Positions 1-64,000 of a stretch of DNA of 64,000 nt are shown piece after piece. The notes under the pieces are model-generated. The model had not been told where the DNA came from. It made no database searches and worked only from the letters and a program-made list of their open reading frames with translations. The position numbers were made by a program, and so were the translations under genes. Numbering within the stretch: the first letter of the stretch is position 1; each line of letters opens with the position of its first letter. The stretch is from the NCBI GenBank assembly GCA_038884755.1, contig JAWABJ010000001.1, positions 160,001 to 224,000 on the forward strand, read 5' to 3'. This stretch comes from Candidatus Norongarragalinales archaeon. GTDB lineage: Archaea > Micrarchaeota > Micrarchaeia > Norongarragalinales > Norongarragalinaceae.

Positions 1-2
1 TT

Positions 3-3000
3 GTAGACCCCGGCTTGAAGTGCCGCACGTGCGGAGGAAGGATGAAAGACTGTCCCGGGCACTCGGGGCACATCGAGCTCGTGAGGCCGGTGATTCACGT
101 CGGTTTCGCAAAGCTCATTTACAATTTGCTGAAAGCCACTTGCAGGAAATGCGGAAGGCTCATGCACTACGCTTCGCGCGTCGAGGAAGCCAAAAAATCG
201 CTGGAATGCCCGCATTGTGGCGAGAAGCAGAGGAAAGTCAAGTTCGTAAAGCCCAGCGCTTTTTACGAGGAAGACCGCAAGCTCTTTCCCAACGAAATCA
301 GAGAGCGTTTGGAGCACATTCCTGACGATGACTTGCGCACGTTGGGCGTTGCAATTCGCCCCGAGTGGGCAGTGCTCACCGTTTTGATAGTCCCTCCAGT
401 CACAGTCCGCCCTTCTATCACTCTCGAAACTGGGGAAAGGAGCGAGGACGATTTGACGCACAAGCTCGTGGACATTCTTCGAATCAACCAGCGTTTGGAA
501 GAGAATATCGACGCGGGCGCGCCGCAGCTTATAATAGAAGACTTGTGGGAATTGCTGCAATACCACGTTACCACTTACTACGACAACGAGACTTCCGGAA
601 TTCCTCCTGCGCGACACCGTTCGGGGCGCCAGCTTAAGACTTTGTTCCAGCGTTTGAAGGGCAAGGAAGGGCGCTTTCGCTACAATCTCAGCGGAAAGAG
701 GGTAAACTTTTCGGCCCGCACCGTGATTTCTCCCGACCCAACGCTGGGAATAAACGAGTTGGGCGTGCCGATGGAAATTGCGAGAGAGCTTACCGTTCCG
801 GTCAGCGTGACGCAATGGAATTTGGAGAACGTGAAGGAAATGATTCGCGCTCGCGCCGAGGCCATAAATTACGTAATCCGCCCAGACGGGAAGAGGAAGA
901 AAATCACTACCGCCAACATAGAAGAGGTTTTGACCGAGCTTACGCCGGGCTATACTGTGGAAAGGCAGCTGTTCGACGGCGACGTAGTGATATTCAACAG
1001 GCAGCCTTCCCTCCACCGCGTTTCGATGTTGTGCCATGAAGTCAAGGTTTTGCCTGGAAAAACGTTCCGCTTTAACGTCGCAAATTGCAACCCGTACAAT
1101 GCCGACTTCGACGGAGATGAAATGAACATTCACGTTCCGCAGACTGAAGAGGCGCAGGCTGAAGCCGAACTGCTGATGAAAGTTCAGGATAACATCCTCT
1201 CGCCGCGCAACGGCTCTCCGCTTATCGCGCCCGACTTGGACCAAATCACGGGATTGTATTTGCTTTCGCTCGACGATTTCGTTGTTACTAAAAAGGAAGC
1301 TTGCAATTTGCTTAACGCAGCTGGAGTGGATGGCGCGTTGGAAAAAAGCTTGGTGAGCGGCAAGGAAATTTATTCCATGATATTGCCTGAAAAGTTCGAC
1401 TTGGAGCTTGAAGGCAAGGGTGGAAACAAAGTCCGCATAAAGAACGGGAAGCTCACCGAAGGGTTTTTGGACGCGCACGCCAACCGCACCGTCGTGAGAC
1501 GAATTTTCGACGAGTTTGGGAGTGAGGAAGCTCGAAAGTACGTTGACAAGGCGACCAAGCTTTCGGTCGAGCTTGCATACCGCTACGGGTTTTCGCTGAG
1601 CTTGAAGGACTATTACTTGCCCGAATCGGCGATTGCGGAAATAACCAAGCTTTACGACGAGGGCAGGCAGCGGCTCGTAGAGCTCGTGAGGAAATACAAG
1701 ACCAGGAAGCTTGAACGGCTTCCGGGAAAGACGCTCAAGGAAACTCTCGAAGAGCAGGTAATGAACATCGTCGAACTCATACGCTTCCACTGCTGGACTA
1801 TAGTCAAGGAAAAAATTTCTAAAACCGCCGTAGAAATTAACGGCAGGCAGTTCGAGCACAATTCTTCCCTGCTCATGGCACAGGCCGGGGTGAAGAACAA
1901 GCCCATCAACGTCGTGCAGATGACCGCGCTGGTGGGACAGCAGGCCGTCCGCGGAAAGAGGCCCGCCGCAGGATTCAAGAAAAGGCTTTTGCCGCACTTC
2001 AGGCGTGGCGATTTGGGCGACGCGGCGCGCGGTTTCGTCAAAAACAATTACAAGAGCGGGTTGAATGCCGTCGAGTATTTCTTCCACGCTGCGGGAGGAA
2101 GGGACAGCGTGGTCGACAAGGGAGTTAACCCGGCAAAGACTGGTTACATGCAACGCCGTCTCATTAATGCATTACAGGATTTGATCGTAAAGGAAGACGC
2201 GAGCGTCAGGGACAGCGAAGGAAAAATAGTACAGTTCAAGTACGGCGGGGACGGAATCGACCCTTCGACTGGAAAGCAAATCGCTTACGGCGAGCCTGTC
2301 GGGGTTATCGAGGCGCAGAGCATCGGCGAGCCCGGAACTCAAATGACTTTGCGCACTTTCCACTATGCCGGCGTAGCTTCGCTGGCGCAATTCGGCTTCA
2401 CGCGTTTGGTAGAGTTGGTGGACGCCCGCAAATCGCCGAAAAAGCCGGTCATGGAAATTTGCCTGAAGAAAAGCATTGCAGGCGATTTCGAGAAAGTCAA
2501 GACGATAGCTGCCAGCATCGAAAGCGTGGTTTTGGAGGACGTTGCGGAAACCAAGGAGAATTTCGACCGGAAGGCGATTACCATAACCCTCAACCCATTG
2601 CTGCTCAAGGACAAGGGAATCCGCGAAAAGGCGATTTTGGACGAGATTGGTAAAATAACCCCCAACTTCAAGCACGAAGGACACGAGATTGTGATTAAAA
2701 CGAAGGAAGAGTCCCTCAAGGCCGTACGTAAGTTGACTCTACGCTTCAAGGAATTGCATTTGGGCGGAGTCAAGGGAATAAGGAAAGCGATTATCGTGGA
2801 AAAGAAGACCGAAGGCGGGAAGGAGTACACCATCGCAACCGAAGGCTCTAATCTCGAAGACATTCTCAAGCTGGAAGAAATAGACTCTCACCGCACGAGC
2901 ACGAACGACATCATGGAAATAGGGCGCGTTCTCGGGATAGAAGCGGCGCGAAACGCGATTATCCAGGAAATAAAGAAAGTGTTGGACACGCAGGACTTGA

Positions 3001-3263
3001 CTGTCGACGAAAGGCACATAATGCTCATCGCCGACGCCATGACTTTCTTGGGCGGAGTGAAGAGCGTTGGAAGGCACGGGCTTGCAGGGCAAAAGAAAAG
3101 CGTGCTTGCGCGCGCGGCGTTCGAAGAGACCGCAAAGCATTTGCTGAACGCATGCATTTACGGAGAGGAAGACCCGCTGAAAGGCATAGCGGAAAACATC
3201 ATCATCGGGCAAACAATCCCTGCTGGAACCGGCACAGTGCAACTGGAAATGAAGCTCGAGTGA
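3..3263 (+). CDS. rpoA1: DNA-directed RNA polymerase largest subunit Rpo1, A' and A'' fused in one ORF (5'-truncated by window edge)
   Basis: Zn-finger CRTCGG..CPGHSGHIEL, catalytic NADFDGD and bridge helix TGYMQRRL, then in the same frame the A'' motifs AQSIGEPGTQMTLRTFH and ARAAFEET; frame open from position 3. Confidence 0.97.
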   Translation, partial: VDPGLKCRTCGGRMKDCPGHSGHIELVRPVIHVGFAKLIYNLLKATCRKCGRLMHYASRVEEAKKSLECPHCGEKQRKVKFVKPSAFYEEDRKLFPNEIRERLEHIPDDDLRTLGVAIRPEWAVLTVLIVPPVTVRPSITLETGERSEDDLTHKLVDILRINQRLEENIDAGAPQLIIEDLWELLQYHVTTYYDNETSGIPPARHRSGRQLKTLFQRLKGKEGRFRYNLSGKRVNFSARTVISPDPTLGINELGVPMEIARELTVPVSVTQWNLENVKEMIRARAEAINYVIRPDGKRKKITTANIEEVLTELTPGYTVERQLFDGDVVIFNRQPSLHRVSMLCHEVKVLPGKTFRFNVANCNPYNADFDGDEMNIHVPQTEEAQAEAELLMKVQDNILSPRNGSPLIAPDLDQITGLYLLSLDDFVVTKKEACNLLNAAGVDGALEKSLVSGKEIYSMILPEKFDLELEGKGGNKVRIKNGKLTEGFLDAHANRTVVRRIFDEFGSEEARKYVDKATKLSVELAYRYGFSLSLKDYYLPESAIAEITKLYDEGRQRLVELVRKYKTRKLERLPGKTLKETLEEQVMNIVELIRFHCWTIVKEKISKTAVEINGRQFEHNSSLLMAQAGVKNKPINVVQMTALVGQQAVRGKRPAAGFKKRLLPHFRRGDLGDAARGFVKNNYKSGLNAVEYFFHAAGGRDSVVDKGVNPAKTGYMQRRLINALQDLIVKEDASVRDSEGKIVQFKYGGDGIDPSTGKQIAYGEPVGVIEAQSIGEPGTQMTLRTFHYAGVASLAQFGFTRLVELVDARKSPKKPVMEICLKKSIAGDFEKVKTIAASIESVVLEDVAETKENFDRKAITITLNPLLLKDKGIREKAILDEIGKITPNFKHEGHEIVIKTKEESLKAVRKLTLRFKELHLGGVKGIRKAIIVEKKTEGGKEYTIATEGSNLEDILKLEEIDSHRTSTNDIMEIGRVLGIEAARNAIIQEIKKVLDTQDLTVDERHIMLIADAMTFLGGVKSVGRHGLAGQKKSVLARAAFEETAKHLLNACIYGEEDPLKGIAENIIIGQTIPAGTGTVQLEMKLE

Positions 3264-3354
3264 CGAGATTCATTTTTGCCTTCTCTTCTTGGTTTATGCG
3301 AAAAAGTTAATGACCTTTCAGCAAAGGGTTTAGTGTTCGCTGGGAGGGTGTTGC

Positions 3355-3777
3355 ATGAACCTGTTTTCTTTTTTGGTTGCTTTCGTTTTGCTTGTTTCCG
3401 CTTCGCTGGTTTTCTCTTCGGATGGGGAAACGGGTGAAGCAGGGGTTACCCCTGTTCGGCTTCCGGATTACGTGGTCTGGCCTTTCAGGGCGGACAAGTT
3501 CGGAGACGGCGTAAGGGTTCAAGCCGTTACGCTCAACCACGGGCAAGGAGATGCGAAGCCGCACGAGAGTTCTTTCACGCGCATAATTGCAAACTCGAAC
3601 GCAACGGATTTTCCAGTTACGCCTCTCAGGCGCGGGCAGCCTTCTAGTCTCCACGTCGTAGATTTCAAGTGCAAGAAAGGAAACAATGTTTTCATCACTG
3701 CGATAGCCGATTTCTACGGAAGCGTGGAAGAGTCGGACGAAACGAACAACGCCGTTTCCACGAGAGTAGTGTGCTGA
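3355..3777 (+). CDS. Secreted protein with CARDB-like Ig fold
   Basis: Signal peptide; C-terminal ITAIADFYGSVEESDETNN resembles the CARDB signature. Confidence 0.6.
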   Translation: MNLFSFLVAFVLLVSASLVFSSDGETGEAGVTPVRLPDYVVWPFRADKFGDGVRVQAVTLNHGQGDAKPHESSFTRIIANSNATDFPVTPLRRGQPSSLHVVDFKCKKGNNVFITAIADFYGSVEESDETNNAVSTRVVC

Positions 3778-3874
3778 GATGCTTTTGCGCAACGCGCCCG
3801 CGAGAATAGTTTCGTTTAAATACCGCTTGTTTTAATGTTATGAAACAGTTTTTTAGAGAGGAGGGGATGCGTAG

Positions 3875-4060
3875 ATGGCTATGGCGGCGAATTGCGTGTG
3901 CGGAATGCACGCGTGCGGAAAGTGTAGTCCAATGCTTTTGCTGTTCGGGATTTTGTTCCTTATAGCGAGCTTGGGAGTTTACACGGCTTCTTGGTTCAAC
4001 GGCTGGACCATTCTCGGCGTGTTCTTCGTCCTTTGGGGCGGCATGTCGATGATGAAGTAA
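3875..4060 (+). CDS. Small two-TM membrane protein with N-terminal Cys cluster
   Basis: GGAGGGG SD-like motif upstream; CVCGMHACGKC followed by two hydrophobic helices. Confidence 0.65.
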   Translation: MAMAANCVCGMHACGKCSPMLLLFGILFLIASLGVYTASWFNGWTILGVFFVLWGGMSMMK

Positions 4061-4069
4061 GTTTCAACG

Positions 4070-4107
4070 AAAAAAAAGGGCTTTTTTTGAAAAGCCCTTT
4101 TTTTTTT
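4070..4107. terminator. Hairpin flanked by A and T tracts, likely terminator
   Basis: AAAAAAAAGGGCTTTT-TTTG-AAAAGCCCTTTTTTTT just after the 4060 stop. Confidence 0.5.
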
Positions 4108-4178
4108 CCTTCTTTTGTGCATTTGCTTAAGGCGCGGTTTTGTTTCGTTTAGTTTTTCGTTTGGCGGGCGTGATTTGA

Positions 4179-4679
4179 GTGGTTTTTGCAGAAGCGTGGA
4201 TTGAAATCGCTTTCGTTTCCCTGTTGTTTTCAATCGCGGCGTTCGCCGCGAACAAGACTCTCGGGCAGAGGGACAAGGTGAAGGAACTGCAGAAGGAAAC
4301 ACAGGCCTACCAGAAGGAAATGCAAAAGGCGGTTTTGGCCAAGGACGAGAAGAAGATCGAGGAGCTGCAAAAGCGGGAGAAGGAAGTCAACGAGAAGATG
4401 ATGCAGATGCTCATGCTGCCTTGGAAGGCGAGCATCGTCATGCTTCCGATAGCGTGGATTTTGATTTCGTTCGTCCTGCCTTTTTTTTACAAGGGCTTCG
4501 TCATACTCCTTCCTTTCGACATCCACTTGGGCGCCTTGCTTTCCTGGACTTTTTACACCAACGTTTTCCGCACTGCCGCTTACGGCACGACCGGGTTTTT
4601 CATAGTATGCTCTATAGTGTTCGGGTTGCTTTTGGAAAAGTTCGGAAACATGGCGTGGCCCGCCAAAACTCAGCCTTAG
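4179..4679 (+). CDS. DUF106 / EMC3-TMCO1 (Oxa1 superfamily) membrane protein
   Basis: TM, coiled coil (KELQKETQAYQKEMQKA), Met-rich segment and two further TMs; usual neighbour of cmk. Confidence 0.8.
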   Translation: MVFAEAWIEIAFVSLLFSIAAFAANKTLGQRDKVKELQKETQAYQKEMQKAVLAKDEKKIEELQKREKEVNEKMMQMLMLPWKASIVMLPIAWILISFVLPFFYKGFVILLPFDIHLGALLSWTFYTNVFRTAAYGTTGFFIVCSIVFGLLLEKFGNMAWPAKTQP

Positions 4680-4737
4680 CAAACCGCTTGCGACCTCATC
4701 TTTTTAAGCGAAAGCGCGGTTATCCTAAGCGGGTGGA

Positions 4738-5397
4738 ATGTTGAAAATACAGGCTGATTTCGCTTTGTTCATGGCATTCCTGGTTTTGGTGATTCTGGGA
4801 ATTTTCCTTCTCCTTCCTTCCGCTTTGGAGCGGCCCAAGCATTTCGCTTGCGTAAACCAGGCTTGCGTAGAGGTTGAAGGCGCAGGGCCTGACTATTGTT
4901 CGGATTCGCAAGACTGCGCTCCAAAACCCACTGTTTTCGAATCTACAGTCCAGCCTTCGGTTCCGGCTGAATTCGAGGAAACGCCCCTCGCGAACCTCAC
5001 GCGCGAGTGCGCTGAAAAGTTTTCCTACGCCTTTTCCAAAAACGACGTTTCGTCGTGCGTCATCGACGGCTGTCCGCTTTCCACCCACTATTGCCAGGCT
5101 GCAGTGGCGGATTTCGAGTGCGTGGGCGTGGTGCAGGGCTCGGGAAACCAGTCGAAAAGGGACTTGTGCGAATTGAATTTCGCTATAAACAGCGGCGGCA
5201 TCGAGCAGTGCGGTTACTTGCCCGAGCCCGCTAAGCAGTATTGCATTGCTTTGAAGGAAAAGAGCGTTGCGAAGTGCTCCGAGATTCCGAACAAGTTTTT
5301 GAAAGACATTTGCCCCGGAGTGATAGGCGTGTTGACTAAAAACAAGCGGTTGTGCAGCGAAGATTACGCCGAGTGCTTCGCTTTAATAGGCGGATGA
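4738..5397 (+). CDS. N-terminally anchored Cys-rich surface protein
   Basis: N-terminal TM; repeated C-x(7-10)-C helical units; related to 7407..7961. Confidence 0.7.
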   Translation: MLKIQADFALFMAFLVLVILGIFLLLPSALERPKHFACVNQACVEVEGAGPDYCSDSQDCAPKPTVFESTVQPSVPAEFEETPLANLTRECAEKFSYAFSKNDVSSCVIDGCPLSTHYCQAAVADFECVGVVQGSGNQSKRDLCELNFAINSGGIEQCGYLPEPAKQYCIALKEKSVAKCSEIPNKFLKDICPGVIGVLTKNKRLCSEDYAECFALIGG

Positions 5398-5401
5398 AAA
5401 A

Positions 5402-7357
5402 ATGGTTTTGCGAGCGCACCAGAAGTTAAGCGTATTGTTTTTTTCCGTTCTAGCAATAGCTTTGCTTTTCACGGCGTTTTCCAACGAAAGTTCTTCCTAC
5501 TCGGGACAGTCGCGTTCGCTTTCGTTCGAGAAAGCGAGTGCTTCCCCTGAAGGTTCTGCCAGCCCTTCTCCGAGCGGAGAGGCGAGCCCTACTGGTGTTG
5601 CTTCGCCTTCCGCATCTGCTTCTCCGACTTGCTCTCCGCCTCCTGGCGGTTGTGGAAGCCGCTGTACGAGTTCTACCGAACGGGTGAGCAGGGTTTGGGA
5701 CCAGAACGCTTGCGCTTGCGTTGACGACGGGCCTTTGCCGTCGTGCGCTTGCGGCAATGGGGCGGAGTGCAGCACGTGCTATTGCGAGGACGTTACTTAC
5801 AACGGCGTTCCTGCTGCAGTGTGCCGTTCTACTGGCGGTGATTGCGGAAACCCGTATTGCGCGAGCGGAAGCAGGAGCTGCCAGGACGTTTGCGGCGCGA
5901 ACGGTTTTTGCGAGCCGAGGTGCAACAATTGCGCAGGACCAAACGGGTGGAATTGCTACGCGGAATCATGCAATTCTGGCACTGGTCGTTGCTCGCAGGA
6001 TTGTTCTTTGACAGACGGCACTACCCCCGGATTATGCGGGACCGCCGGATTTCCCTGTTCTAAAAACAAGCGTTGCCAGAGTTGCGAGTGCGCTTGGGAG
6101 CCTTTGAACTGTTGTCCCGGCAACGCGCCGGCTTGCTTGGAGTGCGTTAATTTCTATCAATTCATACGCCATTACTGCAATCCCGTGACCGAGTCCTGCA
6201 GCCAGGACGGCCCGTATTCCTGCCCGCCGAGTTTTTGCGGTTCAGACCCGTGGTTCGGCTACGGGAACGCTTGCACTTACTGGGACTTTTTGGGTTGCAC
6301 GCAAAGGGGTTTGGGCATAGCTTGCCCCTACTTTTCCAACTTGCAGCCCGACCCGCGTTGCGGGTCTCGGTGCGTGGGTGGTTCTCCCACTCCGACAGCT
6401 TCCCCTTCGCCTTCCAACACTCCTTCGCCTTCGGTTTCCCCGCCACCTTGCATTTACAATTGCATAAACGGTTTTTGTTCGAACGACCCGAACCGTTCTT
6501 GCCAGTATAACGGCGATTTCAGGTGTTGCGTTGAAGTGAGCGCAAGCCCTTCTCCCTACGCTTCCCCTTCGCCTTCCAACACTCCTTCGCCTTCGGGCAG
6601 TCCTTCTCCCAGCGGCAGTCCGTCGCCTTCGCCTTCCAACACTCCTTCGCCTTCGGGCTCCGCCTCCCCGTCTAGCTCTCCTTCTGCAAGTCCTTCCGTT
6701 TCAGGCTCTCCTTCCGGCAGTCCTTCGCCTTCCGCCAGCGTGGGTGGTTCTCCCAGCCCTTCAAACGGAGGAGCCGGTTTTTGCGGCGACAGGATAATCC
6801 AGCCTCCTGAAGAGTGCGATACTGACGACGGCGTGTGCAAAATTCGCGGTCCGACTTACGCTTGCAGCGTGGCTTGCGAGTGTTTTGATGCGGAAGGGTT
6901 TTACGGCGGGATAGTGAAGCTTCCTGACGTGAAAATAGTGAGCGGAACGCAGGTTGAAAGCGCTGAACTCGCAGTGTTATACAACCACGCTTCAGACGGG
7001 TTGGGTGCAAGCGAAGGCGACATAGGCAATTTCTTTTCGATTTTGGTTGACGACAGGAATATAATTACGCAGTGCTTGGAGCAAGAGCCCGCTTGCCTGC
7101 GCTACGGCGGCGAACCAGGGGTTTTCGTTCTCACGCTTTCGCCGCAGTTGCTTGGCTTGCAGTCTCAAGAGCTTCCAGAAGGTTCTTACCGAATCAAGGC
7201 CATAGTGCGCGAAAACGGGGTTTTCTACGAGGCGAACGCGCCCAACGCGCTAATAGTGCAGAGGCAGGAAACCTCGCTGCCCGAAACCGACTTTCTCGTC
7301 GTGTTGTTTTTCGCCTTGCTCGCGGCGTTCGCAATGCGCACTTCGCGGAAGCGATAG
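5402..7357 (+). CDS. Cys-rich, Ser/Pro-rich surface protein with C-terminal LPETD-TM-basic tail
   Basis: Signal peptide, dense Cys region, SPSPS linkers, CGDRIIQPPEECD disulfide repeat, LPETDFLVVLFFALLAAFAMRTSRKR terminus. Confidence 0.8.
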   Translation: MVLRAHQKLSVLFFSVLAIALLFTAFSNESSSYSGQSRSLSFEKASASPEGSASPSPSGEASPTGVASPSASASPTCSPPPGGCGSRCTSSTERVSRVWDQNACACVDDGPLPSCACGNGAECSTCYCEDVTYNGVPAAVCRSTGGDCGNPYCASGSRSCQDVCGANGFCEPRCNNCAGPNGWNCYAESCNSGTGRCSQDCSLTDGTTPGLCGTAGFPCSKNKRCQSCECAWEPLNCCPGNAPACLECVNFYQFIRHYCNPVTESCSQDGPYSCPPSFCGSDPWFGYGNACTYWDFLGCTQRGLGIACPYFSNLQPDPRCGSRCVGGSPTPTASPSPSNTPSPSVSPPPCIYNCINGFCSNDPNRSCQYNGDFRCCVEVSASPSPYASPSPSNTPSPSGSPSPSGSPSPSPSNTPSPSGSASPSSSPSASPSVSGSPSGSPSPSASVGGSPSPSNGGAGFCGDRIIQPPEECDTDDGVCKIRGPTYACSVACECFDAEGFYGGIVKLPDVKIVSGTQVESAELAVLYNHASDGLGASEGDIGNFFSILVDDRNIITQCLEQEPACLRYGGEPGVFVLTLSPQLLGLQSQELPEGSYRIKAIVRENGVFYEANAPNALIVQRQETSLPETDFLVVLFFALLAAFAMRTSRKR

Positions 7358-7406
7358 CGCGCCGTTCAGATGTTTTAAAAAGCACTTTCGTCTGATTAAT
7401 TGCGAG

Positions 7407-7961
7407 ATGGGCGCGGAGAAAATAATCCTTGTGGCGGCTTTGCTTTTCGTGGTTATCGCTTTGTTTGTCTGGCAGCCGTTCCGCCCGCCTTTACCTTCGC
7501 CAACGCCTTCGGTTTTGATTCCAACACCGACGGCTTCTATTCCTTCGCCAGTAGACTTGCAGGCTGAATGTAACAAGAAGCTTTCCGACGCAATACGCTT
7601 GTTCAGCCCTGGCGCGTGTGAACAGATTTCCTGCGAAGAGCAGAAGAATTACTGCTTGGGAGTGCTGGGGAAGGACGTGCAGGCTTGCGAAAAGCTTGAA
7701 ACGCAAGATTACAAGGACGTTTGCTACGGCAACATGGCTTCGAAATTAAAGGCGAGGGAATTGTGCGACAGGATTGCGAACGGCGACAGGAAAAACTATT
7801 GCTTGTTGGGCTTCGACCCGAAGGAATCTTATTGTGATGCTATGGTTTTGCACTCGTTCAAGGACAATTGCTACCACCGGCTTGCGATAGTGTTGAAAGA
7901 CGCTTCTTATTGCGAGAAGATAAGTAGTAATTCCACCAGGGCGCGTTGCGCTGGTCGATGA
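7407..7961 (+). CDS. N-terminally anchored Cys-repeat protein
   Basis: TM and Pro-rich linker followed by repeated CEKI..KDxCY-like units. Confidence 0.75.
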   Translation: MGAEKIILVAALLFVVIALFVWQPFRPPLPSPTPSVLIPTPTASIPSPVDLQAECNKKLSDAIRLFSPGACEQISCEEQKNYCLGVLGKDVQACEKLETQDYKDVCYGNMASKLKARELCDRIANGDRKNYCLLGFDPKESYCDAMVLHSFKDNCYHRLAIVLKDASYCEKISSNSTRARCAGR

Positions 7962-9817
7962 AAATGCGTTTTCTTGCTTTCGCCTTTGTTTTTGCCTTCG
8001 CGCTTTTTGCGCAGCAGGGCTTTTCCCAAGGCGTTCCCATGTGTCCTGGCAATGGAAACAATTTCGAGTGCCCGCCTTGCAACGAGCCTTGCTCGATTCC
8101 CGTCGGTCCGCCGGAGTGCTGCGCTTGGAACCCCAACGCAGGTCCCGAATGCCAAGGCGTTTTGCCCGCGTGCATGGTTTGCGCGGTTGCCATTCAAGCC
8201 GCTCCTGCTTCCAACCTCAACTTTTGCACTTCCTCCGGCTACGAAGCTAAAGCTTTGGAGGGAGTTGTTCCCGCGCAACGCGCTTTGATTTCCTTGGCTG
8301 AAACTTGCCCTGATACTGTGACGACAGTCCCTTGCAACAACAAGTTTGGAGACTGCTGCTTGTGCGACGGCACGCTCATGACTTATCAAGGAGATGAGGA
8401 AACCCTCCGCTGCCTGCCGGGCACGTGCGAGCCTGGGGTGAGCGAATGCAATTTCGAAAACCAGGGTTTCAGGTGCGAGGCTGACGCCATTCCCAACGGC
8501 TGCACTCCAGACCCGAACGTTTGCGCTTCCCCTTCTCCATCACCTTCGCCCAGCCCCTCTCCAAGCCCTTCCCCCAGCGCTTCGCCCAGCCCTTCGGCTT
8601 CTGCCTCTCCAAGCCCCTCGCACACGATTTGCTCCTTGGGTTCGTGTATTGTCGTTCAAGGTCCTGGTCCGAATTATTGTTTTTCAAACTCCGATTGCGT
8701 TGAGCCGTCGCACACGATTTGCTGGCTAGGGCAATGCATTTCAATCCAAGGCCCAGGCCCGAACTATTGCAGTTCTAACGCGAATTGCGTTTCGCAATCG
8801 CACACCATATGCTCCAACCAGCAGTGCATTTCTGTTGTAGGCCCCGGCTCGAACCAGTGTTCTTCCAACAGCCAGTGCGGTTCGGCTTCGCCTTCCCCCA
8901 GCCCAGGCGGCTCTCCTTCCCCAAGCGGTTCTCCCACTCCCTCGGGCAGTCCTTCTCCTAGCGGCAGTCCCTCGCCTTCCGGTTCTCCTTCGCCTAGCGG
9001 AAGCCCGTCTCCAAGCGGTTCTCCTTCTCCCTCAGGGTCTCCCAGCCCTTCCGGCTCGCCCAGCCCCTCCGGTTCTCCTTCGCCTTCGGGCAGTCCTTCT
9101 CCCAGCGGAACTCCGTCGCCTTCGCCTTCCAATACGCCGTCCCCTTCGGGCTCCGCTTCGCCTTCGGGTTCTCCGAGCGGCAGCCCCAGTTCTTCCCCGT
9201 CTTCTTCACCCAGCTCGTCTCCAAGCGGTTCTCCAGGCGGAGGGTATTGCGGAAACGGGGTGATAGACCCGGGCGAGGTTTGCGACAAGGCCAACAACGC
9301 CGGATGCGCGCAAGGGGAATTCTGCAACTTCGACTGCAGCGCTTGCTTCTCGCCAGGTTCGCCTGAAGGAAGCATACTGCGCATCGAAGGAAAGCGCGTG
9401 ATTGGCGGGGAGGAAATCCAGGCTGCGACAGTGCCGATTTTGTACAATACCGCGGCAACCGGGCTTGCCGCCCCTTGCAGCGAGCAGGTCAAGGGCAGTT
9501 TGTTGTTCACGATAGACGACGCGCGTTTGGGAAGCATTCCCGAGGCGTTGTCTTGCGACTCTTCAAAACCCGGGGTTTTCATTCTCACGCTTTCGCCGCA
9601 GTTGCTGGGATTGCAGTCGCAAGAGCTTCCTTCCGGAAGCTACCGCGTGAAAGTAGAGGTTGACGAGGGAGGGACGGTTTACAGCGCGAACGACCCGCAG
9701 GCTTTGATTGTAGTAAAACAAAAGCAGGCTTTGCCTGAAACGGATTTCCTCGTCGTATTGTTCTTCGGCTTGCTTGCCTTGCTTTTCGTGCGCAGCGGCA
9801 CGCGCCGCAACGAGTAA
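7958..9817 (+). CDS. Cys-rich, Ser/Pro-rich surface protein, paralog of 5402..7357
   Basis: ATG overlaps upstream stop (ATGA); three SHTIC..GPGPNYC-type modules, (GSPSPS)n, CGNGVIDPGEVCD, LPETD-TM-basic tail. Confidence 0.8.
   Translation: MKMRFLAFAFVFAFALFAQQGFSQGVPMCPGNGNNFECPPCNEPCSIPVGPPECCAWNPNAGPECQGVLPACMVCAVAIQAAPASNLNFCTSSGYEAKALEGVVPAQRALISLAETCPDTVTTVPCNNKFGDCCLCDGTLMTYQGDEETLRCLPGTCEPGVSECNFENQGFRCEADAIPNGCTPDPNVCASPSPSPSPSPSPSPSPSASPSPSASASPSPSHTICSLGSCIVVQGPGPNYCFSNSDCVEPSHTICWLGQCISIQGPGPNYCSSNANCVSQSHTICSNQQCISVVGPGSNQCSSNSQCGSASPSPSPGGSPSPSGSPTPSGSPSPSGSPSPSGSPSPSGSPSPSGSPSPSGSPSPSGSPSPSGSPSPSGSPSPSGTPSPSPSNTPSPSGSASPSGSPSGSPSSSPSSSPSSSPSGSPGGGYCGNGVIDPGEVCDKANNAGCAQGEFCNFDCSACFSPGSPEGSILRIEGKRVIGGEEIQAATVPILYNTAATGLAAPCSEQVKGSLLFTIDDARLGSIPEALSCDSSKPGVFILTLSPQLLGLQSQELPSGSYRVKVEVDEGGTVYSANDPQALIVVKQKQALPETDFLVVLFFGLLALLFVRSGTRRNE
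8878..9240 (+). repeat. Coding tandem repeat (GSPSPS)n, degenerate 18-bp unit
   Basis: Repeated hexapeptide with shuffled synonymous codons; similar tract at about 6540-6765. Confidence 0.85.
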
Positions 9818-9841
9818 AAAACCCGCTTTCGTGCTTTTAGC

Positions 9842-10384
9842 ATGCGAATCGCCATTTCCGGACCCACTGCGTGCGGTAATTCCACCGCTTCAAGACTCGT
9901 AGCCAAGGCGCTGCGCTTGAAAAAGTACAACTACACTTTCCACGACCTCGCGAGGGAATCCAAAATCCCGTTTGAAAAGCTGCATGCGAAGGCGGAGAAA
10001 GACGCGCGGTTAGACGTGCTGTTGGACAGGAAGCAAATTGAATTCGCTTTGAAGGAAAAAAACTGTGTGGTGGGAACGCGTTTGGCGGTTTTCCTCGATC
10101 GGATAGCGCCGCAACTCGGAATGAAAAAACCGGCTTTCGATTTGAAAGTGTGGCTGGACGCACCCGAACCCGTAAGGGCCGGGCGTTTAGCCAAGCGCGA
10201 CAAGAAAAGTGCGGACGCTGCGCTGAAGGAAATTCGCTACCGGGATTCTTCCAACAAAAAACGCTACAAAAAACTTTACAACCTGGATTTCAAAAAACCC
10301 GTTCGGTGTTTGCTTGTAGACAATTCAAGTCTCGATGCAAAGCAGACTGCCGCATTGATAATTACAGCTGCGCGAAAAGCATGA
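9842..10384 (+). CDS. cmk: Cytidylate kinase (archaeal type)
   Basis: MRIAISG P-loop start, LKVWLDAP..RAGR, RYKKLY motif; synteny with eL14 and cbf5. Confidence 0.85.
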   Translation: MRIAISGPTACGNSTASRLVAKALRLKKYNYTFHDLARESKIPFEKLHAKAEKDARLDVLLDRKQIEFALKEKNCVVGTRLAVFLDRIAPQLGMKKPAFDLKVWLDAPEPVRAGRLAKRDKKSADAALKEIRYRDSSNKKRYKKLYNLDFKKPVRCLLVDNSSLDAKQTAALIITAARKA

Positions 10385-10390
10385 ACCTGC

Positions 10391-11335
10391 TTATTTTTCT
10401 GTTTCCCCCACGTCTAGAATGAGTGCCGTGAGCAAAAGCTGCACGCCTACGATTGAAGGCAGTAGGCAAAGCAAAACGCTTCCCACGCTTGGCGAAAGCG
10501 AATGGAATGCTTTTTGCCACAAAATCCACACTCCCGTTGCCAAGCCTATTGAAAACAGTGCTATTCCGAACGAGAAGAACAGGGCGATGGGGTGGAAGTC
10601 GCGCAAGACGTACTTCTCGAAAATCCTTTTGAAAAAGCTTTTGACCAGGAAGAGAGAGGCGGAAGGCACGAAACTGCGGAGTTTTATTCCGCTTTTTTCG
10701 CTTCCGTAGCTTGCCGGAATGGCGACGTCTTTCACCCGCAAGTTGGCTATGTTGAGCTTCACGAGCATGTCGTTTTCGAAGCAGTATCCCTTGTTCAAAG
10801 AATCCAAGTCTATTTCCTTGAGCGCTGAAGAGCGGATTGCCGTGAACCCGTTTTGCGGGTCGAAAATGTGCCAGTATCCGCTAGCCGCTTTAGTGAGGAA
10901 AGTGAGCAGCACGTTTCCCAAAATGCGTATGACCGGCATGCCTTCCAGCGAGCTTTTAGCCAAAAACCTGTTTCCCTTGGCGTAATCGTACCCTTCCAGC
11001 AAAGCGTCGAGAAGCTTGCGCGCGTGTTCGGGTTGCATTTGCCCGTCCCCCGCCATTACCACCGAAAAATCGGCGCCCAGTTCCAAAGCTTTCCTGTGCC
11101 CCGTGACAATCGCCCCGCCCACTCCCTGGTTTTTCTCGTGCTTTATGACGAAAACCTTTTTGTTCAACTGCTTTCCGGCCGCCTTTCTTGCCGCATCAAA
11201 AGTTCCATCTTTGCTTGCGTCGTCCACCACGACAATCCAATCCACGTATTTAGGAGCGGTTTTCACCACGTTTCCTACGAACCTGCTTTCATTAAACGCG
11301 GGAATTACTACGCAAACCTTGTTTTTCTTGTACAT
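10391..11335 (-). CDS. Glycosyltransferase family 2 (DPM1-like) with two C-terminal TMs
   Basis: VVIPAFNE, VVDDASKD, NQGVGGA, DPQNGF motifs. Confidence 0.9.
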   Translation of the reverse strand: MYKKNKVCVVIPAFNESRFVGNVVKTAPKYVDWIVVVDDASKDGTFDAARKAAGKQLNKKVFVIKHEKNQGVGGAIVTGHRKALELGADFSVVMAGDGQMQPEHARKLLDALLEGYDYAKGNRFLAKSSLEGMPVIRILGNVLLTFLTKAASGYWHIFDPQNGFTAIRSSALKEIDLDSLNKGYCFENDMLVKLNIANLRVKDVAIPASYGSEKSGIKLRSFVPSASLFLVKSFFKRIFEKYVLRDFHPIALFFSFGIALFSIGLATGVWILWQKAFHSLSPSVGSVLLCLLPSIVGVQLLLTALILDVGETEK

Positions 11336-11342
11336 TTTTTTT

Positions 11343-13280
11343 TCACTTCCGCTTGACTTCGTAAATTTCGTAGTCTAAGTCGTTTATTGTTTTTTTGTAT
11401 ATTAACTTGAAAAGCGGGGAGGCGCGTATCGCGGTTTCGTTCAGCCCTTTGAACCTGCGTTCGTTGCTGGGAATGAGTGAAACGTGCGTTATGCCGTATT
11501 TCCTTATGACTTCGTCCATTCTTTTTCCCGAGTAGAAGTCGTATTGGTTTGTCGCCCGTTCGTACCAATCGCTTCTTCCCTTGACCCACCCTACCGCGGG
11601 AAACCCGAGCATTCTTACCCTGCCTACGAGGTCGAAAGCGTGAGGGCCGTCGAAAGCGATGACGACCGCGTCAGGCGGGAGGATTGCATTCGCGTCTTTC
11701 GCGAATTCTATGTCGGCGCGTCCGTAGAGCGAAAGCTGGTTCCAAGCGTCCTTCTGGATTGAAAGGGCGCCCGGGAGTATTGCCGCTGCCAGAATAACAA
11801 CCGCTGCCGCAGGCGGAATGAAGTTTAGCAAAGCCGTTTCGTTTTTTTTTCCTTTGCGCACTGGAAACCGGAATTCGAAAAGCCGTGCGAGGGCGATTGC
11901 CCCCAAAGCAAAAGTAGGAATTTGCCACAGGTTGACGAGCTTCATGTTGTTCATGTAGTCGGGCGAAAAGCGGAACATGCTGAACGCAAGGAAAAGCGGA
12001 ACGAACGCAACGTAATACTTGCGCACGGTTTTTGGGGAAGTGAAAAACGCGCTTAGCGCGAGCAGCAGGGGAAGCCCCATGTTTTGCACCCAAAACCACG
12101 CTATGTCGACGGGGTTTTGCGAAAGCGCCCTCCACCCTATTTCCAACGCCACGTAACTGTTGGAAGTGGAGGGCTCGAGCCACGCGTACGTTTGCACCGC
12201 GCCCAAAACCAAGGCGGGCGCGAAAAACCACGCCCATTTCCTGCTCCTGTAAATCACGAACAGTGCGCCTGCGGTCAGCACGCACGCTATGAACGCGGCT
12301 TCACGCATTAGCGGAAGAAAGCCCGCGAGTACCCCGCTCGCGAAAAGCATTTTGTTCAACCGCTTTTGTTGCCTTTCGGGAGTTTTCGCGGTCTCGAACT
12401 GCCTGGCTATTTCGAAAAGCATTATGAACACGACTACCGCGACGGTATACCCGAAGTTGCTTGCCCTCTGCCTCGCCAAGTGCGATTTGAAAAACTGGAT
12501 TATGTGGCCCACCCACGGGTTTTCTATCAGCGCGGCGTAATCCCTGTCCGGATTTTCAAGCCACTCGCCTACGCTCGCGTGCTTTTGCGCGTCTTCAAGC
12601 ATCATTCCGTAAGACATGCTGCCGGAGAAAAAGAGGAACAAGACGGCGACGATTGCCGCGTTTTTGCTTGAACCCAAGCGAAACGCGAGGAAGTAGACGC
12701 ACGCGAAAAACGCGATTATCATTATCAGTGCCGGGACTGCGAACGCGAGAGTGAAAGGCATTTCAAGCCTTTCCAGCACTCCCGAGTACAAGTCTATCAA
12801 GAACGGGTAGTTGAGCGGAACGCCTGCGTACTGCGGGTCTTGCGGAGGCACTATGTGATTGTATGCAAAGTATTTCTCGATGTTGACGTGGTAGTACGTG
12901 TCCTGCCAGAACAACGCGCTCACTTCGTAATTCAAGCTCTTGTTCACGTGCACTGCGCCGTACGAAAACAAGACTATTATAAGGAGTATTACGGGCGCCA
13001 TTCTCAGCCAAAACCCGGAGTCCCACCCTTTTTCGAAAGCGCGCCCTCCCCCTCCCCGCAGCAACGCGACCGCAGCCATTGCAAGAGCAGCAAGCGCGGC
13101 GTAGTGCGCTTGCGCGCCGAAAGCGAAAAAAGAGGCGTAAGCCACGACCGAAGCGAGCGGCAGGCCTATCGCAATCGAAAAGAAGATTTGCTCTTCGCGA
13201 GTTTTCGCAAGCCCGATTTTCTTTTCTACTGCAAACCCGAAGAGTATAGAGAACAGGATAAAAAGAATGCCGAGAATCAT
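11343..13280 (-). CDS. Polytopic membrane protein, GT-C-like glycosyltransferase
   Basis: Many TMs, WQDTYYH..PPQDPQYAGVPLNYPFLID loop, C-terminal soluble domain; paralog of 29584..31461. Confidence 0.65.
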   Translation of the reverse strand: MILGILFILFSILFGFAVEKKIGLAKTREEQIFFSIAIGLPLASVVAYASFFAFGAQAHYAALAALAMAAVALLRGGGGRAFEKGWDSGFWLRMAPVILLIIVLFSYGAVHVNKSLNYEVSALFWQDTYYHVNIEKYFAYNHIVPPQDPQYAGVPLNYPFLIDLYSGVLERLEMPFTLAFAVPALIMIIAFFACVYFLAFRLGSSKNAAIVAVLFLFFSGSMSYGMMLEDAQKHASVGEWLENPDRDYAALIENPWVGHIIQFFKSHLARQRASNFGYTVAVVVFIMLFEIARQFETAKTPERQQKRLNKMLFASGVLAGFLPLMREAAFIACVLTAGALFVIYRSRKWAWFFAPALVLGAVQTYAWLEPSTSNSYVALEIGWRALSQNPVDIAWFWVQNMGLPLLLALSAFFTSPKTVRKYYVAFVPLFLAFSMFRFSPDYMNNMKLVNLWQIPTFALGAIALARLFEFRFPVRKGKKNETALLNFIPPAAAVVILAAAILPGALSIQKDAWNQLSLYGRADIEFAKDANAILPPDAVVIAFDGPHAFDLVGRVRMLGFPAVGWVKGRSDWYERATNQYDFYSGKRMDEVIRKYGITHVSLIPSNERRFKGLNETAIRASPLFKLIYKKTINDLDYEIYEVKRK

Positions 13281-13368
13281 TATACCACTCGAATGTAAGA
13301 TGAACGGGAGTATTGCTTAAAAACAAGTGCGAGTCCGTTTCAGCATTCGATTGGAATGGTGGTTTTGA

Positions 13369-13533
13369 ATGACTAGGGTGTTTCAAAAGGGAGTCAAGGC
13401 GAAAATAATTTCAGGAAGAAGGAAAGGGCAGATTGTCGAAATAACGGAAGTGGTGGACAACTCCTTCGTGAAAATAAAGACTGCGAAAGGCAAAGAGCGG
13501 AAGATGAATGCGAAGCACCTGCAGCCTGCTTGA
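13369..13533 (+). CDS. rpl14e: 50S ribosomal protein L14e (54 aa, below ORF track cut-off)
   Basis: Hand translation MTRVFQKGVKAKIISGRRKGQIVEITEVVDNSFVKIKTAKGKERKMNAKHLQPA; KOW motif; lies between cmk and cbf5. Confidence 0.85.
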   Translation: MTRVFQKGVKAKIISGRRKGQIVEITEVVDNSFVKIKTAKGKERKMNAKHLQPA

Positions 13534-13535
13534 GC

Positions 13536-13566
13536 TTTTTGATAAAACTTTTTCGCAAAAAGTTTT
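13536..13566 (-). repeat. Hairpin plus A-tail element, family A
   Basis: Minus strand AAAACTTTTT-GCG-AAAAAGTTTT-ATC-AAAAA. Confidence 0.65.
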
Positions 13567-13596
13567 CTTTTTCCGAATCTTTCTTTGTTGAAGCGT

Positions 13597-13639
13597 TCTT
13601 TTCTTTACTCAATTTTTCTTTTCCTAAAAGAAAAATTGG
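13597..13639 (-). repeat. Hairpin plus purine tail element, family A
   Basis: Minus strand CCAATTTTTCTTTT-AGG-AAAAGAAAAATTG-AGT-AAAGAAAA, closely similar to 17834-17875. Confidence 0.8.
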
Positions 13640-13640
13640 A

Positions 13641-13731
13641 GGGCTCGGTAGTCGTAATCTCATCATTCCGTTTTTTGATCAAACTTTTTATAAAAAAGTT
13701 TGTCAGAGTCAAGCCTTTATCTTCATAGCCC
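13641..13731 (-). ncRNA. Box C/D sRNA candidate with a family-A hairpin between D' and C'
   Basis: GGGC/GCCC terminal stem; C ATGAAGA (13726-13720), 13-nt guide, D' CTGA (13706-13703), 36-nt insert, C' ATGATGA (13666-13660), 11-nt guide, D CCGA (13648-13645). Confidence 0.7.
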
Positions 13732-13779
13732 AATTACTTATTGAATATCTTAAACTATTATCTGTTTTCGTGGGTAGAA

Positions 13780-14703
13780 ATGATCGGTTTGCGCAAGGGC
13801 GACGGCAATTACGGCAAAAAGCCGAGCGAACGCACTCTTGACGAAAAGCTGCGCAAGGGCGTATTTGTTTTGGATAAGCCTTGCGGTCCTTCCTCCCACG
13901 AGGCTGCCGCGTTCGTGCGCAAGATTTTGGGTTTGAAGAAAGCTGGGCACAGCGGGACGCTGGATGCGAACGTTTCCGGCGTGCTGCCTGTTTTCCTCGA
14001 GGAGGCGACCAAGGCAGTACGGTATTTTCTCGGCGAGCGCAAGAAATACGTTTGCATAATGCGTTTGAACGAAAGGAAAAGTGCGAAGGAAATCGAAGAT
14101 GCTTTTTCGCATTTTAAAGGAAAAATCTACCAAAAGCCTCCTTTGGCGAGTGCTGTTGCTAAGAAACTGCGAGTGCGCGAAGTGTTCGGGTTGCGCGTGC
14201 TGGAAATCGACGGGAAGGACGTCTTGTTCGAGTGCGATGTGGAAGGCGGATTTTACGTGCGCAAGCTTTGCGCTGACGTGGGGGAGGTTTTGGGGTGCGG
14301 GGCGGCAATGCTGGAGCTGCGCAGGACTTACGCGGCCGGGTTTACCGAAGCGAAGGCGCATTCGCTGCAGGACTTGAGCGACGCGTTTTGGCTGTGGAAA
14401 GAGGTGGGAAACTCAAAAACGTTGGACGAGATGGTTTTCAATCTGGAAGACGTTTTGCATTTGAAGAAAGTCGTCGTGGACGATGGTGCGTTAAAACCAA
14501 TTTCCACCGGCGCGAACCTCGCGATTCCTGGCATAGTTGAAATGGACGATTCGATTGAAAAAGGCGAGAGCGTGCAAGTTTTGAGCGGAAAGGGAGAGGT
14601 AATCTGTTTTGCCAAAGCATTGTTCAGTTCGAAGGAAATAGCCGAGAAGGAAAGGAAGGGGCATGGTGGTTTGGCGTTCGACATCGAACGCGTTTTGCTT
14701 TGA
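13780..14703 (+). CDS. cbf5: H/ACA pseudouridine synthase Cbf5 (TruB family) with PUA domain
   Basis: LDKPCGPSSHE, GHSGTLD catalytic Asp, QKPPLASAV, ELRRT. Confidence 0.95.
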   Translation: MIGLRKGDGNYGKKPSERTLDEKLRKGVFVLDKPCGPSSHEAAAFVRKILGLKKAGHSGTLDANVSGVLPVFLEEATKAVRYFLGERKKYVCIMRLNERKSAKEIEDAFSHFKGKIYQKPPLASAVAKKLRVREVFGLRVLEIDGKDVLFECDVEGGFYVRKLCADVGEVLGCGAAMLELRRTYAAGFTEAKAHSLQDLSDAFWLWKEVGNSKTLDEMVFNLEDVLHLKKVVVDDGALKPISTGANLAIPGIVEMDDSIEKGESVQVLSGKGEVICFAKALFSSKEIAEKERKGHGGLAFDIERVLL

Positions 14704-14831
14704 GTTTTTTTGCGCATCGAAAGGGTTTTTAAATCGGTGTAGAATAGTGTTATACTGGAAAATTAAAGGCTCACGGAGCTCTCTGTTTTTCCCGAAGGTT
14801 TTTAACCGCGAGAAAGCAAATTCTTTCTTGC

Positions 14832-15027
14832 GCCGGGATGGCAGAGTGGTTAATGCGCACGCTTGGAAAGTCTTTTTCTGGTTGCTCTTTTTCGAGCGTA
14901 CCGAAAACTTCCCTTACAGCGTGTGGCCGAAAGGCCTCCTGAGTTCGAAAGCTTTTCTTTCTTTGCAAAAGAAAGAAAACCTTGGAAAAGAAAGAAAACG
15001 CGAGAGACGAGATTCTCAGTCCCGGCG
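14832..15027 (+). tRNA. tRNA-Ser(GGA) with two introns: 37/38 (14869-14917) and 59/60 (14950-15013)
   Basis: Acceptor GCCGGGA/TCCCGGC; anticodon arm CACGC-TTGGAA|A-GCGTG; long variable arm; T arm CTGAG-TTCGAA|T-CTCAG; TTCG/CGAG central helix. Confidence 0.9.
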
Positions 15028-15064
15028 CTTTCGCTTTACAATAGTTTAAACGGTGTCATCGAGT

Positions 15065-15724
15065 TTGGCTGACGACAAGTCTGTAAAGAAGGAACAAAAC
15101 GTAAGGACAGAGCAAAAGAAAAGCTCTTTTCAACCCCAGCCGCAGCTTCCTTCGAAACTCGTCAAGCGCAAGGACAAGGAGTCGAAAGACTTTCGCGGGA
15201 TAGTGCGCGTTGTAGGACGGGACGTTGACGGGCACTTGACTGTCGCCGAGTCGTTAAGGAAAGTGAAAGGGCTCGGGTACAATCTGGGGACCAACCTCGG
15301 CGGGATTGTTTCGACCAAACTCGGCATTCCTTTGAGTGAATTGATCGGAAACCTTTCCGAAGAGCAGTTCGTAAAGCTTGAAGATGTCGTGCGTTTTCCG
15401 CAGAATTATGGAGTGAAATCGTTTTTGCTCAACCGCCAGAAGGATTACGATTCTGGAGAGAATAAGCATTTGGTGATGTCCGACTTGACTTTCTCCCTGC
15501 GTCAGGATGTCGTGAGAGAACGGGATTCGAAGACCTACCGGGGATGGAGGCACGCGATCGGACAGAGAGTGCGCGGGCAGCACTCGCGCACTACCGGCAG
15601 GAGCGGAATGGCCGTGGGCGTTTTGAAGAAGGCGATCAAGGCACAGAAAGCCGCGGCAGCGACCGGCGCGCAGGAAAAGTCTTCCACCGCGCCAGCGGCT
15701 GCGAAGGAAGAGAAGAAAAAGTGA
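15065..15724 (+). CDS. rps13: 30S ribosomal protein uS13 with N- and C-terminal extensions
   Basis: FRGIVRVVGRDVDG, YRGWRHAIGQRVRGQHSRTTGR; start codon uncertain (15053 or 15065). Confidence 0.95.
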   Translation: MADDKSVKKEQNVRTEQKKSSFQPQPQLPSKLVKRKDKESKDFRGIVRVVGRDVDGHLTVAESLRKVKGLGYNLGTNLGGIVSTKLGIPLSELIGNLSEEQFVKLEDVVRFPQNYGVKSFLLNRQKDYDSGENKHLVMSDLTFSLRQDVVRERDSKTYRGWRHAIGQRVRGQHSRTTGRSGMAVGVLKKAIKAQKAAAATGAQEKSSTAPAAAKEEKKK

Positions 15725-15747
15725 TTTTTGCTTTTGAAGTGATTTGA

Positions 15748-16308
15748 ATGGGAGACCCTGTCAGGAAATCAAAGAAATTCGAAAAGCCTAAAAGACTGTG
15801 GGACAAGCCCAGAATCGAGGCGGAAAAGGCCTTGAGGAACGAATTCGGGCTGAAGAACGCGCGGGAATTGTGGAGAATGCAGACTTTGCTCAGGCGCATC
15901 AGGCGCGAGGCGCGGAGGCTTTTGAGCGGCAAGGGCTCGCAGGCCGAAGAGCGGGCGAAGAAACTCCTGTCGCGCGTGCAGCGGTTGTTTTTACAGAAGG
16001 CGGACGCGACGCTGGACGACTTGCTTTCGCTGAACGTCAAGGACATTTTGAGCCGAAGGCTGCAGAGCGTGGTGGTGCGAAAGGGTTTCGCGAAGACCAT
16101 GCATCAGGCCAGGCAGTTCATCACGCACGGGCACATTTCCATAGGCGGGAGGAAAGTTTCCGCGCCTTCGTACCTGGTTTCTTTCGACGAGGAATCGAAA
16201 GTGGAATGGTTCAAGAAGCCCGTTGCCGTCGAGCAAAAGCCGGTCGTTGCAGAAGCGGCCGAAGGCAAGGAAAAGGAGAAAGTTGAGAGCGTGAGTGCGA
16301 ATGGCTGA
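15748..16308 (+). CDS. rps4: 30S ribosomal protein uS4
   Basis: [31 protein letters not shown]. Confidence 0.97.
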
Positions 16309-16768
16309 AACGGCATCGCTTCCAAAGCAAGAGGAGATGCGCGAGAGGCGCAGTCATTTTGACGACCGCAGGGTTTTGCTTACCGAAGGGAAATGGGGGG
16401 TTGCTCACGTTTTCTCTTCTAAAAATGATACGATAATCACGATTACGGACTTGAGCGGCGCTGAAACGATTTCGACCGGAAGCGGAGGCATGATAGTCAA
16501 GAGCGACCGCGAAGAGGGAAGCCCTTACGCTGCTATGCAAGCCGCTTTCCGCGCTTCTGCCAAGGCGAAAGAACGCGGGGTTGTCGGAGTGCACGTGCGC
16601 GTTCGCGCGCCCGGCGGGCACCGCTCGAAAACTCCCGGCCCAGGCGCGCAGGCGGCGATACGCGCGTTGGCGAGAAGCGGGCTGCGAATAGGAAAAATAG
16701 AAGACGTCACTCCCTTGCCTACGGACACTACGAAGCGCAAGGGCGGAAAAAGGGGAAGGAGAGTTTAA
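16301..16768 (+). CDS. rps11: 30S ribosomal protein uS11
   Basis: [36 protein letters not shown]. Confidence 0.97.
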
Positions 16769-16780
16769 GGGGGATTTGCA

Positions 16781-17479
16781 ATGAAGGTTTTCAGCGAGGA
16801 CGAGAAGACTCTCGTGTTGGTTTCGGAAAAGGAAACTCCCGCGTTGTTGAACGCAATGCGCAGGGCGGTGATTTCCGAAATCCCAGCGATGGCAATCAGC
16901 GAAGTGGATTTTTACGAGAACAATTCCGCCTTGTTCAACGAGTATTTGGCGAACCGCATGGGCTTGATTCCCTTGAGCTGGGAGGAAGGTGTGGAAGACG
17001 ACGTGAAAATGTCATTTTCCTTGAACGCCGAGGCGGTCGAAGAGCCCAAGACCGTGTACAGCCGAGACCTGGTTTCTTCCGACGAGAAAATCAAGGTTTA
17101 TTCGGAAAACATTCCCATTGTAGTATTGAACAAGGGGCAAAAGTTGAGGCTGGAGGCTTTCGCGGTGAAAGGCACTGCGAAAACGCACGCGCGCTTCCAG
17201 AGTGCGTTGGCTTACTACGGGAAGGCAGGAGAGTTCAAGGCGGGAGAAAAGTGCAAGAAATGCTCTTCTCCCCTGGTTTCCTTTCCGGCAATAGCGGGAA
17301 AGAAAGACTTGCCAGAAAACAGCTTTCTCTGCGCCAATTGCTCCAAGCCAGATGGCGAGGGCAAAGAGTTTTTGTTTGTAGTCGAATCTTTCAACAACCT
17401 TTCGGCGAGAGAGCAGTACGAACGGGCGTTGAAAGTCATGGAGGAAAAAGCCAAGGCTTTGGAAAAAGAATTCAAGTGA
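16781..17479 (+). CDS. rpoD: RNA polymerase subunit D (Rpo3)
   Basis: NAMRRAVISEIP, NSALFNEYLANRMGLIPL; follows uS11. Confidence 0.93.
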   Translation: MKVFSEDEKTLVLVSEKETPALLNAMRRAVISEIPAMAISEVDFYENNSALFNEYLANRMGLIPLSWEEGVEDDVKMSFSLNAEAVEEPKTVYSRDLVSSDEKIKVYSENIPIVVLNKGQKLRLEAFAVKGTAKTHARFQSALAYYGKAGEFKAGEKCKKCSSPLVSFPAIAGKKDLPENSFLCANCSKPDGEGKEFLFVVESFNNLSAREQYERALKVMEEKAKALEKEFK

Positions 17480-17483
17480 GCGC

Positions 17484-17735
17484 ATGAGGGCGAGGGTTTT
17501 TCCCAACGCAAAAGAGTTTTGCGTTTCGTTCGGCGAAGGCATTTTGAAAGTGCGCGTTTGCGCGCCGGCCGAAGGAGGCCGGGCGAACAAAGAGCTCGTG
17601 CGGATGCTTTCAAAGCTGCTTGGGGTGAAGGTCGAGGTCGTCCGCGGCTTGAAGTCGCGGGATAAAGAGATTTTGTTCGAGGATTTGAGCGAAAAAGAGG
17701 TTGTGGAAAAGGTTAATTCCCTCTCAAGCCAATAA
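17484..17735 (+). CDS. DUF167 / UPF0235 (YggU-like) protein
   Basis: VRVCAPAEGGRANKELV..LLGV..VVRGLKSRDK. Confidence 0.85.
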   Translation: MRARVFPNAKEFCVSFGEGILKVRVCAPAEGGRANKELVRMLSKLLGVKVEVVRGLKSRDKEILFEDLSEKEVVEKVNSLSSQ

Positions 17736-17747
17736 GTTTGGTTCTGA

Positions 17748-17832
17748 GCAGGGGTGGCAGAGCCTGGTCAAATGCGCTAGCTTGAGGTGCTAGTCTCTTA
17801 GGAGTTCGGGGGTTCAAATCCCTCCCCCTGCA
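17748..17832 (+). tRNA. tRNA-Leu(GAG), no intron
   Basis: GCAGGGG/CCCCTGC acceptor; CTAGC-TTGAGGT-GCTAG anticodon arm; long variable arm; TTCAAAT T loop. Confidence 0.95.
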
Positions 17833-17875
17833 TTGAATTTTTCTTTTAGAAAAAGAAAAATTCAGTAAAGAAAAA
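17833..17875 (+). repeat. Family A element abutting the tRNA-Leu discriminator
   Basis: TTGAATTTTTCTTTT-AGA-AAAAGAAAAATTCA-GT-AAAGAAAAA; nearly identical to the tRNA-Gly 37/38 intron. Confidence 0.85.
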
Positions 17876-17905
17876 CGAAAATGTTCGAAAAGAGTTGGAA
17901 ACAAA

Positions 17906-18277
17906 ATGAAGAAATCCAAATTCAGAGGACCTGAAAGTTCCGAAGTCAAGGCGCTCGTTGCGTTTTTGGAAAAAACCGTGCGCAAGTCGCATTCGAGAGC
18001 GTGGGCCAGCGTAGCCTCGTTCATGCTGAAGCCCGCGCGCGTGAAGAAAGGCAAGGCGGTTAACTTGTACAAACTGGAAAAAATCGCGAAAGACGGGGAC
18101 GTGATAGTTATCCCGGGCGTTTTGCTTGGCGTGGGAGACTTAAAGAAGAAAATTACTGTTGCCGCATTCAAGGCAAGCGAGAGCGCGAGGGCCAAGCTCG
18201 GAAAAAATCTTGTTTCCATAAGGGCGCTGGCGGAGAAAAACCCAGAGGGAAAGAAAGTGAGGATAGTGATAGGCTGA
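17906..18277 (+). CDS. rpl18e: 50S ribosomal protein eL18
   Basis: VNLYKLEK, VIPGVLLGVG, ITVAAFKASESA, KNPEG. Confidence 0.93.
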   Translation: MKKSKFRGPESSEVKALVAFLEKTVRKSHSRAWASVASFMLKPARVKKGKAVNLYKLEKIAKDGDVIVIPGVLLGVGDLKKKITVAAFKASESARAKLGKNLVSIRALAEKNPEGKKVRIVIG

Positions 18278-18302
18278 TGTTTTTGAGGAAAGCGTGGTTT
18301 GA

Positions 18303-18725
18303 ATGATTGTGATAAACGGGGAGAAAGCGGTTTTCGGTCGCGTGCTGGCGTTTGCAGCCAAGAAGCTTCAGGAAGGAGAGGACGTGGTGGTCGTAAACGC
18401 GGAAAAGACGGTAATTTCCGGAAATCCAGAGCGGATAATAGCGCGTTATCACGCGAAGCGCGGGATATCCAACAAGGGCAATCCCGAGCACGCACCAAAA
18501 TTCCCGGTCCGCCCGGACTTGTTTTTGAAGTACATTTTAAGGGGAATGCTCCCGAAGAAAAAAGCTAGCGGGAAGAAGGCGAGGGAAAAGTTCAAGGCGT
18601 TTTTGGGAATGCCGAAGGAATTCGAAGGAAAGGCGCAAAAGTTTTACAAGACTTCCGAAGACTTGAGCGTAAGCTTCGTTTCGCTCGAGGAAATCTGCAA
18701 GAGGCTAGGCTGGAAGAGGGCTTGA
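18303..18725 (+). CDS. rpl13: 50S ribosomal protein uL13
   Basis: VVVNAEKTVISG, RPD..LRGMLP. Confidence 0.95.
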   Translation: MIVINGEKAVFGRVLAFAAKKLQEGEDVVVVNAEKTVISGNPERIIARYHAKRGISNKGNPEHAPKFPVRPDLFLKYILRGMLPKKKASGKKAREKFKAFLGMPKEFEGKAQKFYKTSEDLSVSFVSLEEICKRLGWKRA

Positions 18726-18747
18726 CTGTTGGAACGGTGTGTTGAAA

Positions 18748-19194
18748 ATGGCTGAAGATGCGGTGAAAAAGGAAGCTAAACCCAAGAAAATTCGAAAGAA
18801 AAAGCAGGTCGTGGAAAGGGGCAAGCGAAAGGAAGCGATAGCCCGCGCTTCAATCAAGGCAGGAAAGGGCGTGATTCGCGTTAACGGAATAGCGCTTACT
18901 GCGTTTCCCAACCCTTACGCCAGGCAAATCATGGCCGAGCCGCTGTCTTTCTTGGACCAGCAGGATTTCGACATAGACGTTTCGGTCCGCGGCGGGGGAG
19001 TGATGGGGCAGGCGCAGGCAGTGCGCACCGCAATAGCAAGAGCAATCCTGGCGTTCAAGAAGGGCAGCGAAGAGCTGAAAAAAGCGTTCGTCGATTACGA
19101 CCGGTTTATTCTTGTCGAAGACGCGAGGCGCGTGGAGCCCAAGAAGTTCAAGGGGCCAAAGGCGCGCGCTCGCTTTACTAAATCATACCGTTAA
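18748..19194 (+). CDS. rps9: 30S ribosomal protein uS9
   Basis: GKRKEAIARA, GGGVMGQAQAVRTAIAR, EPKKFKGPKARARFTKSYR. Confidence 0.97.
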   Translation: MAEDAVKKEAKPKKIRKKKQVVERGKRKEAIARASIKAGKGVIRVNGIALTAFPNPYARQIMAEPLSFLDQQDFDIDVSVRGGGVMGQAQAVRTAIARAILAFKKGSEELKKAFVDYDRFILVEDARRVEPKKFKGPKARARFTKSYR

Positions 19195-19212
19195 AATGGG
19201 GTGTTTGTGAAA

Positions 19213-19410
19213 ATGTTGATTCCCGTGCGTTGTTTTACTTGCGGCAAGCCAGTCGCCGAGTATTGGGAGTCTTTCGAAGAGCGCACTTCGAAAGGTGAGG
19301 ATGCAGGCAAGGTTTTAAGCGAATTGGGCTTGAACCGTTATTGCTGCAGGAGAATGTTCCTGGGGCAAGTGGACCTGATGGACGAAATCCTGCCCTACCA
19401 GAGGTTTTAA
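19213..19410 (+). CDS. rpoN: RNA polymerase subunit N (Rpo10)
   Basis: MLIPVRCFTCGK..RYCCRRM. Confidence 0.97.
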   Translation: MLIPVRCFTCGKPVAEYWESFEERTSKGEDAGKVLSELGLNRYCCRRMFLGQVDLMDEILPYQRF

Positions 19411-19439
19411 CTTTTTCTCGACACCCCATTAGTAGAGAT

Positions 19440-19512
19440 GGGGCTGTGGGGTAGCCTGGTATCCTGCATGGCTGGGGGCCATGCGACCTGAGTTCGAATC
19501 TCAGCAGCCCCA
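19440..19512 (+). tRNA. tRNA-Pro(GGG), no intron
   Basis: GGGGCTG/CAGCCCC; CATGG-CTGGGGG-CCATG; TTCGAAT. Confidence 0.95.
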
Positions 19513-19546
19513 CTGTTTTTTTTTCATGCCACCTGAGGCTTCAAAA

Positions 19547-20794
19547 ATGGACAAAAAAAAGGCAATGCTCTGGATATTGTTTTCGGTCGTGTTTCTTGAT
19601 CTGCTGGGCTTCGGCTTGGTAATCCCTATTTTCGCGCCTTTGTTCATCAACCCTTCCTACGGACTGCTTCCTTTGGACTACTCTTACGAAACGCGCGCGG
19701 TTTTGCTCGGTTTGTTTCTCGGCTCTTACGCGATGATGATGTTCTTTTCCACTCCCATTCTCGGCGCGCTGTCGGACAAGCACGGCCGCAAGAAGCTCTT
19801 GATTTTTTCACTCGCGGGAACGGTAGTAGGGTATTTGATTATCGGCGCAGGCGTTTTTACTAAAAACGTTTGGCTGATGTTCGCAGGCCGCATTCTCGAC
19901 GGGATTACGGGCGGCAACATTTCAATCGCGCAAGCCGCTATCGCTGATTTGAGCGACGAGAAATCGAAAGCAAAAAACTTTGGTTTGATAGGCATGGCTT
20001 TCGGGCTGGGTTTCATCATCGGCCCGTTTTTGGGCGGAAAGCTTTCCGACCCGAACGTGGTTTCGTGGTTCAATACCGCGACGCCGTTCTGGTTTACCGC
20101 CGCGTTTTCCCTCTGCGCCTTGCTCTTGCTCGCATGGCGTTTTGAAGAGACTCTGGAGAAAAAGAACGAGCGCATCAAAATCGACGCTTTCACTGGCTTG
20201 CGCAACGTTGCGAAAGGCCTTGCCATGCGCAATTTGCGCGTGATGTTTGCGGTGCTTATGCTTTTTGCCTTCGGCTTCACTTTCTTCAACCAGTTTTTCC
20301 AAGTGTTTTTGATAAAACGCTTTTCATTCACTCCCGCGCAGATAGGAGATTTCTTCGCTTTCTTCGGGCTGTGCGCCGCATTAACGCAAGGCGTGATAGT
20401 GCGCTGGGTTTCCCCTCGCTTTCCTCCTGAATCCGTGCTTTCCAAAAGCCTGCTGGGCATTTCGTTGTGCATGGCCGCCACGCTGCTCGTTCCCCAAGCT
20501 TGGGGGTTGTACCTGCTCGTGCCTTTGCTTTCTGTCTTTCAAGGGCTTTCCTTCCCCAACACCACCGCCCTTATGTCCAACCTCGCTGGCAAAGAGTCGC
20601 AAGGCGAGATTCTCGGCATAAGCACTTCCATCCAGTCGCTGGGAATGGCTTTGCCGCCTCTGGTTGCAGGACTGATAGCTGCATTGGACTATACTTTCCC
20701 CGTGTTAGCTGCCAGTTTACTCATGCTTTTAGCTTGGGCGGTTTTCGTTTTTTCCTTCAAGCCTTCTTTGAAACAAGCGTTTCACGAAGCGTGA
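19547..20794 (+). CDS. MFS transporter, DHA1/TetA-like
   Basis: LDLLGFGLVIP, GALSDKHGRK motif A, GRILDGITGGN, FGLGFIIGP motif C. Confidence 0.9.
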   Translation: MDKKKAMLWILFSVVFLDLLGFGLVIPIFAPLFINPSYGLLPLDYSYETRAVLLGLFLGSYAMMMFFSTPILGALSDKHGRKKLLIFSLAGTVVGYLIIGAGVFTKNVWLMFAGRILDGITGGNISIAQAAIADLSDEKSKAKNFGLIGMAFGLGFIIGPFLGGKLSDPNVVSWFNTATPFWFTAAFSLCALLLLAWRFEETLEKKNERIKIDAFTGLRNVAKGLAMRNLRVMFAVLMLFAFGFTFFNQFFQVFLIKRFSFTPAQIGDFFAFFGLCAALTQGVIVRWVSPRFPPESVLSKSLLGISLCMAATLLVPQAWGLYLLVPLLSVFQGLSFPNTTALMSNLAGKESQGEILGISTSIQSLGMALPPLVAGLIAALDYTFPVLAASLLMLLAWAVFVFSFKPSLKQAFHEA

Positions 20795-21714
20795 GTTTCG
20801 TCGTCAAGCTCTTTCTTCGACTTCCAAAAGAAGAATCCTATAACGGCGAAGGTGATTGCTCCCGAAGTCCACTCGGGAATGTGCATTCCGAAAGCGTTCA
20901 AAATCATTATGCAACCCAAGAAAAGCACGGAGTACATTGCGCCGTTCTTCAAGTACCCGTATTTCTTTACCCGTTCGATGTTGCTTATGGTCAACTGGCG
21001 CACGGCAATTGCTCCCAATCCGCTTCCGATTATTATCAATGGCACAGAGAAAGTGAATGCGAACGCTCCAAGCACCCCGTCGATGGAGAACGTTGCGTCT
21101 ATGACTTCCAAGTACATTATCTTGCTCCAGTCGCTCAAGTGCGTTCCTTCGTGCATTAATTCCCTTTCCTTCATTTCAGCGTTTTGTTTGAAGCCATGGG
21201 TAATGAAAAAAGCCGTCGAGCCCACGACCGCCCCGAAAGCCATCATGTCGTTCTTTTGGAGTGCAAACCACGTGAGTACCGTAAGCAGAATTGCGACTAC
21301 GGTGTAGAACCACACGCCCCTCTTGTAAATTGGCTCTTCCCAACTCATTCCGAACTTCTTTTTCTCGAGGAAAAGCCAGTTCAACCCCAGGAAAACCATG
21401 AACACTCCCGCCATCATTAGCAGCACGGGTTTGCTTTGTTCTATCTGTTCTGCAACCGCCGGGTCTTCGCTCAAGGTTGCGGTGAAAGAGCCTTGAATGC
21501 CGAGGGAAGGGTTTGAAACGAATATTATGAACCACGGCAGCAAGCCCCTGACCAGGAACACGGCGATGAGCATTCCCCAAAGCAAAAACCACCTTTTCGC
21601 CTTTTCGCTCATCGTGTTCAAAACGTGGGCGTTTATGACCGCGTTGTCCACGCTCAGGATTAGCTCGAATACCGCCAATCCCAAAACAGCTAGAACTGCG
21701 GAAAAAACATCCAC
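20782..21714 (-). CDS. DUF475 / TerC-related membrane protein
   Basis: FELILSVDNAVINA, YLEVIDATFSIDGVLGAFA; start uncertain. Confidence 0.85.
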   Translation of the reverse strand: MDVFSAVLAVLGLAVFELILSVDNAVINAHVLNTMSEKAKRWFLLWGMLIAVFLVRGLLPWFIIFVSNPSLGIQGSFTATLSEDPAVAEQIEQSKPVLLMMAGVFMVFLGLNWLFLEKKKFGMSWEEPIYKRGVWFYTVVAILLTVLTWFALQKNDMMAFGAVVGSTAFFITHGFKQNAEMKERELMHEGTHLSDWSKIMYLEVIDATFSIDGVLGAFAFTFSVPLIIIGSGLGAIAVRQLTISNIERVKKYGYLKNGAMYSVLFLGCIMILNAFGMHIPEWTSGAITFAVIGFFFWKSKKELDDETHAS

Positions 21715-21803
21715 CTTGCAAACGCCCTTTTTTTCTTCCTGAAATTGAAAACTAGTTTCGAATTGCAAGGTTAATTAAGTTTTTCAAACCTTTTTCTATA
21801 ACT

Positions 21804-21985
21804 GCGGCGATGGTCTAGTGGTATGATCCGAGCCTTCCATTGAATTTTTCTTTTTTTTTACAAAAAAAGAAAAATTCAGTAAAGAAAAAACTTTCAGGAA
21901 AGCTTGAGGCCCGGGTTCGATAGGGGCGAAACTGCGTTTCTCCCTCTTCCTTTCGGAAAAGGTGCCGAAAATCCCGGTCGCCGCA
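21804..21985 (+). tRNA. tRNA-Gly(TCC) with two introns: 37/38 (21840-21900) and 59/60 (21922-21971)
   Basis: GCGGCGA/TCGCCGC; CGAGC-CTTCCA|A-GCTTG; CCGGG-TTCGAT|T-CCCGG with TTCG/CGAA central helix. Confidence 0.9.
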
Positions 21986-21995
21986 CTTTTTTTTT

Positions 21996-22328
21996 TCAAA
22001 TCCTGTAAAACTGCAAGTGCGGTATTCCTTTTATTTTCTTTACGTTCGCTTTGTTGAAGCCCAGCGCCTTTTGCGCGGCTGCGACGGACTTTTCCCCGAC
22101 AATGTTGACGTTCTCGGCGTTGCGCAGCAATTCCACCGCCTGGATTTCGGTTACGGTGTAGCCTTCGTAGAAAGAACGGTATGCCTTGAGGTCGAGCGTC
22201 TTCTCTCCTTGAGTGAAGCATTTTCCCAAAAGCTCGGTGTCGCACAACGCGAGGATTTTCGTTTCAAAGCCGCGCGCCGAGCGCAAGTGGACGCGTGCGG
22301 TGATGCTGCTTTTCAAAGCGTTTCTCAC
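21996..22328 (-). CDS. DUF424 family protein
   Basis: ILALCDTELLGK, FYEG, NVNIVGEKSV, IKGIPHLQ. Confidence 0.85.
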   Translation of the reverse strand: MRNALKSSITARVHLRSARGFETKILALCDTELLGKCFTQGEKTLDLKAYRSFYEGYTVTEIQAVELLRNAENVNIVGEKSVAAAQKALGFNKANVKKIKGIPHLQFYRI

Positions 22329-22684
22329 TTTTTGCCGTACTTCTTGAAGTAATCTTCCAAAAGCTCTTTTACTTGGTCTATCGTGGCGAATTCCAAGGGG
22401 TTTATTTCTTCGAGCAGGGCCTTGAGCTCGCGCAGTTCCTGCCTGGTGGCGAACTTGCTTTCGTCTATTTGCGCCCCCCTTCCTCCTCCGCCTTCCCTCG
22501 CGACTTTCTCTACCTTCTCGTTCAACGTGATGAGCGTGCGGCCCATGATTTCCTCGTTTTTTTCCATGGTTTTTAGCTTTTGGGCTATGAGGTTTATCTT
22601 GGAATCGAGGGTCTGCAGTTCGGAATTAAATGCTTCCAGAACGTCCTGTGGTTTTGCGGGCCTTTGCGGCGGCATTGTCATCAA
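22325..22684 (-). CDS. Hypothetical coiled-coil protein
   Basis: Heptad-rich ORF overlapping the DUF424 start by 4 nt. Confidence 0.6.
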   Translation of the reverse strand: MMTMPPQRPAKPQDVLEAFNSELQTLDSKINLIAQKLKTMEKNEEIMGRTLITLNEKVEKVAREGGGGRGAQIDESKFATRQELRELKALLEEINPLEFATIDQVKELLEDYFKKYGKK

Positions 22685-22761
22685 TCCCCTTTTTGAGCGT
22701 GTTGGTCAAACCGTTTCACGCAGCCGGCTCTTAAATAGGTTTGCCGGCGCTCCCGCAAATA

Positions 22762-22889
22762 TAATATAGACGTCGGCTATCCACGTCTAAAAGGACTGGT
22801 TTTAAAAGCCGACTTCTATAGCTGCAGAAATGCAATGCATTCGTCCGCTTGCTGAAGCAAACGGTTTTCTGCATTTCTGCATAAAACTC
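22762..22889 (+). other. Two-hairpin structured element, copy 1 (candidate ncRNA or operator array)
   Basis: TATAGACGTCGGC(22765-77)/GCCGACTTCTATA(22808-20), GC linker, TGCAGAAATGCA(22823-34)/TGCATTTCTGCA(22870-81); homologous to 58281-58350 in reverse. Confidence 0.65.
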
Positions 22890-22920
22890 TTGGGCTGGTA
22901 GAAACTTAAGGTGGGTTTTT

Positions 22921-25371
22921 TTGAAGGGGGATAAAAACGGCGTATTGCGGGCTTTCCTGCTTGAAGTCGACCACGCTCTGGTCGAAGGCGAGAGCGCCGT
23001 GCGCCTCATGCTTAAGCTGGAAGACGGGCGCACTATACGCTTGTACGACTCTTTCGAGCCTTACTTTCTCGTAAAGCCTGCTGAAAAAAGCGAACTGCAA
23101 AAGTGCAAAGAAAACTTGGAGAAAATGCGCGCCTTCGGAAAATCCGGCGAAGTCAAGGCAAAGCGGGTGGAGGAAACGCAGCTTTCCTTCAGAAACCAAC
23201 GCTTGCAGTTGCTGAAAGTTTTCGCTTTCCGCGCGTCCGACGTGCCCTTGCTGCGCAAAGATGCTGAAAAGCACGGCGTTCCGTTCGAGTTCGACATTCC
23301 CTACACGCGGCGCTATCTTTTGGACAAGCGCCTTCGCCCTAACGCCTTGCATGAAGTGGCGCACGATGGGCTGAAAGTAAAGGCAATAAGGGTGTTGGAT
23401 TTGCAAGGTGAAACTCCGAAATTCCGCATGCTTTCTCTTGATATTGAAACTTACAATCCGGACTCGATGCCCAATGCAGAGAAAGACCCTGTTTTGATGA
23501 TCGGCTTTGACGGCGAAGCGAAAGGCGTTTTTTCGTTCAAGAAAAAGTTTTCTCGCGATTTTGTTAAGGCTTTCGCTTCCGAGAAGGAAATGATAGAGGC
23601 GTACTGCGCTTTGCTCAAGGAAAAGAAAATCGATTTGGTGTGCACTTACAACGGCGACCAGTTCGACTTGCCTTACTTGGACACCCGTTCGAAGCGCATA
23701 GGCGCTTCGTTGCGGTTGGGAAGGGACAAGACTCCTGTGAAAACCAAGCGCCTTGGCTTGCGGAATGTTTCTAAAATTTCCGGGAGGATTCACTACGACG
23801 TTTTTCCCGTCGCTTCGTTCTTGAATTTCATCGGCACGATCAAAGTGGAGCGCCTTACGCTGGAGGAAGTTTATGCGACGGTTCTGGGCGGAAAAAAGCT
23901 GGGCGTAAAAAAGGAAGAAATCCACAGGATTTGGGATTCCGGCTCGCAGAAAGAACTCGATTTTCTCGCGGAGTACTGCCTTACGGATGCGATAGCGTGC
24001 ATAGCGCTCACCAAACACTTCCTGCACTTACATATGGAATTGGGAAAGCTGGTGCAAATGCCGCTGTCGGAAGTTTCGCGCGCGACCGCGTCGCAATTGG
24101 TGGAAACGTACCTGCTGGGAAAGGCTTTTGCGCGCAACGAACTCGTTCCCAACAAACCTTCTTCCACCGACATTTACTCGCGGCAGTCGCCCGTGGAAGG
24201 CGCTTTCGTGAAAACTCCCGACGCGGGGCTGTACGAGAACATTGCGGTCCTGGATTTCCGTTCGCTGTACCCCTCCATAATAATTTCGCACAACATCGAC
24301 GCTACCACTTTCAACTGCGACTGCTGCGGGAAAGACGGCTTCGTTTCGCCGCAAGGGCACCGGTTTTGCAAAAAACGCAAGGGGATAATTCCGGAAATGC
24401 TCGAGGAGATTTTGAAGGAGCGCACGCGCATACGCTCTGAAATGAAAAAGCTCGAGCCTTCTTCGAAGGAATACAGGGCTTTGGATGCCAGGCAGTGGAG
24501 TTTAAAGATTCTTGCGAACAGCACTTACGGTTATTTGCTTTACGCACGCTCGCGGTGGTACTCCCGCGAGGGCGGGGAGGCGACTACCGCGTGGGGGAGG
24601 CACTACGTGCAGGACGTGCTGAAAAAGGCAGAAGAGTTCGGGCTCAAGCCTTTGTATGCCGATACGGATTCGGCGTTCTTGCTTTATGAAGACAAGAAGA
24701 AGGTGGTGGAGTTCCAGAAGAAAGTCAACTCTTCTCTTCCCGAAGCCATGCAGTTGGAGCTAGAGGGTTTTTACCCGCGCGGGATTTTCGTTTCCAGGAA
24801 AGTGAAGGGGGCGGAGGAGAAGGGTGCGAAGAAGAAGTACGCGCTTATCGGCGAGGACGGGAAAATCAAAATCCGGGGTTTCGAGCTTGTACGCAGGGAC
24901 TGGAGCAAAATCGCGCGGGAGACGCAGCGCAAGGTTTTGGAACTGATGCTGAAGGAAGGCAGCGTGGAAAATGCTGTCGCGCTGGTGAAAAACGTCTTGC
25001 TGGAGCTTAAGGCAGGGAAGGTTCCTCTTGAAGACTGTGTGATATACACTCAGCTTCGCAAGAGCGCTTCCTCGTACGAAGTGCTTTCGCCAGAATTGGG
25101 CGCGGTGGAGCATGCCCGGAAACAAGGGATTAGGGTTCCTGCCAACGCTGTCATTGGATATGTGGTCACGAAAGAAGGGAAGGAAGCGTCGAAAAGCAAG
25201 CAGAAGATTCACTTGCAGTCTAGGCTCGTCGAACTTGCGAAAGATTACGACGCCGACTATTACATAAACCACCAGGTTTTGCCTGCGGTGCTTCGTATTC
25301 TGGGTTCGTTGGGTTTCGACGAGGATTCCTTGAAAAACAAGGGAAAGCAGACTGGCTTGGGCTCGTGGTGA
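22921..25371 (+). CDS. polB: Family B DNA polymerase
   Basis: Exo motifs DIETY, YNGDQFD, YCLTD; polymerase motifs DFRSLYPS, KILANSTYGY, YADTDS; C-terminal PIP-like QTGLGSW. Confidence 0.96.
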   Translation: MKGDKNGVLRAFLLEVDHALVEGESAVRLMLKLEDGRTIRLYDSFEPYFLVKPAEKSELQKCKENLEKMRAFGKSGEVKAKRVEETQLSFRNQRLQLLKVFAFRASDVPLLRKDAEKHGVPFEFDIPYTRRYLLDKRLRPNALHEVAHDGLKVKAIRVLDLQGETPKFRMLSLDIETYNPDSMPNAEKDPVLMIGFDGEAKGVFSFKKKFSRDFVKAFASEKEMIEAYCALLKEKKIDLVCTYNGDQFDLPYLDTRSKRIGASLRLGRDKTPVKTKRLGLRNVSKISGRIHYDVFPVASFLNFIGTIKVERLTLEEVYATVLGGKKLGVKKEEIHRIWDSGSQKELDFLAEYCLTDAIACIALTKHFLHLHMELGKLVQMPLSEVSRATASQLVETYLLGKAFARNELVPNKPSSTDIYSRQSPVEGAFVKTPDAGLYENIAVLDFRSLYPSIIISHNIDATTFNCDCCGKDGFVSPQGHRFCKKRKGIIPEMLEEILKERTRIRSEMKKLEPSSKEYRALDARQWSLKILANSTYGYLLYARSRWYSREGGEATTAWGRHYVQDVLKKAEEFGLKPLYADTDSAFLLYEDKKKVVEFQKKVNSSLPEAMQLELEGFYPRGIFVSRKVKGAEEKGAKKKYALIGEDGKIKIRGFELVRRDWSKIARETQRKVLELMLKEGSVENAVALVKNVLLELKAGKVPLEDCVIYTQLRKSASSYEVLSPELGAVEHARKQGIRVPANAVIGYVVTKEGKEASKSKQKIHLQSRLVELAKDYDADYYINHQVLPAVLRILGSLGFDEDSLKNKGKQTGLGSW

Positions 25372-25424
25372 AAACCGAAAACCGTTTTAAATGCGCGCGC
25401 AGTAAGATTTTCAAGGGTTGTTTG

Positions 25425-25772
25425 ATGATAATAAGCAGGCAGGTTCTTTTGGTCATCGCCTTAGCCATGCTGGCAGTTTCGCTCGTGTTCTTAACTTGGG
25501 TTTTGCAACTCCCGTCCTATGCGCCGCAGGCTGTGGGGTACGTTCCTCCTGCCGTGGGTATAGTTTCGGTGGAAGTCGTGGCTACCGCAACGCCTTCGGC
25601 TACTGCAGACCCCGCGGTCGTGGACTTTTGCTCTTCCTATCCGAAAGACTTGCAGCAAGCTTGCGTTGACGGAATAACCGCCGGAGGGGGAAGAATTCCC
25701 GAAAGCTCGCAAGACTGCGAGCTCGTTCCAGAAGAACTGCGCGAAGAGTGCATGCGGAATTTCGCGGGCTAG
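25425..25772 (+). CDS. Small N-anchored membrane protein
   Basis: N-terminal TM, Pro/Thr linker, four-Cys C-terminal module. Confidence 0.6.
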   Translation: MIISRQVLLVIALAMLAVSLVFLTWVLQLPSYAPQAVGYVPPAVGIVSVEVVATATPSATADPAVVDFCSSYPKDLQQACVDGITAGGGRIPESSQDCELVPEELREECMRNFAG

Positions 25773-25837
25773 GTGCTTTCACTCGCACGACGCTTTTAAA
25801 AACAAGTTTGAATCATTTTTTACCGGGGGGTTTAACA

Positions 25838-26059
25838 ATGTTGGAAAAACATTCGGTTTTGCTCGTGGCAATTGGCTTTCTGGCTTTGTCCGTAGCCTTC
25901 TTCGTTTGGGTTGCGTTTTTGCCTCCCGCTCCTTTGGTGCCAGTGAACAACCAAATTCCTCAAGCCGGGCGGGTTGAAGCCTACGTTTTGCCTCCCAGCC
26001 CGACGCCTTGGCAGGAGGCGCCTGCCACTCCGTCTCCGCCCGAAGAGGAGCAGGCTTAA
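25838..26059 (+). CDS. Small N-anchored membrane protein, likely paralog of upstream gene
   Basis: VLLV...L..S..F..WV..LP and G.V...V pattern shared with 25425..25772. Confidence 0.55.
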   Translation: MLEKHSVLLVAIGFLALSVAFFVWVAFLPPAPLVPVNNQIPQAGRVEAYVLPPSPTPWQEAPATPSPPEEEQA

Positions 26060-26147
26060 ACTCCCGTTGTTTCCCGCGCTTTTTGATTCGATCACGTTTG
26101 TATGCATAAAATGCCTTTCAATGTTTTTTTTTTGCGTGTGAAGAAAA

Positions 26148-27032
26148 ATGGTTTCCGAGGAAGAATTGAAGAATTATTTGCAAGCGGCTAGGGTGCACGA
26201 GGCTGCGCAGGAAACAGCGCGCAGCGTGGTGAAAGAAGGAGCGGGCGTCCTGGCCGCAGCGAATGCGATTGAAAAGGAGATTGTGGATTCCGGCGGAAAG
26301 CCCGCTTTTCCCGTCAACATTTCCTTCGACAGCGAAGCGGCGCACAACACTCCTGTTGTGGGCGACAAGCGGGTGTTTGCGAGAGAAGTTGTGAAAGTTG
26401 ATATTGGCGTGCATGTCGCCGGTTGCATAATAGATTCTGGGTTTACCATGGATTTGGGCGGCGAGCAAGGAAAGCTCGTGGAAGCAAGCGAACAGGCGTT
26501 GAAAGACGCTTTGAGCGTGATGCGCGCGGGAGCAAAAGCGAAGGAAGTCGGTGCAGTAATAGAGAAAACCATCCGAAACAAGGGCTTCAAGCCCGTGGAA
26601 AACTTGTCGGGGCACTTGCTCGAGCCGTATAACCTTCATGCAGGCGTGGAAGTTCCGAATGTTGCGAAAGGCGGGGAGCATGTTTTTGAGGAAGGCGAGG
26701 TTTTTGCCGTCGAGCCTTTTGCTTCCACGGGCGCGGGGTTCGTTAGCGACGGGCCGGCTCCAGCGGAAATTTTTTCGATAATCGCGTTGAAGAACGTGCG
26801 CATGCAGCGCAGCCGCGAGTTTTTGCACAAGGTGTTCGAAGAGCGGCAGCTTTTGCCTTTCGCCAAGCGCTGGTTTGCCGAGGAAAAAATGCTGGATTTC
26901 ACGTTGCGCGATTTGGCCAGGCAAGGCGTATTGCACGACTACCCTGTTTTGGTAGACGAGGGCAAGGGCTTGGTTTCTCAGGCGGAGTCTACAGTGATTA
27001 TAGAAAAGGATTCCGTGCGCGTGCTCGTTTGA
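26148..27032 (+). CDS. map: Methionine aminopeptidase type II
   Basis: PAFPVNIS, AAHNTP, KVDIGVHVAG, NLSGH, AVEPFAS. Confidence 0.95.
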   Translation: MVSEEELKNYLQAARVHEAAQETARSVVKEGAGVLAAANAIEKEIVDSGGKPAFPVNISFDSEAAHNTPVVGDKRVFAREVVKVDIGVHVAGCIIDSGFTMDLGGEQGKLVEASEQALKDALSVMRAGAKAKEVGAVIEKTIRNKGFKPVENLSGHLLEPYNLHAGVEVPNVAKGGEHVFEEGEVFAVEPFASTGAGFVSDGPAPAEIFSIIALKNVRMQRSREFLHKVFEERQLLPFAKRWFAEEKMLDFTLRDLARQGVLHDYPVLVDEGKGLVSQAESTVIIEKDSVRVLV

Positions 27033-27048
27033 GCGGTTATGCAGAACT

Positions 27049-27969
27049 TTATTTAGCGCCGAGCAACAGCGCAATCAACGCCATTCTCACTGGCACGCCG
27101 TTCGCTGCTTGGCGGAAGTATGCCGCGCGAAGATCGCCGTCAACGCTTTCTTCTATTTCCCCTATCCTGGGCAAGGGGTGCATTACTATTGATTTCGGCT
27201 TCATTTTCGACAAAAGCGAATTGTCCACGTGATACAACGACTTTAGTTTTTGGTAGTCGTCTTGCGGAGAAAGGCGTTCTTTCTGCAAGCGCGTGACGTA
27301 AAGAACGTCGAGGTTGCCTGCAATTTGGCTGACGTTTTCGCAAAACTCCACGCGCGAGCCTTTCGCTTCTGCCTTCTTAACGTATTCTCCGGGCATTTGC
27401 AGCGAAGGCGGCGCTATGCAATAGAAATTCGCGCCGAAGCGCGATGCGCCCATTATGAGCGAATGGACTGTGCGCCCGTACTTCAAATCGCCGTAAAACC
27501 CTATGTTCACGTCCAGTCTTCCCAACTCCTTCTTGATTGTGTACAAATCAAGCAGCGTTTGCGTAGGGTGTTCGCCCTTACCTTCCCCCCCGCTTATCAC
27601 GGGTATCGAGGCATATTCGGCCGCGAGGGAAAGCGAGTTCGGTTGCGAGTGCCGCATTGCTATCACGTCGGCATAGCCGTCGATAATGCGGATGGTGTCC
27701 TGCAAAGTTTCTCCTTTGGCTACAGAAGTCCCGCTGGTGTCGGAAAAGCCTATTGCGCTTCCGCCGAGGCGAAGCATGGCCGTTTGGAAAGAGAATTGCG
27801 TGCGCGTGGAAGGCTCGAAAAAAAGCGTGGCGAGAACCTTGCCTTGGCAAAGCGTGGTCGGCCTGTGCTTGGCTTCCTCCATTTCCGCGGCGGTTTCCAA
27901 AACGCTTTGCACTTCCGAGTCGGCGAAATCGTTTATTGAAATCAAGTCGCGTCCTTTCAGGGAACCCAT
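27049..27969 (-). CDS. pyrB: Aspartate carbamoyltransferase catalytic subunit
   Basis: FFEPSTRT, HPTQTLLD, GDLKYGRTVHSL, TRLQKER, MHPLPR. Confidence 0.96.
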   Translation of the reverse strand: MGSLKGRDLISINDFADSEVQSVLETAAEMEEAKHRPTTLCQGKVLATLFFEPSTRTQFSFQTAMLRLGGSAIGFSDTSGTSVAKGETLQDTIRIIDGYADVIAMRHSQPNSLSLAAEYASIPVISGGEGKGEHPTQTLLDLYTIKKELGRLDVNIGFYGDLKYGRTVHSLIMGASRFGANFYCIAPPSLQMPGEYVKKAEAKGSRVEFCENVSQIAGNLDVLYVTRLQKERLSPQDDYQKLKSLYHVDNSLLSKMKPKSIVMHPLPRIGEIEESVDGDLRAAYFRQAANGVPVRMALIALLLGAK

Positions 27970-28040
27970 CTTTCCCACCAACTCCCCCACCAAGCAAATT
28001 GTTGGGTCAAGTTTTTATTTGAGTGTGTTTTTCTTCTTTC

Positions 28041-29114
28041 ATGCCCGCGGACTCCAAACAAGGCAAACCCCCCGTAGTGAAACCCGCGCCTCCTGTGCAG
28101 GAAGTCCACAAGGAAATAGTCATCCCCTTGCGTTTCAAGGTTGGAAAAGAGTTTACTTCGAAACTGCCTTTCCTCGTCGCCTTGTTCCTGTTCTTTTCCT
28201 TTTCTATGGTGATGTTCGACAAGAGCAACTTCAAAACGACGGACTTGAGCGACTTGCAGCGCGTGTATTTCAACATTCCCAAGCTCTACAGCCTTTCGTT
28301 TATTCTCTTCATGGTTCTCTTTTCCCTTGCCATGGCGCTAGGCATATACTATTCCATCGGCTTAGGGTGGATTCCTTCTTTGCTTGTCGTTCCCGCCACG
28401 TTCCTTCCAGCGGTAGTCGCTGGAATGCTGTTCTTTCCCGCCTTGACCGGCGCGTTCATGGTCTTCGCCTTGACGATTTCGTTCACTTCCCTCGTTGCAT
28501 CGTTCTGGCCCGGATACTCCCTGTCCCGCGCATGGTCGATACTGAGCCTTTCGATGGTGTTGTTCGCTTTGCTGGCGTTTTTCGTGGTTTTCTACAAGGT
28601 TGCCGAGAACAAGGACGTGCATGTCGACTTGTTCTTGAACTCGCTCGTGGCGCAGTCTCAAGGCGGGGGTTTGGGAAGCATTTCCATTCCCGCGCAAGTG
28701 ATTTCATCTTCATTGACCAAGGATGATTTCGCCTCGTTCATAACCCAGAACGACATTCGCGATCTGCTTCTTTCCAGCTATCCCAACTTCGCTTCGCTTT
28801 CCGACCAGGAAAAGGAGGCGGCGATAACGGCGTTTCACACTAAAATGGTTGATTTGGGCTTCAAGTCGTTCCAGGAGAATTCCGGCTTGATTTCGGACGC
28901 GTTGGGGCGCTCGCTGTCTTCGCGCTTCGCGAGCGGTTCCGAGGCGTTGAAACAGCAGATTTACCTTTTGCCCCAGTTTAAGCTCATTTACGACCGCTAC
29001 GCGTTCTTTTCAGGGGCGTTGGCTGCGCTGGTGGCGTCGTTCATCGCGATTTTCATCCAAATCCTCGCAGTCGCCTTTCTTTTCGCCTTGCACAAGCTCG
29101 TTCCGCAGCCTTGA
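28041..29114 (+). CDS. Hypothetical polytopic membrane protein
   Basis: Multiple TM segments with one large soluble loop. Confidence 0.65.
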   Translation: MPADSKQGKPPVVKPAPPVQEVHKEIVIPLRFKVGKEFTSKLPFLVALFLFFSFSMVMFDKSNFKTTDLSDLQRVYFNIPKLYSLSFILFMVLFSLAMALGIYYSIGLGWIPSLLVVPATFLPAVVAGMLFFPALTGAFMVFALTISFTSLVASFWPGYSLSRAWSILSLSMVLFALLAFFVVFYKVAENKDVHVDLFLNSLVAQSQGGGLGSISIPAQVISSSLTKDDFASFITQNDIRDLLLSSYPNFASLSDQEKEAAITAFHTKMVDLGFKSFQENSGLISDALGRSLSSRFASGSEALKQQIYLLPQFKLIYDRYAFFSGALAALVASFIAIFIQILAVAFLFALHKLVPQP

Positions 29115-29160
29115 AAATCAGCTGGTTTTATTTCTTTGCGCGGGCAAACTATTCTACAGT

Positions 29161-29323
29161 GGGCCTTTAGTATAGCCTGGATAGAATAGGGGCTTCCGAA
29201 GCCTCAGACAGGGGTTCGAAGACCGCCTTTTCTTTTTAGAAAAAGAAAATGCGGTCGGCCGAAAAGAAAACGGTCGTCAGTCTCAAAGAAGCGCGGACTA
29301 GAACGGAAATCCCCTAAGGCCCG
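29161..29323 (+). tRNA. tRNA-Arg(CCG) with an 89-nt intron at 59/60 (29221-29309)
   Basis: GGGCCTT/AAGGCCC; GGGGC-TTCCGAA-GCCTC; AGGGG-TTCGAA|T-CCCCT; TTCG/CGGA helix. Confidence 0.9.
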
Positions 29324-29405
29324 CTTTGCGCTAACCGGCGAGAGCTCAAGCTCGAGCTTTCGCAAGGTAGAGAATAAGAAACCCGCAGTGAAAATTATTT
29401 ATCAC

Positions 29406-29525
29406 GGGCCCGTGTGGTAATGGACAACCGGCGGGGCTTCGGACCCCGAGTTGCGCGTTCGAAGAACCTTTCTTTGCGAAAGAAAGCTTTGCCAAAGAAA
29501 GGCAGCGAAAATCGCGCCGGGCCCG
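29406..29525 (+). tRNA. tRNA-Arg(TCG) with a 48-nt intron at 59/60 (29464-29511)
   Basis: GGGCCCG/CGGGCCC; CGGGG-CTTCGGA-CCCCG; GCGCG-TTCGAA|T-CGCGC; TTCG/CGAA helix. Confidence 0.88.
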
Positions 29526-29526
29526 C

Positions 29527-29576
29527 TTAAACTTTCTTTTTTTTGCGAAAAAAGAAAGTTTAATCAAAGAAAAAGG
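29527..29576 (+). repeat. Family A element in the tRNA-Arg(TCG) trailer
   Basis: TTAAACTTTCTTTTTTT-GCG-AAAAAAGAAAGTTTAA-TC-AAAGAAAAAG. Confidence 0.8.
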
Positions 29577-29583
29577 GAAGGAA

Positions 29584-31461
29584 ATGTTTGTCGCGCTTTT
29601 GTTTCTCTTGAGTTCGCTTTACTCCGGGTTCGTCGCCGCGAAAAAACTCGGCATTCTGGATACCGAAATCAAGCGGCTTTCGATTGGTTTTCTCGCGGGT
29701 TTCGTGCTGCAAAGCGCGTTTTTGCTCGCGCTGTCGTGGCTTTCCGGCGGGCTTGAGGAGCAATGGATTCTGCTTTCGTCGGTTGTTTTCGTTTTGGCCG
29801 CTTTCGCTTTCGACAGGCGTTTCGCCGTTGCGAGATTGAGGGAAAGGAGGCTTCCTTTCGTTTCCAACGCGGACAGGATTGCCCTCGCTTTTTCCCTGTT
29901 GTTTCTTGCCTTGAATTTCCTTGCAATCCTGCATCCCACGCAAACCGGCTTCGAGTCTGTGGCGAGCGTTTGGGGGGATTATCCCCTGCATTTGAGCATA
30001 GCGAATTCCTTCGCATTGCGGGACAATTTTCCGCCGCAATACCCCGTTTTGCTGGGAGAGCCTTTGAAATACTCTTTCCTGTTCGACTTCAGTTCCGCAA
30101 TACTGTTGAAAGGCGGTTTCGACTTCCGTTCGGCATTCCTTGTGCCAAACGCCTTGGTTTTCGTGGCTTTCGCGCTGGCGCTGGTGCTGTTGTGCGAGCT
30201 TTTCGCCGGAAGCAAGGGAAGGGTTTTGTTCGTTTTCCTGGCTTTCGCATTGTTTTTCTTCAACGGGAACTACGGGATGGCGGGCGCGCTTGAAGACGCT
30301 TTTTCGCAGGGAAGCCTGTCGCCGCTTTTGCACCCCGACCGCAATTATTCCAACGCAGACGACAAGGGCGTGGTGGTGATGAACTGGGTTTACTCCATTC
30401 TCATGCCGGCGAGAAGCGCTTTGTTGGGCCTGGCAATTTCGGTTTTCACTTACGCCGTGCTTTTCTCGAGCGTGTTGAATTCGCGTTGGAACAGGCGGGA
30501 GCTTTTTGCAGCGGGCGTTTTGGCCGGGCTTTTGCCTCTAGCCCACGCGCACTCGCTAGTGGTTGTTGGTGCGGTTGCCGGGTTTTTGTTCCTGTTTTCC
30601 GTGCGAAAGTGGAAAGAGTGGGTTTTTTTCGCCGGTCCCGCCGCAGTTATTGCCTTGCCGCAGTTGGCTTGGCTTTCTTCCAAGGTTTTCTTCAAAATTT
30701 TTCCCGGTTGGCTTTCGCCGGAAAAAAGCTTTCTAGGTGTTGCAGAGTTTTGGGTCAAGAATGGGTGGGCCGTGCTCCTTTGCTTTGCGGCTTGGCTTGC
30801 GTTCGCTTTGAAAAGCAATGACTGGAAAAGACTGGCTCTCGCCGCTCCCTTCGCCTTGGTTTTCGTGCTTGCGAACCTCTTCGTGCTTCAACCGTGGGAG
30901 TGGGACAACACCAAGTTTTTCATGCAATTCTTTCTTTTCGCCTGCATTGCAAGCGCGTTGTTCCTGGAGTCGCTGTGGACGGCACAAGGAAAACAACGAA
31001 TTTTGCACAAGGCGGTCGTTGTCGTGATAGTGCTTTTGGGAGTTGCGTCGGGAGTGCTGGCAATATTGTGGACCGGCTGGGGGGACAACGCGCGTTACGA
31101 GACGTTCTCGAAAGAGGACGTTGCGCTTGCTGCATGGATAACTGTCAACACGCCTAGCGGCGCGTTGTTTTTGAGTTCCACTTTCCACCATAATCCAGTG
31201 CCTGCTCTGGCCGGAAGGCAGATTGTGGCCGGGTACGAAGGCTGGCTGTGGAGCCACGGGCTAAACTACCAAAAGACTTTGCAGGACGCCAAGAAAATGT
31301 TCGAAGAGGCGGACTGCCGTTTGATGGGCGAGTACGGAGTTGATTTCGTGCTTGTAAGAAAAACGTGGGAGGATGCGGCGTTGTACGAAGGAAAAGGTTT
31401 CGAAAGGGTTTATTCCGACCGACGCGGGAACATGGTTTTCAAGTCCAATTGCATTGCATAG
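29584..31461 (+). CDS. Polytopic membrane protein, GT-C-like glycosyltransferase
   Basis: WGDYPLHLSIANSF..NFPPQYPVLLGEPLKYSF, PWEWDNTK, C-terminal WITVNTPSGALF domain. Confidence 0.7.
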   Translation: MFVALLFLLSSLYSGFVAAKKLGILDTEIKRLSIGFLAGFVLQSAFLLALSWLSGGLEEQWILLSSVVFVLAAFAFDRRFAVARLRERRLPFVSNADRIALAFSLLFLALNFLAILHPTQTGFESVASVWGDYPLHLSIANSFALRDNFPPQYPVLLGEPLKYSFLFDFSSAILLKGGFDFRSAFLVPNALVFVAFALALVLLCELFAGSKGRVLFVFLAFALFFFNGNYGMAGALEDAFSQGSLSPLLHPDRNYSNADDKGVVVMNWVYSILMPARSALLGLAISVFTYAVLFSSVLNSRWNRRELFAAGVLAGLLPLAHAHSLVVVGAVAGFLFLFSVRKWKEWVFFAGPAAVIALPQLAWLSSKVFFKIFPGWLSPEKSFLGVAEFWVKNGWAVLLCFAAWLAFALKSNDWKRLALAAPFALVFVLANLFVLQPWEWDNTKFFMQFFLFACIASALFLESLWTAQGKQRILHKAVVVVIVLLGVASGVLAILWTGWGDNARYETFSKEDVALAAWITVNTPSGALFLSSTFHHNPVPALAGRQIVAGYEGWLWSHGLNYQKTLQDAKKMFEEADCRLMGEYGVDFVLVRKTWEDAALYEGKGFERVYSDRRGNMVFKSNCIA

Positions 31462-32489
31462 TCGGCAAGCTGTTTGAATGCAAACGCCGCAAGAACTACG
31501 AGCGGGACTTGCAGGAACACTATGAACCTGTCCATGAAGACGCGCACGCCCACCAAGTCGTTTTTGATGAAGGCGAAGCCCGCGAGCGCCAACGCTATCA
31601 AAAGCAGCTCCCTGTCTCTCGGCTGGAAAAAGTTTCTAGCCGCGAGCAGCACAAACCCAAGCACGCTTCCGGCAGTCAAAACCAACCCGTTCTTTTCCAA
31701 AAACAAGTCGAATCCCACTGGGTTGCCTTCGTGGTTTGAAAACTGGGCTATGTCGAAAATGTTGGCGTTGCCTGTCGCTATAAAGTGCCATCCGACGTAT
31801 GCAATAAGAGCCAGTGCCCAGCACAACAATGCGGTCCAAGCGCTTTCCGAAGGCATTGCGACTTTCCTCGTTTGGGCGAATTGGGAGAAAACCTTGAGCG
31901 CGGCGAAAGCGAACGCTCCCGCCGCAAGGAACGCGATTGTTTCCTGGTGGACCATGGCGATTGCAAAAGTCAAAAGCAACGCCGTTTTCCGCTTGTTGCG
32001 GGCGATGGCGTAGAAGGCGAAGGGAAGCAAAGCCAGTCCCAGCCCCTGCGGCAGCGGGCGGACGGTATAAATGAGCAGTTCGGCGGGAAGGGAAGCGAAA
32101 AACGCTGCCGCCAGTCCCGTGAAGTCGTCGAACACCTCTCTTGCAAACAGGAAAAAGCCTATGGGCAAAAGAATTGCGAAAAGCATCACCAGCATTCTTT
32201 GCGCGAAATCCACGTCTTGCAAAACGAACGTGGTTCCCGCAAGCAAGAGCCTGTAGCCCGGAACGTAAAGCGCCGGAATCCCGCCGCCGTAAGAGTAATC
32301 GTTTTGCAGCGGGTATTCGCCGTGCTTGAGAATGTGCTGTGCGAAAGCAACGTGGATGTTGGTGTTGCCGTACGTGGGGTAGTACCACTCTTTCCAAACC
32401 ATCGAGTGCGAGTGGAGGCTTGTCACGACCGCAATGAAAAGCAGTGCGTAAACCAAAAGCTTGTCCTTGTCCAGGTTGCGCAAATCCAT
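31410..32489 (-). CDS. GT-C/PMT-like membrane domain protein
   Basis: First loop H..FAQHI..G.YP..Y.GG.P.LYVPGY followed by many TMs; ends shortly after DRF motif. Confidence 0.6.
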   Translation of the reverse strand: MDLRNLDKDKLLVYALLFIAVVTSLHSHSMVWKEWYYPTYGNTNIHVAFAQHILKHGEYPLQNDYSYGGGIPALYVPGYRLLLAGTTFVLQDVDFAQRMLVMLFAILLPIGFFLFAREVFDDFTGLAAAFFASLPAELLIYTVRPLPQGLGLALLPFAFYAIARNKRKTALLLTFAIAMVHQETIAFLAAGAFAFAALKVFSQFAQTRKVAMPSESAWTALLCWALALIAYVGWHFIATGNANIFDIAQFSNHEGNPVGFDLFLEKNGLVLTAGSVLGFVLLAARNFFQPRDRELLLIALALAGFAFIKNDLVGVRVFMDRFIVFLQVPLVVLAAFAFKQLADYAMQLDLKTMFPRRSE

Positions 32490-32493
32490 GAAA

Positions 32494-33003
32494 TCACGGT
32501 TTCTTTACTTTGTAAATCCTGTGCCCGTTGTCGAAAACCTTTTCGAAGTACTGAGAATCGCCGAATATGGTGTAGTCCGCCCCTTTCCAAGTGAACCCGG
32601 GGAACAGAGACCGGTCGGGCACCCAGACGTATTCGGCGCGGTATTTCAACGCGGTTTCCCACGCTTGCCTTCCGCTTTTGGCTTCGTAAAAATTGTATTG
32701 GATGTCGTGCATTCTCTGCACTACGTTCGGCACTATCGCCCAATCCCCGCCTTCGGTTCCTTCGCGCAGCACGCTCATCAAAAGCTCTCCGCCGAAAATG
32801 TCGCTCACGAACACCGTGCGTTCGGGCGTGTTTTGCAAAACCCATTCCAGCGCGGATACCTCGTTTTTGGAAACGACGGGGTTCATCCAGGGCTTCGCCT
32901 GGTTGAGCGCAGCGTCAAAATCCTTGTTGGCGAAGTAAATGACGAGTGCGAAAAGCAAGAGCACCGGAACGTATTGCAGTGCCTTGCGGGCGTCGGATTC
33001 CAT
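32494..33003 (-). CDS. Membrane-anchored protein resembling the C-terminal soluble domain of GT-C/STT3-like enzymes
   Basis: One TM, then EVSALEWVLQNTPERTVFVSD..LKYRAEYVWV..FEKVFDNG..IYKV. Confidence 0.6.
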   Translation of the reverse strand: MESDARKALQYVPVLLLFALVIYFANKDFDAALNQAKPWMNPVVSKNEVSALEWVLQNTPERTVFVSDIFGGELLMSVLREGTEGGDWAIVPNVVQRMHDIQYNFYEAKSGRQAWETALKYRAEYVWVPDRSLFPGFTWKGADYTIFGDSQYFEKVFDNGHRIYKVKKP

Positions 33004-33058
33004 GTCCTATTCCTTTCAACCACTAAAAATTTAAGTGCTTTCACGCGGTTCTATTGCC

Positions 33059-33718
33059 ATGCAAAAAGACGTGAGGAAAGTTTACGACGCGATTGCCGAA
33101 CGCTGGAACGAGAGGCACTACAAAACGCGTTCTTGGGTCAGGTTTTTCAGGCCGATGCTCAAGAAAAACGACGTTGTGCTGGACGCGGGCTGCGGCAACG
33201 GCGTGAACGCAATTTCGTTCGCCCCTTTCGTCCGCAAAATCTACGCGGTCGACTTCTCGCCGAAAATGGTTGAATACGCGAAGCGCAACGTCCGCAAAGC
33301 CAAGCTTTCAAAAAAAATCATTGCGAGCAAGGCTGACGTGCTCAAGCTTCCCTTCAAAAATTCTTTCTTCAACGTTGCGGCGTATTTCGCGGTCGCCCAC
33401 CATTTTTCCGGAAAGCGGGAATTGCAATTGCTTTTTTCCGAAATGAGCCGGGTTTTGAAGAAAAAGGGGTTTGCTTTCGTGACCGTGCGCTGCGAAGGCT
33501 GGTCTGCCCAGGAGGCTGGCAAAGCAGTGTTTTTCAATTACGCCGGCAAAACAGGGTTGACTTTGCCGAGAATCTACAGTTCTCCAGGCAAGAAAACCCT
33601 GGTTTCCGTTGCGTCGAAAAGCGGGCTTGCGCTTCGAAAGTTTTTCTTCGAGAGGAAGGGCAGGCTTTGCACGAAACGCGAAGCGCGAAACTTTTGCCTG
33701 GTTTTCCAAAAGCTTTGA
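33059..33718 (+). CDS. Class I SAM-dependent methyltransferase (Trm9/ALKBH8-like)
   Basis: VRKVYDAIAERW, VLDAGCGNG, ADVLKLPF. Confidence 0.8.
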   Translation: MQKDVRKVYDAIAERWNERHYKTRSWVRFFRPMLKKNDVVLDAGCGNGVNAISFAPFVRKIYAVDFSPKMVEYAKRNVRKAKLSKKIIASKADVLKLPFKNSFFNVAAYFAVAHHFSGKRELQLLFSEMSRVLKKKGFAFVTVRCEGWSAQEAGKAVFFNYAGKTGLTLPRIYSSPGKKTLVSVASKSGLALRKFFFERKGRLCTKREARNFCLVFQKL

Positions 33719-34369
33719 TTACTTCTTGCGCAAAACCAAAAACAAGTGGTCTTGCTCGAACGGCTCCAAGGGGATTTCCTGCTCGATTTCGAAAGCCTCG
33801 GAAAGGGTTTTTTTCACTTTCGCGTACACGCGCGCAGGTTCTTCGACGGAATTTATTGCGCGTGACTTGATTGCAATCAGCGCATAACCCCCTTTCGCGA
33901 GAAAACGGGAGTTCGCGTTGAGTATTTCCGCCTGCTGGGGGTCTGCAACATCCTCGAAAACCACATCGACAGAGCCGATTTCCTCGTAATTCTCGGGCTT
34001 GCGCGCGTCGGCAAGGATGGGTATCATGTTGCCCCGTTTTTCGCACACGCTGATTAAATCGCGCATGGCGATGGGTGCTACTTCAATGCAGTAAACTTCC
34101 CCTTTGCTTCCCACTATGTCGCTTACGAACGAGGGCGTGGCGCCGTGTGCTGCGCCCAAATAAAGGACTTTAGACCCTTTGGTTATGGGCATGTGCTTGA
34201 TGCCTTTCGCAATCGCCGCGCAAAGCTTGCTTTGGTGGGGGTTCCACTCGCGGTATTGAATTCCTTTTTCCTCGACGAGCTTTTCCCCGTGCACCTTGAA
34301 TCCTTTGAGGGAATTGCGCGTGTAGAAAAAGCTGTTTTGCGCGTAAATCCCCGGAAAAATTTCTTTCAC
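33719..34369 (-). CDS. flpA: Fibrillarin (C/D RNP 2'-O-methyltransferase)
   Basis: YREWNPHQSKL, VLYLGAAHGATPSFVSD, PILADARKP. Confidence 0.95.
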   Translation of the reverse strand: MKEIFPGIYAQNSFFYTRNSLKGFKVHGEKLVEEKGIQYREWNPHQSKLCAAIAKGIKHMPITKGSKVLYLGAAHGATPSFVSDIVGSKGEVYCIEVAPIAMRDLISVCEKRGNMIPILADARKPENYEEIGSVDVVFEDVADPQQAEILNANSRFLAKGGYALIAIKSRAINSVEEPARVYAKVKKTLSEAFEIEQEIPLEPFEQDHLFLVLRKK

Positions 34370-34389
34370 GCGTCACAGCACCTGAAGAG

Positions 34390-35367
34390 TCAGCGCCTGC
34401 CTTTGTTGAAGCGCTTGAAAGGCTTTTTGCCGAACGATTTTCCGCTCCCGCCGTGGAAAGGCCTGCCTTCGACCGGCCTTCCGCCGAATCTCCTTTCGCC
34501 AAACGGCTTGCGCCTGTAATCGTCTTCCCTGCTGCCCTCGCGGTAGTTGTGCTTAGGCTTTTCGGACTGCGGTTTGATTGGCGTTTCCTGGATTTGTTTC
34601 AAGCGCTTTTCGAAATGCTCCTTGAGCTTTGGCGCGATGAAGTGGTGAGTGTAGAAGTCAGCCTTAGCGGCAATCGCCAGTTTGGTTGCAAGCGCGCGCG
34701 CGATGCGCCCGCGCTGGTGCATAGGCGCGGAGTTTATTGCAGGATGCTGGAATATGATGCCGTGCTTCGGTGGGCGCGTGTGTTGTCTTAAGTGTTTGAA
34801 CAAACTCTTTTCGGCGCCAATTACTTGAATGGTTGAAGCTGGCATTTCCGCCAGGTTTTTGAGCGAGCCTGCGAGCGCAAGAAGCCTTGCGGCGAGCAGC
34901 GGGTCGAGCAAATACGTCACGTTCTTGAGCTCTTTTTCAACCATGCCTTTCACGTATTCCTCAGTCTCTTTCCTCGCTTCCATGATTTCGGCTATTTGCT
35001 TTGCGAAAACTTGAACAGCCTTAGAGTCTTCCTTGTCGAACTTCGCTCCATAACTGGATTCAGAGGCGACCATGATGGCGTTTGCCTTCGACTCGCTGGC
35101 TATTTCAGCAAGCTTTTTCTCCTCATAGTGCTCTTTGCTTCCGAACTCTGCCGCTATTCGCGCGAGCACGTCTTCGTTCACGCGCAAGTCGGGAAAATTG
35201 ACTTTATACCATTCGTTGAGCCTTTGCTGGAGTAGGCTTTTGACTTCGTCCAAATCGTCTATGCTACGTACGGCTTGGATGATCAACGCGTCTTTTTGGG
35301 ACAAAGCTTCCTGGGTTTGCTTTTTCGCCTTTTCCAAGAACTTTTTCCTAGTTTCAAGAGCCTTCAC
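34390..35367 (-). CDS. nop5: Nop5 (Nop56/58) C/D RNP scaffold
   Basis: IIQAVRSIDDLD, EWYKVNFP, PASTIQVIGAEKSLF, PPKHGIIF; probable GTG start at 35367. Confidence 0.93.
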   Translation of the reverse strand: MKALETRKKFLEKAKKQTQEALSQKDALIIQAVRSIDDLDEVKSLLQQRLNEWYKVNFPDLRVNEDVLARIAAEFGSKEHYEEKKLAEIASESKANAIMVASESSYGAKFDKEDSKAVQVFAKQIAEIMEARKETEEYVKGMVEKELKNVTYLLDPLLAARLLALAGSLKNLAEMPASTIQVIGAEKSLFKHLRQHTRPPKHGIIFQHPAINSAPMHQRGRIARALATKLAIAAKADFYTHHFIAPKLKEHFEKRLKQIQETPIKPQSEKPKHNYREGSREDDYRRKPFGERRFGGRPVEGRPFHGGSGKSFGKKPFKRFNKGRR

Positions 35368-35472
35368 TGTTAACCACCCTTCCGTAGAAAAGCAAAATAA
35401 CCGTTTTAAAACTCTATATAGAGTAAGATAGTAGCAGGGCGTTTTTAATCCCCGCGATTGAAGTGTGTTGAA

Positions 35473-36960
35473 ATGTCTCAAGCTCAAGGGAAAATAGACA
35501 AGGTCGTCAACCTGTGTTCGAGGCGCGGGTTGGTTTTCCCGAATTCCGAAATCTACTCTCCTCTCGGCGGGTTTTTCGACTACGCGCACTACGGACTCGC
35601 GATTAAAAAAAGAATCGCAAGTGCGTGGTGGGATTACTTCGTCAAGCAAAGGGAGGACGTAGTGGGTTTGGACGGCTCGATAATCTCCTCGCCCAAGGTT
35701 TGGAAAGCGAGCGGGCATCTTGAAAACTTTACCGACCCGCTGGTGGAATGCAAGAAATGCAAATCGCGCTTTCGCGCAGACCAGCTCGTGCGCGATGAAT
35801 TAAAGCTTGAAGTGGAAGGGCTGGACGAAAAAACGCTGGCGAAACTCATTAGCGAGCACAAGCTCGTGTGCGAAAAGTGCAGGGGAGAGCTTGCTGAAGC
35901 GAAGACGTTCAATTTGATGTTCAAGACGCAAGTGGGCGTTATTGAAGACGATGCGAACGCAGTTTTCCTTCGCCCCGAGACGGCGCAAACTATTTTCGCG
36001 GACTTCAAGTCAATCGCTGGTTTCGCGCGCAAAAAGCTTCCTTTCGGAATAGCGCAAATTGGAAAGGCGTTTAGAAACGAAATTTCTCCAAGGAATTTTC
36101 TTTTTCGCGCGCGAGAGTTCGAACAGATGGAATTGGAGTTTTTCCTGCACCCTAACAAAAGTCCGCGTTTCGATAAAATAAAGCTCAACCAAAAAATCAA
36201 GGTTTTTACCGCACGCGCCCAGTCTCAAAAAAGTGGGTTGGTTGAAAAAAGCGTGGAAAAGCTGTTTGAAGAAAAGATTGTTTCTAACGAATGGCTGGTG
36301 TACTGGCTTGCCGAAGCGTGGTTTTTCTTGACTGAAGAACTGGGACTGAAGAAAGAGAATCTGCGAATGCGCCAGCATGTCGCTACCGAGTTGTCGCACT
36401 ATTCGAAAGAAACCTGGGACGTGGAATATGATTATCCAGAGTGGGGCTGGAAGGAACTCGTGGGAATAGCCAACCGCGGGGACTTCGACTTGCAGCAGCA
36501 CCAAAAGCATTCAGGTAAAGACCTTTCGGTTTTCGACGAAGAGTCGAAGCAAAAGGTTCTGCCGACAGTCATCGAGCCTTCCTTCGGCTTGGACAGGCTT
36601 TTCTTCACGGTGCTTATCGATTCTTTCGAAGAAGAGGGTGAGAAGACTGTTTTGAAGCTCGAAAGGCGGATAGCGCCTCTCGACTGCGCGGTTTTCCCTC
36701 TGATGGCGAAAGACGGGCTGGACGAAAAAGCGAGAGAGGTTTTCGAAATGCTCAAGCACCTCGGGTTGGAGTGCGAGTACGACGAGAGAGGAAGCATTGG
36801 AAAGCGCTACGCTCGCATGGACGAAATCGGAGTGCCACTATGCATTACTGTCGATTACGATTCTTTGGAAAAGAACGATTGCACCGTGCGCTATCGCGAT
36901 TCGGGAAAGCAGGAAAGGGTTTTAATCACTCTTTTGCCTGAAAAACTGCATTCTGCCTGA
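35473..36960 (+). CDS. glyS: Glycyl-tRNA synthetase (alpha2 type)
   Basis: LRPETAQ, GKAFRNEISPR, REFEQMELEFF, IEPSFGLDR. Confidence 0.96.
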   Translation: MSQAQGKIDKVVNLCSRRGLVFPNSEIYSPLGGFFDYAHYGLAIKKRIASAWWDYFVKQREDVVGLDGSIISSPKVWKASGHLENFTDPLVECKKCKSRFRADQLVRDELKLEVEGLDEKTLAKLISEHKLVCEKCRGELAEAKTFNLMFKTQVGVIEDDANAVFLRPETAQTIFADFKSIAGFARKKLPFGIAQIGKAFRNEISPRNFLFRAREFEQMELEFFLHPNKSPRFDKIKLNQKIKVFTARAQSQKSGLVEKSVEKLFEEKIVSNEWLVYWLAEAWFFLTEELGLKKENLRMRQHVATELSHYSKETWDVEYDYPEWGWKELVGIANRGDFDLQQHQKHSGKDLSVFDEESKQKVLPTVIEPSFGLDRLFFTVLIDSFEEEGEKTVLKLERRIAPLDCAVFPLMAKDGLDEKAREVFEMLKHLGLECEYDERGSIGKRYARMDEIGVPLCITVDYDSLEKNDCTVRYRDSGKQERVLITLLPEKLHSA

Positions 36961-36974
36961 TTTGCCTGTTAAGT

Positions 36975-39620
36975 TCAGAGTCCTTTATTCTTTCTTCTTC
37001 CTATCGAGTAGGCGACCAGCGCAACAACGAAAACCGCGATTATGAGCGCGTAAATCAAGCTCGAGTTTTGCGTTTGGATTCTAATTGCGTTTTCGTTCGG
37101 TTTCAGGGTTTGCGTCGGCTGGATTCTATTGGACTCGGGTTTTTCCTCGTCCACCAGCGTCAAAACGGTGAACTCGTCGAGAATTTTTTCTTCAGTTTTT
37201 TCGTTCAAACTCACGCTGACCGTGAATTTTTCGAACGGCTTAAGAGAAAGCCTTTCCCACGTTGCTATTATGCTTCCTTCGCTCGTTTGAGATGGTTTTG
37301 GTGAAATGTTTATTTTTCCGGCAATGTATTCAGAATAGTCGAAGGGCAGAGTCCACGCGAGCGTTCCTTTGAATCCCCTGCTTCCTGCAGTATATGATAG
37401 GGAAAACACGGTTTTAGAAAGGAAAAACTCGCCTTTTATCTTAGCCCTAGGGTCTAAAGTTTTTTCTTTCACCTTCGGCGCTGGAGCCGTAATAGTGGGC
37501 GTTGGTGTGGTTTTAGCACCACGCCAGTCTATGTAAACATCGCGTCCTCGTGAACCGCCCGAAACTACGGTCATTTGAAAGTTTGCAAGGAGAGTGGTGC
37601 AAGTTGCTGAATAGTTTTGCGCTTCGGGAAAACACGCGGTGTAGTTGAAAGTTTCAGCGAGGGCAGAAGGTGTTTGATTGCTTTCCTCTACGTAAGAACT
37701 GTCGAAATCCACGCTAGTGCCGTTGCGGTAGAGCGTGAGATTGCCTTCCGTGACGTTTTTCCAAGCCGAAGCGTTGACTGCCACGCTTGAGGTGTAACTC
37801 CTGTCTTCTGCGCTTCCGTCGAGTGTTGCAGTGATTGAAACGCTTCCCTTGCTTACAGTGAGAAAATGCGTGTCGGTCGATGTGCTGTAATTCGTGTTGG
37901 CATCACAGTGAATAGTGTAGTTGTAATATCCTGCCGCGAGAGTTGTTATTTCCGGGTTTGAGCGTATAGTGGAATTTCTGTACAATGTATCAATCACTAT
38001 TCCGGAACAAAAGCCCGAGGCGTTTACGCTTTGAGGATATGCGATAGTCAAATCTGCGTCGGTAGAGTTGAGCAATAGGTTTGCTCCCGTGGTGTTCTTC
38101 ACCACGACTATACTGTAAGTTTGCGAAGTGGAAGCTCCAACGCCATCCAACGCCGTGAAGTTATAGTAATAAGTTCCCGCAGGCAGTCCTGAAATATTGT
38201 AATTCCACACTCCAGAAGTGCTCGTTCCGTTCCAAAGACTCATGGTATAGTTGGTGTTTTGAAAACTCATGTTGACTTCGGAAATTCCGCTGTCGTCTTT
38301 CAAAGAAACGAAGAATTGCATCGTGAGTGGAGTGTTGAATTCCGAACCATTGGTGAAATTCGAGGTTTGCCACTGGAATTCTGGAGGTGCGTTTATCGAA
38401 ATCGTCACTTCGCTCGAACCAACTTGATTGTCGGTAACGTTCCTTTGAGTTTGGTTCCAACGCGAGCCTACTGACGCGGTGAAATTGTGGTATGAAGTGA
38501 ATACTTTCGTTTCACTTCCGTTCAGATAATAGTGCCTTAACTCCTGCCTTTGAACGTATCCTGTAGAATTGGTGGTTCCCGAAAAGTGGGTGTGAGATTC
38601 GTTGTCTATTACCACGACATTCGCTCCTTCAACCGCAGTGCCATTAGCGTATTTGACTACCACGTCAACCCACCACAACCGGTTTACTGTGGACTGGCTT
38701 AAGTTTCCGGTTGAGAATTCAAACTTGTCGCTTTGCCAAGTGGTGTTTGTAAAGTTGAAGTTTGTGCCGTTGATTAAAGCCACCGTTCCGTTTGCGTCTC
38801 CAGTGGAGTTTGTTTGGTTGATTATAACGTTTTTGAATACTACCGTAGTGAGCAGGGAATTCCCCATTTGTATCAAGTAGTTGGTCGTAGTTTTTCCTTG
38901 ACGTTGAATGAGCTTCGAGTTGTAAACCCTAAGGCTGTAATTGCCGGTCGTGTCGCTGGCGGTGTCGCCAAAACCGAAAATCACGGGAATGGCGTCTGTA
39001 TCTCCAGACGCGGCGTATTCTATTCGCGAATTTTCTACTATTACCGTAATGTTGCTTTTCGTTGCTTGAGCAAATCCCGCTCTCACAAGGCTGGTGCCGG
39101 TTATAGTAATGTTGGCTATGGAATTGTTGAAATACACCACCAGCGGTGCCCCGCTTGGATTTACGGACATTTGAAGACAAGCGCCATCCGGCTGTGCGGT
39201 AAGAGTCAATTTCTTTAGAGTGCCGTTAAAAAGAACGTTGTAAAACGTTAAGTTGGAATAAGTTGTGGTTATCGAAGCGCAAGAGTCGAATCCGGTTATG
39301 TACGCCAAGACATTAGTAAGATTGTTTCCGCCTTTACTGCCGTTTTGGAAAGAAAAAACCGTGGGGTTTCCGCTCGTTCCAGTATAGGTGGAAGTGATGT
39401 TGTAAGTTGGTTTGTCAGTTGTAAAACCGCTCGAGTTGGCTGAAGAATTGAAGGTTATGCTGGGAGTGGTTGAACTCGAAGTCGTGTGAGTCAAGTTTCC
39501 GGTTATATTATACCAGTCTCCTTGCGTTCCAATCGTGTAAGGAAGGGACGAGATTGTTATTGCAGACGCGGAGAGGAAAGAAGCCGTAACGACTGCTAAC
39601 AACAATAGCGCGATTTTCAT
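36975..39620 (-). CDS. Large Asn/Thr/Ser-rich surface glycoprotein (S-layer/adhesin-like)
   Basis: Signal peptide, many N-x-S/T sequons, Ig-like modules, C-terminal TM and basic tail; visibly more AT-rich than flanks. Confidence 0.75.
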   Translation of the reverse strand: MKIALLLLAVVTASFLSASAITISSLPYTIGTQGDWYNITGNLTHTTSSSTTPSITFNSSANSSGFTTDKPTYNITSTYTGTSGNPTVFSFQNGSKGGNNLTNVLAYITGFDSCASITTTYSNLTFYNVLFNGTLKKLTLTAQPDGACLQMSVNPSGAPLVVYFNNSIANITITGTSLVRAGFAQATKSNITVIVENSRIEYAASGDTDAIPVIFGFGDTASDTTGNYSLRVYNSKLIQRQGKTTTNYLIQMGNSLLTTVVFKNVIINQTNSTGDANGTVALINGTNFNFTNTTWQSDKFEFSTGNLSQSTVNRLWWVDVVVKYANGTAVEGANVVVIDNESHTHFSGTTNSTGYVQRQELRHYYLNGSETKVFTSYHNFTASVGSRWNQTQRNVTDNQVGSSEVTISINAPPEFQWQTSNFTNGSEFNTPLTMQFFVSLKDDSGISEVNMSFQNTNYTMSLWNGTSTSGVWNYNISGLPAGTYYYNFTALDGVGASTSQTYSIVVVKNTTGANLLLNSTDADLTIAYPQSVNASGFCSGIVIDTLYRNSTIRSNPEITTLAAGYYNYTIHCDANTNYSTSTDTHFLTVSKGSVSITATLDGSAEDRSYTSSVAVNASAWKNVTEGNLTLYRNGTSVDFDSSYVEESNQTPSALAETFNYTACFPEAQNYSATCTTLLANFQMTVVSGGSRGRDVYIDWRGAKTTPTPTITAPAPKVKEKTLDPRAKIKGEFFLSKTVFSLSYTAGSRGFKGTLAWTLPFDYSEYIAGKINISPKPSQTSEGSIIATWERLSLKPFEKFTVSVSLNEKTEEKILDEFTVLTLVDEEKPESNRIQPTQTLKPNENAIRIQTQNSSLIYALIIAVFVVALVAYSIGRRKNKGL

Positions 39621-39694
39621 TCAACTACCTCTCGACTTTTATAATTAGCTAACGAATTTGCAATTAAAAATCAAGCTGGTTTCAAGCTTTTTTG

Positions 39695-40642
39695 TCAATA
39701 CGCTCGTTTTGACAATTGCTTGATCATGTCTTTAGTCATAGCTGTCAAGTCGTACTCGGGCTTCCAGCCCCATTCTTCGCGCGCTGCACTGTCGTCAATG
39801 CTTTTTGGCCAAGAGTCAGCAATAGCCTGCCTGAAGTCGGGTTTGTAGCTTATTGTGAATTCGGGAATCTCTTGCTGAATGGCGGCCGCGATTTCGGCTG
39901 GAGAAAAACTCATTGCGGAAACGTTGAAGTCGGTTCTATGCTTTAGTTTCGAGCCGTCCGCTTCGGCAAGCTGGATTATTGCCCTGAGCGCGTCGGGCAT
40001 GTACATCATTGGCAATGCAGAGTCGGGCTTGAGGAAGCACGTGTAGTGCTGGCGTTTTACGGCATAGTAGTATATTTCGACGGCGTAATCCGTAGTCCCG
40101 CCTCCGGGTTGCGTGACGTTGCTTATTATTCCCGGCAAGCGCAATCCGCGCACGTCCACTCCGAATTTCTTGAAGTAATAATTCCCGAGCAGCTCGCCGT
40201 GCACTTTGGAAATGCCGTACATGGTGGTTGGCTTGAGTATGGTTTCGTTGGGCGTGTTGTCTCGCGGCGTTTCGGGCCCGAAGACTGCGATTGAACTGGG
40301 AACCATCACGCGCTCGAGTTTTTTCTCCCTCGCCGTCTCGAGAACGTTGTATAACGTGGTGTTGTTGACGAAATAAGCGAATTGCGGGTTTTTTTCCCCT
40401 GCTGCCGAAAGTATTGACGCCAAGTGGTATATCGCGTCAACGCCGTTTTTTTCTACGCAAGCGTCAATCTGCTCTTTTTTCGTCGCATCCAATACGCCGG
40501 TAGGTCCGTGGTTTTGCGCTTCCGGCGAAGCGGGCTTGATGTCCGTCGCAATAACGTTTTCCTTCCCGTATTTTTTTCTCAACTCAGGGACGAGTTCAGA
40601 GCCGATTTGCCCGAACGCACCTATGACTAGGACTTTTTTCAC
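39695..40642 (-). CDS. L-threonine 3-dehydrogenase (SDR/GalE-like)
   Basis: GAFGQIGSEL, HLASILSAAGE, TMYGISK, PGGGTTDYAV; divergent from kbl. Confidence 0.88.
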   Translation of the reverse strand: MKKVLVIGAFGQIGSELVPELRKKYGKENVIATDIKPASPEAQNHGPTGVLDATKKEQIDACVEKNGVDAIYHLASILSAAGEKNPQFAYFVNNTTLYNVLETAREKKLERVMVPSSIAVFGPETPRDNTPNETILKPTTMYGISKVHGELLGNYYFKKFGVDVRGLRLPGIISNVTQPGGGTTDYAVEIYYYAVKRQHYTCFLKPDSALPMMYMPDALRAIIQLAEADGSKLKHRTDFNVSAMSFSPAEIAAAIQQEIPEFTISYKPDFRQAIADSWPKSIDDSAAREEWGWKPEYDLTAMTKDMIKQLSKRAY

Positions 40643-40804
40643 TCAGCATACCCCCTAGCAAACATTATTTTTTGTTAAAAATATTTTGGGCTCAATCCTT
40701 AAAAGACGAAGGCAATTCGCCGATTGTCGTTGTTGCTTTCGGTTTTTATTGTTTGTGCGGCTAGTTTTGTTTATTGCATTGGTTTCTTGGGAAGGCGTTG
40801 AACA

Positions 40805-42001
40805 ATGGCTAAACGGGATGCGACTTCGTTCTTGAAGCAGGAGTATGAAGCGCTGGTGCAGCAAAGCTTGGACTGGCGGATAAAGCAGTTGCAAGGCCCT
40901 TCAACCGCGCACGCGAAAGTCGACGGCAAGAATGTTTTGATGCTTTGTTCTAACAATTACTTGAATTTGTCCAACCACCCCAAACTCAAGGAAGCGGCTA
41001 TACGCGCGGTGCAAACGCACGGCGCAGGGAGCGGCAGCGTAAGGGCAATTGCGGGAAGCATGGATTTGCACTTGGCTTTGGAAAGAAAGATAGCTTCGTT
41101 CAAACACGCCGAAGCAGCGTTGTACTATCAGACTGGTTTTGCGGTGAACGCGGGTTTGATTCCGCAGTTGGTGGGCGAAGGCGACGTGGTGATAAGCGAT
41201 GAATTAAACCACGGTTCCATCATTGACGGCGTAAGGTTGAGCAAGGCGGAACGCGCGATTTACAAGCACTGTGACGTCGGCGATTTGGAGAGAGTATTGA
41301 AGGAATTGGATTCCAGACCCACGCCCCCGAGAAGAATTTTGGTTATCACTGACGGTGTTTTTTCTATGGACGGCGACATCGCGCCGTTGGACAAGATTGC
41401 CGGCATTGCAGAAGCGCACGGCGCGATGGTTTACGTTGACGACGCGCACGGCGACGGAGTGCTGGGCGAAGGCGGGAGGGGTATAGTAAATCATTTTCAT
41501 TTGGAGGGGAAAGTGCACGTGGAAATGGGCACTTTCTCGAAAGCTTTCGGAGTCGTCGGGGGCAGTATTGCCGGTAGCAAAGACTTGGTTGCTTTCGCGT
41601 TGAACAAGTCGCGCACTTGGCTGTTGAGCGGTTCTGCGCCTCCTGCGACTGTCGCTGCATGCTTTGCAGCGCTGGAAGTTTTGGAAACAGAGCCGCAGCA
41701 TTTCAAGAAACTGTGGGACAACACGAATTACTTCAAGAAAGAGTTGCAGGCGCTGGGTTTCGATACGGGCGTGAGCCAAACGCCCATAACGCCAGTGATA
41801 GTTGGGGAAAGCGGGAAAGCGAAAGCGTTGAGCGAAAAGCTCTTTGAAACAGGCGTTTTCGCCCTGCCCATTGTTTTTCCGATGGTTGCGAAAGACAAGG
41901 CGAGAATACGCACGATGATGAATGCAGGGCTTTCGAAAGAGGATTTGGATTTTGCTTTGAACGCATTCGAAAAATCGGGCAAGGAACTCGGAATAATTTG
42001 A
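40805..42001 (+). CDS. kbl: Glycine C-acetyltransferase (2-amino-3-ketobutyrate CoA ligase)
   Basis: SNNYLNL, SDELNHGSIIDG, TDGVFSMDGD, DDAHG, GTFSKAFG. Confidence 0.88.
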   Translation: MAKRDATSFLKQEYEALVQQSLDWRIKQLQGPSTAHAKVDGKNVLMLCSNNYLNLSNHPKLKEAAIRAVQTHGAGSGSVRAIAGSMDLHLALERKIASFKHAEAALYYQTGFAVNAGLIPQLVGEGDVVISDELNHGSIIDGVRLSKAERAIYKHCDVGDLERVLKELDSRPTPPRRILVITDGVFSMDGDIAPLDKIAGIAEAHGAMVYVDDAHGDGVLGEGGRGIVNHFHLEGKVHVEMGTFSKAFGVVGGSIAGSKDLVAFALNKSRTWLLSGSAPPATVAACFAALEVLETEPQHFKKLWDNTNYFKKELQALGFDTGVSQTPITPVIVGESGKAKALSEKLFETGVFALPIVFPMVAKDKARIRTMMNAGLSKEDLDFALNAFEKSGKELGII

Positions 42002-42023
42002 GCGAAAAAAGGTTGGTTTTTCT

Positions 42024-43451
42024 TTGAGCAAGACGAAAATCGTTTGCACCCTCGGCCCTTCCACTTCGTCCGAGGAAACTATACGCAAGCTCGCGCGCAA
42101 GGGCATGGACGTTGCGCGCTTGAACTTTTCCCACGGCAGGCTTTCCGACCACGCTAGAATGATTTCCTTAGTGAAGAAAGTGCGGCGCGAATTGGGGGTT
42201 CCGATTGCGATTCTTGCGGACTTGCAGGGTCCGCGCATTCGAACCGGCGTTTTCAAGAGCGGAAAGGCGGAATTGAAGCGCGGGAGCACGGTGCTCGTCA
42301 ATTCCGAGAGCGATTTCGTCGGTTCCGGCCGCGAGTTCAGCATTCCTTACGCCCGCTTGTCCAAGGAAGTGGGCGTGGGCGACAGGATTTTCATCGACGG
42401 CGGGCTCATCGAGCTTTTGGTCGTGGGAAAGAAAAACGGGGTTTTGGCTGCAGAGGTCGTTGAAGGCGGGGAAGTGGGCGACCACAAGGGCGTCAACCTT
42501 CCCAACGCCGACATTTCACTCAACTCCCTCACCCGCAAGGACTTGCGCGACTTGAAGTTTTTGCAGTCTCAAAACGCGGATTACGTGGCGCAGAGCTTCG
42601 TGCGCGTAGCGGGAGACGTGATGTTTTTGAAAAAAAAGCTTTCCAGGTGGAAGCTCAAGCCGAAAGTAATTGCAAAGATAGAGACTGCTAAGGCGCTGTA
42701 CGACATTGATGCGATAATCGACGAGAGCGACGGCATAATGATCGCGCGCGGGGATTTGGGCATAGAGCTCAACCCCGAGGAAGTGCCGTTAATCCAAAAA
42801 AGCTTGATTAAAAAGTGCAACGCGGCTTTCAAGCCCGTCATTACTGCAACGCAGATGCTCGAGAGCATGACGTACTCTCCCATTCCCACGCGTGCGGAGG
42901 CGAGCGATGTTGCGAACGCAGTTCTCGACGGAACCGACGCGTTGATGCTCAGCGGCGAGACCGCGATGGGAAAATACCCTTTGAAGGCAGTGGAAACTAT
43001 GGATTCGATAGCCAAGAAGGCGGAATTCGTCTTGACGCACGCCCCGCACTTCGACTCTTTCGAGGGAAAGCCCCTTCATCATTCCATAGTCGAGGCGATA
43101 AGCGGCGCAGTCACGCACACGGCTTTTCACTTGAAGGCGAAGTTCATCGTCGCCTATACCACGCACGGAACTACTGCGAGGCTGATTTCAAAACACAAGC
43201 CTCCCCAGAAAATAATCGCTTTCACCCCCCACGAGTCGGCGCGAAACCAGTGCGCGTTGTTGTGGGGCGTCGAACCGCTGCTTTTGCGCAAGGCGGGCGG
43301 GCTGGAAGATTTCACGCGCATGGCGGAAACGGAATTGAAGGCGAGAAAGCTCGTGAAGAAAGGCGATTTGCTTGTTTTGACCGCGGGCATTCCGCTTGAA
43401 GTGAGCGGGAACACGAACGTAATGAAAGTGCACGTGGTAAACGGCTTTTGA
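42024..43451 (+). CDS. pyk: Pyruvate kinase
   Basis: KTKIVCTLGP, ARLNFSHG, MIARGDLG, TATQMLESM, LSGETA. Confidence 0.97.
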   Translation: MSKTKIVCTLGPSTSSEETIRKLARKGMDVARLNFSHGRLSDHARMISLVKKVRRELGVPIAILADLQGPRIRTGVFKSGKAELKRGSTVLVNSESDFVGSGREFSIPYARLSKEVGVGDRIFIDGGLIELLVVGKKNGVLAAEVVEGGEVGDHKGVNLPNADISLNSLTRKDLRDLKFLQSQNADYVAQSFVRVAGDVMFLKKKLSRWKLKPKVIAKIETAKALYDIDAIIDESDGIMIARGDLGIELNPEEVPLIQKSLIKKCNAAFKPVITATQMLESMTYSPIPTRAEASDVANAVLDGTDALMLSGETAMGKYPLKAVETMDSIAKKAEFVLTHAPHFDSFEGKPLHHSIVEAISGAVTHTAFHLKAKFIVAYTTHGTTARLISKHKPPQKIIAFTPHESARNQCALLWGVEPLLLRKAGGLEDFTRMAETELKARKLVKKGDLLVLTAGIPLEVSGNTNVMKVHVVNGF

Positions 43452-43476
43452 CTTTGTTTTGCTTGCCTTTTTTTTT

Positions 43477-46400
43477 TCAAACGAAGTTTGCTAGCGAAAA
43501 CTGCTTTTCGGCTTTTTCGCGAAACACTTCCTTTATCTCGCGTTCGATGAGCATGAGCCTTTGCTTGAGGTATTCCGGCAAATCAAACCGTTCCGCCATT
43601 TCCTTGGCGATGCCGAGGTACTTTTCAATTCCCGCCTTGTGTATAGTGAGCAAAAGCTTTCCGCCGCACTTGCGGCATTTGCCAGCCAAAGGCGGGCGGC
43701 GGTATTTAGCGTTGCATTCGCCGCAGCGGAATTTCTGGCGGGAGAACGAGCGCAGGTTCCCGTAAAGGTCCGGGAAAAAGTGCGAGAGGATTATGCGTTC
43801 GGCCGCCTGTTGCGCGTCGACGGCGCGGATTTTTTCCATCAGGCGCAGTTCGGCCTCGAGTTTTTGCTGCATGCTTGTGGCGAGCTTGACGTAGCTGCTT
43901 CTGAAGGGCGTGAGCGGGTCTATGGTGCAGGCGTGCGTGAACCCTATGCCTTCGTACTGCTGTTCCTTTCCGAGCGTGTCGGAAATTGTTTCTATCTGCA
44001 CTTCGCCGGGACTGGAGTAGTTGAGCGTAGCTTGGTAGAATTCCAGTGGGTAAGCCCACGCCCGGTCCATGGCGTGCACTTCGTCGTCCACTTCCAGTGG
44101 GTCGAGAATGGTCGTCAGCACGAGCGGCGCGTCCATTTTCCCGCCGCGCGTTTCCGGCAGGAATTCACGGGAAAAATTAAGGAGCCCGTCCATCATCATT
44201 ATTATCGCTAGTTCATCTCCGTCCGCGTTTCTCCGGCAGGCGCAGTGCAGGTAAGGGTGCGCTATTATGCCTTGCACTTGCGCGTAGCCTATGACCCTGC
44301 ACACTATTCCTGCTGAAGTGTGCGGGGCGATTGCGATGCTTTGCGTTCCCACCAAGTCCTTTTCGCTCGAGGCGTTGTAGAATGCCGGCAAGTTGTAAAA
44401 GTAAACGAGCAAATCGTCGATGAAGCGGGAAACGCGCAGCAAATACTGCATGCACTCTTGCGAAACGATGATGTCTTGGGGTTTGAGTTCCACGAGCTGG
44501 CTTTCGTTTTCCAACGCGTTTCCAAGCGCGTCTTTCTCGTAACCCATTTCCCTGAGTTTTTCCACGCTCGTGCCTATTTCGGCGGGGTAAAAGTGCGTGC
44601 ACGGGATTTCGGTCGCGTCAAAGCGGCTGGTGCCGTCTCGGAACACGGTGATTCCGTGCTTTGCTCGAAGAAAGCCTTTCTCGAGGGCTTCTGGCGTTTT
44701 TCTCGCGGAAATCAGGCCTTGCACCGCCTTGACTTCGTCGGGCACGAGCCCAGTTTTTGCAATGGCGTTGTCGACCGCGCGTACTAGGTTGAGCTGCTGA
44801 ATTTCGAACGCAGCGCCTTCGCTTCCACACTGGCATTCTTGTTTTTCGTTGAGCCTTCCGCACTTGGGGCATTTGAATGCGGGCGTGGTCTTCCCGCCGC
44901 AATCGCATTTTCTCGCCCAGTTTTGCTTTCCACAATCCGCGCACTTTCTCACTTCAAGTTCGAATTCGGCAGTGGGGCTTCCGCCGGATTGCTTGACCGT
45001 AGCGTAAGCTTTCTTTACGCTTCGCACTTTTCCGCCCAGGAAGCCGATGGGGAAAAGCGAGTGAACGGGCGGCTTCATCTTGCGCTCGCGGCTTTTTTCA
45101 GGCCTGCCCATAGCGCTTCCAACGTAAACCCCGCTTTTTCCGCGGATTTCGAACGGCGAGACAGAGTTTATTATTTGCAAAACGCTTTTGTCCTTGCTTT
45201 CGGCAATCGCCTTTCTCACTGCCGAAGCGTCTAGTTTTTTGCTTTTCAGCATTCCCAATGGCGCGAGGAGGGAAAGCGCGGCGTCCTTGCCGAAAATTAT
45301 TTCACTTTCTTTCACCGAATGCTCGACGCCGAGGTTTTCGAGAATGGTTTTTTCCTGCGCGAGAGGCAGGGAAAAGCTCTTGAATTCGAACCACTCCATT
45401 TCCAGCCTGCCTTTTTCCAAGTACGCCACGAGTTTTTCCAATTCTTCGGCGTTCAAGTCGCTCCAGAACAGAGTGTGAGAAGGCGCGAGGGGGACGCCGT
45501 GTTTTTCGCAAAGTTCTTTCGCGCCGTCGAAGGAAATGGTCTTGAGTTCTTGCGCAGTTTTCTCTATTCCCCTGCCTTTCAACTCTAGGGCAAGCCACTC
45601 TTCCACCCACGGGGAAGGGACGAGCGGGTGGGCGCTCTTGTTGAAATCGCCGTAGCAGCACAGCATGTCGCCGAGAAAAAGTATTTCCTTGACTTTGTTG
45701 CGCAGCGCGTAAGCCTCGTCAATGTTCGATATTTTTTTTACGCTGTCGTCGTCCAAAAGCACTATGGGCCCGTCGATAGTTTCGCAGGGGGTTACGATGC
45801 ACCCTTTAGCTGGGCGTTCGGTTTTCACTTGAGTGCCGAACACAGGAAAATCGTCCAGCAAAACCATTGTGGCAGGGTGAATTGCTTTGGCCAGAATTCC
45901 AGTGAACCGAGTTCTGCCGTAGCGAAGGCGGAAGCCGCCTTTGCGCATGGGGAAAGAGAATATCGGGCGTCCAGCGACGATTTCTTCCATGAACCTTTCG
46001 TTCGGCTTTATTTCGACTTTCTTCGCTTCTTGCTTGGCGACTTTAATCAAATTCTCGAGCCACTGCCAGTCGAGCCCGTTTTTTTTCGCGATTTTCAAGA
46101 CTTTCGCCGCTTTCAAGCACACGCCTTCGCCTATCACCAGGCACACGCCGCTTCTCACGCGGTTGGTTTCTATCGAGGCTACGTCCCTGTTCACGCTCAC
46201 TTCATATTCTTCGGTGGGCTCTCCATCTATGCGGACGGGGCAGTTTTTCACCACCCAAATTGTTTCTTCGCGCGTCGGCACGTATTGTCCAGCGCGTGTT
46301 TTGCGCGCGTACAATCCTGTTTCTTCAACATAGCGTTCGAGCTCGCTTTCGAGCGGGCGGTACTCTCGGATGCCGAAAAACTTCCTGCAATAATCCGCCA

Positions 46401-46911
46401 GTAGCAGGGCGAACGCCTGTCCCGTTCCCCCTGCCCCGCGTATCGGGCCTGCAAAGTACACGCCAACGTAATCGCTCCCGTCTGGGTTTTGCTTGATTTT
46501 TATTTTCGAAACGCCTTCAATCGGCGCCGAAACCACCCCTTCCGTGAAAAGCGCGAGGCCGGTGCGCACCGCCTGTTCGATGAGCTTTTCCTTGTCTTCC
46601 TTGGAATCGGTTTTTTCCTGGCTTTCTTGCAATGAAAACTGTTTTTCCAGGATTTTCTTAGCGATTTCAAAGCAGGTTTTCTCACGGTTGTGCTGTTCGC
46701 CTAGAGCGCGTATCGTTTCCGCAACGCCTTTCGGCCCCACCAGTCCTTCGACGCGTGCGGCGACGTCTTGCGCAGGCGCTATTTCCACTGTTGCTACGGG
46801 GTCGAGGTTTCTTTCCCTCGCTTTCCCAGCTGCTTCCAACTGCTTCTGCAATTCGCCTTCAAGCATTCTGAAGTAGCCTTTCATTTCCTGCGAAGAGTTC
46901 TGGGTGTTCAC
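43477..46911 (-). CDS. polC: DNA polymerase D large subunit DP2
   Basis: FAGPIRGAGGT, MGRPEKS, RRNADGDE, RGGKMDAPL, C-terminal Zn finger and QFSLANF PIP box. Confidence 0.96.
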   Translation of the reverse strand: MNTQNSSQEMKGYFRMLEGELQKQLEAAGKARERNLDPVATVEIAPAQDVAARVEGLVGPKGVAETIRALGEQHNREKTCFEIAKKILEKQFSLQESQEKTDSKEDKEKLIEQAVRTGLALFTEGVVSAPIEGVSKIKIKQNPDGSDYVGVYFAGPIRGAGGTGQAFALLLADYCRKFFGIREYRPLESELERYVEETGLYARKTRAGQYVPTREETIWVVKNCPVRIDGEPTEEYEVSVNRDVASIETNRVRSGVCLVIGEGVCLKAAKVLKIAKKNGLDWQWLENLIKVAKQEAKKVEIKPNERFMEEIVAGRPIFSFPMRKGGFRLRYGRTRFTGILAKAIHPATMVLLDDFPVFGTQVKTERPAKGCIVTPCETIDGPIVLLDDDSVKKISNIDEAYALRNKVKEILFLGDMLCCYGDFNKSAHPLVPSPWVEEWLALELKGRGIEKTAQELKTISFDGAKELCEKHGVPLAPSHTLFWSDLNAEELEKLVAYLEKGRLEMEWFEFKSFSLPLAQEKTILENLGVEHSVKESEIIFGKDAALSLLAPLGMLKSKKLDASAVRKAIAESKDKSVLQIINSVSPFEIRGKSGVYVGSAMGRPEKSRERKMKPPVHSLFPIGFLGGKVRSVKKAYATVKQSGGSPTAEFELEVRKCADCGKQNWARKCDCGGKTTPAFKCPKCGRLNEKQECQCGSEGAAFEIQQLNLVRAVDNAIAKTGLVPDEVKAVQGLISARKTPEALEKGFLRAKHGITVFRDGTSRFDATEIPCTHFYPAEIGTSVEKLREMGYEKDALGNALENESQLVELKPQDIIVSQECMQYLLRVSRFIDDLLVYFYNLPAFYNASSEKDLVGTQSIAIAPHTSAGIVCRVIGYAQVQGIIAHPYLHCACRRNADGDELAIIMMMDGLLNFSREFLPETRGGKMDAPLVLTTILDPLEVDDEVHAMDRAWAYPLEFYQATLNYSSPGEVQIETISDTLGKEQQYEGIGFTHACTIDPLTPFRSSYVKLATSMQQKLEAELRLMEKIRAVDAQQAAERIILSHFFPDLYGNLRSFSRQKFRCGECNAKYRRPPLAGKCRKCGGKLLLTIHKAGIEKYLGIAKEMAERFDLPEYLKQRLMLIEREIKEVFREKAEKQFSLANFV

Positions 46912-48431
46912 GCTTTCATCCTCTTGCTTTCGCTTTCGTCGTTGAAGTCAAGTATTTTCAAGGCGCCCGTGCGAATGTCGTAGACCGGCATGAGGCAAGG
47001 CGTGGGTTTCCTGCCCATGCTTTTCTGGTAGTCGGTTTCGCCTTGCCACGTTCCCGAGTTTATTATTACCGTGCCGTTGTAGTCGAACGAAGCGTTCTTG
47101 TGCACGTGCCCGAAGTGGAAAATGTCCGGCACTTCTTCCACGACCATCCCGTCTTCCGGCGAGGGGACTATTGGCTTTTCGCCGTAAGTGGGGCACAAGT
47201 GCCTGCGGCGGAGAATTTCAACCGCCACTTTTTCCGGATGGTCGAAAGCGTCGCCCAGCTTTTGCGAGTTGGAAACAAGCGCGTCGAACGAAGTGCCGTG
47301 GTATACGAGGATTTTCAGCCCGTGCACGCGCAGGAGGCACGGGTTGGGAATGAAGCGGATGTTTTCCTGGTTGAGCTCGTGCACGAATTCGTTTGGAAGG
47401 GTGGGCTGGGGTTCGGCGTCGCGCACCGCGTCGTGGTTGCCAGGGCAAATCACGACTTGAATGTCATTAGGAATTTTCTTGAGGTATTGAGAAAGCAAAG
47501 AATATTGTTCAAAAATGTTTTTCGTGACGAGCTGCTTTTCCTGCGAAGGGTATACGCCTACGCCGTCGACAACGTCGCCCGCGATTATCACGTAGCGAAT
47601 TGTTTTTGCTATACGCCGTTCTTCCTCGCTTCCCGTTCCGTTGAGGAACGCCAACGCTTTTTCAAAGCGGTCTTCCAGAAAATATTTGCTTCCCACGTGC
47701 AAGTCGCTCAAGAACGCTATGCTGGCTTCTCCTTCAACCTGCACTGTTTTCTTCTGCCGCATGGGCACTCCCGGCCACACCACGTTTTCGACGAGGAACA
47801 GTCCTTGCGAGTAGACGCCGTCGACCGCTACCACGTCGTCCAGCCACAGTTCTTGGGCTTTTTCCATGGCGGGCTTGTTCTGCTGCGCTACGCAAGTCAT
47901 CACGCCAGTCTCGTCTTCGATTTCGAACCGCAAATTCCCTTTCTTGGTCACGCCCTTGCTTCCAACCATGCCGATTATTCTGGATTTCCTGCGTTCAAGC
48001 GCGCCTTTAGCGTGTTCTATCGAAATCACGCCGTTCGCTGCCGAAACCCTGTTTTTAAGTATGCTTGAAAGCTTGTGGAATCTGTTGCGGAAGTGCGCGA
48101 TGAAGTCTTCGACAGTTCCGTCGCAGTCGAATTTCTTGAACGGGGGGATTTCCAGGGAATGCACGAACCCGTTCTCGCGCGCCGGAGAGGGCGCGTACTG
48201 CCTTTTTTCTACCTGCACTATCGCCTGCCCGGCTTTCTTCCCCTGGTTTTTTTCCGACACGATTTCGCCTACCGACGCCAGGGTTATGACCGGCTGCTTT
48301 TTTTCTTCCGCCTTGCTCTCAGCTTCCAGCAGGATTTCAAGCGCTTCATCTTGCGGCATTGCGGCGAGTTTTTCCAAAACTCCGCTTTCCAGTAGTAGCT
48401 TCCTCTGCTTCACCACCTGCCTCAAATCCAC
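46908..48431 (-). CDS. DNA polymerase D small subunit DP1 (exonuclease)
   Basis: SDLHVGS, AGDVVDGVGVYP, PGNHDA, YHG, GHVH, NSGTWQ. Confidence 0.95.
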   Translation of the reverse strand: MDLRQVVKQRKLLLESGVLEKLAAMPQDEALEILLEAESKAEEKKQPVITLASVGEIVSEKNQGKKAGQAIVQVEKRQYAPSPARENGFVHSLEIPPFKKFDCDGTVEDFIAHFRNRFHKLSSILKNRVSAANGVISIEHAKGALERRKSRIIGMVGSKGVTKKGNLRFEIEDETGVMTCVAQQNKPAMEKAQELWLDDVVAVDGVYSQGLFLVENVVWPGVPMRQKKTVQVEGEASIAFLSDLHVGSKYFLEDRFEKALAFLNGTGSEEERRIAKTIRYVIIAGDVVDGVGVYPSQEKQLVTKNIFEQYSLLSQYLKKIPNDIQVVICPGNHDAVRDAEPQPTLPNEFVHELNQENIRFIPNPCLLRVHGLKILVYHGTSFDALVSNSQKLGDAFDHPEKVAVEILRRRHLCPTYGEKPIVPSPEDGMVVEEVPDIFHFGHVHKNASFDYNGTVIINSGTWQGETDYQKSMGRKPTPCLMPVYDIRTGALKILDFNDESESKRMKA

Positions 48432-48584
48432 CGGAACACCCTTCGCGCAGCATTGCGCCTAGCCGTCTGTATAGCAAAAAAGCCTTCTTGCCTTAATCTC
48501 AATCTCACGATGGAATTTATTTCTTTTGCAACGCGCGCGTATCACAACTTTTTTAAGAGCGGTTTTACTGATGAAAGCGGGTGA

Positions 48585-50012
48585 ATGGGTAAAGTGGGCC
48601 TGGAAAACTCTAAGCTTATTGCGGCGTTTGCCCTTGCGCTATTGGCAATCCCGTTTTCCCACGCGGTTGAAAACTGCGCGGACTTGATACGCTTCGGCTA
48701 CTCGTCGAGTGCCATAATGCCCATTTACGGGCAGGACGTTTCGCCAGGCGGCGCGGTGGTTGCGGTAGTGTCGCTCAAACCCGTGGCTTTCTATTTGGGC
48801 GAAAACGGCTATGCCGAGTATTTCTTCACGGCTTTGGAAGACCAGTACCAGGGAGGAAAGCAGCTGATGGCCATAGGCGACGTGTTTTACAGGCACGAGA
48901 ATACCACTGGGTTCAACAACACTTACTTCCGCAAGGCAAAGCAAAAGCCAGTTTACGTCGAGAGCGGGGACGAATTCACGATAGAATTCCAGCCGGACTT
49001 CAAGCTAGAATACAAAGACCGTTCTTTCACCACGGGCGTGCTGAGGTTTTCTTCCACGAAGCCCATCGCCTTTGGAGCGGGATACGGGTTCGGAGACAGT
49101 GTGATTGCGCTTGCAGAAACGCTTGACCCGCTGGTCGCAGAGTTCAAGCGCGGGAGCATTTTCCTTGAATCCAAAGACGGGCTGGTTTACGTGCCTGACG
49201 GGAGAGTGCGGTTCGTAGGCTCTTGCACCGCCTCGTGCTCCGACCCGGACGTTACGGATTATTACTCCAACGCCACTTGCAAGTCCACCCTCGTCGACGG
49301 AAGCGATTACTGCCTAAGCGAGAGCGAGCTCGTGGAATTTTCGTGTTCTTTCCAAAACAACTGCGCCCCGAAGCAGTTCTCTTGCCCGTTCGGGTGCAAG
49401 GATGGCAAGTGCATTACCGGCGAGAAAGCGAAGTGCGAAGATTCCGACGGACTGAACTTAGCGCAGAGGGGAAGGACTTCCGGAAACTACCCCAACGGAT
49501 CGAAATTCTCGTTTCTCGACGAGTGTTCCGGAAGCACGAAGCTCATTGAATACTACTGCACTGAAGAAAAGGTTTTGAAGAAAAACGTTTTGGAATGCAA
49601 CGGCGGCTCGTGCGAGGACGGAGCTTGCGTTCCAGTGCCTACTGTTGCCGAGTGTTCCGACACCGACGGCGGGAGGGATTACGAAACTTCTGGCGTTTGC
49701 TCGGATTCCTCGGGAAGCTACCCCGACTCTTGTGCTGAAAGCTCGGTGGTGGAATACTATTGTGAATCCGGCTACTGCAAAACCATAGTTTCCCCGTGCT
49801 CGCAGTGCTCGGAAAACGCGTGCTCGAAAAGCGAACTCGTCCCAACGTCGAACACTGCACTGTTCGCAATCGTGGTTTTGGCTGTCGCAGTCTTGGCTTT
49901 CGCCCTCAGCATGCGCGGGAGGCGCAAGGAAACGCTGGCTTCGGAAATAGAAAAGATAAGCTACGAAGTTCCCAAGCCGCCGGCGTTCAAGAAAAGCGGA
50001 AAGAAAAAATAA
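48585..50012 (+). CDS. Surface protein with Cys-rich C.DSDG repeats and C-terminal TM
   Basis: Three modules C.D.D...(L/V).E(Y/F).C...C..G.C; signal peptide; TM plus basic tail. Confidence 0.75.
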   Translation: MGKVGLENSKLIAAFALALLAIPFSHAVENCADLIRFGYSSSAIMPIYGQDVSPGGAVVAVVSLKPVAFYLGENGYAEYFFTALEDQYQGGKQLMAIGDVFYRHENTTGFNNTYFRKAKQKPVYVESGDEFTIEFQPDFKLEYKDRSFTTGVLRFSSTKPIAFGAGYGFGDSVIALAETLDPLVAEFKRGSIFLESKDGLVYVPDGRVRFVGSCTASCSDPDVTDYYSNATCKSTLVDGSDYCLSESELVEFSCSFQNNCAPKQFSCPFGCKDGKCITGEKAKCEDSDGLNLAQRGRTSGNYPNGSKFSFLDECSGSTKLIEYYCTEEKVLKKNVLECNGGSCEDGACVPVPTVAECSDTDGGRDYETSGVCSDSSGSYPDSCAESSVVEYYCESGYCKTIVSPCSQCSENACSKSELVPTSNTALFAIVVLAVAVLAFALSMRGRRKETLASEIEKISYEVPKPPAFKKSGKKK

Positions 50013-50057
50013 GCACAACCCCCACGTGGGTTTGGAGCAGGTAGGACGCAAAACTTT

Positions 50058-50333
50058 TTATCTTTCCTTGAGCGCTTCCAGTTCGCTGAGCAAATTCCAT
50101 ACCATGGTCCTGCCGTGCATGGGCAGGTTGATGTCGTTGCTTATCTCGTCCAACGCGTAAATCGCGCCGCTTACTGCGGTCGCAATATCCTCTTCTTTTT
50201 CCAGCCTTTCCTTGGCGAGGGAAATGTTGGTGCGCACGTTGCGCGGGATGCTCGTGTCCTGCAGTAGCCCGTCCAATAGGGGAATGAGCTTCTGTAACTC
50301 GGGATTTGCCGCCATGAGACACACCGTTTCCAT
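50058..50333 (-). CDS. UPF0147 family protein
   Basis: DTSIPRNVR, LDEISNDINLPMHGRTMVW. Confidence 0.9.
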   Translation of the reverse strand: METVCLMAANPELQKLIPLLDGLLQDTSIPRNVRTNISLAKERLEKEEDIATAVSGAIYALDEISNDINLPMHGRTMVWNLLSELEALKER

Positions 50334-50416
50334 CCAACCGACGTTTTCGTTTGAAAATAGCTTGCGCTTGTTTGCTACTCTTTTTGTGCAGGCACTCTTT
50401 TAATTGGTTCGCAAAG

Positions 50417-50492
50417 CGGGCCCGCCGCGATTTGAACGCGGGACCTTCCGCTTAGGAGGCAGATGCTCTCTTCCAGGCTGAGCTACGGGCCC
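50417..50492 (-). tRNA. tRNA-Arg(CCT), no intron
   Basis: GGGCCCG/CGGGCCC; TCTGC-CTCCTAA-GCGGA; TTCAAAT. Confidence 0.95.
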
Positions 50493-50534
50493 AAACTTTC
50501 TTTTTCGCAAAAAGAAAGTTTGATCAAAGAAAAA
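50493..50534 (+). repeat. Family A element abutting the tRNA-Arg(CCT) 5' end, antisense to the tRNA
   Basis: AAACTTTCTTTTT-CGC-AAAAAGAAAGTTT-GATC-AAAGAAAAA. Confidence 0.8.
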
Positions 50535-50617
50535 CGACGCAAAGAAAAACCAAAGGGAATTCCAGCCTATAAGAAACATGGCGGTTGGTTTTTATTTGCT
50601 TTTTGAATTCTGTATTC

Positions 50618-52681
50618 ATGCTAGCCGCCGAAGCCACGCAAATCCCGATAGTAGAAATAGGCGTGATAGTCTTGGCGGCGCTGTTTTTCGGGATAATCGC
50701 CTCGCGATTGCGCCTTCCCACTTCCATAGGCTACATAATTGCAGGCTTTCTCCTCGGCCCCCAAGTTTTTCATTTCCTGACGCCGAACGAGGGTATCGCG
50801 CAGCTGTTCGGCGAAATAGGCCTTTTGCTCTTGCTTTTCTATCTGGGTTTGGAATTGAGCATAAAGAAATTCAAGGAAAGCGGCGCCTTGGCGTCCATAA
50901 TAGCTTTCGTTGAAATGGGAATACCATTTTTGTTCTCTTTCCTCGTTGCACTCGCGTTCGGCTTTGGCTTTACCGAAGCGCTGGTCATAGGCGCGATGCT
51001 CACTGCGACAAGCACGGTCATGGTAACGAAATTCATGTTCGACCGGCGCATAGAAAAGGAGCCTGAATCGAGGCTGGGGATTTCCATTCTCGTCGTCGAA
51101 GACTTTTTCGCCATTCTCGTTTTGGCTTTCCTGTTCAGCATTTCCAACGCCGTTTCGTTCAAGCAAACGCTCTTGAATGGCGTTCTTTTCGTTGTCGCGA
51201 TGTTTTTCGTCGTAAGCCGCGTCACGCGCTTCGTATCGAGCTTTTTCGAGCGGCACGGGAAGACGAGCGTAATGACGCTCTTCGCCTTGGGCGTGGGCAT
51301 AATGGTCGCCTACTTCAGCTCTTACCTCGGGCTTACCATAGCGTTGGGCGCCTACTTCGCGGGTTTTGCGCTGACCGAAACGCCTTTCGGCGAGAGGGTG
51401 AAAAAGGAAATTGGCTTCATGCGCGAGTTTTTCATACTCTTCTTTTTCGTTGGCTTTGGAACTACGGTAACCACACCTTCTTCCGGCTCGCTCGTCCTAG
51501 TCTTCGCTCTAGTGGCTTTCTACATCCTCGCTAAAATCATCGCCTACGGGTTTTTCGCGACGGCGTTCGGCTTGGGCATGAACTCGGCAATAAAGCTCGG
51601 CATGATGATGATTCCCATAGGCGAGTTCAGTCTGATAATCGCGGCGGCTTCCGCGCCTTTCATGCGCAATGCCGGCGAAATAATCTCTATAGCGTTCCTC
51701 CTCACTATAGTTTCCACGCTGATTTCTCCCGTGCTTTTCGACAATTCCAAGCGCATAGCTGAATTAGTGTCGTCGTTGTACCCGAAAAAACTGCGCAAGT
51801 CGATAAACGCCTTGGGAAAGGAACTGCATTCGCTGGAAAAAGTTTCGCAAAACCCCGCGTTCCAAAACGAATTATCGCGGGCTTTGGAAAGCTTCGTTTT
51901 GAATTCGGTAGTGGCGTTGGCGATAGTCTACATGAGCTTCCTCGCTTCTTTCAACGTCGACCTGAGCTTCATTCCTTTCCTCCCTCCGGAAATTTCCATC
52001 AACGTCTTGATACTGCCTTTAGTTTTCTGGCCAATATACAAGGCAATCAATGACTTGAAGTTCATCGCTTACTCCGCAGTCTCGCAGTGGTCACGCCAGC
52101 ACTTTCCGTACTGGAAGAGGCACCACGACGCGGGTATTGCCGCGTCGGAAATAATCACTTCTTTCGTCCTTACACTGGCGGGTGTTTTCGCGTGCTTTCT
52201 CTTCTACTTTACTAGCACCGAGCTCTTGCTTGTCCCCCTTCTTTTCACGCTGCTCGCGCTCATGTACTTGAGCAAGAGCATTTACTCGCTGTTCGAACAG
52301 GCGGAAGATTTACAGGCGGTTGCCGAAAGCGGCGGCGTTTCGGGAAAGGAAGTGCTTTCCTTGAGCAGGGAACTGCGGATGCGCGCTCAGAAAATCGCCG
52401 AGTTGAACGAAGAGCGCGAAAAATCCTTGAGGGAAATCCGCGCGGCGCTGGGCGCGGGGAAAATGGCGAAAGCGCGCTCGGAAATGCAGCACTTCAAAAA
52501 GCGCGAGGCGGCAATCCTGGCAAAACTCGAAGGCGCGGAAAAACGATTGGAAAAGAAAGAATTCGCCGCGCTTTCGCGCGAGGAGACTGCCACGAAAAAA
52601 GCGCTGGAAAGTTATTTCCTTAAGCAAGCCCCGCGCATCCTAGGCGAAAAGCGCAAGTCTTCGAAAAAGCCCAAGCGTTGA
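50618..52681 (+). CDS. Cation:proton antiporter (CPA2/KefB-like) with extended C-terminus
   Basis: GYIIAGFLLGP, LFYLGLE, GISILVVEDFFA, GAYFAG, PIGEFSLII. Confidence 0.88.
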   Translation: MLAAEATQIPIVEIGVIVLAALFFGIIASRLRLPTSIGYIIAGFLLGPQVFHFLTPNEGIAQLFGEIGLLLLLFYLGLELSIKKFKESGALASIIAFVEMGIPFLFSFLVALAFGFGFTEALVIGAMLTATSTVMVTKFMFDRRIEKEPESRLGISILVVEDFFAILVLAFLFSISNAVSFKQTLLNGVLFVVAMFFVVSRVTRFVSSFFERHGKTSVMTLFALGVGIMVAYFSSYLGLTIALGAYFAGFALTETPFGERVKKEIGFMREFFILFFFVGFGTTVTTPSSGSLVLVFALVAFYILAKIIAYGFFATAFGLGMNSAIKLGMMMIPIGEFSLIIAAASAPFMRNAGEIISIAFLLTIVSTLISPVLFDNSKRIAELVSSLYPKKLRKSINALGKELHSLEKVSQNPAFQNELSRALESFVLNSVVALAIVYMSFLASFNVDLSFIPFLPPEISINVLILPLVFWPIYKAINDLKFIAYSAVSQWSRQHFPYWKRHHDAGIAASEIITSFVLTLAGVFACFLFYFTSTELLLVPLLFTLLALMYLSKSIYSLFEQAEDLQAVAESGGVSGKEVLSLSRELRMRAQKIAELNEEREKSLREIRAALGAGKMAKARSEMQHFKKREAAILAKLEGAEKRLEKKEFAALSREETATKKALESYFLKQAPRILGEKRKSSKKPKR

Positions 52682-52714
52682 ACTAATAAACTCCAGTGAA
52701 CAAAATTTTGTTTA

Positions 52715-52766
52715 GTGATGATAACTGAACAACCTCTGAACCGATGATGAGGCTGATAGCGTCTGA
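52715..52766 (+). ncRNA. Box C/D sRNA candidate, canonical archaeal layout
   Basis: C GTGATGA (52715-21), guide TAACTGAACAACCT, D' CTGA (52736-39), C' ATGATGA (52744-50), guide GGCTGATAGCGT, D CTGA (52763-66). Confidence 0.85.
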
Positions 52767-52767
52767 T

Positions 52768-52793
52768 CCAGGAGAAACTACGTTTCTCCCTGG
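52768..52793 (+). repeat. Family B hairpin directly after the sRNA
   Basis: CCAGGAGAAAC-TAC-GTTTCTCCCTGG; 17 of 18 nt match to 21928-21945 in the tRNA-Gly T-loop intron. Confidence 0.65.
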
Positions 52794-52842
52794 AACCCTC
52801 TTCCTGCGACGAAATTAATACTCCCGACTTCATTCTTTTTTC

Positions 52843-53535
52843 ATGCCGGATTTTGACCAACAGGAAATTTGGGAGAAAGAGCATTCCAAACCCTTAGTCT
52901 TGCCTCAGATGAGTAAAGAAGATGCTTCTGGGGGTGTTGTCGAATTCTACTCATGGCTTGCAAGAAATAGTCTTACAAGCGAATTGTCTGGAGTAGAAAT
53001 GGGGTGTGGAAAGGGAAGAAACTGCTTGTGGTTGGCAAAACAAGGAGTCAAAATGACTGGTTTCGACTTTTCGAAAAATGCAATTTCAGAAGCTCGAAAA
53101 AAAGCTGGAAAAACGGGCTTACAGAATGCGTTTTTTTTAGTTCACGATGCCACCAAAAAATGGCCTTTCGATAACGAGGCTTTCGACATTGGTATAGACT
53201 GCTTTGCATCAACCGACATAGATTCTCTTGAAGGAAGAACCTTCGCGAGGGATGAATTCAAGCGAGTAATCAAGAAAAGCGGCTTTCTGCTCGTGTATAC
53301 ACTCTCGACTGACGACGAATTTCACAAGCAAATGGTTGAAGAATATCCTGCAGGAGAAAGGAACAGTTTCAGGCATCCGCAAACCGGAAAATTCGAGAAA
53401 ATATTCGACAGAAACGAGATTTTTGATTTTTACCGAAATTTCAAACTAATCGAAGAGTGCAGGATAGAGAAGGATGAGGTCTTTTTTGGAAAAAGCTATC
53501 GATGCAAGCATTTTTGGCTGGTATTTCAAAAGTAG
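52843..53535 (+). CDS. Class I SAM-dependent methyltransferase
   Basis: EMGCGKGRN, GFDFSKNAI; AT-richer codon usage than neighbours. Confidence 0.85.
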   Translation: MPDFDQQEIWEKEHSKPLVLPQMSKEDASGGVVEFYSWLARNSLTSELSGVEMGCGKGRNCLWLAKQGVKMTGFDFSKNAISEARKKAGKTGLQNAFFLVHDATKKWPFDNEAFDIGIDCFASTDIDSLEGRTFARDEFKRVIKKSGFLLVYTLSTDDEFHKQMVEEYPAGERNSFRHPQTGKFEKIFDRNEIFDFYRNFKLIEECRIEKDEVFFGKSYRCKHFWLVFQK

Positions 53536-53549
53536 GTCTTTGTGGTTAA

Positions 53550-53831
53550 ATGCACTACCGGATTTTGGTTGAAGGCAGGGTGCAGGGCGTCGGGTATAGG
53601 GCTTTCGTGAAAAGCGCCGCCTGCGCGCTGGGAGTAAAAGGTTTTGTTCGTAATTTGGAAGACGGGCGGGTGGAAATAAACTGCGAGTGCGGCGAGAGCG
53701 TTTTGAAAGATTTTTTGAAGAAACTCGAGCGCAAGAGCGAAGGCTTCGCCGGAATTCACGTTGAGCGGCTGGCTGTGGAAAAAACCGCTTCCCCTCGAGA
53801 AGGCTTTTCTTCGTTCGAAATACGGTTTTGA
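53550..53831 (+). CDS. acyP: Acylphosphatase
   Basis: [21 protein letters not shown]. Confidence 0.93.
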
Positions 53832-53910
53832 GTCTTTTTTTGCGCAAGAACTGGTTTTTATACCTCGGCAATTACGTTTATCTTAACGGTTTTTCCACGG
53901 AGGGGATTCG

Positions 53911-56900
53911 GTGCAGGAACGCGCGTTTTTCGCCTTGTTTTCGATTATGATTTTGAGCGGGCTTGTTTTCGCCGCCTCTTCCACGCCAATCCCCGAAAAA
54001 AAGCTTTTCGAAACCAACGACATGCTGTCAGTCCAGTTTCCGCAAAGCGCCTCGTACGAAATCAAGGACGGGAACAAGCTTTACTTCAACGAGCCGGTAA
54101 AAGAAGTTTACCTGCATTATTTCTCGGGCGGAAGCGAAACGAGGCAGACGCTTTACAAGGTCGGGCGCATTGATGTTTGGCCGAAATTCGAAATGCTGGT
54201 TTTCGACAACACTTCGCAGTCGACGATGGTCGTTTTGAAAGACAAGCGCACGACTGTGCAGACGGCCGTGCGCTTCAGGGCGGTTTTCTACGAAACTTCC
54301 GTTTCTTCTGCAGCACCAGCGCAGGACTCTCCGGTCACAACCCCTTCCGCAGTCTGTCCTTTCGTTTACGGGTTTAAGAAAGACGGGGCAATAGCCGGCT
54401 TCAGGCTCAGCGACAACGGAACCGCTAAAGACCTGAAGACCGTGGTTTTCGGTGAAACGGATGCGGTCGATTACACCCTCCTGTGGCCTTCGGGCGAAAG
54501 CACGGTGAAGAAATTCAACGTAAAGAGAATAGAACTCTTGACTGCCACGCAAGGCAACGCGAAGAAGGAAGTTTCCGACACCAAAACCTCGTACTCGTTC
54601 GCTTCGCCCGTTATTATCCTGGTCACTCCCGAGAACGGGAAACAATTCGTGGCTGCAGTAAAGAAAATGACTTTCTCGTCCAAATCGAGCGTGGAAAAGG
54701 CGTTCCAGTTCGGCGCTCCTGACGTGGGCAACGTCAAGACCGAATACACTACCGGCGCTTTGGCAGTCCAATCGCGCGAAAAGCCGTTTTCGTTCAATTT
54801 GGTTGAAGACCAGCGGGTTTCTTCCTTCGACTGGGACCCTTCGAGCGCCTCGTGCTATCCAGTTTTCGTCGAGGGCGCGGAAAAGCCAGTTTGGGTGAGG
54901 GACTTGAGTTGGGAGAGCGCGCCTTCGTACGCCGGTTCGAGAGCCGGGAACGCGCAAGGCTGCGCCGCGCAGTTGGGAAGGTGCATTACCGAAACGACCG
55001 CCAACCTTTACAAGCTTAAGTTTTCTTCCGAAACTAAAGTCACGCTGGTTTCGTGCAACGTGCTTCAAGACAATCCCGTTGCGAAAGCCAAACTCGGCGA
55101 AGTTGAATTCGATTTGGTCGCGCTGTTCGACAAGAAGCCCGAGTTCGTTTTCGACGGGGCTAAGTTCGAATTCAAGTATTCGTTCAGGCAAGGCAACGCG
55201 AAAGACTTCGGAATCAACAACGGCGTTTGGCACGTGGTTTACGACCCTGCTGCCTTCGATTACTACCACTCTTTGAACAAGAACGGCGGCGTGCCTTCTG
55301 CAGTGCCGCGCCACGAGGACGAGGCTTACGCGCCTCAAAACCACTACTGCCCTAGCGCCGGCGTGAATTCCTACACCCTAATGAACAGCGGGGATTATCT
55401 CGCCAGAATGTGGATTGCCGGCACGCAAGGCGATTTGGTTTTGAGCGAGAGCCTCGTGCGCTTGGTCCACTCCCCCTCCACCTTCGGCCAGTTCCTGCTC
55501 GCACACCGCTCTTCCGACGTTGTGCAGGAAAACTTCCAATTCCGCACGAACTACGTTGAAGCGCGGAACGCGCCGAAAGCGCTTTTGTTCAACAATCTTT
55601 TATACTCGGTTTTTTCCTTGTCTCCAGCAACCTCCAGCTCTGCCGCCGGTTTCCTTGCAAGCGTAAAGGATGCTGCAACCAACAACGCGGTTTTAGACGT
55701 CGTGAATCCGGGCGCGTTCGGAAGCGTAGGAAAAATTTCTTTGAGGAACGTTTTCTACACCGGATACAAGATTTCCTTGAAATCAAAAGACGACAAGTTT
55801 GAAGGGGTTGCTTTTACCATTCTCCAGCCAAAGTCTGCCGGAGCTCCAGGCGCCGATTGCGAATCTTCATTCTTCAACCCGTCGGCTCAGTCGAGCAAAA
55901 AGTGTTTTGACGCCGCGCCGTTCTGCTGGGGGTATTTGAGCGGCAGCGGAACTCCCTTCGGAAACTATCGCTGTTACCCTGTTTCCGCAGGCAACGGCTA
56001 TCCTGCCGCGGACGCTTACGCATGCAAGGGAACGGTTTATTCCGACCTGAACGCGCAGACGCGAGAGCACGGGACCGTGTATTTGAAGTACGCCGAAGGC
56101 AAAGGGCATTGCTCCAACAACCAGCGGGCTGAAGAGTTGATTAAAGACGGCAGTTGCAAGAAAACGCCTTTGGAAAACATTTCTTACGTCGTAACCAAAG
56201 ACGGCAAGGAAATGACTTACAAAGTGAAAGTGCTGGACTGCTCTGCAAGGTATTCCGACGCGAACGCTGGCGGAGCCGGCGGTAGGGACAGGCCGCCTGC
56301 GGCCGGAACCGGAAGGGCGTCCATTCCCGCACTCGAATCTTCAGGCGGCCTTTCGGTGAAAACCCCCGCCCAGAAGGTGAAAGAATGCCGCAGCCAAGGC
56401 GCGGGCTTCGACTGCAGGAACGTGAACGCTTGCGACCCTGCCTCGATAAAACGCGGCTTGTGTCCGGGCGGTGACGACAACGTGTGCTGCAAGGCAAAAG
56501 GACAGGATTCCGAAAAGTGCGAAACCCTTCCTGTTTCCGAGTGCAAGAAACAACCTTCGTGCGAAGTGAAAAGCTCCGGAGGCGTAGATTCTTGCGTCCC
56601 GAAGGCGTCTTCCTCGGAAACTTGCGAAACCCTTTCACCCTCCGAATGCCGCAAGAATTCGAAGTGCGTGGTAATACCGACGACAACCTACGGCAACGCT
56701 TGCATTTCGAAATCAAACGCACCGTCGTGCTCTTCGATAGGCGTTTCGCGATGTAGCTCGTACGAATACTGCGAGGTTATAGACACTACCTACGGCAAAG
56801 CGTGCGTCGAAAAATCGGCTGCAACGCCGAAGCCTCCAAAAACCTGGAACCTGCCTGACGGCAAAACCTGTTCCGACATTCTCAAGCAACAGGATTGCGT

Positions 56901-57462
56901 GAAGTACTACCAGTGCGATTGGACTAGAGACCAGTACGGCGTTTGGTCTTGCGACGTGAAAGCCGGAAACGCCCGCGACTCGTGCGAGGCCGTGGGAGGC
57001 TGGAGCTGCAACGCCGCCTCTGCCTGCGTGCCTTCGACCGCTGACAAGCGCGGGGCGGGAACGTGCCCGTACGGGACAGTGTGCTGCCAGCCGCTCAAAT
57101 CCCTGCCTTCAGGCGAAACCTGCTACTCCATAAGCCCGTCGCTTTGCTTGCAGTACCGCTCTTGCGAACTGATAGACGCGTCTTTCTACGGCAAAGCATG
57201 CGTGCCCAAAACCGCACCGAAAGGCTCTTTGTTCCTACCCGCAAGCAAAAGCTGCTCTTCCATAAGTGAAACCGATTGCCTGAAGTACGTGGAATGCACT
57301 TTGCAGTACAAGTTCGGCACATCCATTTGCGTGACTAAAACTGGCTACTGGAAACTGCCTGCTGGAAAAACCTGCAGCAGCATAAGCAATTCGGAGTGCA
57401 ATTACTACAGCAAGTGCAAGCTTGCAAGCACGGTAGGCGGGACTTTCTGCCAGGAAAAGTGA
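53911..57462 (+). CDS. Large secreted protein with C-terminal Cys-rich repeats
   Basis: Signal peptide; repeats LP.G.TC..I...C..Y..C and YG(K/N)AC; no C-terminal TM. Confidence 0.75.
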   Translation: MQERAFFALFSIMILSGLVFAASSTPIPEKKLFETNDMLSVQFPQSASYEIKDGNKLYFNEPVKEVYLHYFSGGSETRQTLYKVGRIDVWPKFEMLVFDNTSQSTMVVLKDKRTTVQTAVRFRAVFYETSVSSAAPAQDSPVTTPSAVCPFVYGFKKDGAIAGFRLSDNGTAKDLKTVVFGETDAVDYTLLWPSGESTVKKFNVKRIELLTATQGNAKKEVSDTKTSYSFASPVIILVTPENGKQFVAAVKKMTFSSKSSVEKAFQFGAPDVGNVKTEYTTGALAVQSREKPFSFNLVEDQRVSSFDWDPSSASCYPVFVEGAEKPVWVRDLSWESAPSYAGSRAGNAQGCAAQLGRCITETTANLYKLKFSSETKVTLVSCNVLQDNPVAKAKLGEVEFDLVALFDKKPEFVFDGAKFEFKYSFRQGNAKDFGINNGVWHVVYDPAAFDYYHSLNKNGGVPSAVPRHEDEAYAPQNHYCPSAGVNSYTLMNSGDYLARMWIAGTQGDLVLSESLVRLVHSPSTFGQFLLAHRSSDVVQENFQFRTNYVEARNAPKALLFNNLLYSVFSLSPATSSSAAGFLASVKDAATNNAVLDVVNPGAFGSVGKISLRNVFYTGYKISLKSKDDKFEGVAFTILQPKSAGAPGADCESSFFNPSAQSSKKCFDAAPFCWGYLSGSGTPFGNYRCYPVSAGNGYPAADAYACKGTVYSDLNAQTREHGTVYLKYAEGKGHCSNNQRAEELIKDGSCKKTPLENISYVVTKDGKEMTYKVKVLDCSARYSDANAGGAGGRDRPPAAGTGRASIPALESSGGLSVKTPAQKVKECRSQGAGFDCRNVNACDPASIKRGLCPGGDDNVCCKAKGQDSEKCETLPVSECKKQPSCEVKSSGGVDSCVPKASSSETCETLSPSECRKNSKCVVIPTTTYGNACISKSNAPSCSSIGVSRCSSYEYCEVIDTTYGKACVEKSAATPKPPKTWNLPDGKTCSDILKQQDCVKYYQCDWTRDQYGVWSCDVKAGNARDSCEAVGGWSCNAASACVPSTADKRGAGTCPYGTVCCQPLKSLPSGETCYSISPSLCLQYRSCELIDASFYGKACVPKTAPKGSLFLPASKSCSSISETDCLKYVECTLQYKFGTSICVTKTGYWKLPAGKTCSSISNSECNYYSKCKLASTVGGTFCQEK

Positions 57463-57468
57463 GTTGCA

Positions 57469-57930
57469 ATGGGCAGCACCCGCTTGTTTCTGTTGGTTTT
57501 ACTTTTTTCCGCGGTCCTCTTCGCAGGCTGCGTTTCCAGCCAAAACCCAGCGGAAAGACAGGTCCAGAGTTCGGAAAACGCGCTGGAACTAGAGCGTTTT
57601 GTTGAAACGCAGGAAGAGCTGGACGCCTTCGACCAGGAATCTTTCTCCGAGTCCGAGAAAAAAATCTTGGAGGCAAACCAAGCGTACTTGGATTTCATTG
57701 GCGAGGCTGGAAAACTCAACAACCTCGCGTTCGACTGCGCAAATTTCGAGCTCTACCAGAAAAACCTCGACACCCTCCAGAACGCGATTGATGTAGGATT
57801 GCAGGCTGCAGGCGGACTGGGCGAGGGAAAGAAAACCGCTTGGAACGAATACTTTTTCGGCCTGCAGATGGAGAAAGACTCCGCGCAAAGCGACTTGGAC
57901 GAATTGTGCGGCGAGGAAACAAACTCTTAA
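57469..57930 (+). CDS. Acidic helical lipoprotein-like protein
   Basis: Lipobox-like LFAGC after a hydrophobic stretch. Confidence 0.65.
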   Translation: MGSTRLFLLVLLFSAVLFAGCVSSQNPAERQVQSSENALELERFVETQEELDAFDQESFSESEKKILEANQAYLDFIGEAGKLNNLAFDCANFELYQKNLDTLQNAIDVGLQAAGGLGEGKKTAWNEYFFGLQMEKDSAQSDLDELCGEETNS

Positions 57931-58085
57931 AAGCCCGGTCCGACAAAATCTTTTTACGGAGATTGGAATGAACGGCGGTTTACTTCATCACTGTTTCTAG
58001 AAAGCCTTTAGTTAGTGCAAACTCCGTTGAAAATGTTTTTTGCGTTGCTGGCGGGAAACTCCCAGTTTCCAGCTTACGCAGTTAT

Positions 58086-58212
58086 GGCGCAGATGGTGTA
58101 GTGGTTAGCATCGGGGCTTGTGGTGGACTTCTTTCTTTTGGAAAAGAAAGACCTCCACTAGAAAGAAAACCGCAATCAGCCCTTGACCCGAGTTCGAATC
58201 TCGGTCTGCGCC
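58086..58212 (+). tRNA. tRNA-His(GTG) with encoded G-1 and a 54-nt intron at 37/38 (58124-58177)
   Basis: G-GCGCAGA/TCTGCGC-C; GGGGC-TTGTGG|A-GCCCT; BHB with central helix TTGT/GCAA and outer GG/CC pairs. Confidence 0.92.
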
Positions 58213-58280
58213 CTTTGCAAGCCCCGGGGAAAAGCGTTTCCCCTGGCGCTCGCTGCGCCTCGCCCCTTTTTTTTTTCAAA

Positions 58281-58350
58281 AGTGTTTTTAATGCAGAAGT
58301 GCAGCGACACTTCTGCAGCTATAGAAATCGGCAAGCCGATTTCTATATTA
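58281..58350 (-). other. Two-hairpin structured element, copy 2 (compact form)
   Basis: Plus strand TGCAGAAGTG(58292-301)/CACTTCTGCA(58308-17), GC, TATAGAAATCGGC(58320-32)-AA-GCCGATTTCTATA(58335-47). Confidence 0.65.
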
Positions 58351-58413
58351 AGTGGGAAAGCGCGAATGATTGGATTTTAGCATTAACGAACGCGAGGTGA
58401 AGAAAGTTGAAAG

Positions 58414-58674
58414 GTGAATATCTTTGGAAGAAAAGCGGAGTTACCGGAGGTTTCCAAAGACCTCGCCCCGTTCTTCATCGCGTGCAAACTCGATTCTAAA
58501 GCGCGCCTGGTTTTGCCGTTGAGCATACGCGAGAAGCTCAGCGCAAGCAAGGGAGACACGGTTTTGCTTGAAATCTTTTCAGGAGGGACGGCCGCGGCTT
58601 TCGTCAGGTTTTCGAAAGGCGGGGGCAAAGGCTTGCGCCGGACTTCCAAAAACGGGTGGGAATCGTGCCCTTGA
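58414..58674 (+). CDS. AbrB/MazE/SpoVT family DNA-binding protein
   Basis: KLDSKARLVLPLSIREKLSASKGDTVLLEI swapped-hairpin signature. Confidence 0.8.
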   Translation: MNIFGRKAELPEVSKDLAPFFIACKLDSKARLVLPLSIREKLSASKGDTVLLEIFSGGTAAAFVRFSKGGGKGLRRTSKNGWESCP

Positions 58675-58790
58675 AAAAAAAGCTTGGGAAAGCCAAGTCT
58701 TTCGGAAAGTCGATAGGCGTCGCGCTTCCCACCGCGATTACGGTTAAAATACTCGTGGACGTAATATACGCGATAGCGGGATTGAAATGA
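58665..58790 (+). CDS. Small basic/hydrophobic peptide (41 aa) linking the AbrB gene and hisS
   Basis: Hand translation MPLKKKLGKAKSFGKSIGVALPTAITVKILVDVIYAIAGLK; overlaps the AbrB stop and the hisS ATG (ATGA). Confidence 0.5.
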   Translation: MPLKKKLGKAKSFGKSIGVALPTAITVKILVDVIYAIAGLK

Positions 58791-60094
58791 CCGAACTCAC
58801 GCCGCCGCGCGGGACGCGCGATTTTCTTCCGCAGGAAAAGCTCTTGCGAAATTCGATAGCGCAAGCGCTGGAGAAAACGTTCCAGAATTACGGCTTCAAT
58901 CCGCTCGAGACGCCCGCGCTGGAGAATTACGACATTCTAGCGTCCAAGTTCGCCGGCGGCTCGGAAATACTGAAAGAAACGTATTCGCTTGAAGACCAGG
59001 GGAAACGGCGTTTGGGCTTGCGCTACGACTTGACCGTTCCTTTGGCGCGCGTTTTCGCGTCGCAAAAGCTCGCGATGCCGTTCAAGCGTTACGCTATCGC
59101 AAGCGTGTGGCGCGATGGGCCGGTAAAAGCAGGGCGCTACCGCGAATTCACCCAGTGTGATGTAGACGCCATAGGCGTTTTTTCAGTCAGGCAGGATGCG
59201 GAACTAGCCGCTTTGGCTTTCGACGCGTTCAAAGCTCTTGGGCTGGGCGTTTTCCTGAAAGTAAACAACCGCAAGCTGCTCGACGGCCTGCTGGATTTCC
59301 TGGGCGTTCCACTTGCAAAGAGGATTCCCGTGATTCTCGAGTTGGACAAGCTCGAGAAAATCGGCGCGCAAGGCGTGCTCAAGGAAATGGAAAAAACCCT
59401 CGAGCCGGGGTACGCGAAGGAAACAATAGGGCTTTTCGCCGAGCTGGAGAAGGAAAAAAGCTTGCGCGTGGTGGAAGGAATGGCTTTGAACGAGGAAGGC
59501 AAGCAGGGAGTCAAAGAGCTGAACGAGTTTTTCGATTCGCTTGAAGCATTTGGCGTTCCGAAAGGCTTTGCGATATTCTCGCCTGCTTTGGCAAGGGGAT
59601 TGAATTACTATACGGGCGTAGTTTTCGAGGCGTTCTTGAAGGAAAGCGAGGGCAGCGAAATAAAATCTTCGTTAGCGGCGGGAGGGCGTTACGACGATTT
59701 GATAGGGCGTTTTTCCGGCGCGAAAGAAAAGATTCCCGCGGTTGGAATAAGCTTCGGCTTGGACGTGATTGCCGAGGTGCTGAAGGAAAAAAACGTCGAG
59801 CTCGGAAGAAAGGAAAAGAAAACCGTAGTGAAAGTGTTAGTGGTGCCGTTCAAAAACTTTGCTTACGCCATCAAAGTGTCCCAAGAACTGCGCTCAAGGG
59901 GGATTTCTTGCCTGGTGGATTTGGACGGGAAGAGCGTGAGCAGGAACCTCGATTTTGCCGACAAGCAAGGCATTCCTTTCACCGTGTTTTGTGGCGAGCA
60001 GGAAGAGAAGGAAAAGAAAGTGAAAATGCGCGACATGATTTCGGGCAAGGAAGAGCTCGTTTCCCTGCCTTCCGCGCTAGTCAAGCTTTCCTGA
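58787..60094 (+). CDS. hisS: Histidyl-tRNA synthetase
   Basis: PRGTRDF, LRYDLTVP, GRYREFTQCDVD, RGLNYYTG, GGRYDDL. Confidence 0.97.
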   Translation: MTELTPPRGTRDFLPQEKLLRNSIAQALEKTFQNYGFNPLETPALENYDILASKFAGGSEILKETYSLEDQGKRRLGLRYDLTVPLARVFASQKLAMPFKRYAIASVWRDGPVKAGRYREFTQCDVDAIGVFSVRQDAELAALAFDAFKALGLGVFLKVNNRKLLDGLLDFLGVPLAKRIPVILELDKLEKIGAQGVLKEMEKTLEPGYAKETIGLFAELEKEKSLRVVEGMALNEEGKQGVKELNEFFDSLEAFGVPKGFAIFSPALARGLNYYTGVVFEAFLKESEGSEIKSSLAAGGRYDDLIGRFSGAKEKIPAVGISFGLDVIAEVLKEKNVELGRKEKKTVVKVLVVPFKNFAYAIKVSQELRSRGISCLVDLDGKSVSRNLDFADKQGIPFTVFCGEQEEKEKKVKMRDMISGKEELVSLPSALVKLS

Positions 60095-60169
60095 AAGCCC
60101 CTATTGCGAAATGTTTTAAGCAATTCGCGATACTCATTCTTATTGTTTTTTTTTTTAAAGGGAAGAAAA

Positions 60170-63046
60170 ATGGTTTACAATCCTAAGTCTATCGAGGAAA
60201 AAACGCTTGCTAAGTGGAAGCACGAAAACACTTACGCCACTGTAAAGCAAAAGTTTGCGGGAAAACCAAAGTTTTTCTTCATGGACGGCCCGCCTTACGC
60301 TACTGGGTATATACACATGGGCACCGCCCTCAACAAGACGCTGAAAGACTCTTTCATACGTTTTTTCCGCATGCAAGGCCACGCGGTTTGGGACCAGCCT
60401 GGGTACGACTGCCACGGCACTCCCATTGAAGTGAAGACGGAAAAAAAGTTCGGGTTCAAGAACAAGAAAGACATCGTTCAATTCGGCGTGGGAAAGTTCG
60501 TAGGAGAGTGCAGGCATTTCGCGACTGAATACATAGACGTTATGAACAGTCAGTTCGCCAACCTCGGCGTTTGGTTGGACTGGGAAAAGCCTTACCTCAC
60601 TCTCGACAATTCCTACGTCGAAGGCATTTGGTTTACGTTCAAGAAAGCTTTCGAAAAGGGTTTGGTGTACAAGGGGAATTACCCCGTTCACGTTTGCACT
60701 AGGTGCGAGACCGTCGTTGCTTTCAACGAAATAGAATACAAAACCGTGAAAGACCCGGCGGTTTTCGTGAAATTCAAGCTCGCGGGAAAAAACGAGTTTT
60801 TCGTCATTTACACGACTACTCCGTGGACCCTCCCGTCGAATATGGCGATAATGGTGCACCCTGATTTCGACTATGCTAGAGTAAAGCTCGGCGGCGAGGG
60901 CGGGGAAATCCTAGTAATCGCGAAAGATTTGGTCGGTCCGGTTTTGGATTCCACCGGAAGAAAGTACGAAATAATCGGAACCTTAAAGGGAAGCGAATTA
61001 GCCGGAATGCGTTACGAACATCCTTTCGCGGACAAGGTTCCAATGTTGCAAAAGCTTTCGCGCGAAAGCCAAAAAGTTTTTACCGTAGTCGCGTCAGCGC
61101 GTTTCGTTTCAGTCGCCGAAGGAACGGGGCTGGTGCACAGCGCGCCGGGCCACGGGAAGGAAGATTTTGCAGTAGGAAAAGAAAACTCCTTGCCCATAGC
61201 CTGCCCTATGGGTTTGGACGGCATTTTCAGAAGCGAAGCGGGAGCGTGGATTGCGGGAAAATACGCGAAACAAGCGGACAAAATCATTTTGGAAACGCTC
61301 AGCGAAAGGAACGCGCTTTTGAAAGTCGACACTATCAGCCACGAGTACCCGAAATGCTGGCGTTGCGACACTTCGCTCTTGATTTTGAACGTTCCCCAGT
61401 GGTTCATTCGCATCGACTCGATGCTGGAACAGCTGAAAAGCGAAAACGAGAAAGTCAATTGGGTTCCGGGCTGGGCGAGCGACCGGTTTGCGGATTGGCT
61501 GGAGAATTTGAAAGACTGGCCCGTAACGCGGCAGAGGTATTGGGGTGCGCCCGCCCCGATTTGGGAGTGCGGAAAATGCGGAAAGGTTGAAGTGATAGGA
61601 ACTGTGGAAGAAATGCGCGGAAAAAGCGGTTTCGCGCAAGAAATCGACTTGCATTTGCCAGGCATCGACGCCGTGAAATGGAATTGTTCTTGCGGAGGCG
61701 TTTTCACTCGAATTCCCGACGTTCTCGACGTTTGGTTTGATTCCGGCGTGGCGTCGTGGGTTTCCCTCGGCTACCCGTCGCAAAAGGAAAAGTTTGAAAA
61801 ACTTTGGCCTTGCGATTTACAGATAGAAGGAGTGGACCAGATTCGCGGGTGGTGGAACTCGCAATTGATTACGAGCATGATTACTTTCGACAAGGCGCCG
61901 TTCAAAAACATCGTATTCCACGGTTTTGTTTTGGATGCTCACGGCTCCAAGATGAGCAAATCGCTCGGAAACATTGTAGCTCCCGAAGACGTGATAGAAA
62001 AGTTCGGGCGCGACGCGCTGCGGTTGTTTTTCTTGGACCACGATCCTTCGGAAGATTTTTCTTTCGCTTGGGACGGCGTAGAGCAAGTAAACCGGTTTTT
62101 GAACGTATTCTGGAATACTTTCGTTTTCGTGCAGACCTACGCGCCGCGGGGAGTTTCCACGAAAATAGACTTCGCTTCCCTTTCAATAGAAGACAAGTGG
62201 ATTCTCGCAAAATTGCAGGGCGCTTTGAAATTCCAGGAAAACGGGCGGAAATTCAAGCTTTACGAAACCGTCGCGGCACTCAAGGCTTTTGTGCTCGACG
62301 ATTTTTCGCGCACTTACATTAAGCTCGTGCGCGACAGGGTTTCGCCTTCTTACTCCGGAAAAGACAAGCAAAGCGCGCAAGCGGTTTTGAGGGCGGTTAT
62401 GGAAACGCTTACCAAAGCCTTCGCCCCGTTCACTCCTTTCGTTTGCGAGGAAATGTTTTCCGAGTTTTCTGACGCTCAAAGCGTGCACGCGCAGGACTAC
62501 CCGCGCGCGGAGAAATCGCTGGAGAACGAGCTGTTGGAAAAGCAGATGGCAATCGTGCTGGAAATCGTCGAAGCGTCGAGTGCGTTGAGGCAGGAAGCGA
62601 AAATAAAGCTGCGCTGGCCAGTTCGTGCAATTGCAGTAGAAACCCAGGATGAGGAAACGAGGAAAGCAGTTTCTGCTCTGAAAAAAACCATTGAGGCTTT
62701 TGCGAACGCGAAAGTCGTTACGCTCGGCTCGCTTGAAGGCTCTGAAGTCAAGAGCGCCGGGTTTTCCAAGGGCAAAGTGTTTTTGGATTGCGGTGAAACG
62801 CCGGATTTGGTCGAAGAAAGGCTTATGCGCGAGGTTTCGCGCGCGATTCAGGAAATGCGCAAGAGCAAGGGTTTGAACGTGGGTGAAAAGGCGAAAGTGT
62901 TCATCGACGGGCCTTCCGAATTCGTGGGGAAATGGAAAGAGTATTTGGAGAAGGAAACGAATTCGACTCTCGAACCTAAAAAAGCGGGTGAAAGCAAATT
63001 CACGGTCGTCAGCCTGAGGGATTTTGAAGTCAAAATAGCCCTCTAG
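60170..63046 (+). CDS. ileS: Isoleucyl-tRNA synthetase
   Basis: DGPPYATGYIHMG, TTTPWTLP, GTGLVHSAPGHG, RQRYWG, DQIRGW, KMSKS. Confidence 0.96.
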   Translation: MVYNPKSIEEKTLAKWKHENTYATVKQKFAGKPKFFFMDGPPYATGYIHMGTALNKTLKDSFIRFFRMQGHAVWDQPGYDCHGTPIEVKTEKKFGFKNKKDIVQFGVGKFVGECRHFATEYIDVMNSQFANLGVWLDWEKPYLTLDNSYVEGIWFTFKKAFEKGLVYKGNYPVHVCTRCETVVAFNEIEYKTVKDPAVFVKFKLAGKNEFFVIYTTTPWTLPSNMAIMVHPDFDYARVKLGGEGGEILVIAKDLVGPVLDSTGRKYEIIGTLKGSELAGMRYEHPFADKVPMLQKLSRESQKVFTVVASARFVSVAEGTGLVHSAPGHGKEDFAVGKENSLPIACPMGLDGIFRSEAGAWIAGKYAKQADKIILETLSERNALLKVDTISHEYPKCWRCDTSLLILNVPQWFIRIDSMLEQLKSENEKVNWVPGWASDRFADWLENLKDWPVTRQRYWGAPAPIWECGKCGKVEVIGTVEEMRGKSGFAQEIDLHLPGIDAVKWNCSCGGVFTRIPDVLDVWFDSGVASWVSLGYPSQKEKFEKLWPCDLQIEGVDQIRGWWNSQLITSMITFDKAPFKNIVFHGFVLDAHGSKMSKSLGNIVAPEDVIEKFGRDALRLFFLDHDPSEDFSFAWDGVEQVNRFLNVFWNTFVFVQTYAPRGVSTKIDFASLSIEDKWILAKLQGALKFQENGRKFKLYETVAALKAFVLDDFSRTYIKLVRDRVSPSYSGKDKQSAQAVLRAVMETLTKAFAPFTPFVCEEMFSEFSDAQSVHAQDYPRAEKSLENELLEKQMAIVLEIVEASSALRQEAKIKLRWPVRAIAVETQDEETRKAVSALKKTIEAFANAKVVTLGSLEGSEVKSAGFSKGKVFLDCGETPDLVEERLMREVSRAIQEMRKSKGLNVGEKAKVFIDGPSEFVGKWKEYLEKETNSTLEPKKAGESKFTVVSLRDFEVKIAL

Positions 63047-63087
63047 GAAAACGAGCTTTTTAATAATCTTCGAGGCTATCTTCTTGT

Positions 63088-63687
63088 ATGGTAGTAGCCC
63101 GCTTGCAAGCCGTTTTGGAAAAATTGTGGCTTCCTAGCACGAAGCGAATTCCGCAGAACGAACGGACTAAGCCAATGAACCGCCATATGGATGACGTTCG
63201 CAGTTTTAATTTCATTTCCTTTTCCAGAACGTTTACCAATTTGAACAAGGAAAAGAAACTAACCGCGCCCGTGCAAACGGCAAACTCGGACATTAAAGAC
63301 TTGAGGAATGGCTTTCAAGTTGCAACGGCGGGTGACAGCACGATAATCCGTTTTGCAGGTTTCAATTCGGTGGACGACGTCTCTTCCTTGGCGACTTCCA
63401 TTCGAGACTTGCGAGACATCGCAGATGCGAGCGACATAGAGGTTCACGCCATAGTTTCGAGCTATACGCCCAACCAACTGCGCTCTTTCAACAAGCACTT
63501 CGACGATGCGAAACTAGCCTTGCCCCGTCAATTCCACAGCCCCGACCAGGAGGTAAAAATAGCGGGTGTTGTCATGCGCATTCCAAAAGATCATGTGATG
63601 GCAAAAAAAATAATAGACGCGGTCCGCAAGTGGGCTGAGGATTCAAAAAAACGCCCGGACGCGTTTGGCTCTCACGAAGTAATCTGA
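63088..63687 (+). CDS. Hypothetical protein
   Basis: ORF fills the gap between ileS and proS; no recognisable motif; start uncertain. Confidence 0.5.
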   Translation: MVVARLQAVLEKLWLPSTKRIPQNERTKPMNRHMDDVRSFNFISFSRTFTNLNKEKKLTAPVQTANSDIKDLRNGFQVATAGDSTIIRFAGFNSVDDVSSLATSIRDLRDIADASDIEVHAIVSSYTPNQLRSFNKHFDDAKLALPRQFHSPDQEVKIAGVVMRIPKDHVMAKKIIDAVRKWAEDSKKRPDAFGSHEVI

Positions 63688-63706
63688 TTTTTTTTAGTGA
63701 TAAAAA

Positions 63707-64000
63707 ATGCCTTTGGAACACAAGAAGCACGAGGATTTCGCCGAGTGGTATTTGGAGGCTGTTCAGAAATCCAAGCTCATGGACTACGCGCCTACGCAAG
63801 GGTGCATGGTGTTCCGACCCGACTCGTACTTCGTTTGGGAGCAAATCCAACACTATCTCGACCCCCTGTTCAGGACTGACGGCGTGAAAAACGCTTATTT
63901 CCCCATTTTCATTCCCGAATCGTTCTTGAAGCAGGAAGCACTGCATTTCGAAGGATTCATTCCCGAAGTGGCTTGGGTTACGCAAGGAGGAAACCAGGAA
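63707..64000 (+). CDS. proS: Prolyl-tRNA synthetase (archaeal/eukaryal type), 3'-truncated by window edge
   Basis: Hand translation MPLEHKKHEDFAEWY..GCMVFRP..NAYFPIFIPESFLKQEALHFEGFIPEVAWVT. Confidence 0.93.
   Translation, partial: MPLEHKKHEDFAEWYLEAVQKSKLMDYAPTQGCMVFRPDSYFVWEQIQHYLDPLFRTDGVKNAYFPIFIPESFLKQEALHFEGFIPEVAWVTQGGNQE

Follow-up and report, generated by a model that had tools for sequence, protein, structure and literature searches.

The route by which introns enter tRNA and rRNA genes of archaea is an open question. Within the 64,000-nucleotide stretch of DNA analysed here (the window), copies of a short A/T-rich unit, termed family A, lie inside tRNA introns and directly beside tRNA genes. 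This raises the question of what the unit is and how it reaches these genes, as family A may show how new introns come.

Copies in the window and in the whole genome

The copy number was defined by a relaxed-pattern scan of the genome of the window (G000), which returned 49 copies. Exactly 11 of these are located in the window (Table 1). They are the same copies, at the same positions and on the same strands, that had been picked out from the letters of the window (the sequence-only reading), and the hosts named for them were also confirmed, namely the 59/60 introns of tRNA-Ser(GGA), tRNA-Arg(CCG) and tRNA-Arg(TCG), the 37/38 introns of tRNA-Gly(TCC) and tRNA-His(GTG), the trailers of tRNA-Leu and tRNA-Arg(TCG), and the leader of tRNA-Arg(CCT) in antisense. 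Twenty rounds of local dinucleotide shuffling, applied to the non-coding DNA, gave 0–2 matches compared with 49 real ones, so that a chance origin was rejected. Three whole-genome shuffles gave 1–2 matches and the reversed genome gave 4.

Genes for tRNA, rRNA and RNase P together with 70 nt on either side account for 1.9% of the genome, and 37 of the 49 copies lie in this fraction; 32 of these 37 are in sense orientation. Family A was found at 27 of the 45 tRNA genes and at 6 of the 350 free ends of protein genes (Fisher p 3e-24, an overstated value, copies and genomes being non-independent). Restriction to ncRNA genes and their surroundings, as claimed from the window, does not hold genome-wide. 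Six copies are positioned 1–11 nt beyond protein stop codons, one of them being the window copy at 13536, and there are two weak matches in other spacers and one in a CDS. The copy at 13670 had been assigned to a C/D sRNA. The surrounding putative RNA does contain box-like motifs, but it showed no Rfam match above threshold, no convincing guide target and no orthologue in 40 relatives.

Table 1. Family A copies and associated RNA genes in the window.
Feature	Position	Strand	Remarks
Family A, A-only variant	13536..13568	-	3 nt beyond stop codon of a short ORF, presumably rpl14e; antisense
Family A, directly 3' of C/D-like RNA	13597..13639	-	pattern scan
C/D-box-like RNA, putative	13642..13730	-	box motifs and terminal stem
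Family A between D'- and C'-like boxes	13670..13702	-	pattern scan
tRNA-Ser(GGA)	14832..15028	+	non-A 37/38 intron 14869-14917; 59/60 intron 14950-15013
Family A, Ser 59/60 intron	14950..14998	+	begins at 5' splice site; BHB central helix 4/4
tRNA-Leu(GAG), intronless	17748..17832	+	
Family A, Leu trailer	17833..17875	+	abuts tRNA 3' end
tRNA-Gly(TCC)	21804..21986	+	37/38 intron 21840-21900; 59/60 intron 21922-21971 is a second repeat family, B
Family A, Gly 37/38 intron	21840..21890	+	begins at 5' splice site; helix 3/4
tRNA-Arg(CCG)	29161..29324	+	59/60 intron 29221-29309
Family A, Arg(CCG) 59/60 intron	29221..29270	+	begins at 5' splice site; helix 4/4
tRNA-Arg(TCG)	29406..29526	+	59/60 intron 29464-29511
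Family A, Arg(TCG) 59/60 intron	29464..29502	+	begins at 5' splice site; helix 4/4
Family A, Arg(TCG) trailer	29527..29576	+	
tRNA-Arg(CCT), intronless	50416..50492	-	
Family A, Arg(CCT) leader	50493..50534	+ (opposite to tRNA)	pyrimidine end abuts nucleotide 1
tRNA-His(GTG)	58087..58213	+	37/38 intron 58124-58177
Family A, His 37/38 intron	58124..58169	+	begins at 5' splice site; helix 4/4

Design and predicted fold of the unit

From 5' to 3', the unit of 36–52 nt consists of a pyrimidine arm, a short loop, a purine arm, a linker and a mirror purine arm. The tail had been described as a duplicated purine tract, but tests of mirror against direct copy identified it as a mirror repeat of the purine arm. 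The mirror test was positive in 26 of 41 copies compared with 11.5 by permutation (and in 29 of 50 compared with 15.1), whereas direct-copy tests remained at chance. Among the nine asymmetric tracts of the genome, six favour the mirror, two the direct copy and one is tied; the copy in the tRNA-His intron, for example, is an exact mirror (10/10) and a poor direct copy (6/10). The direct copy scores better in 2 of 7 asymmetric tracts of relatives and in 8 of 14 of a cross-domain set that was fetched with a fixed pattern.

The distance from G to G is 14 nt in 21 of 41 copies. Across 109 unique copies, the three tracts covary in run length, and the outer stem pairs covary as well. The linker measures 6–8 nt in the commonest subtypes and 12–15 nt in others, and 18 of the 49 copies have an exact linker in common with a copy at a different locus, spanning tRNA, rRNA and mRNA ends. 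Pyrimidine, purine and third purine arm follow each other in the 5'-3' order of a class II ITxF, and the third arm is the mirror (antiparallel) match to the purine arm that such a structure has. As the tail mirrors the purine arm, the design is that of a class II (purine-motif) intrastrand-triplex repeat, A/T-rich and BoxC/TMECO-like, the fold itself being a prediction.

Introns and splice junctions

Only three of the eight tRNA genes of the window are recovered by standard tools, and intron-bearing tRNAs were located by spliced alignment to the tRNAs of relatives. Low-threshold ARAGORN with long introns was dropped, its calls being mostly false. In 24 of the 38 tRNA introns of the genome, and in four rRNA introns, the 5' part is a family A unit. 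Of 26 sense introns, 24 have the unit beginning no more than 2 nt from the 5' splice site, compared with 6.4 expected and 17.8 under the most lenient null; in relatives it begins within this distance in 12 of 17 introns. The BHB (bulge-helix-bulge) partner is supplied in these sense introns by a tail of about 10 nt located 3' of the unit. The earlier claim that the unit acts as tRNA introns is therefore to be amended: units do lie within tRNA introns at BHB junctions, but most introns consist of the unit plus this tail, not of the unit alone.

The BHB tally used fixed 37/38 and 59/60 registers and excluded 5 of the 38 introns, whose sites were different or unresolved. Among 20 family A introns at canonical sites, the central helix was 4/4 in 11 and reached 3/4 or better in 19 (0.6 expected), while a strict BHB, with helix 4/4 and inner stem, was present in only seven of the 20. 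One 16S and three 23S insertions are likewise filled by family A; they show BHB junctions without target duplication, and the central helix is 4/4 in all four. Removal of the introns restores the canonical product, since spliced sequences were recognised as tRNAs and the rRNA matches empty alleles. The genome encodes RtcB and a full-length EndA of the epsilon2 type (4FZ2, E 2e-125), and epsilon2 EndA of ARMAN-2 is reported in the accessible part of Fujishima et al. 2011 (PMC3239211) to cut relaxed BHB motifs. The insertions are archaeal BHB introns if the relaxed form is allowed, and their splicing is predicted. One RNA run and two DNA-type runs compared with the rRNA operon yielded one RNA piece of 41 nt, which came from a different organism, and no splice junction. 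At the RNase P insertion, the best BHB (4,2,2) among several hundred registers was not significant, and this copy is probably retained in a variable loop.

Presence and absence among relatives

All four rRNA insertions are missing in some relatives. The empty alleles show no duplication, as in G002, which lacks the 16S and one 23S intron and whose 16S exons are 96.7% identical. Several window loci vary in the same way. The tRNA-Gly(TCC) orthologues of G001 and G003 and both the Arg(CCG) and Arg(TCG) orthologues of G004 are intronless, the Arg(CCT) leader copy is absent from G003 and G004, and tRNA-His(GTG) has no intron in G003 and an unrelated 22-nt intron in G004. Some host sites are old. 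The 59/60 site of tRNA-Ser(GGA) is interrupted across the order, with family A and non-A contents. At tRNA-Tyr 37/38, G000, G003 and G004 have all retained a copy, with compensatory changes; this conservation would suit a function or recurrent conversion no less than selfish spread. Within the phylum, 114 of 151 genomes are without a match, and two of its large families nearly lack the pattern (1 of 46 and 0 of 25 genomes). Another repeat has been inserted into family A three times.

The design in bacteria and ANME-1, and the search for a mover

Bacterial genomes with 118–238 copies of the design were found. The copies in bacteria and ANME-1 sit in ordinary spacers, with a tRNA beside the unit at 1 of 54 bacterial and 0 of 14 ANME-1 loci compared with 6 of 6 in Micrarchaeota; the host genome of the window is Micrarchaeota-like and has the epsilon2 EndA. 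Neither the triplex design nor its occurrence in bacteria and ANME-1 away from tRNAs had been noticed in the sequence-only reading. In two bacterial genomes the unit forms the inward-facing ends of longer repeats, and five regions between such pairs enclose non-coding DNA or unrelated ORFs.

Searches of G000 for TnpA (PF01797), DUF559 (PF04480), GIY-YIG (PF01541), reverse transcriptase (PF00078) and four-helix-bundle (PF05635) proteins found none. None of 5 genomes from the genus has the Y1 HUH transposase PF01797, and with 4 of 27 pattern-positive versus 5 of 14 pattern-negative genomes it does not track the repeat. DUF559 was not found either in four bacteria rich in the A/T form. Reverse transcriptases were present in two of five element-rich genomes and in none of G000, G037 and G052. 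A loose-pattern scan of viruses gave 121 loci; most were weak matches, with no cassette among them.

Origin of the insertions

Family A is probably a non-autonomous DNA mini-element that turns into an intron at sites from which an EndA of broad specificity can excise it. This builds on the observed layout, three-way covariation, enrichment, orientation, clean presence/absence and BHB junctions. A mobile mini-element at stable-RNA loci had been proposed before, and the enrichment at RNA genes, the junctions, the presence/absence without target duplication, the subtypes shared by unrelated RNA loci and the presence of EndA and RtcB agree with it. Of the two outcomes that would have spoken against that proposal, neither was seen: the motif is not equally common at the 3' ends of protein genes, and shuffled sequence does not match its number of hits. 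Counting against the mini-element are the negative searches of G000 for five families of mobilising enzymes, the old host sites, the asymmetric tracts that favour a direct copy, the long linkers, the small number of strict BHB motifs and the scarcity of the pattern in two large families of the phylum. Copying would occur at the DNA level, because leader copies are antisense and bacterial copies lie away from tRNAs. The target would not be duplicated, the source would probably be single-stranded DNA in folded form, and the agent would be an enzyme or a repair or replication event not encoded beside the unit. The pyrimidine end would be joined precisely to a structured gene, at a loop or at the end of a stem, and the other end would carry a short variable tail. 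Pairing of this tail with four exon bases would create a relaxed BHB, and an insertion in a tRNA or rRNA gene would survive as a new intron because epsilon2 EndA would excise it and RtcB would religate the exons. In leaders, trailers, spacers and the RNase P loop and behind stop codons, insertions may survive unspliced, whereas those elsewhere would be purged. Established introns may later swap subtypes and gather more repeats. More tentatively, the unit could represent a new kind of mobile element: a single-stranded DNA substrate that folds into a triplex, has one precise and one ragged end, is moved by an enzyme common to bacteria and archaea with no duplication of the target, and in Micrarchaeota makes BHB introns de novo in genes for tRNA and rRNA.

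Alternatively, gene conversion or template switching at short homologies might copy whole introns from one RNA gene to another, as in the Thermoproteales type, with the unit as a passenger whose unstable structure promotes such events and with no dedicated enzyme. The same subtype in introns of different tRNAs, paralogous tRNA-Ala genes with identical trailers, the same junction on either strand of an acceptor stem and the lack of the five enzyme families in G000 would suit this explanation, as would the local instability linked to TMECO in the accessible text of PMC4666352. Copies of one subtype differ, however, in their unrelated 5' flanks and in their 3' tails and occur also in rRNA and behind stop codons, and the abundance per bacterial genome, with 53 of 54 bacterial loci lacking an adjacent tRNA, makes intron copying unlikely. 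A host-beneficial RNA element could aid processing by EndA, RNase Z or RNase P or stabilise RNA ends, or antisense leader copies could form a pyrimidine-motif RNA triple helix before the RNase P site. MALAT1 is a precedent for an RNA triple helix of the pyrimidine motif. Such a role would agree with the sense bias, the placement at processing sites and the compensatory conservation at the Tyr intron and the Val-GAC leader, but it appears quite improbable given that orthologous genes and 114 genomes of the phylum do without the unit, that it carries insertions of another repeat in three cases, and that the sense layout is a purine motif, unable to form in RNA according to the part of PMC4666352 consulted.

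Spread at the RNA level, in which RtcB ligates excised introns into EndA-cut RNAs (reverse splicing) and reverse transcription fixes them, would account for a unit that begins at the 5' splice site, and EndA, RtcB and, in two of the five element-rich genomes, reverse transcriptases are at hand. It is nevertheless very improbable, as no reverse transcriptase was found in G000, G037 and G052, leader copies are antisense and copies exist in bacteria. Ordinary U-rich terminators or chance A/T-rich hairpins would be compatible with the sense orientation of five of six copies behind stop codons and of all six trailer copies. Most copies lie inside transcripts, however, and the shuffle counts and the rarity at protein-gene ends refute this as a general explanation, leaving it hardly any credence.

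If family A is a mobile element of the new kind outlined above, archaeal intron gain would have its first named donor sequence, and the BoxC/triplex repeats, so far unexplained, would be linked to the origin of introns; for the bacterial triplex repeats neither a mover nor a role is known. Most introns of G000 begin with the unit, filled and empty alleles exist in close relatives, and the splicing enzyme is of a characterised type. Thus, intron arrival in archaea and the role of triplex repeats can be tested with short oligonucleotides and purified EndA.

Comparison with known systems

No description of family A was found in the main text of the open-licence literature. One of the closest likenesses is to BoxC/PIT/TMECO repeats as described in the accessible part of Holder et al. 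2015 (PMC4666352), which share the pyrimidine-purine-purine order, the hairpin with mirror arm, dispersal, a patchy occurrence in close relatives, some inverted pairs and the lack of a known mover. Family A is not a member of that group, as it is A/T-rich whereas BoxC/TMECO is G/C-rich with 9-nt consensus stems, and its self-complementary linker has 6–15 nt compared with a second loop of 3 nt. The published ITxF search used loops of 1–6 nt, which the long-linker subtypes exceed. Family A is also concentrated in tRNA and rRNA introns, whereas the available text of PMC4666352 contains 0 occurrences of 'tRNA'. Like family A, the MITEs and REP/RAYT elements mentioned there are short, non-coding, dispersed and structured. 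Family A, however, occurs as single units without terminal inverted repeats and with clean rRNA junctions lacking target duplication, unlike MITEs, and the Y1 transposase that would partner a REP/RAYT or IS200-IS605 element is missing from G000 and its genus.

The BHB introns of ARMAN-2 resemble those described here in their positions (37/38, 53/54 and 59/60), the relaxed BHB and the full-length epsilon2 EndA. In the accessible part of PMC3239211 no shared intron repeat is named, whereas here one family provides the 5' part of 24/38 tRNA and 4 rRNA introns. Transposition of tRNA introns in Thermoproteales, as cited in the portions seen of PMC4033280 and bioRxiv 10.64898/2026.10.13.758758, placed related introns in different tRNA types. 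Within its accessible text, the latter preprint, on Asgard archaea, tested copying, mobile elements and reverse transcription, reports no general route for intron arrival and did not find transposition of the Thermoproteales type in the lineages studied. Family A shares with the Thermoproteales case, as cited there, the related intron sequences in different tRNA types, but it is smaller than an intron, and copies lie outside introns as well, on either strand, and also in bacteria.

Copy number and anatomy of the unit

The genome of Candidatus Norongarragalinales (927 kb, 93% complete) was annotated with 933 ORFs (own gene calls), 45 tRNA genes, and rRNA and RNase P coordinates from Rfam. A relaxed scan, requiring a hairpin with a paired purine arm and a second purine tract, returned 49 family A matches genome-wide. 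In the window, positions 160001-224000 of contig C1, it gave exactly the 11 copies listed by the sequence-only reading, all of which are present. That reading had named equal abundance in shuffled sequence as a counter-argument, which was not borne out: local dinucleotide shuffling of the non-coding DNA (123 kb, 20 replicates) left 0-2 matches, three whole-genome shuffles gave 1-2, and the reversed genome gave four.

From 5' to 3' the unit comprises a pyrimidine arm, loop, purine arm, linker and purine tail. The tail had been described as duplicated, but it is better described as a mirror. Of 41 unique copies, 26 have an A-run between G and linker that is equal on both linker sides (11.5 by permutation), as do 29 of 50 copies from relatives (15.1); both tests for direct duplication remained at chance level. 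Asymmetric tracts favored mirror over direct order by 6 to 2 with one tie in this genome and by 4 to 2 with one tie in relatives; in a cross-domain set, which had been retrieved by a fixed pattern, direct order was better in 8 of 14. A G-to-G spacing of 14 nt is found in 21 of the 41 copies. Run lengths of the three tracts covary among 109 unique Micrarchaeota-group copies (84, 64 and 60 matches, 33-36 expected). Outer stem pairs two and three are Watson-Crick in 68/84 and 66/84 (21-23 expected), and all four pair types occur. The predicted triplex fold would be relevant at the DNA level, where sense copies would form it on the non-template strand. Tandem expansion of the linker-plus-tail part was seen in the Leu-TAA and Thr-CGT introns.

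Location of family A copies

Of the 49 matches, 37 fall inside tRNA, rRNA or RNase P genes or no more than 70 nt from them, a zone that, margins included, covers 17.8 kb or 1.9% of the genome. The others comprise one in a CDS and 11 in other spacers (one inside the split 23S gene, three at the C/D-like locus of the window, five after protein stop codons, two weak). Six copies, including window copy 13536, are positioned 1-11 nt beyond a stop codon; the gene names rpl14e, cbf5, pdhA, rpl19e and rps14 are presumed assignments. Family A occurs at 27 of 45 tRNA genes versus 6 of 350 protein-gene ends with free space (Fisher p 3e-24) and so is no ordinary terminator. The enrichment at ncRNA genes was therefore confirmed, but not the strict confinement claimed initially.

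Among the 37 RNA-associated copies 32 are in sense orientation; the five antisense copies are two in leaders and three intron copies of one distinct subtype. Some antisense copies pair inward-facing with a sense copy. Trailer copies start 0-1 nt past the tRNA, and leader copies abut tRNA nucleotide 1 from the opposite strand. In the Val-GAC leader, an antisense copy separates the tRNA from an upstream gene on the same strand, here and in the orthologues of the relatives G001 and G002, and is kept with compensatory changes. As RNA, it has a pyrimidine-motif triple-helix layout immediately 5' of the RNase P site; MALAT1 is the comparison for such RNA helices. In RNase P RNA, the variable loop harbors family A in this genome, and in G002 it contains two copies of a different repeat (L131, L302).

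Two further families were observed. Family B (purine arm, loop, pyrimidine arm, second pyrimidine tract) has the triplex order opposite to family A and occurs in T-loop introns, in tRNA trailers and behind stop codons on both contigs. Family C, a double hairpin of ~55 nt, has inserted into three family A copies; the insertions lie between T residues and show no duplication, and the orthologue in G002 is empty.

Coordinates of individual features (G000, this genome; C1 and C2, its contigs; L, extracted loci)
Feature	Position	Strand
Family B	window 21922-21971	
Family B	window 52772	
Family B	window 58226	
Family C in family A	G000:C2 ~66490	
Family C in family A	G000:C2 ~90700	
Family C in family A	L223 (G001 Thr-TGT intron)	
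Leu-TAA intron	G000:C1 ~567950	
Thr-CGT intron	G000:C1 ~381150	
Val-GAC leader copy	G000:C1 ~246275	
tRNA-Ile(UAU)	G000:C1 ~13080-13220	-
rRNA region with group I intron (L130)	G000:C1 678900-688400	

Introns and splice sites

The genome contains 38 tRNA introns across 30 genes, and 24 introns carry the unit. BHB junctions are predicted at nearly all unit-bearing introns at canonical registers (n = 20): 11 have a complete central helix (4/4) and 19 reach 3/4 or better, with 0.6 expected from shuffled introns. Only seven show the strict BHB form, in line with the relaxed motifs cleaved by ARMAN-2 EndA (PMC3239211). The EndA encoded here (388 aa) aligns along its entire length with the epsilon2 enzyme of ARMAN-2 (4FZ2, E 2e-125). 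Four rRNA insertions of 47-64 nt, one in 16S and three in 23S, each consist of unit plus tail with a 4/4 helix, and alignment with relatives revealed clean empty sites without target duplication.

In 24 of the 26 sense introns, no more than 2 nt separate the start of the unit's outer stem from the 5' splice site, compared with 6.4 expected by random placement and 17.8 under the most lenient null, small distances being favored because stem extension allowed wobble pairs and halted at the intron start. In relatives the unit starts near this site in 12 of 17. The 3' side is a variable tail (median 10 nt) bearing the BHB helix partner.

The gene for tRNA-Ile(UAU), an anticodon reported for ARMAN-2 (PMC3239211), has two introns, one with family A. 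A group I intron (Rfam) lies close to the 16S 3' end; group I site SSU/1498 has been reported for Micrarchaeota (PMC6125680). The same rRNA region has more long introns (200-740 nt), some containing ORFs.

Turnover among relatives

In the presence/absence comparison that had been proposed, orthologous tRNAs differ: the introns of window Gly-TCC, Arg-CCG, Arg-TCG and His are missing in at least one congener, in a comparison biased to intron-poor genes because the relatives' partial sets (16-35 genes each) were found through Rfam hits. G002, whose 16S exons are 96.7% identical, lacks the 16S intron and one 23S intron; its second 23S intron is almost unchanged and the third holds a different subtype. 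Several genera have an interruption at the Ser-GGA 59/60 site, made up of different subtypes or unrelated contents; the Tyr 37/38 copy is retained with compensatory changes. This indicates that some host introns are old, with content exchanged or maintained. Exact linkers are shared with a copy elsewhere by 18 of 49 copies, across tRNA introns, trailers, rRNA and mRNA ends.

Range across archaea and bacteria

A strict pattern occurred in 27 of 41 genomes of an order sample. With a looser pattern, 37 of 151 genomes of the phylum gave matches, two large families being nearly empty (1/46 and 0/25). By eye, 19 of 24 listed copies in two distant element-rich genomes are in tRNA introns, in sense. 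GTDB genomes of Clostridia, Selenomonadales, CPR, Nitrospirota, ANME-1, Woesearchaeota and Micrarchaeota contain at least 129 loci of this design, and four bacteria have 118-238 copies per genome. Among 80 loci listed, those in or beside tRNA were 6/6 in Micrarchaeota, 0/14 in ANME-1/Methanosarcinales, 1/6 in other archaea and 1/54 in bacteria, where tRNAs may be under-called because the templates were Micrarchaeota tRNAs. The design is therefore a general dispersed repeat for which this lineage offers a special refuge. Bacterial and archaeal copies may be homologous or convergent. A Megamonas genome (G045, L424-L426) has many copies of a ~410-nt non-coding repeat whose two ends are formed by inward-facing units.

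Mechanism and candidate movers

Family A is probably a non-autonomous DNA element, precise at one end, that inserts without duplication and is kept where neutralized. It would enter structured, highly transcribed genes at their loops and stem ends without target duplication, and copies would be retained where EndA, RNase P, RNase Z or a position after a stop codon neutralizes them. The enrichment at RNA genes may reflect targeting or selective survival. Copying of whole introns by a homology-driven process is a less likely account, and a host RNA function of family A is more doubtful still. Reverse splicing appears improbable, and a terminator or chance origin extremely so.

Of the mobilizing enzymes suggested earlier RtcB is encoded, but Y1 transposase and reverse transcriptase were not found in this genome, nor were DUF559, GIY-YIG and four-helix-bundle families. 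A DUF559 gene lies between G/C-rich triplex repeats on one bacterial-looking contig (L230, G022); in four bacteria with many copies of the A/T form, no DUF559 was found. This contig, and two different full-length 16S genes each in G003 and G026, possibly reflect bin contamination. Several genomes of the order have ORFs of ~230-300 aa ending in a DUF559/Vsr-like domain (L231, L233, L234), directly upstream of a short basic ORF, which we take to be L41e-like. The short ORF has 30-40-nt hairpin insertions at L231, L234 and L235 (G033, G031, G027) and none in G013 (L233). By eye, the G033 insertion has an in-frame stop and a 4-bp BHB-like helix; such insertions are possible mRNA introns.

No description of triplex repeats united with relaxed BHB introns was found in the open-licence literature searched. 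Separately, the structural class, intrastrand triplex repeats, and the relaxed BHB introns of Micrarchaeota are already known.

Follow-up and report, generated by a model that had tools for sequence, protein, structure and literature searches.

The trailer of tRNA-Leu(GAG) and the anticodon intron of tRNA-Gly(TCC) in the window (the whole 64,000-nt stretch analyzed here, from a Candidatus Norongarragalinales archaeon) are copies of one repeat family of about 40 nt, in which a pyrimidine (Y) arm is followed by a complementary purine (R) arm and by a mirror-image purine arm. The three-arm layout, the mirror co-variation, the spread of subfamilies across unrelated loci, both orientations, and filled and empty orthologous sites were all observed. 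The family is probably a DNA-level, non-autonomous micro-element that is laid out like a class II intrastrand triplex and persists at places from which EndA is able to excise it. The initial annotation had recognized that one sequence is shared by the two loci, and both strings were confirmed at 17833 (Leu) and 21840 (Gly).

tRNA-Leu(GAG) (17748–17832, plus strand, without intron) is flanked by a DUF167 gene and rpl18e. Its trailer carries a repeat of the AATTCAGT subfamily (17833–17875, plus strand) that begins directly after A73 and consists of the Y arm (17840–17847), a loop (17848–17850), the R arm (17851–17858), a linker (17859–17866) and the mirror arm (17867–17874), with the hairpin at 17834–17864 and a DNA fold z of −5.3. 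The trailers of tRNA-Leu(GAG) in four other genomes (G001–G004) were without the repeat. tRNA-Gly(TCC) (21804–21985, plus strand; exons 21804–21839, 21901–21921 and 21972–21985) is the only one of the three detected tRNA-Gly genes with a TCC anticodon and was overlooked by ARAGORN and Rfam because of its two introns, excision of which (21840–21900 at 37/38 and 21922–21971 at 59/60) restores a normal tRNA. The first intron (61 nt, plus strand, relaxed splice motif) starts directly after A37 and contains a triplex-type repeat at 21842–21890 (Y arm 21847–21856, R arm 21863–21872, linker 21873–21880, mirror arm 21881–21890). The repeat is followed by a 10-nt adaptor (21891–21900) that is missing from the Leu copy, provides the splice helix and pairs with positions 32–34 of the anticodon loop; possibly the adaptor is a linker repeat that has decayed. 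The second intron (50 nt, plus strand, T-loop, central helix 4/4) lacks the triplex repeat, and an intron related to it occurs in tRNA-Gly(CCC) (G000:C1:300.8k). The tRNA-Gly(CCC) intron that bears the repeat consists of it without anything added. The two starting copies had been described as differing only at the hairpin tip, which proved incorrect: the triplex stem is 8 nt in the Leu copy and 10 nt in the Gly copy, and the Gly intron has 10 extra nt. The start positions after the tRNA "CA" were right, but "TT after CA" is no feature of the family, because the subfamily-wide 5′ edge is xAATT/xGATT and not TTGAATT.

The three-arm pattern was found in 41 copies in the genome versus 0–1 in each of five Markov-5 controls, and an exact 22-nt core was present at eight places. 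Mirror tests scored 24 and 22 of 33 own copies (shuffle means 12.7 and 9.8) and 122 and 104 of 152 copies from relatives (shuffle means 45.7 and 46.1), with the direct-repeat counterparts at chance level (32 and 36 of 152 in relatives); these shuffle tests overstate the effect because the copies are related. Among 14 pairs with the same linker, the change was of the mirror type in 12 and of the direct-repeat type in two. A switch in which one arm serves two partners was ruled out, since it is the mirror that the third arm tracks, not the direct repeat, and de novo origin from host sequence was ruled out because linkers recur across loci and genomes. The Leu and Gly copies show the Y arm, complementary R arm and 3′ mirror R arm of a class II intrastrand triplex, and with loops of 3 and 8 nt (Leu) and 6 and 8 nt (Gly) they lie within the limits of Hoyne (more than 7 perfect triads, loops of 0–10 nt) as cited in PMC4666352. 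The second loop of 8 nt exceeds the 1–6 nt allowed by ITxF, so ITxF-type searches would miss both copies. The arms are A/T-rich and do not match the G/C-rich TMECO consensus, and an A-rich triplex of 7–10 triads may be weak.

U-tracts are archaeal terminators, and the low complexity of the sequence would suit A/T runs that resemble each other by chance, terminators that have converged or a faulty assembly, as would the fact that none among the 8 listed of 40 contigs from sequencing run X1, which may be the source sample, bridged the Gly intron. Such an origin is highly improbable in view of the eight exact cores and the near-empty controls, and terminators within introns or within the tRNA-Leu–rpl18e operon would do harm. 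The assembly artefact considered in the initial annotation is unlikely because the same subfamily is found at orthologous sites in G002, a genome of the same genus. One X1 contig spans 17805–18453 with no difference, with only 28 nt of it lying before 17833; an X1 joint that skips 21922–21971 has a 22-nt side and may derive from another tRNA-Gly gene.

Beyond the three loci noted initially, the wider family has six further members in the window, which also holds two T-only variants. The six copies, all on the plus strand, are the T-loop intron of a tRNA-Ser(GGA) that begins at 14832 and had not been called (14953–14997, with two-G arms and 12 triads), the T-loop introns of tRNA-Arg(CCG) (29228–29270) and tRNA-Arg(TCG) (29469–29500), the trailer of the latter (29533–29574), the 5′ leader of the minus-strand tRNA-Arg(CCT) (50497–50534, antisense to the tRNA, with the hairpin foot touching G1) and the anticodon intron of tRNA-His(GTG) (58130–58169). 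The T-only variants lie on the minus strand at 13671–13701, where the central C/G is missing, and at 13536–13565. A third close copy had been reported to follow a C/D sRNA at 13597–13639. The copy is real, lies on the minus strand (13638–13599), has a AATTGAGT linker and occupies the spacer that precedes cbf5; it is missing from the syntenic spacer of G003, which is short. The neighboring stretch taken for the sRNA (13645–13666, minus strand) has C box and D′ box motifs, and no convincing C′ or D box was seen in it. Its 11-nt "guide" is identical to the sense strand of 16S rRNA and not antisense to it, the antisense match read by eye covering just 8 bp near the 16S 3′ end. The stretch was conserved in none of 60 further genomes from the order, and the best C/D match in Rfam had E = 1.7. 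The C/D sRNA was therefore dropped as unsupported.

Stable-RNA genes host or adjoin 37 of the 41 copies. The family is found in introns of tRNA and rRNA genes, in RNase P RNA, in leaders and trailers, and behind stop codons. By hand classification, 33 copies are sense to the host RNA, seven antisense and one unassigned, and three follow stop codons. The motif also occurs between genes in many bacteria, for which a rule placing the hairpin foot at the stop codon was found not to be general (median 69 nt). The bias toward stable RNAs and the sense strand, together with the EndA and RtcB genes, would favor a widened form of the RNA-level route proposed in the initial annotation. In it, intron RNA (excised or circular) or trailer RNA would join stable RNAs by ligation or reverse splicing, and a reverse transcriptase acting in trans or RNA-templated repair would return the product to DNA. 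This route is nevertheless improbable given the antisense and post-stop copies, the absence of an added CCA in all six trailer copies (hand reading) and the lack of an RVT_1 match in the genome, and it leaves the mirror arm and the bacterial intergenic copies unexplained. RNase Z leaves 3′-OH and 5′-phosphate ends. EndA products carry a 5′-OH and a 2′,3′-cyclic phosphate (as described in PMC4090602), and a single ligase therefore does not act at both sites. The match to processing sites is itself circular, since a 16S loop or an anticodon loop acquires its cut site only together with the intron.

Comparison of filled and empty sites also bears on the route. The 16S site is filled in this genome and empty in G002 with flanks that are 100% identical, which makes a recent intron gain likely; the insert consists of the repeat from intron base 1 plus 10 nt that complete a 4/4 helix, and in G007 and G026 the same site is occupied by other subfamilies. 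tRNA-Gly(TCC) is intronless in G001, a member of the sister clade of this genome, and in G003, and it has a different module in G004. In the checked AATT-type intron copies, except tRNA-Tyr, the hairpin foot lies 0–2 nt inside the 5′ splice site. In a 23S intron (G000 versus G002) and in the tRNA-Tyr intron across the genus, the ends are kept while the module has changed, and the repeat is therefore sometimes a passenger in an older intron. Of the proposed intron gain at processing sites, the presence of the family in introns and trailers and a likely recent gain are supported, and ligation at pre-existing sites is not.

The earlier remark that target-site duplications are absent was borne out, with a junction ambiguity of 1 nt at Gly and 2 nt at the 16S site and no flank duplication of at least 11 nt at any of 39 own copies, a result also expected of the RNA-level route. 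The 0–2 nt of ambiguity at filled versus empty sites differs from the fixed-length duplication of MITE/DDE elements. Flank duplications of at least 11 nt were found at 15 of 165 copies of relatives, protein genes included, versus 57 of 5960 controls; they favor a DNA-level element, vary in length (11–41 nt) and occur in some relatives only. In relatives, 11 loci (about seven independent) have a duplicated 5′ piece of a tRNA ahead of the repeat; its left edge is 0–4 nt away from the mature 5′ end, and the sequence beyond is unrelated. Together with the stable-RNA bias, these pieces make an RNA-templated step conceivable.

The genome encodes RtcB and an EndA that matches 4FZ2, which we take to be the ARMAN-2 epsilon2 EndA, over its full length (E = 3e-125). 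The ARMAN-2 epsilon2 EndA cleaves relaxed hBH motifs, as described in PMC3239211. The first Gly intron lies at 37/38 and its removal yields a normal tRNA, as for archaeal BHB tRNA introns. Its motif is not the strict 3-4-3 bulge-helix-bulge, as it comprises the anticodon stem and a central helix of 3/4 pairs with no outer helix; relative to the relaxed hBH, it is imperfect and has a competing register (centroid, DNA parameters). Splicing in vivo is presumed because no other TCC gene was found.

The search for a mobilizing gene returned no match to Y1_Tnp, DUF559, RVT_1 or GIY-YIG in this genome (93% complete). DUF559 matches occur in 32 of 301 Micrarchaeota genomes, and the repeat is present in 19 of these 32 versus 74 of the 269 others by hand count, an association confounded by kinship. 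DUF559 was rejected as the mobilizer, as the repeat-rich G000, G007, G037 and G217 are without it and the exact motif was within 1.5 kb of DUF559 at 0 of 30 loci. The neighbors of 78 of 80 genome loci (138 proteins, including one IS4/5 fragment and one serine recombinase) contained no recurrent nuclease or other gene. Two tyrosine-recombinase genes lie directly behind two repeat-bearing tRNA-Leu genes, and no separate att-type tRNA duplicate was found for them. The lack of a mobilizer, these recombinase genes and the retention of the three-arm module at orthologous sites despite subfamily change (23S intron, tRNA-Tyr intron, tRNA-Val leader) would agree with a cassette useful to the host, selected at stable-RNA genes and made uniform or exchanged among older introns through gene conversion, with intron gain incidental. 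The motif might then bind a protein, act as a roadblock to transcription or replication, or shield against tRNA-targeting integrases. This alternative, with the roles proposed for it, is unlikely; it conflicts with a patchy copy number (5 to 54 pattern matches per genome within the genus, and any match in 93 of 301 genomes of the phylum), with the many tRNA genes lacking the repeat, with tandem arrays and damage-like duplications that look selfish, and with the empty sites of close relatives.

For the DNA-level micro-element that we favor, the fold would form on single-stranded DNA, as a purine motif on the repeat strand or a pyrimidine motif on its complement, and would be recognized by a trans-acting nuclease or a host repair factor. 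Polymerase slippage or fold-back yields direct or inverted repeats and not mirrors, so some step must select the triplex; according to PMC4666352, RNA does not form triplexes of the purine motif. Copies would come in, or take one another's place, at the DNA level, for the most part in stable-RNA genes that are structured and highly transcribed. They may survive outside the mature sequence (in a trailer, in a leader or after a stop codon), inside an already existing intron, or where an adaptor of 0–12 nt lets their ends form a relaxed bulge-helix motif that the epsilon2-type EndA and RtcB could splice, in which case the adaptor-bearing copy would be a new intron. With survival only at tolerated places, processing sites would be the filter and not the entry route. 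The stable-RNA bias and the excess of sense copies exceed what purifying selection alone explains and count against this reading, as do the missing mobilizer, the 3/4 pairs of the Gly splice helix and the passenger repeats. More tentatively, a triplex micro-element that is intergenic in bacteria could be the direct source of new protein-spliced introns in Micrarchaeota, through insertion and a few adaptor bases.

If this is true, a donor is named for archaeal intron gain, and intrastrand-triplex repeats are units of transposition. The donor sequence exists in free form as well as in the form of an intron, and a single genus has filled as well as empty alleles; entry route, fold and splicing are therefore each testable with short oligonucleotides and one enzyme. 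The inserts have also hidden tRNA genes from ARAGORN and Rfam and lengthened 16S and 23S genes. In the open-access literature, no paper was found that connects triplex repeats with archaeal introns. REP/REPIN-RAYT elements and MITEs are tiny non-autonomous hairpin repeats that form inverted pairs and tandem arrays. The archaeal repeat differs from them in its mirror third arm and in the absence of a fixed-length target duplication and of Y1_Tnp, no Y1 (RAYT) transposase being present in the genome or flanked by repeats. tRNA intron transposition in Thermoproteales was reportedly described by Fujishima et al. in 2010. As related in parts of PMC4090602 and 10.64898/2026.10.13.758758, it likewise put almost identical introns into tRNA genes and positions that are unrelated, within the limits set by the BHB and supposedly at the DNA level. 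The archaeal repeat, in contrast, is a sub-intron module with a triplex signature that occurs in both orientations and also in rRNA introns, RNase P RNA, leaders, trailers and post-stop sites. [quoted passage not shown] Ca. Micrarchaeum acidiphilum ARMAN-2, of the same phylum, shares 37/38 and 59/60 introns, a homologous EndA and, putatively, relaxed hBH motifs; its tested introns are 13 and 25 nt, and passages of PMC3239211 hold no repeat family. The BoxC/PIT/TMECO class II triplex repeats of bacteria, as presented in the main text of PMC4666352, where the word "tRNA" is absent, share with the archaeal repeat the Y, complementary R and mirror R arms, dispersal, patchy copy number, inverted pairs and flanking instability. 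The TMECO consensus is G/C-rich, whereas the archaeal repeat is A/T-rich with a single G per unit, has an extra stem and a 6–20-nt linker, and resides in tRNA and rRNA introns. The supplementary A/T-rich motif lists of that paper could already include the repeat motif for bacteria, and the archaeal family bears on the nature of the bacterial BoxC/PIT repeats.

The initial annotation had reported one sequence as both the trailer of tRNA-Leu(GAG) and an intron of tRNA-Gly(TCC), and the shared strings were present at both positions, 17833 directly after A73 of tRNA-Leu(GAG) and 21840 directly after A37 of tRNA-Gly(TCC). The tRNA-Gly(TCC) gene (21804-21985) was overlooked by tRNA-finding tools, and a normal cloverleaf was obtained once two introns were taken out, one of 61 nt at 37/38 and one of 50 nt at 59/60. 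The first intron consists of the shared repeat plus 10 extra bases, which supply a central splice helix of 3/4 pairs, and the helix of the second has 4/4 pairs. A second recurring intron module, a GAAAC...GTTTCTC hairpin followed by CTCTTCCT, was seen at 21922-21971 and elsewhere in the window's own genome (G000; 927 kb in 9 contigs) at C1:300.8k, C1:656.99k and C2:66.6k; its hosts are T-loop introns of tRNA-Gly(TCC), Gly(CCC), Arg(TCT) and Arg(GCG), and it was also found outside tRNAs. The closest relatives of G000 that carry a name are Ca. Micrarchaeota, one with the label Norongarragalinales.

The Leu/Gly sequence is a family, not a mere pair. Its 22-nt core gave 8 exact matches in G000 and 17 places with at most 3 changes, and a structure-based search for a pyrimidine arm, loop, complementary purine arm, linker and mirror purine arm returned 41 loci, with 0-1 in each of five Markov-5 controls; we consider it highly improbable that the family is an artefact. 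By hand assignment, 25 of the 41 copies lie in tRNA introns (D-loop, anticodon and T-arm), 6 in tRNA trailers, 2 in tRNA leaders, 3 in rRNA introns, 1 in an RNase P-like RNA named by eye, 3 directly past stop codons and 1 in the spacer ahead of cbf5, and no creditable copy was found within a protein gene. Relative to the host RNA, 33 are sense, 7 antisense (2 in leaders and 5 in introns, often opposite a sense copy) and 1 unassigned. A few degenerate copies, such as that of tRNA-Gly(CCC), whose intron has no adaptor, exist beyond the 41. The pattern was found in 24/24 other genomes of the taxonomic family and 93/301 of the phylum. Numerous genomes of bacteria and contigs of viruses carry it too, mostly not near tRNA genes; among 60 loci scanned, 5 had a tRNA call (four bacterial, one archaeal) by ARAGORN, which overlooks interrupted genes.

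Several further arrangements were observed. A tRNA-Ser(GGA) gene absent from the calls, with anticodon and T-loop introns, lies between cbf5 and rps13 (14832 to about 15028, +), and a tandem tRNA-Arg pair (CCG, TCG; 29161-29525, +), neither found by ARAGORN, carries the repeat in the T-loop intron of each gene. The rRNA operon of G000 (L001, C1:681-687.6 kb) holds long ORF-bearing introns, group I introns and several short repeat introns. In one relative (G007; L202, L203 and L213) the repeat forms head-to-tail arrays within tRNA and rRNA introns, and in bacteria (L335, L365, L373, L378 and L395) two copies of the motif face each other at a distance of about 400 bp, as if bounding a larger non-coding element.

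Arm 3 mirrors arm 2. Co-variation was analyzed in single-G copies only, with two-G copies and copies without the linker pyrimidine excluded. The A-run 3' of the G in arm 2 equalled the A-run 5' of the G in arm 3 in 24/33 own copies and 122/152 copies of relatives (shuffle means 12.7 and 45.7, maxima 21 and 66), counts that are not probabilities, as the copies are related and were chosen by a core-fixing pattern. The outer runs matched in 22/33 and 104/152 (shuffle means 9.8 and 46.1), and the direct-repeat pairings stayed at chance level (13 and 13 of 33; 32 and 36 of 152). Between same-linker pairs, change was mirror-wise in 12/14 and direct-repeat-wise in 2/14, and the mirror test on viral contigs gave 48/58 versus 19.1. 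Kinship, though, would raise the direct-repeat test as well. Both window copies fit the layout: the Gly copy has 10 triads and the Leu copy 8, and the longer Gly hairpin comes with the longer tail. The window copy in tRNA-His, at 58130, is asymmetric. The same layout is class II in the available portion of Holder et al. (PMC4666352), where purine-motif triplexes are described as unable to form in RNA. Because 33 copies show the purine layout in the transcript, the selected fold is more likely to be in DNA than in RNA.

The initial annotation had also placed a third copy beside a C/D sRNA. That copy (13599-13638, minus strand) lies in an expanded spacer ahead of cbf5, accompanied by two T-only variants; in G003, a relative, this spacer is short. 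The C-box, 11 nt and D'-like motif do exist (13645-13666, minus strand), but the sRNA reading is unsupported: the 11-mer is identical to the sense strand of 16S rRNA near its 5' end, the pattern occurred in 0/60 other genomes and Rfam gave no significant match. The 11-mer is possibly a captured fragment or a chance identity.

The syntenic tRNA-Gly(TCC) is intronless in relatives G001 and G003, and G004 has a different module at 37/38; the search returned no copy from G002. The tRNA-Leu(GAG) trailers of G001-G004 lack the repeat but are too diverged to set boundaries. In a tree of three ribosomal proteins G000 clusters with G001 and G002 (95% support), so gain of the Gly(TCC) intron in G000 is parsimonious, loss plus module swap being a possible alternative. 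The clearest empty site is in 16S, where G002 has identical flanks with zero insert; the 51-nt insert of G000 consists of the repeat, starting at intron base 1, and 10 nt finishing a 4-of-4 helix, with an ambiguity of only 2 nt; this site is also empty in G003 and G023 and holds other subfamilies in G007 and G026. One 23S intron is common to G000 and G002, its site being empty in G023. A second 23S intron has the same ends in G002 around a different internal module, so the repeat can be a passenger or replacement within an older intron.

Insertion at RNA processing sites, on which an RNA-level gain had been proposed, is true of the Leu and Gly copies but largely circular for introns, since an intronless allele offers no cut site. 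RNase Z sites and EndA sites differ in end chemistry. Ligation is disfavoured by this difference, by the antisense and post-stop-codon copies, by the absence of added CCA from 6/6 trailer copies and by a G000 profile search without a match to RVT_1 (reverse transcriptase). The EndA side of the chemistry is described in the accessible part of PMC4090602. An upstream flank of at least 11 nt was repeated after the element in 15/165 copies of relatives (controls 57/5960), two being longer tandem units, some mutually orthologous and some at protein-gene starts, and in 0/39 own copies (controls 117/3600). These duplications look as if the element had landed in a gene and duplication had rescued that gene. 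A hand-picked set of 11 tRNA cases from relatives (about 7 independent) speaks against DNA-level entry: the duplicated piece has its left edge 0-4 nt from the mature 5' end, and the sequence further out is unrelated, a pattern that fits an RNA template or, alternatively, recombination between tRNA genes. We rate an RNA route of entry as quite unlikely. Loci L054, L057, L232-L235, L246, L247 and L250 show a duplicated tRNA 5' piece (7-27 nt), the repeat and the intact gene in succession. At L246 (G250:C3, near 346 on the minus strand), the repeat is preceded by a diverged duplicate of the N-terminal part of a protein gene, which we take to be SBDS-like, and the intact gene starts anew downstream.

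G000 encodes RtcB and an EndA (C1, about 633.7-634.9 kb) matching 4FZ2 over its full length (E = 3e-125); relaxed motifs are cut in vitro by the EndA of ARMAN-2, according to the available part of PMC3239211. A search for a candidate mobiliser of the repeat found none. The tRNA-Leu(CAA) and tRNA-Leu(TAA) genes, both bearing the repeat, are each followed after about 70-90 nt by a tyrosine-recombinase gene (G000:C1:432206-433234 and 568215-571313), one being a 1032-aa fusion followed by further island-like genes, and no link to the repeat was seen at these two loci. The window also encodes an MFS transporter akin to Tet-type efflux families (19481-20794, +), with scores far under curated cut-offs.

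The best explanation, which we modestly favour, is a triplex-type micro-element that would enter at the DNA level, with splicing acting as a putative filter on which copies persist. The stable-RNA bias (37/41) needs targeting besides selection. A cassette useful to the host is an unlikely reading.

As to precedents, introns transpose between tRNA genes in Thermoproteales by an unknown mechanism (PMC4090602), intron gain by way of a mobile element has been proposed for Caldiarchaeum (PMC3293823), and an Asgard preprint leaves open how introns arrive (10.64898/2026.10.13.758758), each as stated in the accessible portion of the source. The triplex-type repeat family in archaeal introns is real, and no paper joining such repeats with these introns was found in the open-access literature searched (supplements outside the scope). 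The G000 repeat is not a TMECO, MITE or REPIN. It behaves like the BoxC/PIT intrastrand-triplex repeats and shows the features that Hoyne set out for them, as cited in the available part of PMC4666352.
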